Assembly: GCF_000007145.1 (NCBI RefSeq)
Contig: NC_003902.1
Coordinates: forward strand, 3,896,497-3,928,496
DNA: 32,000 nucleotides
DNA from: Xanthomonas campestris pv. campestris str. ATCC 33913
Lineage (GTDB): Bacteria > Pseudomonadota > Gammaproteobacteria > Xanthomonadales > Xanthomonadaceae
Direction of reading: 5' to 3'
Shown: in pieces, positions 1 to 32,000 of the stretch
How the letters are laid out: the number at the start of each line of letters is the position of its first letter
Position numbering within the stretch: the stretch's first letter is position 1
Notes under the pieces: generated by a model
The model's database searches: none
What the model was told of the DNA's origin: nothing
Seen by the model: only the letters and a program-made list of their open reading frames with translations
Program-made: the position numbers and the translations under genes

Positions 1-914
1 GAGGCCAGCTTGCGCAACGCGACCCGCGCCACCGCCGCCGCCAGCGGATTGCCGCCGAAGGTGGTGCCGTGCGCGCCGAACTGCATGGTCTCGGCCACTT
101 TCGGCCCGGCCAGCATCGCGCCGATCGGGAAGCCGCCACCCAGCGCCTTGGCCAGGGTGACGATGTCCGGGGTGACCTGCTCCTGCCAATGCGCGAACAG
201 GCTGCCGGTGCGGCCCATGCCGCACTGGATCTCGTCCAGCACCAGCAGTGCGTCGTGCTGGTCGCACAGCGCGCGCACGCGCGCCAAAAAGCCCGGTGCG
301 GCCGGCATCACCCCGCCCTCGCCCTGGATCGGCTCCAGCATCACCGCCGCCACATCGCCGCTGGCCATGGCGCTTTCCAGCGCCGGCACATCGTTGAAAT
401 CCACGTAGCGGAATCCGCCCGGCAACGGTTCGTAGCCTTCCTGGTATTTGGGCTGCGCGGTGGCGGTGACCGAGGCCAGCGTGCGGCCGTGGAAACTGCC
501 GCGGAAGGTGACGATCACCCGCTTGTCGGCCGGCCGGCCCTGGCTGCTGGCCCACTTGCGCACCAGCTTGATCGCCGCCTCGTTGGCCTCGGTGCCGGAG
601 TTGCACAGGAACACCTTCTGCGCAAAGCGCGAGGCAGTGACCAGTTCTTCGGCCAGCTTCAGCGGCGGCGCGCTGAAGAACACGTTGCTGGTGTGCCACA
701 GCTTGCCGGCCTGCTCGGTGAGCGCGGCCATCAGGTCCGGATCGTTGTGCCCCAGCCCGCTGACCGCGATGCCGGAGGACAGATCCAGATATTCGCGGCC
801 CTGGTCGTCCCACACGCGACTGCCCTGGCCACGCTCCAGCACCACCTGGCGCGGGCGGTACACCGGCAGGTAGTAATGCGCGAGGGACAGGGGCGAATCG
901 GCAGCGGTGCTCAT
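1..914 (-). CDS. argD: Class-III PLP-dependent aminotransferase (acetylornithine/succinylornithine aminotransferase-like); N-terminal ~304 codons only, 3' end lies beyond the window start
   Basis: Absent from the ORF track because it runs off the window. My reverse-complement translation from the ATG (complement of 912-914) reads MSTAADSPLSLAHYYLPVYRPRQVVLERGQGSRVWDDQGREYLDL...KVFLCNSGTEANEAAIKLVRKW...LVLDEIQCGMGRTGSLFAHWQ...TTFGGNPLAAAVARVAL with no stops. These are hallmark class-III aminotransferase motifs. The gene symbol is tentative. Confidence 0.85.
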   Translation of the reverse strand, partial: MSTAADSPLSLAHYYLPVYRPRQVVLERGQGSRVWDDQGREYLDLSSGIAVSGLGHNDPDLMAALTEQAGKLWHTSNVFFSAPPLKLAEELVTASRFAQKVFLCNSGTEANEAAIKLVRKWASSQGRPADKRVIVTFRGSFHGRTLASVTATAQPKYQEGYEPLPGGFRYVDFNDVPALESAMASGDVAAVMLEPIQGEGGVMPAAPGFLARVRALCDQHDALLVLDEIQCGMGRTGSLFAHWQEQVTPDIVTLAKALGGGFPIGAMLAGPKVAETMQFGAHGTTFGGNPLAAAVARVALRKLA

Positions 915-986
915 GATGGCGGGGTCGCGGAAGCGGAGGGAGACCGGCATTCTCGCGCATTCGCCAGCCTGCGGCACAATGCACGC

Positions 987-1859
987 ATGCGACCGCTTTC
1001 CGATCCCCAGCTCAATCCCGCCACCACCGACGGTTGGCGTCGCCAGTGGTTCGACATCATCTACCGCCACGACACCCGCCCGTCGCGCAATTTCGACCTG
1101 CTGCTGGTGGTCACCATCCTCACCAGCGTGGTGGTGATCATGATCGACAGCGTGCCGCGCATCCACGCGCAGTCCGCGCACTGGCTGGTGCCGCTGGAGT
1201 GGGCGTTTACGGTGGTGTTCACCATCGAATACGCGCTGCGCCTGGCAGTAGTACGGCGCCCGCCGCGCTATGCGCTGAGCATCTGGGGCGTGATCGACCT
1301 GCTCTCGATCCTGCCCAGCTACCTGTCGTTCTTCGTGCCCGGCGCGCAGACGCTGCTGGTGGTGCGCGTGCTGCGCATCCTGCGGCTGTTCCGCATCCTC
1401 AAGCTCACCCGCTACGTGGAAGAAAGCGGCCAGTTGCTCGATGCGCTGTGGCGCAGCCGGCGCAAGGTGCTGGTGTTCCTGTTCACGGTACTCACCATCA
1501 CCGTGATCGCCGGCGCCACGATGTATGTGATTGAAGGCCCGCAGCACGGCTTCACCAGCATCCCGACCAGCATGTACTGGGCCATCGTCACCATGGCCAC
1601 GGTGGGCTTTGGCGACCTCGTTCCGCAGACCACGCTCGGCCGCTTCGTGACCTCGGCGCTGATCCTGATCGGCTACAGCATCATCGCCGTGCCGACCGGC
1701 ATCTACACCGCCGAACTGGCCAGCAATCTGCGGCGCAAGGACGACGCCCAGCACCACGATGCGCGCGGCTGCCCGGCCTGCGGGCTGGAAGGCCACGAGC
1801 CCGACGCACGGTTCTGCCGGCAATGTGCCGGGCCACTCCCTGCTGCGTTCACTCACTGA
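987..1859 (+). CDS. Voltage-gated-type K+ channel (6-TM ion transport protein) with a C-terminal 4-Cys zinc-ribbon-like tail
   Basis: In-frame ATG at 987 inside track ORF 69..1859; the upstream part of that ORF is antisense to the aminotransferase. It has an S4-like Arg repeat RVLRILRLFRILKLTRY, a selectivity filter TMATVGFGD, and a tail CPACGLEGHEPDARFCRQCAGPL. Confidence 0.85.
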   Translation: MRPLSDPQLNPATTDGWRRQWFDIIYRHDTRPSRNFDLLLVVTILTSVVVIMIDSVPRIHAQSAHWLVPLEWAFTVVFTIEYALRLAVVRRPPRYALSIWGVIDLLSILPSYLSFFVPGAQTLLVVRVLRILRLFRILKLTRYVEESGQLLDALWRSRRKVLVFLFTVLTITVIAGATMYVIEGPQHGFTSIPTSMYWAIVTMATVGFGDLVPQTTLGRFVTSALILIGYSIIAVPTGIYTAELASNLRRKDDAQHHDARGCPACGLEGHEPDARFCRQCAGPLPAAFTH

Positions 1860-2040
1860 GGCAAACGCGCACGCGGTGAGGTGTGCCGTCGCGTGCGGCG
1901 ACATCTGCGTGCGCGCGCCTGCTGTACTGGCGGCAGCGTGTGCTGTTCCTCCAGCGCAATTGCCGCGCCACTTCCTGTGAGGAAGCGCGGCTAGGCCGTC
2001 ATACATGACGGCCGCTGTCAGGCAAAGTGGACATGCCTGT

Positions 2041-2074
2041 AACAAGAAGAACGCGCCCATTTCATCAGGCGCGT
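2041..2074 (-). terminator. Putative rho-independent terminator downstream of the lipoprotein gene
   Basis: 7-bp stem ACGCGCC (2051-2057) / GGCGCGT (2068-2074) with a 10-nt loop. On the minus strand it is followed by TCTTCTTGTT (complement of 2041-2050), 12 nt after the stop of CDS 2086..3033. Confidence 0.45.
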
Positions 2075-2085
2075 CCTCGCCCAAC

Positions 2086-3033
2086 TTAGCGCGTCATGCG
2101 GTTGCTCATGTCGATCAGGTCGTTGTAACTCGCCAGCAGCGCCTGCCGCGTGCCGGCCGGCGGCAGCGAGCTGTTGCTCTCCAGCAACATCTGGTCGCTG
2201 CGGCTCAACGGCTCGTTGTTGCGCACGCGTTCGATGCGGCGCGCCGCCACGCTGACCAGCTTGTCGGCGGAGCGTTCCATATGGCCCCACATCGGGTCGC
2301 CGTCGCCGATCTTGGCCTTCTGCGCCTCTTCCAGGATGCCCTGGTAACTGGTCAGCTGCGTTTGCGCGGCGGCCAGGTCCGGCGTGTCGCTATTGAGCGT
2401 GGTCACCAGTTGCTTGCCTTCGCCGATGATCTTCAGGTGGTACCAGGCGGCGCTGCGGCCTTCGTCCTTTTCAATTGCATCGAGCTGCTGCTTGCGGCGC
2501 TGGTCTTCGTTGCGCTCCAGCGCTGCGTCCATGGCCTCGCCAGCCTCGAAGAACGCGCTATAGGCCTGCATCAGCGGTGCGTGTAGCGATTGCATACCTT
2601 TGGCGTCGTCACGCCGATAGTCCTCGCGGTCGTAATAACGCGCGGCTTCTTCGATGCGCTCGTTGAGCGCGGTGAAGCGCTGCTGGTAGGTCTTGGCCGC
2701 CGGATCCAGCTGCACGTTGGCCGGCTGCTGCGCCAGCGCGGCGGTCATTGGCGCGCCGCAGGCTTCGACCCGATGCGACAACACCGTGCCCGGGCCGCGG
2801 ATCTGCGATTCCTTGCCAGTCGGGCCCGCCTCCGGGTCTTTCATCCAGCCAATGTATTGCTGGTAGCTCTCGTGCAGTGGCTGCTCCACCGCGTTGAAAC
2901 ACGCGATGTAGGCATTGATCTTGTCGGCGCCTTCCACGGCAGCGGCGGCGGTGTCGCCCTTGTGGCAACCGGCGAGCAGTGCGGCAAATGCAATTGCCGT
3001 GGCGAGTGGCGCAAGGCGGGAATGCTGGGTCAT
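2086..3033 (-). CDS. Putative lipoprotein of unknown function (possibly DUF3829/YiiG-like)
   Basis: Track ORF 2086..3132 trimmed to the internal ATG giving MTQHSRLAPLATAIAFAALLAGCHKGD. This is a signal peptide plus lipobox LAGC; the rest is helical and hydrophilic. The family guess is from memory only. Confidence 0.7.
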   Translation of the reverse strand: MTQHSRLAPLATAIAFAALLAGCHKGDTAAAAVEGADKINAYIACFNAVEQPLHESYQQYIGWMKDPEAGPTGKESQIRGPGTVLSHRVEACGAPMTAALAQQPANVQLDPAAKTYQQRFTALNERIEEAARYYDREDYRRDDAKGMQSLHAPLMQAYSAFFEAGEAMDAALERNEDQRRKQQLDAIEKDEGRSAAWYHLKIIGEGKQLVTTLNSDTPDLAAAQTQLTSYQGILEEAQKAKIGDGDPMWGHMERSADKLVSVAARRIERVRNNEPLSRSDQMLLESNSSLPPAGTRQALLASYNDLIDMSNRMTR

Positions 3034-3665
3034 GAGGGCTCCATGGGGTTGGTGTAGGAATGCGCGATGCGACGGCCGCAGTGGGCGGACGTAGCGTCCC
3101 CACCGATGAGCCGTGATTGGATGGCGGTGCATGCTTCATGGCGTGCACGCGTTTAGCGCGAGCATGTGGATTGCCGGTGCGGCAGTGCCATGCGCGCCCG
3201 ACCGGTGGGTTGCCGAAAGGGGAGCGCTGAAAATTCGCTGCAGGCCCAGGCTGCCGAGCGCATGCCGGTCCACCGGTAGTCAGGGCCGACGCGGCCAAAA
3301 GGTAAACGCCAGCGTCCTTGATGGGCCGACCGCGGCGAGATCTGCCGTGAATGTGTGCAGTCAACTGAGGCATCCCGTCCGCGCGCACGTCTCGCGCAGC
3401 AGCTCGGCGCGCCGCAGCCTTACCGGAGAATGCACCGGCTGCGTCAGCTACAACCGTGCGCTCGCAAACGCAACGGTGCTGCGTTGCGCTACCGAACGGA
3501 GAGACCATCGGGCGGACCTGCCGCTGCACTGTCTGCGCCGCAGCCATGACGCCCACGGACACCTCAACGACGGCTCCTTTCCCACGCACGCACACCGGCA
3601 CACATCCTTGTTGAAAACGATTTCAGCCGCGCACGATAGCAAACGCGGCCGTGAACCCGCCGTGG

Positions 3666-4481
3666 TCACTCCAGAAACAGATCCGGTAGCAGCGCACGCT
3701 GCGGGTCCACGGCGTAGCCGGAAAGATCGGTAATGCCGGCCTGTGCCAGCACTTCGTCATCGATCAGGAACTGACCATGAAACCCGGCCGCCTCTCGCGT
3801 CAGCACCGCATGCGCGGCATCGGCCATGATCTCGGGCCGGCGGCAGGCGGCCGCGTCCACGCCGGGGAGCATGTTGATCGCATCGGTGGCAATCACCGTG
3901 CGCGGCCATAGTGCGTTGATGGCCACGCCCTGCGGCCCGAACTCGGCGGCCAGCCCCAGGGTGACCAGGCTCATCCCCATCTTGGCCAGCGTGTAGCCGG
4001 TATGCGCGCCCCACCATGCCGGATTCAACGACGGCGGCGGCGCCAGCGTGAGGATGTGCGGGTTGGGTGCCTGCAACAGATGCGGCAGACACGCCTGCGC
4101 GCAGACGAAGCTGCCGCGCGCGTTCACCTGTTGCATCAGGTCGAAGCGCTTCATCGGCGTGTCCAGGGTCCCGCGCAACCAGATCGCGCTGGCGTTGTTG
4201 ACCAGGATGTCGATGCCGCCAAAGGTGTCCACGGTTGCGGCCACCGCCGCGCGCACCTGGTCTTCTTCGCGGATGTCGCACTTGAGCGCCAGCCCCTGCC
4301 CACCCGCCGCGTTGACCGCCGCCGCCGCACTGTGGATGGTGCCCGGCAACTTGGGATTGGCCACCGCCGACTTGGCCGCAATGGCCACGTTCGCGCCATC
4401 GCGCGCCGCACGCAACGCAATCGCCAGGCCAATCCCGCGCGAAGCACCGGTGATGAACAGGGTTTTGCCGGATAACGTCAT
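3666..4481 (-). CDS. Short-chain dehydrogenase/reductase (SDR) family oxidoreductase
   Basis: 271 aa. N-terminal Rossmann motif KTLFITGASRGIGLAIA, NNAS motif, typical SDR length. Confidence 0.9.
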   Translation of the reverse strand: MTLSGKTLFITGASRGIGLAIALRAARDGANVAIAAKSAVANPKLPGTIHSAAAAVNAAGGQGLALKCDIREEDQVRAAVAATVDTFGGIDILVNNASAIWLRGTLDTPMKRFDLMQQVNARGSFVCAQACLPHLLQAPNPHILTLAPPPSLNPAWWGAHTGYTLAKMGMSLVTLGLAAEFGPQGVAINALWPRTVIATDAINMLPGVDAAACRRPEIMADAAHAVLTREAAGFHGQFLIDDEVLAQAGITDLSGYAVDPQRALLPDLFLE

Positions 4482-4606
4482 GGGATTAGGGAGTCGAGAA
4501 TCGGGAATGGCAAGAGCTTAGCGCCTCGGCCCTGTGCGCAAGTCATCATCAGAGCCCACGCTCTGCCATGCCCATTCCCGATTCCCCACTCTCGATTCCC
4601 AGCCCC

Positions 4607-5266
4607 TCAGGGCTTGGGCCCCTGCCCTTCGTTGTCTTCCCAGTGCAGCACGCGGCGGGTCACGAAGCGATAGACCGGCTTGCCGGTGGCGAACCATAGC
4701 TCGCGGATCCAGGAGCGGCGCTTGAGCACGCGGCGCTCCACCGGTGTGATGGCCGCCGGGCAGTACATGCGCTTGTGCTTGAGCAGGTGGCGTAGGTCCT
4801 CGCGTGCAAGCAGACGCATCCAGCGCGCGCGCGGCGGGCCACGCACCGCCAGCTGAAAATCGATCACTGCCGGGCGGCCATCGTCCTGCACCAGCCAATT
4901 GGCTTCCTTGGCCAGATCGTTGTGGGCCACCCCGCGCCGATGCAGTTGCTGCAACAGGCGGCGGGCGGCGCGGAAATACGCCAGGTCGCCACGCGGCGGG
5001 CGTTGGTACATCGCATCGCCGGCCAGATAGCTGCGATCCAGTTGGCGGCCGTTCCAGCCCAGCAGCCGTGGCGTGCGCGCCATTCCGTCCAGTTGCCGCA
5101 AGGCCAGTGCCTCGCGCCGCGCCAGCCACCAGGCCACGCCGCGCAGCAGCCAGGGCGCAGCGCTCAGATCGCGACGCACGAACATGCGCTCGCCCTCGCG
5201 CACCAGCAGGATGCGGCCGAAAGTGTCGGACTTGAGTGGCAGCTCGCCGGAAGGGTCTGGATGCAT
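4607..5266 (-). CDS. Protein-kinase-like fold protein (RIO/LPS-kinase-like)
   Basis: 219 aa with a catalytic-loop-like HNDLAKEANWLV and IDFQLA (DFG-equivalent). Overlapping ORFs in other frames look like GC-driven shadows. Confidence 0.7.
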   Translation of the reverse strand: MHPDPSGELPLKSDTFGRILLVREGERMFVRRDLSAAPWLLRGVAWWLARREALALRQLDGMARTPRLLGWNGRQLDRSYLAGDAMYQRPPRGDLAYFRAARRLLQQLHRRGVAHNDLAKEANWLVQDDGRPAVIDFQLAVRGPPRARWMRLLAREDLRHLLKHKRMYCPAAITPVERRVLKRRSWIRELWFATGKPVYRFVTRRVLHWEDNEGQGPKP

Positions 5267-5426
5267 CCCCCATTGTAGGCGGCGCTCGCAGCATCACAGC
5301 GACGCCCTCGCACCTGCGCGCAGCACGCGCGCCTTCACGCGCAGCGTCGCAACCGCAGGTGAAGCGCGCCGGCCGATGTGAGGACCACGCAAGTCAGCCG
5401 CCGCCAGGCCCACCTATAATTCGGGG

Positions 5427-7508
5427 ATGAACTCATGGATCGACGCCACGCTGGAGTGGATCGGACACCACCCCACCTTGGCTGGCGTGGTGATCTTTGC
5501 GATTGCCTTCTGCGATGCGGTCATCGTGCTGGGCGCCATCGTGCCCGCGTTGCCGCTGTTGTTCGCCATTGGCGTGTTGATCGGGCTTGGCCAGATCAAC
5601 GGGCCCTATGCGGTGATCTGCGCCACGTTGGGCGCCTTCATCGGTGACGCGCTGAGCTTCTGGGTGGGCCATCGCTGGGGCCACCAACTGCACACCTATT
5701 GGCCGTTCCGCCGCTACCCGCAATTGCTGGAGCGCGGCGAATTGTTGTTCCGGCGCAATGCGTTCAAGAGCATCGTGATCGCGCGCTACGTGGGGGCGGT
5801 GCGTCCGTTCGTGCCGGCCATCGCCGGCATGTCGCACATGCCGTTCAAACGCTATCTGATCGCCAGTGGGCTGGCCTGCATCTCGTGGGCGTTGCTGTTC
5901 CTGGTACCCGGCTGGGTGTTGGGCACTGCGTATGACGCGGTGGCCGCGGTGGCCGGCCGGTTGTTCGTGGTGGTGGCGCTGCTGGCAGCGGTGATCGGCC
6001 TGGCCTGGGCGGTGGTGCTGTATTCGTACCGCTGGTCGGCCGGCCATCTCGACGCGCTGCTGGCACGGCTGCTGGAGTGGTCGCACCGTCACCCGGTGCT
6101 GGGCAACTGGTCGGTGAGCGTGTTCGACCCGCGCCGCCGCGAGTCGGTGCCGCTGGCGATGATGGCGCTGATGCTGCTGTTGCTGGGCTGGGGCTGGTTC
6201 GTGCTGTTGATGGTGGTGCTGGCACACGGCGAGCCGCTGCGCGTGGACCTGGCCGTGCACGATCTGATGCTGGCCCTGCGCAACCCGCTGGCCGACTACC
6301 CGATGGTGGCGCTGGCCTCGCTGGGCGATTGGCAGGTGCTGCTGCCGGCGATCGCCGCGGCGATGGGCTACCTGGCCTGGCGTGGGCGCTGGATGGCCGT
6401 GACCCACTGGGTGATCGCGCTGGCGTTCGGGCTCGCCTTGACCCAGCTGCTGGGCGCCACCGTGCAGGTGGTGCGCCCACCGGCAGCGAGCAGCGGCTTC
6501 GGCTTCCCGTCGGTGGCGGTGACCATGGCCACGATCGGGTTCGGCTTCTTCGCGCTACTGATCGCGCGTGAGCTGCCCGGGCGGCGGCGCGTGTGGCCGT
6601 ACCTGGTCAGCGGCGCGATCGTGTCGCTGATCGGGTTCGCGCGGTTGTACCTGGGCGCGCACTGGCTCAGTGACGTGGTCGGCGGCATGTTGTTCGGCAT
6701 TTTCTGGCTGCTGGTGCTGGGCATCGCCTATCGCCGCCGTGCCACCCGCGCGTTCTGGGTCAAGCCGGTGTCGTGGCTGTTCTACGGCGTGTTCCTGGCC
6801 TGTGCGATCGCGTTCGCGCCGCGCAATCTGGTGGCCAAACTCGCCAAGTTCGAACCACCACCGCCGCTGTTGATGGAATTGCAGGTCAGCGATTGGTGGA
6901 GCGGCCAGTGGCGTCTGCTGCCGGCCCGCCGTAATGAGTTCGACGACGACCAGCGCTGGCCGCTGGATGTGCAACTCGCCGGCCCGCTGGCACCGCTGCA
7001 GCGTCAGCTCGAAGCGCGCGGCTGGCGGGCGCAACCGCAAGCCGGCTGGGAGCAGGCGCTGCATCTGCTGGATGTGAGCGGGCGCCCGGATGAAGTGCCG
7101 ATCCTGCCGGCCACGCTGGATACGCAGGTCGAAGCCCTGCTGATGGTGCGCCCGGCCGCACCCGGCCATGTGCATGTGTTGCGGCTCTGGCCGGCCACCG
7201 CACGACTGCTGCCAGACGCGCAACCGCTGTGGGTCGGCAGCACCCAGACGCTGCGTTACAGCCGGCATTTCAGCCTGGTCGGGCTGTGGTACCCGCTGCG
7301 TGGTGTGGACCCGGCACTGAGCGCCCTGCGCGATGCACTGGGGCCGCTGCCATATCGGGTGGAACAACGTCGGCGCTCGCAGGTGCCGGTGATGCTGATC
7401 GACGCAACACCGCACGGCGGCCCGCGGCGTGAGCCCTCTGCAGCGCACCCCGCCACCGCCGCTCAGTCCGAACAGACTGCTGCACAGCGCGATGGGTCAC
7501 CGCGCTGA
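5427..7508 (+). CDS. Bifunctional DedA-family / PAP2 phosphatase-family membrane protein with a long C-terminal extension
   Basis: 693 aa. The N-terminus is typical of DedA (AGVVIFAIAFCDAVIVLGAIVPALPLL, ARYVGAVRPFVPAIAG). The central PAP2 signature is FPSVAV...ARLYLGAHWLSDVVGG. Many TM segments. Confidence 0.85.
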   Translation: MNSWIDATLEWIGHHPTLAGVVIFAIAFCDAVIVLGAIVPALPLLFAIGVLIGLGQINGPYAVICATLGAFIGDALSFWVGHRWGHQLHTYWPFRRYPQLLERGELLFRRNAFKSIVIARYVGAVRPFVPAIAGMSHMPFKRYLIASGLACISWALLFLVPGWVLGTAYDAVAAVAGRLFVVVALLAAVIGLAWAVVLYSYRWSAGHLDALLARLLEWSHRHPVLGNWSVSVFDPRRRESVPLAMMALMLLLLGWGWFVLLMVVLAHGEPLRVDLAVHDLMLALRNPLADYPMVALASLGDWQVLLPAIAAAMGYLAWRGRWMAVTHWVIALAFGLALTQLLGATVQVVRPPAASSGFGFPSVAVTMATIGFGFFALLIARELPGRRRVWPYLVSGAIVSLIGFARLYLGAHWLSDVVGGMLFGIFWLLVLGIAYRRRATRAFWVKPVSWLFYGVFLACAIAFAPRNLVAKLAKFEPPPPLLMELQVSDWWSGQWRLLPARRNEFDDDQRWPLDVQLAGPLAPLQRQLEARGWRAQPQAGWEQALHLLDVSGRPDEVPILPATLDTQVEALLMVRPAAPGHVHVLRLWPATARLLPDAQPLWVGSTQTLRYSRHFSLVGLWYPLRGVDPALSALRDALGPLPYRVEQRRRSQVPVMLIDATPHGGPRREPSAAHPATAAQSEQTAAQRDGSPR

Positions 7509-7892
7509 TGCGTGGCTGACGCGTGGGAAGCAGGCGGAGGCGGTGAGCAGCCGCGCCACGTTGATGGCTGCACCGTAGAGCCACTGTGTGTGGATTTTTC
7601 TCGCACACCAGTTTGGTAAGAGGTGCGCATTGCACTGCGCAGGTTGAGCGCGGCGACGGAGCGAAAGTAGAGCCGGGCTAAAGCATCCGCGTCGCGCTCT
7701 TGGTGACACCCAATGTTTGCTGCCGAGCGATCGCGTCTATCTCCGCGAAGCCATTTGGCAGTGCACGTGTAGTTGGCATCCGCACGCGTGCGGCATGCTC
7801 GGCATGCAGACACCACGCATCCGCTCAGCGATTTGCCGCACCACCAAAGACAACGCACCACCGTACGCAGCGACGTGACCGGTGCCCTCGCC

Positions 7893-8777
7893 TCACCACA
7901 ACACTCCATCCACCGGCTGCAGCGGCTCCGGTGCGCGCTCGCCGATGGCTTGCAACGCATCGATTTCCACCGTGCGGCACATACTGTCCAACGGCAGGTC
8001 GTGGATGGTGTTGGCGAACGGATCGACCAGCTCGTCGCCGATCTTCAGCACCGCCAGGAACATCAGCCCGGCCACGGTGGAGCCCACCGGCGTGGCGTAT
8101 TGCAGGGTTTCCACCAGCCCGATCGGCAACAGGATGCAGAACACGCGGGTGAACAGGTTCGGGTAGAACCGGTATTGATACGGCAGCGGCGTGTTCTTCA
8201 AGCGTTCCATGCCGCCCTGCGCATTGGCAATGTCCACCAGGATGCGTTCCACACTGGCCTGCTGGATGCTGTCGATCCAGCCATCGCGCCGCGCCTGTTC
8301 CACTGCGCGCCCGGTGGTGTCGAGCAATCCGTTGGCCACATTGGTGCGCGTCACCACGGCAGCCACTTCGTCCGCACCCAGGCGTGGCTCCAGCTCCACG
8401 CCCACCGGCAGCCGCCGCAACTGACAGCGCAGCGCGTGCACATAGGCCACCTGGCACAGCGCGATGCTGCGCCCCACCGCTGCGGCGTCTGGCGCCGACA
8501 ACACGCTCACGCACAGGCGCACCAGATTGCGCGAAGCATTGATCATCTGCCCCCACAGCACGCGGCCTTCCCACCAGCGTTGGTAGGTGGAATTGGCGCG
8601 AAACCCCAGGAATAACGCCAACGCCGAACCGAAGATCGTCAGCGGCAGCGCCGGCGCGCGGAACGGCAACACGTAATAAATGATGGTGACCAGCACGTCC
8701 CACACGAACAGCACCGCCAGCGTTCGCCACACCTGCAGGAAGACATCGGTCACACGCGGTTTTACATCGATGATCAC
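7893..8777 (-). CDS. Bestrophin-family (YneE/UPF0187) anion channel
   Basis: 294 aa. FRANSTYQRWWEGRVLWG motif and the TM pattern characteristic of bacterial bestrophin homologues. Confidence 0.85.
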   Translation of the reverse strand: MIIDVKPRVTDVFLQVWRTLAVLFVWDVLVTIIYYVLPFRAPALPLTIFGSALALFLGFRANSTYQRWWEGRVLWGQMINASRNLVRLCVSVLSAPDAAAVGRSIALCQVAYVHALRCQLRRLPVGVELEPRLGADEVAAVVTRTNVANGLLDTTGRAVEQARRDGWIDSIQQASVERILVDIANAQGGMERLKNTPLPYQYRFYPNLFTRVFCILLPIGLVETLQYATPVGSTVAGLMFLAVLKIGDELVDPFANTIHDLPLDSMCRTVEIDALQAIGERAPEPLQPVDGVLW

Positions 8778-8918
8778 GGCACACCCCGGTCGTTAACCAA
8801 CCGCGCCAAGCGCATTCCCTGCGGGATGCACACTGGCGCACTCAAGCGTGCGGAGTCTGCCGTTGCAGCGGTGCAAGTGCGGTGAGGAATCACGCGCACA
8901 CATCACACTCCGCAGCGG

Positions 8919-9518
8919 TTATGGCATCCAGGCCAGCAGTTGCTCCAGGCGGCGATGCGGGTCGTCCTCCTGCAACAACGACAACCGCTGGCCTTCGCTC
9001 AACGGCAGCAGCTCGGCCAGGCGCCAGCCCACCCAGGCAGCTTGATCGAGCAGGCCGGGGCCAGCGGATGCAAATTCGCCACCCACCTGCTCCAGCATGC
9101 GTTCGAGCACGGTGGCGAGCAGACCATGCTCGGGGCGCAGCTCGTCGTCGCTGTCCGGCTCACACCAACTCACCTCCCCCACCACCAGGCCGTTGTCTCG
9201 CACGCGCGAGCGCTGCACGCGAAAGCGCCGGGTACCACGCAGGCGCAAGACCAGCACGCCATCGTTGCCCACATCGAAATCCTCGATGCGCACCTCGGTG
9301 CCGTACGCCGCAGGAACCGCCGGCGCCCCCACATCGCTGCCATCCAGGATCAAACACACGCCGAAACTGCTGCCGGTCCGCCCGCAATCGCGCACCAGAT
9401 CCAGATAGCGGCGCTCGAACACGCGCAAGCCGATCGTCGCACCGGGCAGCAACACGCTGTGCAGCGGGAAAAGCGGCAACGAGGTGATCTCGGCCGGCAT
9501 CGTGGGCTGCACGGTCAT
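8919..9518 (-). CDS. LON substrate-binding (Lon N-terminal) domain protein
   Basis: 199 aa beginning ...LPLFPLHSVLLPGATIGLRVFERRYLDLVRDC, the canonical Lon-N/PUA-like opening. Its start overlaps the mpl stop in ATGA (9515-9518). Confidence 0.85.
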   Translation of the reverse strand: MTVQPTMPAEITSLPLFPLHSVLLPGATIGLRVFERRYLDLVRDCGRTGSSFGVCLILDGSDVGAPAVPAAYGTEVRIEDFDVGNDGVLVLRLRGTRRFRVQRSRVRDNGLVVGEVSWCEPDSDDELRPEHGLLATVLERMLEQVGGEFASAGPGLLDQAAWVGWRLAELLPLSEGQRLSLLQEDDPHRRLEQLLAWMP

Positions 9519-10873
9519 GCCAGGCCTGCCAGGAAGCGGCGCGGTGCACCATCGAAGCCGCCATTGGACATGAACACCACATGGTCGCCCGGCTGCGCGA
9601 TCTCCCCCAGCATGCGCAACAACGTATCCACATCCTGCGCGACATGCGCCTGACCCCGCACCTGCGCAATGATCGGCGCCGCGTCCCAGGCCAGTTCCGG
9701 CCGATGCAGGAACACCACAGCATCGGCATCGTGCAACGACGGTGCCAGTGCCTGTGCATGCGCACCCAGGCGCATCGAATTGCTGCGCGGCTCCATCGCC
9801 ACCAGCACGCGCGCAGTGCCGACCTTGGCGCGCAGCCCCTGCAGCGTGGTGGCGATCGCCGTGGGGTGATGGGCGAAATCGTCATAGACGGTGATGCCCT
9901 GCGCCTGCCCCAAAACTTCCAGCCGCCGCTTCACACTCTGAAAGCGCGCCAGCGCGGGCATCACCGTTACCGGGTCCACGCCCACCGCCTGCACCGCGGC
10001 CAGCGCCGCCAACCCGTTGAGCACGTTGTGGCGCCCCAGCAATGGCCACTGCACCTGGCCGATCTCCTCACCCCGGTGCAGCACGGCGAAGCGGCTGCCA
10101 TCGTCGGCCAACAGCTGCGCGCTCCAGTCCAGCGCCGGATCGAATCCAAAGCGCTCCACCGGCGTCCAGCAGCCCATCGCCAGCACCTCGGCCAGCCGCG
10201 CATCCTCGCCGTTGACGATCAGCCGCCCGCGCGCCGGCACCGTCCGCACCAGGTGATGGAATTGGCGCTGGATCGCGGCCACGTCCGGAAAGATGTCGGC
10301 GTGGTCGTACTCAAGATTGTTGAGGATCGCCACCAACGGGCGGTAGTGCACGAACTTGCTGCGCTTGTCGAAGAACGCGGTGTCGTACTCGTCCGCTTCC
10401 ACCACAAATTCCCGGCCCTGCCCGAGCCGCGCCGAGACGCCAAAGTCCTCGGCCACGCCACCAATCAGAAAGCCCGGCGCCCGCCCGGCGGCCTCCAGCA
10501 GATAACTGAGGATGGTGGTGGTGGTGGTCTTGCCGTGCGTGCCGGCCACGGCCAGGGTGTCGCGCCCGGGCAGCACCTGCTCAGCCAGCCATTGCGCGCC
10601 CGAACTGTAGCGGCGGCCTGCATCGAGCACCGCTTCCACCGCCGCATTGCCGCGCGAAAGCGCATTGCCAATGACCACGTCCTGCGCATCGGCGGAGATG
10701 TTGGCGGGCAGATAGCCCTGCGCCAGCCGAATGCCCAGGGTTTCCAGCTGCGTGGACATCGGCGGGTAGATGGCCTGGTCACTGCCTTCCACCTGCCAAC
10801 CCAGTTCGCGCGCCAGCGCGGCAACGCCGCCCATGAAGGTCCCGGCAATGCCGAGGATGTGGAGTTTGCTCAT
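9515..10873 (-). CDS. mpl: UDP-N-acetylmuramate:L-alanyl-gamma-D-glutamyl-meso-diaminopimelate ligase (murein peptide ligase)
   Basis: Track ORF trimmed to MSKLHILGIAGTFMGGVAALARELGWQVEGSD. Mur-ligase P-loop AVAGTHGKTTTTT; length 452 aa. Confidence 0.9.
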   Translation of the reverse strand: MSKLHILGIAGTFMGGVAALARELGWQVEGSDQAIYPPMSTQLETLGIRLAQGYLPANISADAQDVVIGNALSRGNAAVEAVLDAGRRYSSGAQWLAEQVLPGRDTLAVAGTHGKTTTTTILSYLLEAAGRAPGFLIGGVAEDFGVSARLGQGREFVVEADEYDTAFFDKRSKFVHYRPLVAILNNLEYDHADIFPDVAAIQRQFHHLVRTVPARGRLIVNGEDARLAEVLAMGCWTPVERFGFDPALDWSAQLLADDGSRFAVLHRGEEIGQVQWPLLGRHNVLNGLAALAAVQAVGVDPVTVMPALARFQSVKRRLEVLGQAQGITVYDDFAHHPTAIATTLQGLRAKVGTARVLVAMEPRSNSMRLGAHAQALAPSLHDADAVVFLHRPELAWDAAPIIAQVRGQAHVAQDVDTLLRMLGEIAQPGDHVVFMSNGGFDGAPRRFLAGLA

Positions 10874-11109
10874 GGCCTCATTGTCGCCGATCGCCGGAGT
10901 TGCGGGATATTCGAATCCGCACCGCACCCAAACGTCAGGAAACCCCTACCGGGCTGTCGGGAACTTCCCGATACACGCGGGTAGCTGCATCCGTCACTAT
11001 GCTGAACGCCAGTCGCAGCACCCCTTTGGTCCTACTCCCCAAGAGGCCAAATCCCCAGGGAGCTCATGCTGTGGGGCTTTGAGCAAGCTCATTACTGGCG
11101 CCATTACCG

Positions 11110-11144
11110 CCCCGGTCGTCATGTACGACCGGGGTTTTTCTTTT
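11110..11144 (+). terminator. Strong hairpin plus T-tract (intrinsic-terminator shape) oriented on the + strand in the mpl-adk spacer
   Basis: Perfect 10-bp stem CCCCGGTCGT (11110-11119) / ACGACCGGGG (11125-11134), 5-nt loop, then TTTTTCTTTT (11135-11144). Both flanking genes are on the minus strand. Confidence 0.6.
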
Positions 11145-11228
11145 GCACGGTTCTGTACCGACCACGTGCCCCGCCAGCGACTGTTCCACTGGCAGGAAGG
11201 ACCGGGCGCTGCAGCCCGGCCCGACGGC

Positions 11229-11792
11229 TCAGCGGCCCAGGGCCTGGCCGATACGCTCGAGCACTTCGTCCAGCGAACCGACGCCATCCACGCGCGCCAA
11301 CTTGCCACGCTGCTCGTAGAAGCCGATCACCGGTGCGGTGGAATCGGTATAGACCTGCAGACGCTTGCGCACCGATTCCGGATTGTCGTCTTCGCGGCCC
11401 TCGGCCTTGGCGCGCCCAGCGATCCGCTCAACCAGCAATTCGCTGGCCACATCCAGCTGCACCACCGCATCCAGCGGCTGGCCGATCTTGCTGAGCAAGC
11501 TGTCCAGTGCATTGGCTTGGGCCACATTGCGCGGGTAGCCATCCAGGATGAAGCCGTTGGCCACATCTGCCTGGCCCAACCGCGCTTCCAGCATGCCGAG
11601 CAGGATCTCGTCGGACACCAGATCGCCACGTGCCATCACTTCCTTGGCCTTCAGGCCAAGCGGTGAACCGGCGGCCACTTCGGCACGCAGCAGGTCGCCG
11701 GTGGAAATGTGCGGGATCTGAAACGTGTCTTTGAGCCGTGCCGCCTGGGTGCCCTTGCCCGAACCGGGCGGTCCCAACAGAACCAATCGCAT
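11229..11792 (-). CDS. adk: Adenylate kinase
   Basis: 187 aa. MRLVLLGPPGSGKGTQAARL P-loop and short-lid Adk architecture. Confidence 0.95.
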   Translation of the reverse strand: MRLVLLGPPGSGKGTQAARLKDTFQIPHISTGDLLRAEVAAGSPLGLKAKEVMARGDLVSDEILLGMLEARLGQADVANGFILDGYPRNVAQANALDSLLSKIGQPLDAVVQLDVASELLVERIAGRAKAEGREDDNPESVRKRLQVYTDSTAPVIGFYEQRGKLARVDGVGSLDEVLERIGQALGR

Positions 11793-11951
11793 CAGTGGAC
11801 TCCACTTTCGAATAAAAACGCGTTGCGGTGGGCGGCGTTAGACTCAAGCCTTCGCCAGCGCTGACCGTATGGTCGTGCAGCTTACCGCATCCGGGGAATG
11901 TCCCCGCAATGTCCCCCGCGCCATGTCGCCATCTGAGGAGTGTGTCCCCCT

Positions 11952-13208
11952 ATGACCAACGGCAACCTGTTGTATGCCCAGTCCGGCGGTGTCACTGCCG
12001 TCATCAACGCCACCGCTGCCGGGGTGATCGGCGAAGCGCGCGCACGCAAGATCAAGGTGCTGGCCGCACGCAACGGCATCCTGGGCGCACTGCGCGAGGA
12101 ATTGATCGACACCTCCAAGGAATCGGCCGCGGCGATCGCCGCGCTGGCGCAGACCCCCGGCGGCGCGTTCGGCTCCTGCCGCTACAAGCTCAAATCGCTG
12201 GAGCAGGACCGCGCCAAATACGAGCGCCTGCTGGAGGTGCTGCGCGCGCACGACGTGCGCTGGTTCCTCTACAACGGCGGCAACGACTCGGCCGATACCG
12301 CACTGAAGGTCTCGCAGCTGGCCAAGGCGTTCGGCTACCCGCTGCACTGCATCGGCGTGCCCAAGACCATCGACAACGACCTGGCGGTGACCGACACCTG
12401 CCCCGGCTTCGGCTCGGCCGCCAAGTACACCGCGGTCTCGGTGCGCGAAGCGGCGCTGGACGTGGCCGCCATGGCCGACACCTCCACCAAGGTCTTCATC
12501 TACGAAGCGATGGGCCGCCACGCCGGCTGGCTGGCCGCCGCCGCAGGCCTGGCCGGCCAAGGCCCGGACGACGCGCCGCAGATCATCCTGCTGCCCGAGC
12601 GCGCCTTTGATCAGCCCGCGTTCCTGGCCAAGGTGCGCCAGGTGGTGGAACGGGTCGGCTGGTGCGTGGTGGTGGCCAGCGAGGGCATCCAGGACGCACA
12701 GGGCAAATTCGTCGCCGATGCCGGTGGCGCGACCGACTCGTTCGGCCACGCGCAACTGGGCGGTGTGGCCTCGTTCCTCGCAGCACAGGTCAAACAGGAA
12801 CTCGGCTACAAGGTGCACTGGACGCTGCCCGATTACCTACAGCGTTCCGCACGCCACCTCGCCTCCAAGACCGACTGGGAACAAGCCCAGGCTGTGGGCA
12901 AGGCCGCCGTGCAGTACGCACTCAAGGGCATGAACGCGGTGATCCCGGTGATCGAGCGCGTCAGCGACGCCCCCTATCGCTGGAAGATCGTGCCCGCCCC
13001 GCTGCACAAGGTGGCCAACCACGAAAAGAAGATGCCACCTAGCTTCCTGCGCAAGGACGGCTTCGGCCTCACCGAACGCGCCCGCCGCTACTTCGCCCCA
13101 CTGATCAAGGGCGAGGCCCCGCTGGCCTACGGCAGCGATGGCCTGCCGAAGTATGTGACGTTGAAGAATGTGGCGGTGGCGAAGAAATTGCCGGCTTGGG
13201 AGGGCTGA
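11952..13208 (+). CDS. pfp: 6-phosphofructokinase, probably pyrophosphate-dependent
   Basis: Track ORF 11940..13208 trimmed to the ATG at 11952, with GAGGAG upstream. Motifs YAQSGGVTAVINA, NGGNDSADTA and GVPKTIDNDL. PPi dependence is inferred from what is known for Xanthomonas PFK, not from the sequence. Confidence 0.88.
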   Translation: MTNGNLLYAQSGGVTAVINATAAGVIGEARARKIKVLAARNGILGALREELIDTSKESAAAIAALAQTPGGAFGSCRYKLKSLEQDRAKYERLLEVLRAHDVRWFLYNGGNDSADTALKVSQLAKAFGYPLHCIGVPKTIDNDLAVTDTCPGFGSAAKYTAVSVREAALDVAAMADTSTKVFIYEAMGRHAGWLAAAAGLAGQGPDDAPQIILLPERAFDQPAFLAKVRQVVERVGWCVVVASEGIQDAQGKFVADAGGATDSFGHAQLGGVASFLAAQVKQELGYKVHWTLPDYLQRSARHLASKTDWEQAQAVGKAAVQYALKGMNAVIPVIERVSDAPYRWKIVPAPLHKVANHEKKMPPSFLRKDGFGLTERARRYFAPLIKGEAPLAYGSDGLPKYVTLKNVAVAKKLPAWEG

Positions 13209-13788
13209 ACAGGGGGAGGACGGCCGCCAGCCTGTGCAATTGTTACAGCGCCGGCGCTCGGCTTGAGCTGCGCAGGGATGCAGCCAATTCCGGCTACCCA
13301 GGCCAGGGAATGCCTGTACCGCAATGCCTTCTGGTTCCGGCTGGCGCCTTGCCGCGCCCGCTCTCTATTGACCGTAACCGCGCCTGGCAAGGAGAGTGCC
13401 AGGCCGGCAAATGCCGCGATCGACTGTAGGGATTTTCTTACAATAACTGGCAAAACAAGCCAGGCCGCGCCTGGGCGACTTCCCTCGGGAATACAGCCCT
13501 ACCTCATTAGTAGAAATTTGGTTAAGTGTGTGCCAAAGTTCGCACCAAACCTGCCTCATCGCGCATAAGGATCATGGCCCAGCAGGCAATCATCTCCAGT
13601 CTTCCCCGGTGGTCAGCCAGTGCCGCCAGGGACGCTGTGTCCGCACAAACGGCCTCACTCACTCGCGACAAGCGCATGATTTATAAAGCCGCACCGTGCC
13701 GCTGAACGCGCATCTGGCATTCATTGCTGTTTCTGCTGTCGTTGTTCCTGCCACCCCTCTTTACCCGAAAAGATCGACGAGACTCGCC

Positions 13789-14550
13789 ATGACCGTACGC
13801 TCCCGCCGCCTCCGCCATCCGATTTTCCGCCTTGCCGCCGGCCTGCTGCTAACCATCGGCCTGTGCGCAGGCTCCGCCAACGCGCAAGTGGTCATCGTTA
13901 ACCCGACGGGAGAGGGAAAGGATATTGCGGAGTATGCGGAACAGGCCAAGCGCTGGACCGAGACGATCAAGCAGTACCAGCAGGAGCTGGATCATTACAA
14001 GCAGCAACTCATCAATTTGACGAGCTTGAACTTTCTGCGCCCCCCCTTGGACGATAAGTTCGTCTTGCGGGAACCAGGCTATGGCCTTGAGTTTACCTGT
14101 CCAGGAGCACAAGCCAGCGGCATCGCGGGCATTCTCGAGCAGATCAAGTCCATCGCACCCACGATGAACGGGAATATGGCGGAGGAGCAGCTGAAGGTCT
14201 GCGCCCGCATTGTCATGGCGCAAAACTCCCAATACAACGAATCGGTCACCATGCTCAAGCGCTTGGTGCAACGTAACACCGAATTTGAGGCCATTGAGCG
14301 CCAGCGCGGTAGAGTGGGTACTAAACAAGGCGCATTGGCAGCCAACGATAACGAAGTAAAGCGTTTCACGGCACGTAATGCGCTGGAAATGAGTCATTGG
14401 GAAGCCAAGATGAAAGCCTACGATGTCTATATTGCGGGACTCAAGGATGACCAGACCCTGCTGGCCAAGCGCGCGCTTGAAGGCGACAAGGGCAATTTGC
14501 TGGGACAGGTCGTGCAAGCAGCAGCATTGAAGATTGCGCTGTCCAAATGA
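13789..14550 (+). CDS. virB5: Type IV secretion VirB5/TrbJ-like protein
   Basis: Track ORF 13696..14550 (GTG) trimmed to the ATG at 13789, giving the signal peptide MTVRSRRLRHPIFRLAAGLLLTIGLCAGSANA. The mature N-terminus QVVIVNPTG..IAEYAEQAKRWTETIKQYQQELDHYKQQLINL resembles the VirB5/TrbJ helical opening. It lies immediately upstream of a virB6 homologue. Confidence 0.65.
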   Translation: MTVRSRRLRHPIFRLAAGLLLTIGLCAGSANAQVVIVNPTGEGKDIAEYAEQAKRWTETIKQYQQELDHYKQQLINLTSLNFLRPPLDDKFVLREPGYGLEFTCPGAQASGIAGILEQIKSIAPTMNGNMAEEQLKVCARIVMAQNSQYNESVTMLKRLVQRNTEFEAIERQRGRVGTKQGALAANDNEVKRFTARNALEMSHWEAKMKAYDVYIAGLKDDQTLLAKRALEGDKGNLLGQVVQAAALKIALSK

Positions 14551-14597
14551 ATTAGCGGGCAACCAAAGCCCAGATCACGACGCACAGGCAAACAGCA

Positions 14598-15719
14598 ATG
14601 GACGTTTTTTTTCATGGCGCGGCAAGCTGGCTGCAGCCGCTTGCGGACGCCAATCTCGGCGACTTCGTTTTCTTCAAGCTGGTCAACGATTACTTCAACC
14701 GGGAAATCCAGGAATTTGGCCTTGAGCTGATGAAGCGGGCCATGAAGTGGGTCAGCGCGATCGCGCTGACGGTCACCACGCTGTGGGTGCTGATCTTGGG
14801 TTACCGCATCGCCACCGGGCAGTCGCGCGAGAGCGCGATGGCCACCATGATCAAGGCCGCCAAGGTTGCAATCATCATCAGCCTGGCCTCGGCCCTCGGG
14901 GTCAACGGCGCCATGCTGCACCAGACCATGACCGAGAACCTGGACAAGGAAATCCATCGCCTGTTCACAGGCGATGAGGGCACCGCCGCCGATGCCATCG
15001 ACGAGAACCTGGCCTACACACAGGTCGCAATGGCCACACTGGATGCGGTGCGCGTAGATCCGGCCCAGCCGGAAGTGCTGGAGAAAAAAGGTCGCGCCAT
15101 GCTCATGGCAGGCTTCGGTACCGCCAGCCCACCGATGGCCGCAGGCGCGATGCTGTTGCTGTTCAAGTTCACCATGGCCTTCTTGATCGGCATCGGGCCG
15201 ATCTTCATCCTGGCGCTGGTCTTCGACCAGACCAAGGACCTGTTCAAGAAGTGGCTGTTCTACGTCATCGGCACCTTGTTCTCGATGTCCATGCTGTCGG
15301 TGGTGACGGCCATGGTGCTCAAGTTCACTGCCAAGGTGGCCGCCGCCTACTGGGCGGTCAAGTTCATCCCCCTGGCCAGCGCCGAAGGCCTCTCCAGCCA
15401 GGCGCTGCAGCAGGGTGGCATCGGCCTGATCATGACCATGCTCATCGTCACCGTACCCACCATCGCCGCCGCACTATGGCAGGGCAATATGGGCACGTTC
15501 ATGGCCTACTCGGCGTTTGGGGCTGCAGCAAGCCCAGGACCACAGGGGCAGCCGGCTGGGTCGTATATGCCTAGGCAAGATGCGCCGAATGGAGACAGCA
15601 AAGCTAGCTCCAATATAAACACTACTAGGGCAGCTACAGGCACCCCCGCTGATTCTCAGCAAGTAGCACCCAGTTACGTTGGTAACGCTATAAAGAATAA
15701 TGACGGCCGTCTTCTGTAG
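14598..15719 (+). CDS. virB6: Type IV secretion VirB6/TrbL-family inner-membrane protein, copy 1
   Basis: 373 aa, polytopic. TrbL/VirB6-like core AGAMLLLFKFTMAFLIGIGPIFILALVFDQTKDLFKKWLFYVIG. Unique hydrophilic C-terminal tail (RQDAPNGDSKASSNINTTRAATG...). Confidence 0.85.
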   Translation: MDVFFHGAASWLQPLADANLGDFVFFKLVNDYFNREIQEFGLELMKRAMKWVSAIALTVTTLWVLILGYRIATGQSRESAMATMIKAAKVAIIISLASALGVNGAMLHQTMTENLDKEIHRLFTGDEGTAADAIDENLAYTQVAMATLDAVRVDPAQPEVLEKKGRAMLMAGFGTASPPMAAGAMLLLFKFTMAFLIGIGPIFILALVFDQTKDLFKKWLFYVIGTLFSMSMLSVVTAMVLKFTAKVAAAYWAVKFIPLASAEGLSSQALQQGGIGLIMTMLIVTVPTIAAALWQGNMGTFMAYSAFGAAASPGPQGQPAGSYMPRQDAPNGDSKASSNINTTRAATGTPADSQQVAPSYVGNAIKNNDGRLL

Positions 15720-15788
15720 CAGAATATATGGAACTAACAACATTTACGCCATCATTATCACAAGCAAAAATATATTTACGAATTATAA

Positions 15789-16337
15789 ATGAATAAGAAA
15801 ATCGTAACTTTAATCCTTTTAAGCTTCTTAAGCTTTTTTTCGCCGAGTTCTTTCGCAGAAGGTAATTGCCCCCCAGGGCAGTATCCTATTGGCGGACAAG
15901 GCGCCGTAGCGTGTGCACCCATTCCTCAGGACGGCAACTTAACTCAGCAGCCTGCCCGACCTCTCGGAAAATGGATAAAAACTTGGGGAGCAATTGCGAT
16001 GGGATGGATGGGACCTGTTCCATACTACGCAGTACCTACGGGAATGCTTTCCGAAACTGAGGCTGAGACAGAGGCGCTGGCGCGTTGCTCGAAAAAGGGC
16101 CCCAAAGATTGCGCAATTAAACTTACCTATTTCAATCAATGCGCTGCCATAGCCGAGCCGCAAACGGCTGAAAACCTGATACCAGATGGTAGCGTAACAA
16201 TTTTTACTGGGAATGCATCAATAGATGGGGCATCGAGCAAGGCAAAAGAAGAGTGTAAAAATCGGAACAAAGATTTTCCTGTGACATGCAAAGTGATCTA
16301 CAAAAATTGCTCGAAGCAAATTTTTCAAAAATTCTAG
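15789..16337 (+). CDS. Secreted Cys-rich DUF4189-like protein, cassette 1
   Basis: 182 aa. Signal peptide MNKKIVTLILLSFLSFFSPSSFA, then CPPGQYP...PLGKWIKTWGAIA...EAETEALARC...DCAIKLTYFNQCAAIAEP...CKVIYKNCSKQIFQKF. The WGAIA...C...C...NQCAA pattern matches my memory of DUF4189. Visibly AT-rich. Confidence 0.75.
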   Translation: MNKKIVTLILLSFLSFFSPSSFAEGNCPPGQYPIGGQGAVACAPIPQDGNLTQQPARPLGKWIKTWGAIAMGWMGPVPYYAVPTGMLSETEAETEALARCSKKGPKDCAIKLTYFNQCAAIAEPQTAENLIPDGSVTIFTGNASIDGASSKAKEECKNRNKDFPVTCKVIYKNCSKQIFQKF

Positions 16338-16503
16338 TTCCAATTGAAAAACAGCATTAATAGCCAGGGAAATGCCATGAAAAATCGTGCTCTCCTAGGT
16401 TTTTTGGCATCACCGCAACATAGATTGCACAGATTGCAGGTCGTGACAGTACCAGGTAATCCCCTGCTAAAATAACTAACCCTTCATCTTCTGTAAACTA
16501 GGC

Positions 16504-16734
16504 GTGTCCACAGATTGCTGGCTTCCTATTGATCCAGCCACGGACACATTTACAGTGAACAATCCGCAACGCTTCAACGCAGTATCCGCCCAGGTGTTTG
16601 CGCGCGTCTTCCCTATCGCGTACCCACGTGGCAGCCCCCAAAGTCCGAGCGTGCGGTACCGGGCAGTAATTGGCTTCTACTGCATCCATGGCGTGCAGCT
16701 TCCCAGGCAACGCTGGTTCACCTGGGCGTGTTAA
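16504..16734 (+). CDS. Conserved small ORF (DCWLP family), cassette 1 copy; GTG start directly after stops, possibly degenerate
   Basis: Core DCWLPIDPATDTFTVNNPQRFNAVSAQVFARVFP aligns with the copies at 20677 and 26350. Many conserved residues use different synonymous codons. Confidence 0.45.
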   Translation: MSTDCWLPIDPATDTFTVNNPQRFNAVSAQVFARVFPIAYPRGSPQSPSVRYRAVIGFYCIHGVQLPRQRWFTWAC

Positions 16735-16882
16735 CTGATACGTTGGCTCCTAAATTTATGCTGACCCTGACAATTCGCGTTGTTGCACTAGCGCGTTGTC
16801 AAGAGTAGCGCGGATCGCTCCATGCGCGGCTAAACTGCGCATCTTCATTGCGCAATGCGCGCAGGCAGCAAAAGCATCTCCA

Positions 16883-17536
16883 ATGAATCCCAAGATTTTC
16901 GGCCGTTTCGCTTTCCTCCTCGTGCCCTTCTTCCTTGCAGGATGCAAGCCCATGAATGCCCCCAGCGAACCTTCGTCTCCCTACAACGTCGACACCGATC
17001 CGGTCTATCGGAAGAACCCGCATCCGGAACAGGCATATCGCATCGCCATGACGATTGAAGACGCGCCTGGGCCGTTCGAATGGATCTCCGGCACAGCGTT
17101 TTACGAGATGACCAACCGCGATGCGTGCACGCCTTTTGATCGTTCGCTGGGAATGTCGACAAAGCAAAAAGAGGATGCAATCCCCATCCATTTCGACAAA
17201 ACCAGTGACACGACGTATGTGGCAACCATCTATGCCGATGGCATGGTCGATGCTGACTATTACGGCAAGGGCCTTTGCACCTTCGTACTCAATGGAGTTG
17301 GAATCTCATTGAGAGCGACTGGAAAAAAAGAAGAGACCCGATTCCAGCCTGCACTGTTCAAGAACGAGATTTATAGCTCAGCACCCAAGGTTACCTATTT
17401 TTGGAAAGAGCGTTACCCACAAGCAGGTATGGATGATTTTCCTGACGGTGGCGAAGCTAGGCTTGACCAATTCAATGATGACGCGCGGAAAAACATTTTC
17501 AAGGTGACCCTGACTACTGCTAAGGTGAATCCATGA
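16883..17536 (+). CDS. Lipoprotein, putative cognate immunity protein for lipase 1
   Basis: Track ORF 16796..17536 (TTG) trimmed to MNPKIFGRFAFLLVPFFLAGC (lipobox LAGC). Its stop overlaps the lipase start (ATGA at 17533-17536). It is paralogous to the genes at 21399 and 27099. Confidence 0.8.
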   Translation: MNPKIFGRFAFLLVPFFLAGCKPMNAPSEPSSPYNVDTDPVYRKNPHPEQAYRIAMTIEDAPGPFEWISGTAFYEMTNRDACTPFDRSLGMSTKQKEDAIPIHFDKTSDTTYVATIYADGMVDADYYGKGLCTFVLNGVGISLRATGKKEETRFQPALFKNEIYSSAPKVTYFWKERYPQAGMDDFPDGGEARLDQFNDDARKNIFKVTLTTAKVNP

Positions 17537-18879
17537 GCCTCACTAGCCAACAGTATGCAGTCCTTTCGAGAGACGTATACGACGAGCCGAAAAAGGTGGG
17601 AGAGAATAGCGACCCTGCAAACATTGGCGGTGAGTTTTATAAGCGGCTCAAATATGTAGATAGCCCATCGGGCTATCAAGGCATCGTCTATCAGCGAGTT
17701 GATACAAAAGAGATCATCGTCGCTCACCGTGGCACAGAGACTGAGCGGCAGCTCAAAGAAGATGGTCTGTACACCGATGGCGGCATGGTCACGGCACGCT
17801 ACAACAACCAAGCTGCCGAGGCACTTGAGTTGACCCGCTATGCGCTGAACTATGCCCACGAATTGGGCAAGGGCGGTAAGTCTCCTCAGGTCACCGTCAC
17901 TGGCCACTCGCTCGGGGGCGATCTGGCACAGGTCACGGCGCATCACTATGGCCTTAAAGGCGAGACCTTCAATGCGTACGGCGCGGTTAGCCTGGATCGC
18001 CGTATTCCCGAAGGTGGCTCGGATGTGATCAATCACGTGATGGCTGGTGATGCGGTCAGTGCTGCCAGCAAGCATTATGGTCAAGTCAAGATCTACGCCA
18101 CGCCACAAGAAGTCGCCACCTTGCAGAAGGCCGGTTACGCCAATGACCGCAGCCTGTTGGATGACCGCAATCCGGCGGTCGCCAAACCGCTTGGCGACTC
18201 GCATAGGATGCATAACTTCCTCCCTGTCGATGGCGACGGCAAGCCGGATCGCTCGGTGCTGGAAGACCCCAAATCACAGCAGCTGGCGCAGCAGTACGCG
18301 CCGATGATCGACAAGTACCGCGACGATGTGGCGCTGCTACGGGGCGGCCTGACCCTGGCATCGCGCAGGCTCCAGTCCATGGATGTGGTCGATGGCATCG
18401 ATCATCTGCGCGGCCCTCTAGCTCCGGGTGCCGGCGCGGCCGAGATAGCGGCAGAGCGCTGGAAGGAAACCCAACAGCGCATGCAGCGCGAAGACGCGCC
18501 GGTCTATGTGACCCCTGGCTGGAAGCTGCCCCTGGGCAATACCCCCGAGCGCTGCGTAGATCCAGGCGCGGCGGCCATGTCTAATGATCCGCTGTACCGC
18601 TCCATCCACAGCAAACTGCCCCAAGGCACCTCCGATGCCGTGGCCATGCATGCCACCGTCGAGGCCAAACGCGCTGGCATCGTCGACATTAACCAGCTGC
18701 GCAGCGTGACCGTGCAAGACGGCAACGCCTGGATCGTCGGCAACACGCCGGGCTTCCGGGCCAAGGTCGATCTGGCGGCGGAAGCACCGCCCGTGCAGGA
18801 AAGTTTGCGCCAGTCACAGGCTTTGGAGACGCAGCGATCGCAGGAGATGGCCCAGCCGTCGCCGACGCGTGTAATGTAA
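17533..18879 (+). CDS. Class-3 lipase/phospholipase with XVIPCD-like C-terminal domain (putative X-T4SS effector), copy 1
   Basis: 448 aa. IIVAHRGTE, nucleophile elbow VTVTGHSLGG (Ser codon 17908-17910), later GDAVS and GDSHRMHNF. The C-terminus is DPLYRSIHSKLP...AKRAGIVDINQLRSVTVQDGNAWIVGNTPGFRAKVDL...VQESLRQSQALETQRSQ. Confidence 0.8.
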   Translation: MSLTSQQYAVLSRDVYDEPKKVGENSDPANIGGEFYKRLKYVDSPSGYQGIVYQRVDTKEIIVAHRGTETERQLKEDGLYTDGGMVTARYNNQAAEALELTRYALNYAHELGKGGKSPQVTVTGHSLGGDLAQVTAHHYGLKGETFNAYGAVSLDRRIPEGGSDVINHVMAGDAVSAASKHYGQVKIYATPQEVATLQKAGYANDRSLLDDRNPAVAKPLGDSHRMHNFLPVDGDGKPDRSVLEDPKSQQLAQQYAPMIDKYRDDVALLRGGLTLASRRLQSMDVVDGIDHLRGPLAPGAGAAEIAAERWKETQQRMQREDAPVYVTPGWKLPLGNTPERCVDPGAAAMSNDPLYRSIHSKLPQGTSDAVAMHATVEAKRAGIVDINQLRSVTVQDGNAWIVGNTPGFRAKVDLAAEAPPVQESLRQSQALETQRSQEMAQPSPTRVM

Positions 18880-18883
18880 GGCC

Positions 18884-20068
18884 ATGATCAAGCGGATCGC
18901 ACCGATGACTGCCCCGATACCGACTGCCACTGCTGCAGGCCGGTGTGCGCCGCGCGGGACAAGCTGGTTGGGGCCCTTGGCCGATATCGGCTTCGGTGAC
19001 TTCATTTTCTTCAAACTTGTCAACGATTACTTCAGCAACGAGATCCAGAAGTTCGGGCTGGAGCTGATGCGCAACAGCATGCGCTGGGTCAGCACCATCG
19101 CACTGACGGTCACCACGCTGTGGGTGATGATCCTGGGCTACCGCATCGCCACCGGGCAGTCGCGCGAGAGCGCCATGGCCACGATGATCAAGGCCGGCAA
19201 GGTCGCCATCATCATCAGCATTGCCTCGGCACTCGGGGCCAATGGCGCCATGCTGCACCAGACACTGACCGAGAACCTGGACAAGCAAATCCATGGGCTG
19301 TTCACCGGCAAGGAAGGCAGCACTGCCGCCGATGCCATCGACGAAAATCTGGCCTATACACAGTTGGCGCTGACCGCGCTGGATGCGGTCCGTATCGAAC
19401 CCAATGACACCGAAGTGCTGGAAAAGAAGAGCCGGGCCATCTTCATGGCCAGCTTCGGCACCGCCAGCCCGCCGATGGCCGCCGGGGCGATGCTGCTGCT
19501 GTTCAAGTTCACCATGGCCTTCTTGATCGGGATCGGGCCGATCTTCATCCTGGCGCTGATCTTCGACCAGACCAAGGACCTGTTCAAGAAGTGGCTGTTC
19601 TACATCATCGGCACACTGTTCTCGATGGCCATGCTCTCGGTGGTGACGGCCATGGTGCTCGAGTTCACCGCCAAGGTGGCCAAGGCCTACTGGGCGGCAG
19701 AAATCATCATGCTCGGCAATGCCGAAGGCCTGTCGACCCAGGCCCTGCAGCAGGGCGGTATCGGGTTGCTCATGACGGTGCTGATCATCAGCGTCCCCAC
19801 AATGGTTGCGGCCGTATGGCAGGGCAACATGGGCAACTTCATGCACTTCTCGGCATTTGGGGGCGCCACCGCATCGAGCCCAGGACCGCAGGGGCAGCCG
19901 GCTGGGTCGTATGTGCCGCAGCAGATTGCGGCAAATAGGGATGGCGAGTCGGAAAAGCAGGTTTCGCAGGCAACAGCAACCAAGGTAACAGGCGCGCCAA
20001 CAACCCAAGTAACCCAGCCGATCGGTTCGCGCGGGCAAGCGGGACGAGGTGGCACGCAAGATGTTTGA
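18884..20068 (+). CDS. virB6: VirB6/TrbL-family protein, copy 2
   Basis: 394 aa with the same core as copy 1. It starts 4 nt after the lipase-1 stop. Unique tail IAANRDGESEKQVSQATATKVTG.... Confidence 0.85.
   Translation: MIKRIAPMTAPIPTATAAGRCAPRGTSWLGPLADIGFGDFIFFKLVNDYFSNEIQKFGLELMRNSMRWVSTIALTVTTLWVMILGYRIATGQSRESAMATMIKAGKVAIIISIASALGANGAMLHQTLTENLDKQIHGLFTGKEGSTAADAIDENLAYTQLALTALDAVRIEPNDTEVLEKKSRAIFMASFGTASPPMAAGAMLLLFKFTMAFLIGIGPIFILALIFDQTKDLFKKWLFYIIGTLFSMAMLSVVTAMVLEFTAKVAKAYWAAEIIMLGNAEGLSTQALQQGGIGLLMTVLIISVPTMVAAVWQGNMGNFMHFSAFGGATASSPGPQGQPAGSYVPQQIAANRDGESEKQVSQATATKVTGAPTTQVTQPIGSRGQAGRGGTQDV
19001..19924 (+). repeat. 924-bp near-identical direct repeat, copy A (virB6-2 core)
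   Basis: Manual alignment with 23550-24473 at a constant offset of 4549 bp gives 6 mismatches and no indels. Confidence 0.9.
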
Positions 20069-20118
20069 TAAGTTTGATCCAAACTAATTAACTATGTCGC
20101 CGTATAGGTTAGATATTC

Positions 20119-20634
20119 ATGAAGCACTTAGCTCTCCTGGCTTTACCAATTTTCCTTATCTCTGCTTGCGCAAGGGCAGAGCAGGGATGTCCCCCAGGAC
20201 AAATCCCTGCTCAATCGAACGGGAGCATTACTTCGTGCGGGCCGATTCCTGCCGGATATAACCAAGAGCAGCCGGCTTCCTCACCACGCCCTCTTGGCAA
20301 ATGGATAAAAACCTGGGGGGCGATTGCTAGTGACAATGAAGGCGGGAATCTCGGCGTATCGACAGACAATTTAAAAAGAAAACAGGCCGAGAAGGAAGCG
20401 GTTAAACAGTGCGAGGGAGAAAGCCGAAAAAAATGCAAGGTCGTTATGTCGTATGAAAATCAGTGTATTTCAGTTGCCAGGCCTGATGGCAGCGGAACTA
20501 TCACCTTTACTCGCGGCCCCTCTGCTGAAAATACAAGTAAGGACGTACTGGCAGACTGCCAGAAAGAGAACAGTGGCAGCAAATGCAGCATAATCTACGA
20601 AAACTGCACTAAACAGATCTTTAAATCCTTCTAA
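20119..20634 (+). CDS. Secreted Cys-rich DUF4189-like protein, cassette 2
   Basis: 171 aa. Signal peptide MKHLALLALPIFLISACARA (possible lipobox ISAC), then CPPGQIPAQ...PLGKWIKTWGAIA...NQCISVARP...CSIIYENCTKQIFKSF. Confidence 0.75.
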   Translation: MKHLALLALPIFLISACARAEQGCPPGQIPAQSNGSITSCGPIPAGYNQEQPASSPRPLGKWIKTWGAIASDNEGGNLGVSTDNLKRKQAEKEAVKQCEGESRKKCKVVMSYENQCISVARPDGSGTITFTRGPSAENTSKDVLADCQKENSGSKCSIIYENCTKQIFKSF

Positions 20635-20676
20635 AATCGATATCGATTTTTAAAAAGTAAGTTTTCATGGGAAAGT

Positions 20677-20844
20677 ATGGGTCTATTAGGACTGCCACTG
20701 GTCCCAGATTGCTGGTTGCCAGTGAATCCGGCGACCGGGGCATTGACGGTCATCGCCCCATACCGCTTCAACACGGTCTCGGCACAGATGTTTACACGTA
20801 TCTGCCCGAACGCATTTCTAACCCCTGACAACGTTCGCTGTTAG
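20677..20844 (+). CDS. Conserved small ORF (DCWLP family), cassette 2; the only copy with an ATG start and intact frame
   Basis: Below the ORF-track size cutoff. My translation is MGLLGLPLVPDCWLPVNPATGALTVIAPYRFNTVSAQMFTRICPNAFLTPDNVRC (55 aa). Against copy 1, 13 of 21 identical residues use different synonymous codons by my manual count. Confidence 0.55.
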   Translation: MGLLGLPLVPDCWLPVNPATGALTVIAPYRFNTVSAQMFTRICPNAFLTPDNVRC

Positions 20845-20871
20845 TTGAGTAAAGCGCGTCGGAGCTGAGTA

Positions 20872-21402
20872 ATGCATAGAGTGCTGCCCCCGCATAAAGC
20901 AGGTGGGTACCGGTCAGCCGCCGGGGTACGCAACATGCTGACCATTCTCTTGCTGATAACCTTACTCACCGCTAGTTTGGTAGTCTTGGCCTATCGCACT
21001 TCGATCGGCGGCCTAATGGAACTTGCACAGTGTGCAGCCATCATCGGAGCCGCCCTGCACTTCGCCATCGTCATACTGCTTGTGGGGTTTGTTGCACGAG
21101 CCCTGGCTGTCTGGAGAAAGCTGCACGCAGAAGGAAAACAGACGAGCGAACTGAAACAGTTGCAGCGAGTCATCGTCAGTGGAACTACTATGACGTTACT
21201 GATGTTTCTTCTCGCTGTCATTGCAGCTTGCGTTCCCCCATTGATGAAGATAATGACGCAGGTCCCAGAATTCGGAGTGGTCTTCGCTCTGATGCTCGTG
21301 GCATTGTTGCTTCATAACGTCAACATCAATCGCATATGCAGACTACTGACCGATGCCATCACAGCCGCGCAGCAGGCGGCACAACGTACGATGGCAGCAT
21401 GA
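20872..21402 (+). CDS. Four-TM membrane protein of unknown function, cassette 2
   Basis: 176 aa with four hydrophobic segments (LTILLLITLLTASLVVLAY; AAIIGAALHFAIVILLVGFV; TMTLLMFLLAVIAACVPPL; FGVVFALMLVALLL). Its stop overlaps the lipoprotein start (ATGA at 21399-21402). The paralogue is at 26572. Confidence 0.75.
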   Translation: MHRVLPPHKAGGYRSAAGVRNMLTILLLITLLTASLVVLAYRTSIGGLMELAQCAAIIGAALHFAIVILLVGFVARALAVWRKLHAEGKQTSELKQLQRVIVSGTTMTLLMFLLAVIAACVPPLMKIMTQVPEFGVVFALMLVALLLHNVNINRICRLLTDAITAAQQAAQRTMAA

Positions 21403-22055
21403 TCGGTTATCTGAAAATCAAGATTTTTGACTGTCTTTTCCTGGTTCTCTTAGCAGGATGCAACCCCATGAATGCTGCTTCTGAAAGACACGACGCTAGC
21501 GACACTACTGCTGACGGCGATCCGGTCTACCGCAAGAACCCGCGTCCGACGCAGGCATACCGGATCACGATGACCATCGAGGATGCGCCCGGGCCGTTTG
21601 AGTGGGTGTCGGGGACAGCATTCTATGAAATGACCAACCACAAGCAATGCACGCCAATCGAACCAATTGCAGGTGTCTGGAATAAATCCAGTGAAGACGG
21701 GATCCCCATCCACTTTAATAAAATCAATGACACCACCTATGTGGCGACGATCTACGCAGATGGAATGGTTGATGCGGATTATTACGGCAAGGGAGCATGT
21801 TATTTTGAGTTGGACGGAGTTGGAATTTCCCTGAAAGCGACCGAAAAGCATGAAGACACACGCTTTCAGCCGGCCCTGTTTAAAAATGAGATTTACAGCC
21901 CGGCCCCAAAGGTTACTTACTTTTGGAAAGGACGCTACCCAAAAGAGGATATAGACAACTTCCCTGATAGCGGCAGATCAAGAATCGACCAATTCAATGA
22001 CAATGCCCGCAATGACATCTTTAAAGTCACTCTGACTACTGAAAAGGTGATTTAA
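21399..22055 (+). CDS. Lipoprotein, putative cognate immunity protein for lipase 2
   Basis: Track ORF 21336..22055 trimmed to MIGYLKIKIFDCLFLVLLAGC (lipobox LAGC). Its stop overlaps the lipase-2 ATG (TAATG). Confidence 0.8.
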   Translation: MIGYLKIKIFDCLFLVLLAGCNPMNAASERHDASDTTADGDPVYRKNPRPTQAYRITMTIEDAPGPFEWVSGTAFYEMTNHKQCTPIEPIAGVWNKSSEDGIPIHFNKINDTTYVATIYADGMVDADYYGKGACYFELDGVGISLKATEKHEDTRFQPALFKNEIYSPAPKVTYFWKGRYPKEDIDNFPDSGRSRIDQFNDNARNDIFKVTLTTEKVI

Positions 22056-23431
22056 TGAGCCTTACGAGCCAACAGTACGCGGCGCTCTCTGACGATGCGT
22101 ATAAAGAGCCGCGAGAGACGGGCCTGGATAGTCGCCCTGCAGATATTGGCGGCATTACTTACAAGCGCCTTGAGTATGTAGACAGTCCTTCAGGCTATCA
22201 GGGCATCATCTACCAGCGGATCGACACCAACGAGATCATCGTCGCTCATCGCGGCACCGAGACTGAGCGTGAGCTCAAGCAGGATGGTGTCTACACCGAT
22301 GGCGGCATGGTCGCAGCACGTCACAATCGCCAGGCCGCCGAAGCCATTGAGTTGACCAAGCATGCGTTGGTCTATGCACAAAAACTAGGCAAGGACGGCG
22401 AAGCACTCGACGTCACCGTCACCGGCCATTCCCTCGGCGGCAACTTGGCCCAGGTCACCGCCCACCACTACGGCCTCAAGGGCGAGACTTTCAATGCCTA
22501 TGGCGCAGTCAGCCTGGATCGGCGCATTCCCGAGGGCGGTGTCGATGTCATCAATCATGTGATGGCAGGCGATGCGGTCAGTGCTGCGAGCAAGCACTAC
22601 GGCCAAGTGAAGCTCTATGCCGCGCCGCAGGAGATTGCTACGCTGGAAAAGGCCGGTTACGACAACACACGCGGTGTTCTGGACGTACGTAATCCTATCG
22701 TTGCAAAGGAGTTGGGCGACTCGCACCGCATGCACAACTTCCTGCCGGTGGATGCCAACGGCGCGCCGGATCGCTCCGTTCTGGAAAACCCCAAGGCGCA
22801 GCAGTTGGCGCACAAGTTTGCGCCGATGATCGACGAGTACCGTGATGACGTGGAGGTGTTGCGCGGCAGCGTGGCCTTGGGTGTACGCGGTAATTATGGC
22901 CTGGCGGACGATGGAATCGATGCCTTGCGTGGCACCCTAGCACCCGGCGCCGGAACGAAAGAGATGGCAGCGGCGCGCTGGCAGGAGGTGCGGCAGCGCA
23001 TGGAGGCAGAGCATCAGCAGCAGTACGTGCCACCCGGCTGGAAGATACCATTGGGCGCATCCGGCAGCGAAGTGGATGCACCGGCAACGCCGCGTGGTCG
23101 GTTTGGCGAGCCTGCATCCGCGTCGGTTCCCAGCGATCCGCTTTATCAGGCCATCCACAGCAAACTCCCTGCAGGCACTTCGCCGGCCGAGGCCATGCAC
23201 GCTACGGTCGAGGCCAAACGTGCAGGCATCGTTCGTCCCGATCAGTTGCAAAGCGTGACATCGCATCAAGACAGTGTCTGGATCGTCGGACAGACACCCG
23301 GCTTCCGGATCAAGGTGGATTTGTCCGAGACCGTGCCTCCCCTGCAAGAAAGTATCCGTCAGTCGCAGGCACTGGATACGCAGCGGTCGCAGCCGGACAT
23401 GACTCAGCAACCGCCCGCACGTGTAATGTAA
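22055..23431 (+). CDS. Class-3 lipase/phospholipase with XVIPCD-like C-terminal domain, copy 2
   Basis: 458 aa. VTVTGHSLGG (Ser codon 22430-22432). C-terminus DPLYQAIHSKLPAGTSPAEAMHATVEAKRAGIVRPDQLQSVTSHQDSVWIVGQTPGFRIKVDL...LQESIRQSQALDTQRSQ. Confidence 0.8.
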   Translation: MSLTSQQYAALSDDAYKEPRETGLDSRPADIGGITYKRLEYVDSPSGYQGIIYQRIDTNEIIVAHRGTETERELKQDGVYTDGGMVAARHNRQAAEAIELTKHALVYAQKLGKDGEALDVTVTGHSLGGNLAQVTAHHYGLKGETFNAYGAVSLDRRIPEGGVDVINHVMAGDAVSAASKHYGQVKLYAAPQEIATLEKAGYDNTRGVLDVRNPIVAKELGDSHRMHNFLPVDANGAPDRSVLENPKAQQLAHKFAPMIDEYRDDVEVLRGSVALGVRGNYGLADDGIDALRGTLAPGAGTKEMAAARWQEVRQRMEAEHQQQYVPPGWKIPLGASGSEVDAPATPRGRFGEPASASVPSDPLYQAIHSKLPAGTSPAEAMHATVEAKRAGIVRPDQLQSVTSHQDSVWIVGQTPGFRIKVDLSETVPPLQESIRQSQALDTQRSQPDMTQQPPARVM

Positions 23432-23435
23432 GGCC

Positions 23436-24623
23436 ATGATCGAGCGGATCGCACCGATGACTACCCCGATGCCCACTGCCACGGCAGCCCGGTGTGCGCC
23501 ACGTGCGGCAAGCTGGTTGCAGCCCTTGGCCGATATCGGCCTCGGTGACTTCATTTTCTTCAAACTGGTCAACGATTACTTCAGCAACGAGATCCAGAAG
23601 TTCGGGCTGGAGCTGATGCGCAACAGCATGCGCTGGGTCAGCACCATCGCACTGGCGGTCACCACGCTGTGGGTGATGATCCTGGGCTACCGCATCGCCA
23701 CCGGGCAGTCGCGCGAGAGCGCCATGGCCACGATGATCAAGGCCGGCAAGGTCGCCATCATCATCAGCATTGCCTCGGCACTCGGGGCCAATGGCGCCAT
23801 GCTGCACCAGACACTGACCGAGAACCTGGACAAGCAAATCCATGGGCTGTTCACCGGCAAGGAAGGCAGCACTGCCGCCGATGCCATCGACGAAAATCTG
23901 GCCTATACACAGTTGGCGCTGACCGCGCTGGATGCGGTCCGTATCGAACCCAATGACACCGAAGTGCTGGAAAAGAAGAGCCGGGCCATCTTCATGGCCA
24001 GCTTCGGCACCGCCAGCCCGCCGATGGCCGCCGGGGCGATGCTGCTGCTGTTCAAGTTCACCATGGCCTTCTTGATCGGGATCGGGCCGATCTTCATCCT
24101 GGCGCTGATCTTCGACCAGACCAAGGACCTGTTCAAGAAGTGGCTGTTCTACATCATCGGCACACTGTTCTCGATGGCCATGCTCTCGGTGGTGACAGCC
24201 ATGGTGCTCGAGTTCACCGCCAAGGTGGCCAAGGCCTACTGGGCGGCAGAAATCATCATGCTCGGCAATGCCGAAGGCCTGTCGACCCAGGCCCTGCAGC
24301 AGGGCGGTATCGGGTTGCTCATGACCGTGCTGATCATCAGCGTCCCCACAATGGTTGCGGCCGTATGGGAGGGCAACATGGGCAACTTCATGCACTTCTC
24401 GGCATTTGGGGGCGCCACCGCATCGAGCCCAGGACCGCAGGGGCAGCCGGCCGGGTCGTATGTGCCGCAGCAGTCGTCTAGGTCTACAGATCGGCCTACT
24501 GAGGTTGCGAACGACACACCCAGAACAGTATCCCGCGCAGTCGGTCAACCGGGAAGCTCTGATTCTATTCCTGTGCCAGGTTCTCGCGGCAATGCCGGAA
24601 GAAATGAAAGTGGCAATGCCTAA
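23436..24623 (+). CDS. virB6: VirB6/TrbL-family protein, copy 3
   Basis: 395 aa. The core is almost nucleotide-identical to copy 2. Unique tail SSRSTDRPTEVANDTPRTVSRAVG.... Confidence 0.85.
   Translation: MIERIAPMTTPMPTATAARCAPRAASWLQPLADIGLGDFIFFKLVNDYFSNEIQKFGLELMRNSMRWVSTIALAVTTLWVMILGYRIATGQSRESAMATMIKAGKVAIIISIASALGANGAMLHQTLTENLDKQIHGLFTGKEGSTAADAIDENLAYTQLALTALDAVRIEPNDTEVLEKKSRAIFMASFGTASPPMAAGAMLLLFKFTMAFLIGIGPIFILALIFDQTKDLFKKWLFYIIGTLFSMAMLSVVTAMVLEFTAKVAKAYWAAEIIMLGNAEGLSTQALQQGGIGLLMTVLIISVPTMVAAVWEGNMGNFMHFSAFGGATASSPGPQGQPAGSYVPQQSSRSTDRPTEVANDTPRTVSRAVGQPGSSDSIPVPGSRGNAGRNESGNA
23550..24473 (+). repeat. 924-bp near-identical direct repeat, copy B (virB6-3 core)
   Basis: See 19001-19924. 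Sequence identity breaks abruptly at both ends, at the N-terminal leader and at the C-terminal tail. Confidence 0.9.
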
Positions 24624-25156
24624 GATTGCTTGGTTTTGAGCCATACACGAGGTTGTATGAATATGACATCTAATCGATTTTTTTTGCTTCTTCTTTTGAT
24701 CATTGGGCTTCCGTCAATGGCCGAGCAGGGCTGTCCACCTGGACAAATTCCTGCGCAGGCAAACGGCAATATCACCTCCTGCGGTCCAATTCCCTCCGGT
24801 TATTACGAGCAACAGGGCTCTGCCGCCCCTCGGCCGATTGGAAAATGGATTAAGACCTGGGGAGCTGTTTCACTTGATGGCTCGGGTACTGTAGGAGTTG
24901 CCTACGGTAAACTTTCTAAGCGTGAAGCACAGCAAGGTGCTATTTCCAGTTGTGTCGAGGCTGGTGGCGAAAAGTGTCATGACTGGGCTACCTATTATAA
25001 CCAGTGCGCAGCTGTTGCAGAACCTTACAAAGATGGAAAATCCATTGGTGGAAAATTACAATTCGTTGGAGGCGCGGCACTTGAACAAGCCAAAGCTGAT
25101 GCAGAGAAGAAATGCACTGTCGCAAATAATAGCTCATGCCGAGTAATTTACTCTAA

Positions 25157-26315
25157 GGAACCTCTGAACAACGCACCACAGATACGCGACACTACCCGCC
25201 TGATGTTGAGGGGTGATCCATGCAACTGACGTTCGGTGACGCTGAGGGCCTGGGCAAGCGCAAGCAGACGCGCCGGGAGATCTTTCTGGCCGAGATGGAG
25301 CAGGTCGTCCCGTGGCAGCAACTGCTCGGGCTGGTCGCGCCGCACTATCCGGTCTCGGGGCGGCCAGGTCGGCAGCCGTACGCACTGGCGACGATGTTGC
25401 GGATTCATCTGCTGCAGCAGTGGTATGCGTTGAGCGATCCGGCGATGGAAGAAGCACTGCACGAGATCCCGACCTTGCGGCGCTTTGCCCAGCTCGGTGG
25501 CTTGGACAACGTTCCGGACGAGACCACGATTCTCAACTTTCGCCGCCTGCTGGAGACCCATGGCCTTGCCGCGCGGATGCTGGAAGCGGTCAACGCGCAT
25601 CTGGCGCGCAAGGGCCAGAGCCTGCGGTCGGGCACGATCGTCGATGCGACGCTGATCGCGGCGCCCAGTTCGACCAAGAACGCCGACCATGCGCGCGACC
25701 CTGAGATGCATCAGACCAAGAAGGGCAATCAGTGGTATTTCGGGATGAAGGCGCACATCGGCGTGGATGAATTTTCCGGGTTGGTGCACCACGTCCATTG
25801 CACAGCCGCCAACGTCGCCGATGTCACGGTGACGCACGCATTGCTGCATGGCAAAGAAGACAGCGTGTTTGGCGACAGCGGCTACACCGGTGCGGATAAG
25901 CGCGAAGAACTGCAGGACTGCGAGGCTGCATTTTTCATTGCTGCCAAGCGTTCGGTGCTTCAAGCCATCGGCAACAAGCGGGAGCGTGCTCGGGAACAGC
26001 GCTGGGAACACTTCAAGGCCAGCGTGCGTGCGAAGGTGGAGCATCCGTTCCGGGTGATCAAGCGCCAGTTCGGTTACACCAAGGTCCGCTATCGCGGCCT
26101 GGCGAAGAACACCGCGCAGGTGCTGACGCTGTTTGCGCTGTCAAACCTGTGGATGAAGCGAAAGCAGTTATTGCCTGCTATGGGGAGCGTGCGCCTGTAA
26201 CGCAGGCAACACCCTGCAAACGCGCCGGAAACGGCAAAAAAATCGAGGATCTGAGCGCCGTCAGCCTGGCCGATGTAGTTGGGCTCATCCTCCGACGCCG
26301 TTGATCAGACCATCC
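25157..26315 (+). mobile_element. IS5-family insertion sequence (IS5 subgroup), 1159 bp
   Basis: Terminal inverted repeats GGAACCTCTGAACAACG (25157-) and the complement of CGTTGATCAGACCATCC (-26315) match at 13/17 positions. They are flanked by a 4-bp direct repeat CTAA (25153-25156 and 26316-26319), the classic IS5 target. Single transposase ORF. Confidence 0.9.
25220..26200 (+). CDS. IS5-family DDE transposase
   Basis: 326 aa. MQLTFGDAEGLGKRKQTRREIFLAEMEQVVPWQQL...DPEMHQTKKGNQWYFGMKAHIGVD...VEHPFRVIKRQFGYTKVRYRGLAKN is closely parallel to the E. coli IS5 transposase as I recall it. Confidence 0.95.
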   Translation: MQLTFGDAEGLGKRKQTRREIFLAEMEQVVPWQQLLGLVAPHYPVSGRPGRQPYALATMLRIHLLQQWYALSDPAMEEALHEIPTLRRFAQLGGLDNVPDETTILNFRRLLETHGLAARMLEAVNAHLARKGQSLRSGTIVDATLIAAPSSTKNADHARDPEMHQTKKGNQWYFGMKAHIGVDEFSGLVHHVHCTAANVADVTVTHALLHGKEDSVFGDSGYTGADKREELQDCEAAFFIAAKRSVLQAIGNKRERAREQRWEHFKASVRAKVEHPFRVIKRQFGYTKVRYRGLAKNTAQVLTLFALSNLWMKRKQLLPAMGSVRL

Positions 26316-26349
26316 CTAATTGTTCTGATCAAATTTTTAAAAAGTTTTG

Positions 26350-26544
26350 ATGTACTACAAGATGGTTGGCGCTCTCTCAGTTTGTTAGTTGCCAGTAAAT
26401 CCGGCGACCGGCGCCTTTACGGTCACCAAACTATACTGCTTCAAAGGGGTCTCGGCACAGGTGTTTGCACGCATCTGTCAAAGGCATTTCCTACCGGCAA
26501 TCCTAAATAGTGCGTCCCGAACCCCTGACCACATTCGCCGTTAG
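26350..26544 (+). pseudogene. Conserved small ORF (DCWLP family), cassette 3 copy, inactivated by an in-frame TAG
   Basis: The ATG at 26350 overlaps the restored DUF4189-3 stop (TGATG). The reading is MYYKMVGALSVC-stop-LPVNPATGAFTVTKLYCFKGVSAQVFARIC.... The TAG at 26386-26388 replaces the conserved TGG (Trp) of the other copies. The track ORF 26301..26510 is in a different frame. Confidence 0.55.
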
Positions 26545-26571
26545 TTGAGTAAAGCGCGCCGGAGTTGCGTA

Positions 26572-27102
26572 ATGCATAGAGTGCTGTCCCCGCATGACGC
26601 AGATGGGTGCCGGTCAACCGCCGGCGTACGCAACATGCTGACCATGCTCTTGCTGACAACCTTACTCACCGCTAGTTTGGTCGTCTTGGCCTATCGCACT
26701 TCGCTTGGTGTCCTAATGGAATTTGCACAGTGTGCTGCCATTATCGGAGCCGCCCTGCACTTCGCCATCGTCGCAGTGCTTGTGGGGTTTGTTGCACGAG
26801 CCCTGACTGTCTGGAGAAGGCTGCACGCAGAAGGAAAACAGACGAGCGAACTGAAACAGTTGCAGCGGGTCATCATCAGCGGAGCCGCTATGACGCTGCT
26901 GATGTTTTTTCTCGCCGTCATTGCAGCTTGCATCCCACCATTAATGAAGATAATGAAGCAGATTCCCGAATTCGGGATGGTGTTCGCGCTGATGCTCATG
27001 TCCTTGTTGCTTCATAACGTGAACATCAACCGTATCTGCAAACGACTGACCGCTGCCATCACGGCCGCGCAGCAGGCTGCACAACGCACGATGGCAGCAT
27101 GA
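26572..27102 (+). CDS. Four-TM membrane protein of unknown function, cassette 3
   Basis: Track ORF 26545..27102 (TTG) trimmed to the ATG homologous to 20872 (MHRVLSPH...). Highly similar to the cassette-2 copy; its stop overlaps the lipoprotein-3 start. Confidence 0.75.
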   Translation: MHRVLSPHDADGCRSTAGVRNMLTMLLLTTLLTASLVVLAYRTSLGVLMEFAQCAAIIGAALHFAIVAVLVGFVARALTVWRRLHAEGKQTSELKQLQRVIISGAAMTLLMFFLAVIAACIPPLMKIMKQIPEFGMVFALMLMSLLLHNVNINRICKRLTAAITAAQQAAQRTMAA

Positions 27103-27606
27103 ACGGTTATCTGAACATCAAGATTGTTGGCTGTTTTTTCCTGGTTCTCTTAGCAGGATGCAACCCCATGAATGCTGATTCTGAAAGACACGACACCAGC
27201 GAGACTATCGCCGAGGGCGATCCGGTTTACCGCAAGAATCCACATCCGACGCAGGCGTACCGGATCACGATGACAATCGAAGATGCGCCTGGGCCGTTCG
27301 AGGGGGTGTCGGGGACCGCATTTTATGAAATGACTAACCGAGATACATGCACGCCAATTGATCGATCATTAGGCATGTCGACAAAGCAGAAAGAAGATGG
27401 AATTCCCATCACTTTCGAAAAACTCAACGACACAACATACGTGGCGAAGATTTATGCCGACGGAATGGTCGATGCAGATTATTACGGGAAAGGCACCTGT
27501 AATTTCGAGCTGGATGGTGTCGGCATTTCGCTCAAGGCGACCGTGACCTGCCCCCGCTGAGCCGTACCACGTGAAGCTGTAAAGTCCGTCAACCACGAGG
27601 ACGGAC

Positions 27607-27873
27607 ATGAAGAAGAGTCGTTTCACCACCGAGCAGATCATCGGATTCATCAAGCAGGCGGATGCCGGGATGGCGGTGGCTGAGCTGTGCCGCCAGCACG
27701 GTTTCAGCCCGGCCAGCTTCTACCAGTGGCGGGCCAAGTACGGCGGCATGGAGGCCGAAGACGCGAAGCGCCTGAAGGAGCTGGAGCAGGAGAACAACCG
27801 CCTGAAGCGGTTGCTGGCCGAGGCGCACCTGGACATCGAGGCGCTGAAGGTCGGGTTCGGGGTAAAACGCTAG
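27607..27873 (+). CDS. IS3-family transposase OrfA (HTH)
   Basis: 88 aa. [47 protein letters not shown] followed by a leucine-zipper-like [19 protein letters not shown]. Confidence 0.9.
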
Positions 27874-28739
27874 CCCCGCAACGCAAGCGCGAGGCAATCC
27901 GGCGCATGTGCGAGCTGACGTCGATCAGCGAGCGCCGGGCTTGTCGCCTTGCGGGGATCTCCCGCGATGCTTTCCGCCACGCGCCGACACCCACGCCGGC
28001 GACGCAAACCCTGTCGGCCAGACTGGTGGAACTGGCGCAGGCGCGTCGCCGCTTCGGCTATCGCCGCCTGCACGACCTGCTGCGCCCGGAGTTTCCGCAG
28101 GTGAACCATAAGAAGATCTACCGTCTGTACCGCGAGGCGAAGCTGAGCGTGCGCCGGCGCAAGAAGGCCAAGTTCCCGGCGGCACAGCGGCAGCCGTTAC
28201 GGCCAGCGCGGCATCCCAACGAGGTAATCAGCATGGACTTCGTCTTTGATCAGTTGGCCAGTGGCCGCCGCATCAAATGCCTGACCGTCGCCGACGACTT
28301 CACCCATGAATGCGTGGACATCGCGGTGGACCATGGCATCAGCGGGGCTTACGTGGTGCGTGTGCTGGAGCAGATCGCCTGCTTCCGCGGCTATCCCCGC
28401 GCGGTGCGCACGGACAACGGCCCGGAGTTCACCAGCCGCGCCTTCATCGCTTGGGCACAGCAGCGTGGCATCGAACACATCCTGATCGAACCCGGCAAAC
28501 CCATGCAGAACGGCTACATCGAGAGCTTCAACGGCAAGTTCCGCGACGAATGTCTCAACGAACACTGGTTCACGTCGCTGATCCAGGCTCGCGAGGTCAT
28601 CGCCGATTGGCGGCGTGACTTCAACGAGGTACGTCCGCACAGCAGCTGTGGTCGCATCCCGCCAGCGCAGTTTGCCTCCAACCACCGAGCACAAACCGGC
28701 AACAACGCAGTACCCTTCAACCCCGGGCTTTATCAGTAA
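27687..28739 (+). CDS. IS3-family transposase OrfB (DDE catalytic domain), expressed as an OrfAB fusion by a -1 frameshift
   Basis: Coordinates are the open frame from the track. Homology-bearing sequence starts near 27873 ([27 protein letters not shown]...). DDE region WVSMDF-like [36 protein letters not shown]. The frame is -1 relative to orfA. I could not pinpoint the slippery site. Confidence 0.85.
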
Positions 28740-28983
28740 TCACTGGTATGGCCGGTGGGGGCAGGTCAACCGGAAAGCATGAAGACACGAGGTTTGAGCC
28801 AGCTCTATTCAAAAATGAGATTCATAGCAGAGCTCCTAAAGTCACTTATTTCTGGAAAGGCCGTTATCCCAAAGAAGATATTGACAACTTCCCAGACAGC
28901 GGAAAAGTCAGACTGGACCAGTTCAACAATGATGCCCGAGGAAACATATTTAAAGTTACGCTAATCACGGAAGAGGTAATGCC

Positions 28984-30360
28984 ATGAGCCTGACGAGCCA
29001 ACAATATGCAGCCCTTGCGAAAGATGCCTACGATGAACCGCCTGAAACTGGAGCGAGCAGTCGCCCTGTCGATATCGGTGGCATTACCTATAAACGACTT
29101 GAGTATGTAGACAGTCCTTCAGGCTATCAGGGCATTATCTATCAGCGGATCGACACCAACGAGATCATCGTCGCCCATCGCGGCACCGAGACTGAGCGTG
29201 AGCTCAAGCAGGATGGTGTCTACACCGATGGCGGCATGGTCGCAGCACGTCACAATCGCCAGGCCGCCGAAGCAATTGAGTTGACCAAGCATGCGTTGGT
29301 TTATGCACAGAAACTCGGCAAGGACGGCGAAACGCTCGACGTCGCCGTCACCGGCCATTCCCTCAGCGGCAATCTGGCCCAGGTCACTGCACACCACTTT
29401 AGTCTCAAGGGCGAGACCTTCAATGCATACGGCGCGGTTAGCTTGGACCGCCGTATTCCCGAGGGCGGCACCGATGTCATCAATCATGTGATGGCTGGCG
29501 ATGCGGTCAGTGCTGCCAGCAAGCATTACGGCCAGGTCAAGCTCTACGCCACCCAGCAGGAGATTGCTACACTGGAAAAGGCTGGTTACGACAACACGCG
29601 CAGTGTGCTGGACGTACGTAATCCTATCGTTGCAAAAAAGTTGGGCGACTCGCACCGCATGCACAACTTCCTGCCGGAGGATGCCAACGGCAAACCAGAC
29701 CGCTCGGTCCTGGAAGACCCCAAGGCGCAACAGTTGGCGCACAAGTTTGCGCCGATGATCGACAAGTACCGTGATGACGTGGAGGTGTTGCGCGGCAGCG
29801 TGACCTTGGGTGTACGCGGTAATTATGGCCTGGCGGACGATGGAATCGATGCCTTGCGTGGCACCCTAGCACCCGGCGCCGGAAGTGCAGAGATGGCGGC
29901 GGCACGCTGGCAAGAGGTACAGCAGCGCATACAAAACGATCACGCACCGACGTATGTCGCGCCAGGCTGGAAAATGCCGATAGTCACATCTGGCAGCGAA
30001 GTTGCTGCACCGATGGCACCGCCTGGCCGGTTTGGCGAGCCTGCATCCGCATCGGTTCCCAACGACCCGCTTTACCAGGCCATCCACAGCAAGCTCCCCG
30101 CAGGCACTTCGCCGGCAGAGGCGATGTACGCCACAGTCGAGGCCAAGCGTGCAGGCATCCTGCGCGCCGATCAGCTGCAAAGCGTGACGTCGCATCAAGA
30201 CAATGTCTGGATCGTCGGGCAGACACCTGGCTTCCGGGTCAAGGTGGATCTATCAGACAGCGTGCCTCCCCTGCAGGAGAGCATCCGTCAGTCGCAAGCA
30301 CTCGATACGCAGCGGTCGCAGCCGGAAGTGACCCAGCAATCGCCTGCACGTGTAATGTAA
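28984..30360 (+). CDS. Class-3 lipase/phospholipase with XVIPCD-like C-terminal domain, copy 3 (nucleophile elbow altered to GHSLSG)
   Basis: 458 aa, full-length and closely similar to copy 2. The motif is VAVTGHSLSG: codon 29365-29367 is AGC where copies 1 and 2 have GGG/GGC. Confidence 0.8.
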   Translation: MSLTSQQYAALAKDAYDEPPETGASSRPVDIGGITYKRLEYVDSPSGYQGIIYQRIDTNEIIVAHRGTETERELKQDGVYTDGGMVAARHNRQAAEAIELTKHALVYAQKLGKDGETLDVAVTGHSLSGNLAQVTAHHFSLKGETFNAYGAVSLDRRIPEGGTDVINHVMAGDAVSAASKHYGQVKLYATQQEIATLEKAGYDNTRSVLDVRNPIVAKKLGDSHRMHNFLPEDANGKPDRSVLEDPKAQQLAHKFAPMIDKYRDDVEVLRGSVTLGVRGNYGLADDGIDALRGTLAPGAGSAEMAAARWQEVQQRIQNDHAPTYVAPGWKMPIVTSGSEVAAPMAPPGRFGEPASASVPNDPLYQAIHSKLPAGTSPAEAMYATVEAKRAGILRADQLQSVTSHQDNVWIVGQTPGFRVKVDLSDSVPPLQESIRQSQALDTQRSQPEVTQQSPARVM

Positions 30361-30364
30361 GGCC

Positions 30365-30724
30365 ATGATCGAGCGGGTCGCACCCATGACTGCCCCAGTG
30401 CCGACTGTCACGGCAGCCCGGTGTCCGCCGCGTGCGACAAGCCGGTTGCAGCCGCTGGCGGACGCCAACCTCGGCGACTTCGTTTTCTTCAAGCTGGTCA
30501 ACGACTACTTCAACCGGGAAATCCAGGACTTCGGTATGGCGTTGATGGAGCGAGCCATGCGCTGGGTCAGCACCATCGCATTGACCGTCACCACGCTGTG
30601 GGTGATGATCCTGGGCTACCGCATCGCCACTGGGCAGTCGCGCGAGAGCGCCATGGCCACGATGATCAAGGCCGGCAAGGTCGCCATCATCATCAGCATT
30701 TCGTGTGAGAGTTGTAGATCTTAA
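30365..30724 (+). pseudogene. virB6: VirB6/TrbL-family gene, copy 4, truncated after ~112 codons
   Basis: Homology to the other copies (…MATMIKAGKVAIIISI) stops at 30700. The frame then reads SCESCRS-stop. The remaining ~280 codons of a virB6 are missing. Confidence 0.85.
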
Positions 30725-30726
30725 GA

Positions 30727-31398
30727 TTACGGCGCCATCGCGATATTGATCCCGACCGTGATCCACCCACGCGGTGCGGTCGCGTGATCACGTCCAACTA
30801 CGAGATCGATGCTGGAGGCCTTGCCCACCAGTCTGCGCAGTCCGAGTTGCGCACCGTGACCGTCGCGATCGTCTCCCGATGCTTCGGCCAGGACCGTCCA
30901 GGCGGGGGTGAGCACGTGCTCCAGGCCGACACCTGCAGTCGTGGTGTCCGGGCCAGCGTGCGTGACGAGCGCGCCGAAATTGACGTGAATCCGCGTGTTC
31001 GCTGCCGTTCCTAGCGACCACGTCAGCGGCACGGCGATGTAACTGGCGCGTTGCTGAGGCTCCTGCCAGGCGCGTTGCAGGCCCACTGACACCGCCAGCC
31101 CCCATGCGTGTTGCTCCGGATCGCGCAGCATGCGTTTTGCGCCGATGTCGAGCGCAGCCGATCCGTGCCGGACGTCGGTCATTCCCAACGCGAATTCGGT
31201 GCCCCAGAGGTTGCAGGCAGGCACTGCCGTGGCCGATGCACCGCCGGGCGTCGCACGCCACCACGCTTCGAGCTGGCACTGGCCGCGTGGCGTCACGCCA
31301 GCATCGTCGACCACCATGCTGGCTGCTGCACGCGCGGGCACCGGGTGCCATAACGCGAACACGGCCAGCAGTCCCGGGGAGTGACGCAATACCTTCAT
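30727..31398 (-). CDS. Signal-peptide protein, possibly an outer-membrane beta-barrel; function unknown
   Basis: Track ORF 30727..31512 trimmed to MKVLRHSPGLLAVFALWHPVPARA. Alternating hydrophobic pattern throughout and backbone-like high GC. Confidence 0.5.
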   Translation of the reverse strand: MKVLRHSPGLLAVFALWHPVPARAAASMVVDDAGVTPRGQCQLEAWWRATPGGASATAVPACNLWGTEFALGMTDVRHGSAALDIGAKRMLRDPEQHAWGLAVSVGLQRAWQEPQQRASYIAVPLTWSLGTAANTRIHVNFGALVTHAGPDTTTAGVGLEHVLTPAWTVLAEASGDDRDGHGAQLGLRRLVGKASSIDLVVGRDHATAPRGWITVGINIAMAP

Positions 31399-31828
31399 AG
31401 GCTTCTCAAGAAAAGCGCCAGCGCCGTTGGCGTTGAACACCATTTTAAGGCCCGAGAACGCCGCATGGCACGCAGGCGGCAAACCACGCTGCGCCACGTT
31501 AGCGCCGTGCATCGAAGATGCAGCGCATGCGCCGATGCGATCGATGTGGCTGACGCGACTTCGTTGGCACGACTTGTTCTCAGCAAAGCGTCGGTATCAA
31601 GCCCAATCGGCCTTCGGCTCGCTGGCAACCACGACGGCGGCGCACTGGTGAACGACGCGCCACTACCTGACCTGTCGCTGATGCATGCTATGCAACACGG
31701 AAGCAGGCATTGATGCTTGACCCACTGCACCACCGGCGCCGCGCGTTACATGCATGCATGTAGCGCCACAAAGTTGGGCACGCAGACCGAACTCACACCC
31801 TAGGCATGCGCGGCCGCATTAGCCGCTC

Positions 31829-32000
31829 TTACTGGCAGGCCCTGCCTTCCATCGTCTGCTGCGCGGTAAACATGGGGACCTGCGGGATCTTGCCGGCCGC
31901 GGCCTGCTGCTTGGCCTCCTCCAGATAGATGCGTGACTGCCCTTGTCCATCCAGCTGCGGTTTGGCCGCGGCCGGCTTGCGCCATACCCGCACAACCGCC
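31829..32000 (-). CDS. 3' end of an unidentified gene continuing beyond the window
   Basis: My minus-strand translation is ...VVRVWRKPAAAKPQLDGQGQSRIYLEEAKQQAAAGKIPQVPMFTAQQTMEGRACQ-stop (stop is the complement of 31829-31831). It is open to the window edge with GC-rich third positions. No family recognised. Confidence 0.35.
   Translation of the reverse strand, partial: AVVRVWRKPAAAKPQLDGQGQSRIYLEEAKQQAAAGKIPQVPMFTAQQTMEGRACQ

Follow-up and report, generated by a model that had tools for sequence, protein, structure and literature searches.

The window analysed here is a stretch of 32,000 nucleotides from Xanthomonas campestris pv. campestris ATCC 33913, and positions 13789-30724 of its + strand were found to hold a virB5-like gene, three full-length virB6 genes, a virB6 stub of 119 aa and three cassettes with the order DUF4189 gene, 4-TM gene (not in every cassette), lipoprotein gene and lipase gene. 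This threefold gene order, proposed in a preliminary description of the sequence, was confirmed on the + strand for all genes and their positions. The repeat units, taken from virB6 to virB6, were reproduced at 4286, 4552 and 6929 nt, the third measuring 4537 nt without its two IS elements, and a repeat check on the array returned direct-repeat families spaced at 4337-4552 and 6929 nt. The joint between lipase stop and virB6 start (GTAATGTAAGGCCATGATC), previously described as conserved, is exact at 18871, 23423 and 30352 and is also exact in three other species. Neighbouring cassette genes overlap by 1-4 nt according to their coordinates, in agreement with the earlier reading, and the cassettes each have the appearance of a coupled operon. 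No T4SS core genes were present in the flanks of the array within the window (1-13700 and 30727-32000), again as had been noted. This layout is real and widespread in Xanthomonas, and most of its parts have already been described.

Directly upstream of virB6, the virB5-like gene (13789-14550, +) encodes a secreted protein of 253 aa with a signal peptide and with Cys104 and Cys138 placed 33 residues apart, features that fit the description of X-T4SS VirB5 (Sgro 2019). The protein had no match in the Pfam search and only a weak one to NCBIfam TrbJ (30 bits, below the cutoff of 100.55); two of its UniRef homologues bear the name VirB5. The assignment of the virB6-like proteins was borne out by Pfam TrbL/VirB6 matches for virB6-1 (14598-15719, +; 373 aa with hydrophobic segments, E 9.8e-31) and virB6-2 (18884-20068, +; 394 aa in its longest ORF, E 8.4e-33) and by a precomputed TrbL match of the called product for virB6-3 (23436-24623, +; 395 aa), with virB6-1 also aligning over its full length with R388 TrwI (7o3v_F, E 9.3e-7). 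At the amino-acid level virB6-2 is 77% identical to virB6-1 and 90% to virB6-3; the first ~900 nt of virB6-2 and virB6-3 are 98-100% identical and their tails divergent. The claim that a virB6 paralogue follows each lipase held at 18884 and 23436, but virB6-4 (30365-30724, +) proved to be a 5' stub of 119 aa at the array end, which shares 81-87% identity with the N-terminal parts of the other virB6 copies and is found in all X. campestris strains examined.

The DUF4189 genes encode proteins of the Tpf family. The product of tpf-1 (15789-16337, +; PF13827, 64.6 bits against a cutoff of 25) is secreted, with a signal peptide and two N-terminal plus six globular cysteines, as described for XAC2611, and that of tpf-2 (20119-20634, +; 89.6 bits against the same cutoff) is only 43-47% identical to the products of tpf-1 and tpf-3. 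The 5' part of tpf-3 (24657-25156, +; precomputed PF13827 match) is cut by an IS5 element, with its last 10 codons continuing at 26316-26350 and a rebuilt C-terminus (..IYS joined to NCSDQIFKKF) that agrees with its paralogues. These proteins had been presented as accessories of unknown role, but a 2026 preprint describes Tpf (DUF4189) proteins as VirB5-binding anti-fratricide factors, whose genes usually lie just downstream of virB6 and are often multi-copy. A small ORF without a family match is found at 16504-16734 (+; copy 1, status uncertain) and 20677-20844 (+; copy 2), its peptide DCWLPxxPAT..FNxVSAQxFAR being conserved across loci; copy 3 is interrupted by a stop codon, and pN/pS between distant intact copies is ~0.3.

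Four hydrophobic segments characterise 4-TM protein 2 (20872-21402, +; 176 aa), which is confined to type B cassettes, gave no match in Pfam or NCBIfam searches and is 85% identical to 4-TM protein 3 (26572-27102, +); its gene overlaps the lipoprotein 2 start by 4 nt. As had been reported, the gene is absent from cassette 1, but this absence is not a loss: cassette 1 lacks it because it represents a distinct, old cassette type and not a deletion derivative; in all species where this type was seen, its lipase measures ~448 aa and the 4-TM gene is lacking. Lipoprotein 1 (16883-17536, +) of this type A cassette is a putative, X-Tfi-like immunity protein with the lipobox LAGC at residues 18-21; it had no match in Pfam and NCBIfam searches, and its gene overlaps the lipase 1 start by 4 nt. 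Lipoprotein 2 (21399-22055, +; lipobox LAGC), also a putative immunity protein, shares 73-80% identity with lipoproteins 1 and 3, the last of which is cut by an IS3 element into a 5' part (27099-27543, +) and a 3' part (~28773-28987).

The description of the effectors as GHSLGG lipases stood for cassette 1, where lipase 1 (17533-18879, +; 448 aa) exceeded the cutoffs of both Lipase_3 and DUF6792, but not for lipase 3 (28984-30360, +; 458 aa), which is 89% identical to lipase 2 (22055-23431, +; 458 aa, identified by family matches) and carries the variant GHSLSG. The lipases scored 23 bits with Lipase_3 (cutoff 22) and 25.5-34 bits with DUF6792 (cutoff 25), and lipase 1 has a dN/dS of 0.14 against its paralogues. 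An XVIPCD had also been expected on these proteins. Their C-termini gave no passing match to the Pfam XVIPCD, the profile built on this lipase-type C-terminal domain did not reach the solved XVIPCD of XAC2609, and a Foldseek search with the domain returned no significant match. The same domain was found in 298 representative proteins (83-1267 aa), where it forms the extreme C-terminus and the N-terminal domains are PG_binding_1, M23, GH19, SLT, NlpC/P60, AHH, Zeta toxin, Tle1 and Lipase_3; sub-threshold PF20410 matches fall in the same register, and hhalign against the canonical XVIPCD gave E 1.6e-4. It is predicted to have the order alpha-alpha-beta-beta-beta, then a Gln-rich tail and an Arg near the end, and an AlphaFold2 model of the C-terminal 105 aa of lipase 2 (pLDDT 78) has the same order of elements. 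The lipase C-terminus is a divergent XVIPCD-like domain, and this domain is likely to be the secretion signal.

Two IS elements lie in cassette 3. The first, an IS5-family element of 1159 bp (25157-26315, +; NCBIfam transpos_IS5_4, 337.8 bits against a cutoff of 140), is bordered on both sides by a CTAA target duplication and disrupts tpf-3; the second, an IS3-family element of 1225 bp (27544-28768, +; NCBIfam transpos_IS3, 236 bits against a cutoff of 160), has the inverted ends TGACCTGCCCCC with ACCG flanks and disrupts lipoprotein 3. Such damage, together with the GHSLSG of the lipase in this cassette, would be expected if the island were a decaying relic, an unused array whose repeats, IS elements and stubs mark erosion stages of a once-contiguous X-T4SS locus, as would the frameshifts and deletions seen in virB5, virB6 and tpf of other strains and the literature finding that the island and the virB cluster are both missing from the majority of Chinese isolates of X. 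campestris pv. campestris, which are still fully virulent. We consider such decay unlikely, as cassettes 1 and 2, virB5 and three virB6 genes are intact, the architecture is intact in several species, also at the same pfk site, and dN/dS values (lipases 0.14, lipoproteins 0.16, virB6 core 0.22) indicate purifying selection and long-term constraint.

The virB5-virB6 pair had been called orphan and is better termed detached, since literature on X. campestris pv. campestris 8004 and ATCC33913 locates virD4 and the virB cluster in other parts of the genome. The locus corresponds to XVR07 ('VirB6 protein'), a previously published variable region at ~1.04 Mb in strain 8004 and ~0.9 Mb from the virB core cluster (XVR12) at ~1.96 Mb; by array hybridisation, all five other strains scored + or (+) for XVR07 also have XVR12, and virB5 and virB6 were reported to be located elsewhere in ATCC33913 and 8004 (Sgro 2019). 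For virB1-4, virB7-11 and virD4 in the source genome we rely on literature for other strains, and the literature searched held no report of T4SS killing activity in X. campestris pv. campestris. The same module, virB5-virB6-tpf-(4TM)-lipoprotein-lipase, is widespread in Xanthomonas, where it lies beside pfk or within ICEs, and is also present in Pseudomonas; in the loci examined it never adjoins virB1-4/8-11, and on ICEs it moves as one, including virB5 and virB6. These data support, as first suggested, a virB5/virB6 locus of the X-T4SS type that carries effector/immunity cassettes in tandem, and the linkage of virB6 to cassettes is a real, recurrent genomic pattern. The arrays are rearranged between strains: X. 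campestris strains have 1-3 full virB6 copies, some deletions fuse cassettes, and virB6 copies are lost or fused independently of lipases (for example in loci L006 and L001). Effector-free arrays that combine virB6 fragments with tpf also occur (L028, L040), and arrays often terminate in a virB6 5' fragment, as they do in L019, L026, L028, X. citri and this window.

Compared with each other, units 2 and 3 have a mosaic identity profile, at 98-100% in the virB6 core, ~45-55% through the virB6 tail and tpf, and 73-98% thereafter. The dS between the virB6-2 and virB6-3 cores is 0.015, compared with 0.44 between lipase-2 and lipase-3, and that between virB6-1 and virB6-2 is 0.5, compared with 1.4 for their lipases. 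The preliminary description had proposed one channel subunit per effector, so that every VirB6 paralogue would serve only the effector of its own cassette, as its inner-membrane channel or stalk subunit, and VirB6 paralogy would follow effector paralogy in function; cassette linkage in many species with an exact lipase-virB6 joint, the co-travel of virB5 and virB6 with the module on ICEs and the intactness of the three full-length virB6 genes (dN/dS ~0.2) are all consistent with this. As virB6 is homogenised and the adjacent effectors are more diverged, an effector-matched VirB6 is disfavoured, in our view decidedly improbable, and recombination-driven cassette turnover is favoured. The virB6 cores have not diverged in step with the adjacent effectors (those of copies 2 and 3 are almost the same, with lipases 11% apart in amino acids), lipases are kept in L006 and L001 where virB6 was lost or fused, L028 and L040 are effector-free, and X. 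citri, with one intact virB6, secretes about a dozen X-Tfes according to the literature. The additional virB6 copies resemble by-products of recombination more than channels for individual toxins, although purifying selection on three full-length copies is unlike pure by-products and more than one copy may be functional.

The reading that we favour, and hold to be probable, is that the array is the detached, variable 3' arm of a bacteria-killing Xanthomonadales-type T4SS, with cassettes acquired by recombination and redundant virB6 copies. VirB5 (pilus tip/stalk) and VirB6 (inner-membrane stalk base) would supply two structural parts missing from the distant virB/virD4 cluster, through which secretion would take place. 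The class-3 lipase would be the toxin, probably exported by its XVIPCD-like C-terminal domain; the lipoprotein, plus the 4-TM protein in type B cassettes, would be the likely immunity protein, and Tpf may form a periplasmic shield against attack by sister cells, a function described in a single preprint. An ancestral virB6-tpf-immunity-effector unit may have been repeatedly duplicated, or imported, by homologous recombination with the conserved first ~900 nt of virB6 as crossover handle; crossover in virB6 would place one of its copies between neighbouring cassettes and leave its 5' stub at the array end. On this view the extra virB6 copies would encode redundant or alternative subunits whose similarity is maintained by gene conversion, and would not act as channels for particular effectors.

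The virB6 tail and tpf form the sole strongly diversified segment (45-55% identity in DNA; tpf 43-47% in amino acids), which could mean that VirB6 is functionally paired with Tpf (or with both VirB5 and Tpf) and not with the effector, with the hypervariable VirB6 cytoplasmic tail and tpf as a strain-identity or self-recognition unit and extra tpf genes as orphan shields against rival VirB5 variants. Loci whose arrays consist only of tpf, or of tpf and virB6 fragments (L020, L021, L028, L040), accord with such a pairing, as does the preprint report that VirB5 is bound by Tpf with species-specific protection. We judge it quite unlikely, since ICE modules with 98-100% identical VirB5 have quite different first tpf genes, and therefore no simple one-to-one VirB5-Tpf match is seen within a module, and the low-complexity VirB6 tails may just hitch-hike with tpf.

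A close counterpart is the 3' end of the chromosomal X-T4SS locus of X. citri 306, in which virB6 (XAC2612), Tpf XAC2611, X-Tfi XAC2610 and X-Tfe XAC2609 are followed by truncated virB6 (XAC2608/2607) and Tpf XAC2606, the same succession of virB6, DUF4189, immunity gene, effector with C-terminal secretion domain, virB6 piece and DUF4189 as found here. The array differs in repeating the unit threefold with full-length virB6 copies, in its lipase effector (a peptidoglycan hydrolase in X. citri), in its divergent XVIPCD-like type of C-terminal domain, in the 4-TM gene of type B cassettes and in its separation from the virB operon. The X. citri X-Tfe/X-Tfi pair XAC0574/XAC0573 likewise has its immunity gene upstream of the effector, a predicted phospholipase; X. 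axonopodis-group lipases of 428-437 aa, among which XAC0574 was not singled out, are 62-63% identical over the catalytic part, but are shorter and differ in their C-terminal region. CDI, Rhs and T6SS loci similarly contain orphan toxin-immunity arrays made of tandem modules, each after a piece of a conserved upstream gene that serves as recombination handle, with truncated copies at array ends; here, by contrast, the handle is a structural T4SS gene, often full-length, and the modules add the shield gene tpf. Several adjacent virB6 paralogues serving one T4SS with unknown division of labour are also found in Rickettsiales (rvhB6; Anaplasma virB6-1 to virB6-4; PMC7648143). Those paralogues have diverged strongly, are often very large and lie without effector/immunity genes between them, whereas the copies here share 75-90% identity and are homogenised. 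To call a single virB6 the norm for such operons was too strong, as X. citri has truncated additional copies downstream of its effector and the chromosomal vir cluster of X. euvesicatoria 85-10 has four virB6 copies, of the same clade, with an incomplete core T4SS (Thieme 2005; PMC10432156). Cassettes between these copies are not described in the available part of the latter report; in X. euvesicatoria ATCC 11633, two contigs (L021, L025) carry virB6-tpf-lipoprotein-lipase repeats.

The listed genes were found at 13789-30724 on the + strand, and the threefold repetition was clear in the DNA itself, where families of 300-nt copies shared 67-97% identity at spacings of 4337-4552 and 6929 nt. The units measured 4286, 4552 and 6929 nt, the third coming to 4537 nt once its two insertion sequences were subtracted, and a 19-nt joint (GTAATGTAAGGCCATGATC) was exact at 3/3 lipase/virB6 junctions of the array and recurred unchanged in three further Xanthomonas lineages. 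The preliminary description placed a virB6 paralogue after each lipase; full-length copies do follow lipases 1 and 2, but the fourth (30365-30724) amounts to an N-terminal stub of 119 aa. Both insertion sequences lie on the + strand and were assigned by transposase profiles above cutoff, terminal ends and flanking repeats: an IS5 element (25157-26315; CTAA flanks; transposase 337.8 bits vs cutoff 140) interrupts tpf-3, the third DUF4189 gene, ten codons short of its stop, and an IS3 element (27544-28768; ACCG flanks; 236.2 bits vs cutoff 160) interrupts lipoprotein-3. The island is flanked by housekeeping genes, with mpl, adk and PPi-PFK on one side and UCP029691 and H+-PPase on the other, and has a G+C content of 50-63% (window 13000-31000) vs 64-69% in those flanking genes, which is consistent with a foreign origin of the cassette interiors. 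A scan for promoters and terminators gave no enrichment relative to shuffled sequence. G+C minima lay over the tpf, 4-TM and lipoprotein genes. The layout was identical in CP155931.1, and genes identical to lipase 1 were located at ~1.0-1.07 Mb in several chromosomes.

Each effector had been proposed to be duplicated with its own VirB6 channel subunit. In a sliding comparison of the three units, the opening ~900 nt of virB6 matched between units 2 and 3 at 98-100% identity; the value fell to 45-55% in the stretch formed by the virB6 C-terminal tail and tpf, and rose again to 73-98% from the 4-TM gene through the lipoprotein gene to the lipase gene. Between copies 1 and 2, dS was 0.5 for virB6 and 1.4 for the lipases, with the lipoproteins saturated; between copies 2 and 3 it was 0.015 for the virB6 core vs 0.44 for the lipases. 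Given this identity mosaic and dS contrast, virB6 is either being homogenised or the shared recombination substrate, while the cassette content is older or imported. Homogenised virB6 beside diverged lipases is the opposite of what effector-matched subunits predict and makes an effector-specific VirB6 unlikely, the main point in its favour being that the extra full-length copies are intact; these may be used as redundant or alternative subunits. Purifying selection was detected in all families except tpf (dN/dS of 0.14 for lipase, 0.16 for lipoprotein, 0.22 for the virB6 core and 0.32 for 4-TM), and the tpf paralogues are so diverged (43-47% amino-acid identity) that their dS is saturated.

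Among X. campestris strains (six comparison loci, L001-L006), the number of full virB6 copies varied from one to three, with deletions fusing neighbouring cassettes. On the strength of the mosaic profile, the terminal virB6 stubs and this gain and loss between strains, the most economical model is one in which cassettes would be duplicated, swapped and lost via homologous recombination, with the conserved virB6 core as the handle; the likeness is to the orphan toxin/immunity modules of CDI and Rhs loci. Individual strain loci also showed an internal virB6 deletion hybrid (L001), a frameshifted virB5 (L002), a fusion of lipase 2 with cassette 3 (L006) and different insertion sequences (L002 and L005), and the terminal lipase 3 and virB6 stub were kept in 5/5 loci reaching the array end (L005 stops short).

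Comparison was extended to loci with the same or related lipases, to 28 species-representative loci with close VirB6 relatives and to one Lysobacter locus. Across these the order virB5, virB6, tpf, (4-TM), lipoprotein, lipase recurred as a unit, and two cassette types could be distinguished: type A, with tpf, lipoprotein and a ~448-aa lipase, and type B, which has a 4-TM gene between tpf and the lipoprotein gene and whose lipase is ~458 aa long in the window (448-460 across species). The window array is A + B + B. Cassette 1 as a 4-TM deletion derivative was rejected, the 4-TM-less type with its ~448-aa lipase being conserved across species. Tandem arrays separated by virB6 were found in at least seven other loci and often ended in a virB6 5' fragment; arrays of virB6 fragments with tpf, or of tpf alone, also occurred.

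The virB5-virB6 pair had been called an orphan, and core genes are indeed missing alongside it, but it is better termed detached, as already published, since Sgro et al. 2019 report that the X-T4SS locus is fragmented in ATCC33913 and 8004, with virB5 and virB6 located elsewhere. In strain 8004, a region annotated 'IS elements; VirB6 protein' (XVR07; 1,035,995-1,049,889; XC0856-XC0871; GC 57.7%) is separate from the virB cluster region (XVR12; 1.96 Mb; XC1631-XC1641), and in an array survey all strains scoring + or (+) for XVR07 also carried XVR12 (He et al. 2007). Profile scans and gene calls over the whole window gave no further T4SS gene, in agreement with the preliminary description, and core genes were likewise absent from the 10-kb flanks of matching genomes. 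A search for virB1-4 and virB8-11 beside virB6 was directed at the 28 species-representative loci and the Lysobacter locus; none was found in the loci whose flanks were covered, by precomputed Pfam annotation of gene calls for some and by Pfam scans of the longer upstream and flanking ORFs for seven others, and these flanks carried housekeeping or ICE genes. The Lysobacter locus (L044; L. antibioticus 76, CP011129.1, ~5.83 Mb) holds a virB5-like gene, virB6, tpf and tpf at 10001-13760, without an effector or nearby core genes, and so detached virB5/virB6/tpf arms exist outside Xanthomonas too. That such operons normally carry a single virB6 is too strong a statement: four virB6 copies are reported for the chromosomal cluster of X. 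euvesicatoria 85-10 (PMC10432156), and truncated N-terminal copies for X. citri and X. fuscans.

The module adjoins pfk in X. campestris, pv. asclepiadis, X. hortorum, X. euroxanthea and X. arboricola, and lies at other chromosomal sites in X. vasicola, Xanthomonas strain CP041382 and Lysobacter antibioticus. It was also found within ICEclc/PFGI-1-type ICEs (TraI_2, TraG_N, TraU) of X. citri CP015972, X. translucens, Xanthomonas sp. LMG 31884 and Pseudomonas syringae records; in the last, no X-T4SS core is expected. Complete ICE-borne modules adjoin TraI_2 in four comparison loci (L007, 4202-9374; L018, 9214-15328; L031, 9193-14276; L041, 5976-12861). In L007, L018 and L041 the module sits between a MASE1 gene and TraI_2.

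The TrbL/VirB6 profile (PF04610, cutoff 25.9) confirmed the virB6 assignments, with 107.6 bits (E 1e-30) for virB6-1 and 114.4 bits (E 8e-33) for virB6-2; virB6-3 has a precomputed TrbL match, and the 119-aa stub gave no match of its own. Residues 28-348 of virB6-1 align end to end with 5-324 of TrwI, the R388 VirB6 (7o3v_F; E 9.3e-7), and at least five hydrophobic segments (Kyte-Doolittle) mark it as polytopic. The virB5-like gene ends 47 nt 5' of virB6-1 and encodes a 253-aa protein with a signal peptide and Cys104 and Cys138, which fits the published description of X-T4SS VirB5 (200-280 aa with a cleavable signal peptide and, near the centre, two Cys separated by 11-33 residues; virB6-adjacent gene; Sgro 2019). 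Its similarity to NCBIfam TrbJ was weak (30.2 bits vs cutoff 100.55, over the N-terminal 66 residues alone), it had no Pfam match, and a family profile found nothing among PDB sequences. VirB5 proteins fold as a three-helix bundle bearing a globular appendage; here the AlphaFold2 model was of low confidence (mean pLDDT 65), with three long helices (42-79, 130-175, 180-231), and a Foldseek search with it against the PDB returned generic helical bundles and no significant match. By position, descriptive criteria and this weak profile similarity, the gene product is a putative VirB5.

The DUF4189 proteins had been described as secreted accessories of unknown role; the family and the secretion hold, but a role has been published, that of Tpf (10.64898/2026.05.09.723464). 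A Farah laboratory preprint (May 2026, 10.64898/2026.05.09.723464), the single source for this function, reports that XAC2611, a DUF4189 protein encoded just 3' of X. citri virB6, binds VirB5 and prevents X-T4SS fratricide, and that genes of this family, which it names Tpf, usually lie right 3' of virB6, are often unannotated and are often multi-copy. The products of tpf-1 and tpf-2 scored 64.6 and 89.6 bits against PF13827 (cutoff 25); the tpf genes of the window lie directly after virB6, and their products match the preprint's pattern of a signal peptide and 2 + 6 Cys. The X. citri order given there is virB6, XAC2611, XAC2610 (immunity), XAC2609 (effector), XAC2608/2607 (truncated virB6) and XAC2606 (second DUF4189), so that the stretch from virB6 to XAC2606 corresponds to one and a half copies of the window unit. 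In seven comparison loci (L007, L018, L020, L021, L022, L024 and L037), VirB5 was 98-100% identical across species and the first tpf after virB6 varied widely, from which it follows that tpf is replaced much faster than virB5. Simple within-module co-variation of VirB5 and Tpf was rejected, as the first tpf gene differs between modules whose VirB5 is identical.

The lipases passed their family profiles narrowly (Lipase_3, 23.1-23.4 bits vs cutoff 22; DUF6792, 25.5-34.3 vs 25). The nucleophile elbow at residue 124 reads GHSLG in lipases 1 and 2 and GHSLS in lipase 3, so that the GHSLGG motif attributed to all three stands for lipases 1 and 2, but lipase 3 (28984-30360) has GHSLSG at residues 124-129. 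As its tpf and lipoprotein partners are also disrupted by insertion sequences, lipase 3 may be an attenuated toxin. The lipoprotein genes adjoin the lipase genes on the 5' side, as first described, with a LAGC lipobox and a 1-4 nt stop/start overlap, and their products are putative cognate immunity proteins. The 4-TM proteins have four hydrophobic segments.

Whether the lipases end in an XVIPCD, the C-terminal signal of X-T4SS effectors, had been posed as a check on the effector assignment. The strict Pfam model (PF20410) matched neither the full lipases nor their isolated C-termini, even at E <= 10, and an NCBIfam scan also gave no match, but a divergent XVIPCD-like domain was found. Searches of PDB sequences with lipase 2 and with 7-sequence and 32-sequence C-terminal profiles missed the XAC2609 XVIPCD (7mu9), which a canonical PF20410-type profile does recover (7mu9_A, E 2.6e-5), and the lipase C-terminal model had no significant counterpart in the PDB by Foldseek. 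When the C-terminal profile was run in a word-indexed search, it returned only 22 proteins, mostly short and many partial, which gave no taxonomic picture. An exhaustive profile search placed the lipase-type domain of ~100 aa in 298 representative proteins of 83-1267 aa, always at the extreme C-terminus. The N-terminal parts scanned (86 proteins) carried peptidoglycan-binding, M23, GH19, SLT, lysozyme, NlpC/P60, AHH nuclease, Zeta toxin, Tle1 and lipase domains, a typical interbacterial toxin repertoire. [quoted passage not shown] Among the last 40 residues of each lipase, 6-7 are Gln, and the sequence closes with ARVM or TRVM, with Arg three residues from the end; a Gln-rich tail with Arg near the end has been described for XVIPCD (Oka et al. 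2022). We therefore call the domain an XVIPCD-like variant, having no PF20410 match yet sharing the C-terminal toxin distribution, sub-threshold matches, fold order and tail; judged from sequence and model, it probably works as an XVIPCD and is a candidate member of that family.

Canonical PF20410 was also present in 23/86 scanned proteins, and where coordinates were checked it lay ~30 residues N-terminal of the lipase-type domain. With a local profile, the two domains stood together in about 30/149 representatives (e.g. P0129, P0137, P0144 and P0147); some effectors thus carry both in tandem, an arrangement of which no description was found in the searched literature. A Tle1-like (DUF2235) phospholipase of X. 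hortorum, X. hydrangeae and X. arboricola (P0121) carries at its C-terminus (residues 386-491) a domain that shares 72-80% identity with its type-B lipase counterpart, so one signal domain has been swapped between two unrelated phospholipase classes.

From the sister-strain literature, the VirB5 and VirB6 of the island would complete the machine of the distant virB/virD4 cluster. The lipases, judging by family and domain architecture, would be recruited via their XVIPCD-like C-terminus, injected into rivals and directed against membrane phospholipids. Position and translational coupling suggest that the lipoproteins would neutralise incoming or leaking lipase in the periplasm, and that the type-B 4-TM protein may add inner-membrane protection or handling. 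Following the preprint and the divergence among tpf genes, Tpf-1 would block sister-cell attack by binding VirB5, and Tpf-2 and Tpf-3 may cover other VirB5 variants. With tpf-3 and lipoprotein-3 both cut by insertion sequences, cassette 3 would be disabled on its protective side, and its lipase additionally has the altered nucleophile elbow.

The X-T4SS, its effectors and immunity proteins (X-Tfe/X-Tfi), Tpf, the detachment of virB5/virB6 in X. campestris pv. campestris and the occurrence of several virB6 copies in Xanthomonas were largely known already. We found no description in the searched literature of regular cassettes with full-length virB6 repeats, of the two cassette types, of the mosaic homogenised virB6, of ICE mobility of the virB5-to-lipase module, into Pseudomonas too, or of an effector signal in an XVIPCD-like class that is large and escapes the Pfam model; catalogues of effectors that rely on this model are likely to be incomplete. 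Bacteria-killing T4SSs have been studied mainly in X. citri and S. maltophilia, with one virB6 and many effectors. Here the distal part (virB5, virB6, Tpf, immunity protein and lipase) behaves as a repeatable mobile unit apart from the core, with relatives in at least 12 Xanthomonas species, and offers a natural system for the role of VirB6 and VirB5 in substrate or target choice, the evolution of Tpf specificity and the turnover of toxin arsenals. A bolder reading, which we consider improbable, is that virB5-virB6-tpf-immunity-effector forms a self-contained mobile cartridge re-tooling a resident killing T4SS with a new stalk/tip pair, a shield to match and a toxin with a variant XVIPCD-like signal that would be recognised in no other setting; through stacking of cartridges, one machine would assemble VirB6 stalk bases of alternative or mixed type that differ in the effectors or targets they prefer, and the ICE copies in Xanthomonas and Pseudomonas would be the route of spread.

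Two smaller features were seen. A 106-aa Pseudomonas caspiana protein (P0124) has a 4-TM N-terminus fused to the last ~55 lipase residues, and looks like what a deletion within a type-B cassette would leave behind, here in a Pseudomonas genome. A small + strand ORF between tpf and the next gene (16504-16734, 20677-20844 and ~26350-26480), has the conserved peptide DCWLPxNPATG..FNxVSAQMFAR. Its pN/pS of 0.26-0.32 between distant copies points to a genuine small protein or to the remnant of a gene; stop codons interrupt the third copy of the window and those of at least four further loci.

Follow-up and report, generated by a model that had tools for sequence, protein, structure and literature searches.

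The 32,000-nucleotide window analysed here (Xanthomonas campestris pv. campestris ATCC 33913, contig NC_003902.1, positions 3,896,497–3,928,496) carries tandem virB6 genes, two of which share an almost identical core inside strongly diverged cassettes. The locus raises the question of how one segment stays uniform between old neighbours and what such repeats do to the cassettes around them. The evidence makes it highly probable that the core of copies 2 and 3 is homogenised by repeated recombination between the paralogues and that the same repeats serve as crossover sites for the cassettes.

The window contains the virB5/virB6 portion, displaced from the rest, of the antibacterial (bacteria-killing) X-T4SS of X. 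campestris. In Xcc, virB5 and virB6 sit apart from the remaining vir genes, and the locus is fragmented (PMC6536674). The T4SS genes found beside virB6 in the window are limited to an upstream VirB5/TrbJ-like gene with sub-threshold matches, and the remaining vir locus lies outside the window. The locus forms a low-GC tandem array with the cassette order virB6–DUF4189–(TM)–lipoprotein–lipase, and its genes, gene segments and insertion elements are all on the forward strand. A single virB5-like gene (13789–14550; TIGR02780 E=3e-7 and PF07996 E=0.26) forms the head of the array immediately upstream of virB6. The earlier note counted three virB6 copies, and the array contains four paralogues, three full genes and a truncated fourth: copy 1 (14598–15719; PF04610 E=1e-30), copy 2 (18884–20068; E=8e-33), copy 3 (23436–24623; E=9e-33) and a 119-codon 5′ fragment of copy 4 (30365–30724), which marks the end of the array.

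In the first cassette, virB6 is followed by an XAC2611/Tpf-like DUF4189 gene (15789–16337; PF13827 E=1e-17), a gene for a putative X-Tfi-like immunity lipoprotein with a LAGC lipobox-like motif (lipoprotein 1, 16952–17536) and the gene of a putative X-T4SS effector, lipase 1 (17533–18879), whose start overlaps the lipoprotein gene by 4 nt. The second cassette consists of virB6 copy 2, DUF4189 gene 2 (20119–20634; PF13827 E=2e-25), small membrane protein 2 (20872–21402), the putative immunity lipoprotein 2 (21399–22055), which is a paralogue of lipoprotein 1, and lipase 2 (22055–23431), which is a paralogue of lipases 1 and 3. The third cassette repeats this order with DUF4189 gene 3 (24657–25156; PF13827 E=8e-20), small membrane protein 3 (26572–27102), the 5′ part of lipoprotein 3 (27099–27560) and lipase 3 (28984–30360). 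The last 10 codons of DUF4189 gene 3 were moved to 26320–26349 by an IS5-family element (25157–26315; DDE_Tnp_1 E=1e-37), the ends of which were read and which has a CTAA target duplication. All X. campestris loci examined that extend this far carry the same IS5 insertion. Lipoprotein 3 is interrupted by an IS3-family element (~27541–28769; rve/HTH_21 transposase), and repeat offsets of 5700 versus 6929 bp are evidence for the split. The tandem period between cassettes 2 and 3 is 4,549 bp.

Membership of the three full copies in the VirB6 family is clear, with PF04610 scores of 107.6, 114.4 and 114.3 bits for copies 1, 2 and 3 against a cut-off of 25.9. A homologue search found 935 sequences, and the named proteins among the matches listed are VirB6 or type IV secretion system proteins, chiefly from Xanthomonas. 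A hydropathy scan of VirB6 reveals ~4–5 hydrophobic blocks and a 71-residue loop at residues 126–196; an AlphaFold2 model (mean pLDDT 46.5) was too poor for use. The DUF4189 genes score 64.6–89.6 bits with PF13827 (cut-off 25), encode proteins with hydrophobic N-termini and conserved Cys residues, and lie directly downstream of virB6, as do the homologues of XAC2611 (preprint 10.64898/2026.05.09.723464). The trans-intoxication protection factor (Tpf) binds its cognate VirB5 and blocks kin killing (preprint 10.64898/2026.05.09.723464). VirB5 identity is loosely coupled to the identity of the adjacent DUF4189 protein.

The lipase matches Lipase_3 marginally (23.1 bits, cut-off 22), also matches DUF6792, and contains a GHSLGG motif that aligns with a T6SS lipase effector. 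X-Tfes with a Lipase3 domain have been described (PMC6536674), and the Lipase_3 match and GHSLGG motif place the lipase among the toxic-domain types known in X-Tfes. The C-terminal 141 residues yielded no Pfam or PDB (7MU9) match to an XVIPCD, either alone or as a three-sequence profile, and a homologue search returned unnamed fragments only. By eye, the C-terminus is Gln-rich and finishes in a conserved ...RQSQALDTQRSQ...ARVM end before every downstream virB6. Profile searches found no family match for lipoprotein 1 and small membrane protein 2.

The near-identity of copies 2 and 3 described in the earlier note is confirmed by ungapped comparison: positions 19001–19924 and 23550–24473 differ at 6 of 924 bp without indels. 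The six mismatches fall at core offsets 17, 105, 647, 776, 819 and 902. Four of them are synonymous, one more than the earlier note had counted, and two are nonsynonymous (T→A at 19106 and Q→E at 19820). The high-identity tract begins earlier than 19001, at 18993, directly after the last upstream mismatch at 18992, and spans ~0.93 kb. Copy 2 is thus divided into a leader (18884–18992), the homogenised core (18993–19924) and a tail of type T2 (19925–20065), and copy 3 contains the equivalent core (23542–24473) and tail T3 (24474–24620). On the right, identity drops exactly after ...SYVPQQ (19924/24473), as had been noted. On the left, identity declines gradually, to ~84% across the virB6 leader and ~70% at the 3′ end of the lipase gene. 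In a GENECONV-type permutation analysis, copies 2 and 3 matched at up to 68 consecutive polymorphic sites, whereas the longest such run among 10,000 permutations was 29; the core identity is far above chance. The other paralogues in the window are not converted. Copy 1 represents a separate core lineage (~83% nucleotide identity and dS 0.50 to copies 2 and 3), and the copy 4 fragment exhibits 83% nucleotide identity to copy 2 and 88% to copy 1, with 80% amino acid identity to residues 1–115 of copy 2.

The age contrast between the core and the neighbouring genes is real. The dS value between the cores of copies 2 and 3 is 0.019, versus 0.245 for the small membrane protein, an ORF kept in both cassettes, and 0.81 for the lipoprotein. 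The lipases give dN 0.065 and dS 0.44 for the pair 2/3 and dN 0.20 and dS 1.37 for the pair 1/2, and the DUF4189 paralogues are saturated at synonymous sites (dN ~0.5). Both flanks are anciently diverged, with dS values 10 to >50 times that of the core. A recent core between old neighbours is explained neither by duplication of a whole cassette nor by purifying selection.

Two complete, near-clonal genomes contain recent changes at the core itself, with copy 2 as the recipient. CP155988.1 is 99.95–100% identical to the window outside the tract, and 8 of its 13 substitutions are clustered within 18955–19106 of copy 2, all eight in the copy-3 state (binomial P=6e-8). In CP101178.1, five of seven substitutions lie within 19106–19820 of copy 2, and four of these five are in the copy-3 state (P=6e-6). 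The two clusters are independent tracts and provide direct evidence for ongoing gene conversion. The exception in CP101178.1, 19108 G→A, is not in the copy-3 state and is the allele of the two-copy strains; some of the mosaicism therefore stems from between-strain exchange and is not purely a product of within-genome conversion.

The proposal that the 0.93-kb repeats provide substrates for cassette gain and loss is borne out by the presence or absence of the 4,549-bp unit and by hybrid virB6 genes among strains. Four complete genomes (CP062066, CP066945, CP155934 and CP155987) and 10 metagenome contigs resemble the window up to 19924 and continue at 24474. One 4,549-bp unit is missing from them, and their VirB6 is a hybrid that joins the leader of copy 2 to the tail of copy 3. 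The majority of X. campestris strains have this arrangement, with exactly one unit absent and a hybrid virB6 present. Among X. campestris protein variants, the leaders N2, N3 and N1′ are joined with the tails T2, T3 and T2′ on the same core; every leader/tail combination is found on one core type, and the core haplotypes fail the four-gamete test. In GCA_021864545.1, cassette 1 is absent, and the cassette 2–3 block is 99.2–100% identical to the window, versus 96–99% for the backbone and 64–87% for virB5. No single crossover between today's alleles of copies 2 and 3 yields the core haplotype of the hybrid gene, which leaves no way to reconstruct how, and in which direction, the 4,549-bp unit changed. 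Whether a unit was lost or gained, and any selective benefit, we can only infer.

Cassette 2 has been amplified by PCR as a race-6 marker, and the marker XccR6-60 is a DUF4189 protein specific to race-6/CN14-16 strains (PMC7542024). DUF4189 gene 2 matches XccR6-60, identified by description only (same race-6/CN14-16 strains), and a 239-aa ORF at 21336–22055 matches the 239-aa ORF of XccR6-67 by length and race-6/CN14-16 specificity only. A TrbL domain has been assigned to the XccR6-67 ORF (PMC7542024).

The VirB6 tails are not unrelated, as was first supposed, but homologous. Across 58 distinct Xanthomonas tails, a length of ~45–50 residues, R/K residues in the middle and a C-terminal GSRGxAG motif are retained; tail T2 is a hydrophilic 47-residue segment with the motif GSRGQAGRGG. 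The tails group into old families common to several species. The suggestion that tails are diversifying does not hold, because tail divergence is itself old, as in one related locus (L079), where comparison with copy 2 of the window gives a tail dS of 1.09 and a core dS of 0.04. Within-family dN/dS values of 0.2–0.55 indicate relaxed constraint and not positive selection. Tail identity tracks the identity of the downstream DUF4189 protein (Mantel r 0.75–0.90), not core identity (r=0.27–0.45). The DUF4189 gene starts ~34–70 bp past the virB6 stop codon, and physical linkage alone suffices for this co-variation. Moreover, the sharp boundary requires no selection on the tail since tract ends require homology on both sides and none exists beyond PQQ. 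A cassette-specific tail function is not needed for the observed pattern.

The same pattern is observed in X. campestris pv. asclepiadis, X. hortorum pv. hederae and X. vasicola, in which paralogue cores are mostly 92–100% identical per 100-nt window and 96–98% identical over the whole core, with ~30% identity in the tails. The break between core and tail falls on the same codon in all three taxa. Homogenisation is not universal: the paralogues of X. hortorum ATCC 19865 and X. euroxanthea are 72–96% identical and not converted.

These observations point to a mechanism, highly probable as a whole, in which non-reciprocal gene conversion keeps the 0.93-kb membrane core of copies 2 and 3 near-identical through homologous recombination between virB6 paralogues, presumably RecA-dependent. 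Tracts can start and end only within homology. To the right they go no further than SYVPQQ, where the last conserved codons lie, because the tail and DUF4189 modules that follow are old and too diverged to offer usable homology; leftward, they fade as similarity drops to a moderate level in the leader and at the 3′ end of the lipase gene. In the same repeats, reciprocal or unequal crossovers remove a 4,549-bp unit or insert a further one and join an upstream module (virB5, or effector and leader) to a downstream module (tail, DUF4189 and following genes). The recombining partners lie either in one genome or in different strains.

If a whole cassette, or virB6 on its own, had been duplicated very recently and the flanks had diverged afterwards, the near-identity itself and the tandem layout with its regular period would be accounted for. 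Such a duplication is nonetheless very improbable in view of the old flanks (lipase dS 0.44–1.37, saturated DUF4189 genes and tail dS ~0.8–1.3), tail and DUF4189 types closer to those of other species than to those of the neighbouring cassette, and fresh paralogue-state tracts in sister strains. Thus, where the earlier note offered gene conversion or very recent duplication, the sister-strain tracts uphold conversion and the old flanks on both sides speak against duplication. Slightly less credible again is constraint at the sequence level, by strong purifying selection on VirB6 or by an overlapping antisense gene or RNA. The VirB6 core protein is well conserved, and long antisense ORFs exist at 18689–20059 and 23310–24644, but such ORFs are expected by chance at 60–65% GC and lack support, and synonymous sites of the same codons vary freely (core dS 0.50 between copies 1 and 2 and 0.26–0.96 between species). 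Under this reading, dS between copies 2 and 3 would equal that between orthologues, and the reverse was seen. The chance that the assembler duplicated or collapsed the repeat, a concern raised in the earlier note, is close to negligible. In a related scaffold (HG794502.1), N gaps and IS ends fall at precisely this point, and the scaffold carries no information on copy 3. However, three further assemblies, each independent, also have this array (CP101178.1, CP155988.1 and, in GCA_021864545.1, a 3.2-Mb contig); the differences between copies recur in them, and some tracts are peculiar to single strains. Cassette 2 is also covered by published PCR markers (PMC7542024).

A more serious, though still unlikely, alternative is that the pattern is mainly due to recent between-strain exchange, with the cassette 2–3 block imported via a virB6 crossover from a different X. 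campestris lineage and within-genome conversion playing the lesser part. The near-identity of this block between lineages with a more distant backbone, lineage-A cores at least 98.8% identical across strains at any position, the 19108 A state shared with two-copy strains and clustered SNP imports elsewhere in the backbone are in keeping with such exchange. However, it merely moves the question, as a donor-type genome also has two near-identical cores with diverged flanks, and a within-genome origin is the simplest explanation for the 8/8 paralogue-state tract of CP155988.1. It is rather doubtful that selection holds the tails different, each serving its own cassette, for example together with the adjacent DUF4189/Tpf protein or the effector. 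The genus-wide co-variation of tail and DUF4189 types, a module boundary at the same codon in all species and a retained length and motif, by which the tail is not junk, point that way. Set against them are the linkage of the DUF4189 gene to the virB6 stop codon, the dN/dS values with no sign of diversifying selection, the majority status of hybrid leader/tail strains and the published Tpf partner, which is VirB5 and not VirB6 (preprint 10.64898/2026.05.09.723464). In addition, the VirB6 C-terminus is cytosolic in A. tumefaciens and B. suis (PMC6536674) and the DUF4189 protein is periplasmic, so the two may lie in different compartments.

Homogenisation by paralogue recombination, the preferred reading, can be set beside known systems. 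The X. citri vir locus has the order XAC2612 (virB6), XAC2611 (DUF4189/Tpf), XAC2610/XAC2609 (X-Tfi/X-Tfe), XAC2608/2607 (truncated virB6) and XAC2606 (DUF4189) (preprint 10.64898/2026.05.09.723464), and the module order of virB6, DUF4189, immunity, effector, virB6 remnant and DUF4189 is alike. X. citri, however, has a truncated second virB6 and a peptidoglycan hydrolase as its effector, whereas the present locus has three intact virB6 genes, a fragment and lipases, is detached from the other vir genes, and contains gene-converted cores used in cassette exchange. A descriptive report lists four chromosomal virB6 copies in X. euvesicatoria 85-10 (PMC10432156), which are likewise tandem paralogues in a chromosomal X-T4SS-type cluster. 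Fragments of tandem virB6 arrays are seen in many species; the literature searched yielded no analysis of homogenised virB6 cores, tails or cassette turnover.

Rickettsiales (Rickettsia, Anaplasma, Ehrlichia and Wolbachia) also have several tandem virB6 paralogues with a common TrbL/VirB6 membrane core and their main differences in the C-terminal regions. Those paralogues diverged long ago, have very large C-terminal extensions that run to hundreds of residues, and are not known to be interleaved with effector/immunity cassettes, whereas the tails here are 45–49 residues long and the cores are near-identical via conversion. Rhs/CDI orphan arrays consist of tandem toxin–immunity modules, each after a conserved coding stretch that allows homologous recombination, and cassettes are gained, lost and swapped from strain to strain. 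The repeated homology in Rhs/CDI is a toxin-gene fragment, and recombination alters the toxin C-terminus; here, in contrast, the repeat is a complete virB6 structural gene, the lipases are separate ORFs, and the swapped part is a short VirB6 tail together with a DUF4189 gene and independent genes for effector and immunity protein. The tufA/tufB genes and rRNA operons, which are dispersed housekeeping duplicates, undergo concerted evolution by gene conversion with homology-bounded tracts and presumed RecA-type recombination; as with the virB6 copies, the duplicates within one genome resemble each other more than their age would suggest. The marks of concerted evolution were found here as a flank-bounded tract by permutation, a low tract dS and clustered paralogue-state substitutions in close genomes. 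Unlike tufA/tufB, the virB6 copies form direct repeats at a spacing of 4.5 kb on either side of accessory warfare cassettes, so that recombination between them also alters cassette content.

The mechanism is conventional, and its setting in virB6 repeats of an effector array is new. A tentative extension is that the virB6 core may constitute a built-in, integrase-free recombination anchor of the X-T4SS cassette system, with a tail functionally suited to its own module. Compatible with this reading are the position of the break, at one and the same codon across the genus, the co-variation of tail and DUF4189, and a 7-kb block that lineages have exchanged. If it is true, modules of VirB6 tail, DUF4189/Tpf, immunity and effector would enter and leave by virB6 crossovers, and strains would build up a store of foreign Tpf and immunity genes, and of extra effectors, with protection against the machines of other lineages.

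Three long ORFs in the array match PF04610 (TrbL/VirB6) with E-values of about 1e-31 to 1e-33, and their closest relatives are VirB6 proteins of Xanthomonas campestris pv. campestris. These virB6 genes (copy 1, 14598-15719; copy 2, 18884-20068; copy 3, 23436-24623) and a 5' fragment (copy 4', 30365-30724) recur along an array (13.7-30.7 kb) that adjoins a phosphofructokinase gene. The array is headed by a virB5-like gene and continues with cassette 1 (virB6-1, DUF4189, lipoprotein and lipase genes), cassette 2 (virB6-2, DUF4189, TM, lipoprotein and lipase genes) and cassette 3 (virB6-3, a DUF4189 gene cut by IS5, a TM gene, a lipoprotein gene split by IS3 and a lipase gene), and the virB6-4' fragment forms its end. 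The region at about 13500-30700 is a low-GC island (44-62% GC, compared with 63-71% in the flanking chromosome). The virB6 cores have a GC content of ~60% and the DUF4189 and lipoprotein parts 44-51%, and thus the core/tail junction of virB6 is also a compositional boundary. The layout matches that of published X-T4SS loci and is similar to that of the X. citri vir locus, which has the order virB6, XAC2611 (DUF4189, 'Tpf'), X-Tfi, X-Tfe, truncated virB6 and DUF4189 (preprint 10.64898/2026.05.09.723464). In Xcc ATCC 33913 and 8004, virB5/virB6 lie apart from the rest of a fragmented X-T4SS locus (PMC6536674).

The virB6 copies 2, 3 and 4' start 4 nt past a lipase stop codon (TAAGGCCATG; 18877-18886, 23429-23438 and 30358-30367) and carry a leader of ~25 residues, which copy 1, adjacent to virB5, lacks. 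Public genome annotations make three different choices of the virB6 start codon. Promoter and terminator scans returned counts at or below the shuffle expectation. An AlphaFold2 model of VirB6-2 built with 44 homologues has a mean pLDDT of 46.5, too poor for topology or tail disorder.

Copies 2 and 3 share a near-identical core. An ungapped comparison of 19001-19924 with 23550-24473 yields 6 mismatches in 924 bp, in agreement with the earlier note, which had counted six differences without indels. Four of the six, and not three as that note held, are synonymous; the other two are nonsynonymous (T->A at 19106 and Q->E at 19820). In a three-cassette alignment, the tract spans 18993-19924, bounded by the last upstream mismatch at 18992 and the first downstream difference at 19925. 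The two sides of the tract differ. On the right, identity drops from ~99% to ~40% at the codon following ...SYVPQQ, which bears out the sharp collapse proposed at the start of the tail. On the left, identity falls stepwise, to ~84% in the virB6 leader and ~70% at the lipase 3' end. The GENECONV-type analysis that had been suggested favors conversion: the longest matching run between copies 2 and 3 comprises 68 polymorphic sites, compared with a maximum of 29 in 10,000 permutations.

The identity of the two cores could reflect a very recent duplication, which the earlier note had offered beside gene conversion, or constraint on the core sequence. Synonymous divergence decides against both. The core dS is 0.019 between copies 2 and 3, and the neighboring genes range from 0.245 (TM gene) through 0.44 (lipase 2/3) and 0.81 (lipoprotein 2/3) and 1.37 (lipase 1/2) to saturation (DUF4189 genes), which excludes a recent duplication of the whole cassette. 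Sequence-level constraint is excluded because synonymous sites in the same codons vary freely between other copies (core dS of 0.50 between copies 1 and 2). Antisense ORFs were also considered as a constraint on the core and were rejected on the basis of an ORF scan and the dS values.

Gene conversion is directly visible in two complete genomes that are near-clonal with the window. Over about 17.6 kb, CP155988.1 has 13 differences from the window; eight fall within 18955-19106 of copy 2, and all eight carry the copy-3 base (P=6e-8). CP101178.1 has 7 differences over 18.6 kb. Five are within 19106-19820 of copy 2, and four of these are in the copy-3 state (P=6e-6). The two tracts represent independent events because they cover different parts of the core. 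Conversion of the virB6 copy-2 core is ongoing, and these tracts are direct evidence of it, as expected from the homogenization first proposed. Among strains, the core varies at 17 sites, whose mosaic patterns violate the four-gamete test. Tight SNP clusters at 10413-10619 and 30988-31336, of the kind that ordinary homologous import from one strain to another typically leaves, separate the window from HG794502.1, whose backbone is otherwise near-identical.

X. campestris strains were compared through exact-protein look-ups; the X. campestris representative is absent from the results of the genome-contig scan. In four complete genomes and ten metagenome contigs, the sequence matches the window at 99.7-99.9% up to 19924 and then resumes at 24474. 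They are without one 4,549-bp unit, the period between copies 2 and 3, and their VirB6 is a hybrid that joins the leader of copy 2 to the tail of copy 3. The virB6 repeats had been put forward as substrates for cassette gain or loss, and strains indeed differ by exactly one such unit with a hybrid virB6 at the junction. No other form is as common as the hybrid (50 and 34 contigs). In X. campestris, one core is paired with the copy-2, copy-3 or virB5-adjacent leader types (N2, N3 or N1') and with tails of type T2, T3 or T2'. A single crossover between the present alleles of copies 2 and 3 does not yield the core haplotype of the two-copy hybrid, because the informative sites alternate, and the 4,549-bp difference may be either a loss or a gain. 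In GCA_021864545.1, cassette 1 is entirely missing, the virB5 allele is different (64-87%) and the backbone is 96-99% identical to that of the window, yet identity to the window reaches 99.2-100% in the block of cassettes 2-3. This indicates a recent exchange of the block between lineages. HG794502.1 was dropped as a candidate strain without copy 3; it is uninformative on copy number because 100-N gaps with flanking IS ends lie exactly there.

A DUF4189 gene and a 239-aa ORF, to which a TrbL domain was assigned, serve in published work as PCR markers that are specific for race 6 and strains CN14-16 (PMC7542024). By ORF length and strain specificity only, these markers appear to be cassette 2 (DUF4189 gene 2 and the 239-aa ORF at 21336-22055). 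Some strains have a decaying copy 1 or none at all: virB6-1 has 1-bp deletions at window positions 14605 and 15084 in CP101178.1, carries an IS5 insertion in CP155988.1 and is absent from GCA_021864545.1. In cassette 3, an IS5-family element (25157-26315, CTAA target duplication) cuts the last 10 codons from DUF4189-3 (24657-25156 and 26320-26349). The insertion is old because it is present in every examined X. campestris locus that reaches this point. C-terminal truncation inactivates a DUF4189 homologue (preprint 10.64898/2026.05.09.723464). An IS3-family element (~27541-28769) splits the third lipoprotein gene (putative immunity) and leaves lipase 3 intact. Two-copy strains have a deletion of the DNA between IS5 and IS3, which removes TM-3 and the 5' part of lipoprotein 3.

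The lipases display a marginal Lipase_3 match and a GHSLGG motif. A XVIPCD was not found in their C-terminal 141 residues with Pfam at E<=5, nor was it matched by phmmer or a three-sequence profile against the PDB (7MU9 included), and a search of 5.8 billion proteins returned short unnamed fragments only. The lipases are therefore assigned as putative effectors from Lipase_3, gene order and the Gln-rich C-terminal end, which precedes the downstream virB6 copies in every species examined.

The tails had been described as unrelated and as kept different or diversifying. They are related: 58 distinct Xanthomonas tails, nearly all 40-51 residues long, have in common a mid R/K and, at the C-terminus, the motif GSRGxAG. 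Polar or small residues make up 84-90% of these hydrophilic tails. Tails of other species or strains match the copy-2 tail at 49-57% identity, but the copy-3 tail matches it at 28% and is itself 41-47% identical to yet other tails. Diversification is not supported either, as tail synonymous divergence is old despite young cores (locus L079 compared with copy 2: tail dS 1.09, core dS 0.04). Positive selection was not found in a dN/dS test of the tails (within-family dN/dS 0.2-0.55), and the value of 1.25 for copies 2 and 3 comes from a saturated, unreliable alignment. The tails are thus old alleles under relaxed constraint that form part of the variable downstream module, not fast-diversifying additions to a young gene. 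Tail identity follows that of the DUF4189 protein encoded downstream (Mantel r=0.75 and 0.90) much more closely than that of the core (r 0.27 and 0.45). This association is already predicted by physical linkage, as DUF4189 starts ~35-70 bp downstream, and a cassette-specific function keeping the tails different is not required.

VirB5 identity follows the virB6 core (Mantel r=0.82) and only loosely the adjacent DUF4189 (r=0.55; 14 loci). Example loci with the order virB5, virB6 and DUF4189 are L016 and L017, L018 and L020, and L021, L025 and L026; between L016 and L017, VirB5 and the core are each 99% identical, but the tail is 33% and DUF4189 48% identical. In X. citri, XAC2611/Tpf binds VirB5 and blocks fratricide (preprint 10.64898/2026.05.09.723464). 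The pairing of the same VirB5 with very different adjacent DUF4189 genes, of which a strain can hold several, provides a testable point for the recently proposed Tpf-VirB5 kin-recognition model.

A scan of species-representative genomes showed that many Xanthomonas, Luteibacter and Stenotrophomonas carry virB6 in tandem, as full or partial copies; four copies are reported in X. euvesicatoria 85-10 (PMC10432156). In X. campestris pv. asclepiadis, X. hortorum pv. hederae and X. vasicola, the identity of paralogue cores is mostly 92-100% in 100-nt windows and 96-98% overall, beside flanks that look unrelated. Paralogue cores have lower identity (72-96%) in X. hortorum ATCC 19865 and in X. euroxanthea, as does the core of copy 1 of the window relative to the other copies; homogenization operates only within a core lineage. 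Similarity stops at one codon, after SY(V/M/T)PQQ, in every paralogue pair, placing the module boundary inside virB6 across the genus. In Xanthomonas sp. LMG 31884 (L024, 14817-18277), five tandem DUF4189 genes follow the lipase directly with no virB6 between. Xanthomonas-type virB5-virB6-DUF4189 loci also occur in Pseudomonas-labelled records (L021, CP124218.1, 'Pseudomonas sp. nanlin1'; P0031; P0038; P0095), which are probably mislabelled or contaminated assemblies; the L021 core is 98.9% identical to that of X. arboricola pv. populi, and the tail is identical.

Homologous recombination between the direct virB6 repeats accounts for all of these observations. Conversion tracts are confined to the core because homology is needed at both ends. 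On the left they reach into the moderately similar leader and lipase end, generating the identity gradient, and on the right they halt at the conserved PQQ codons. Crossovers in the repeats remove or add a unit and reassort upstream and downstream modules. Exchange between strains also contributes, as the shared A state at 19108 and the high identity of the block between lineages show. The recombination presumably depends on RecA, and the turnover may have adaptive value.

The recombination mechanism itself is textbook, classical concerted evolution. The array functionally resembles the orphan cassette arrays of Rhs/CDI systems, but the recombination anchor here is a complete machine gene, virB6, instead of part of a toxin gene. 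The paralogues are also unlike the virB6 families of Rickettsiales, which are anciently diverged and carry huge C-terminal extensions. In the literature searched, no paper was found to describe gene conversion of virB6 in Xanthomonas or cassette turnover anchored on this gene. The race-6-specific behavior of the DUF4189 and 239-aa ORF markers would be explained if they are cassette 2. X-T4SS loci set which neighbors Xanthomonas or Stenotrophomonas cells kill and which kin are spared. The findings provide a concrete mechanism for turnover of their content: a structural gene between cassettes, kept identical by gene conversion, is also the crossover site at which putative effector, putative immunity and DUF4189 modules are gained, lost and reassorted.
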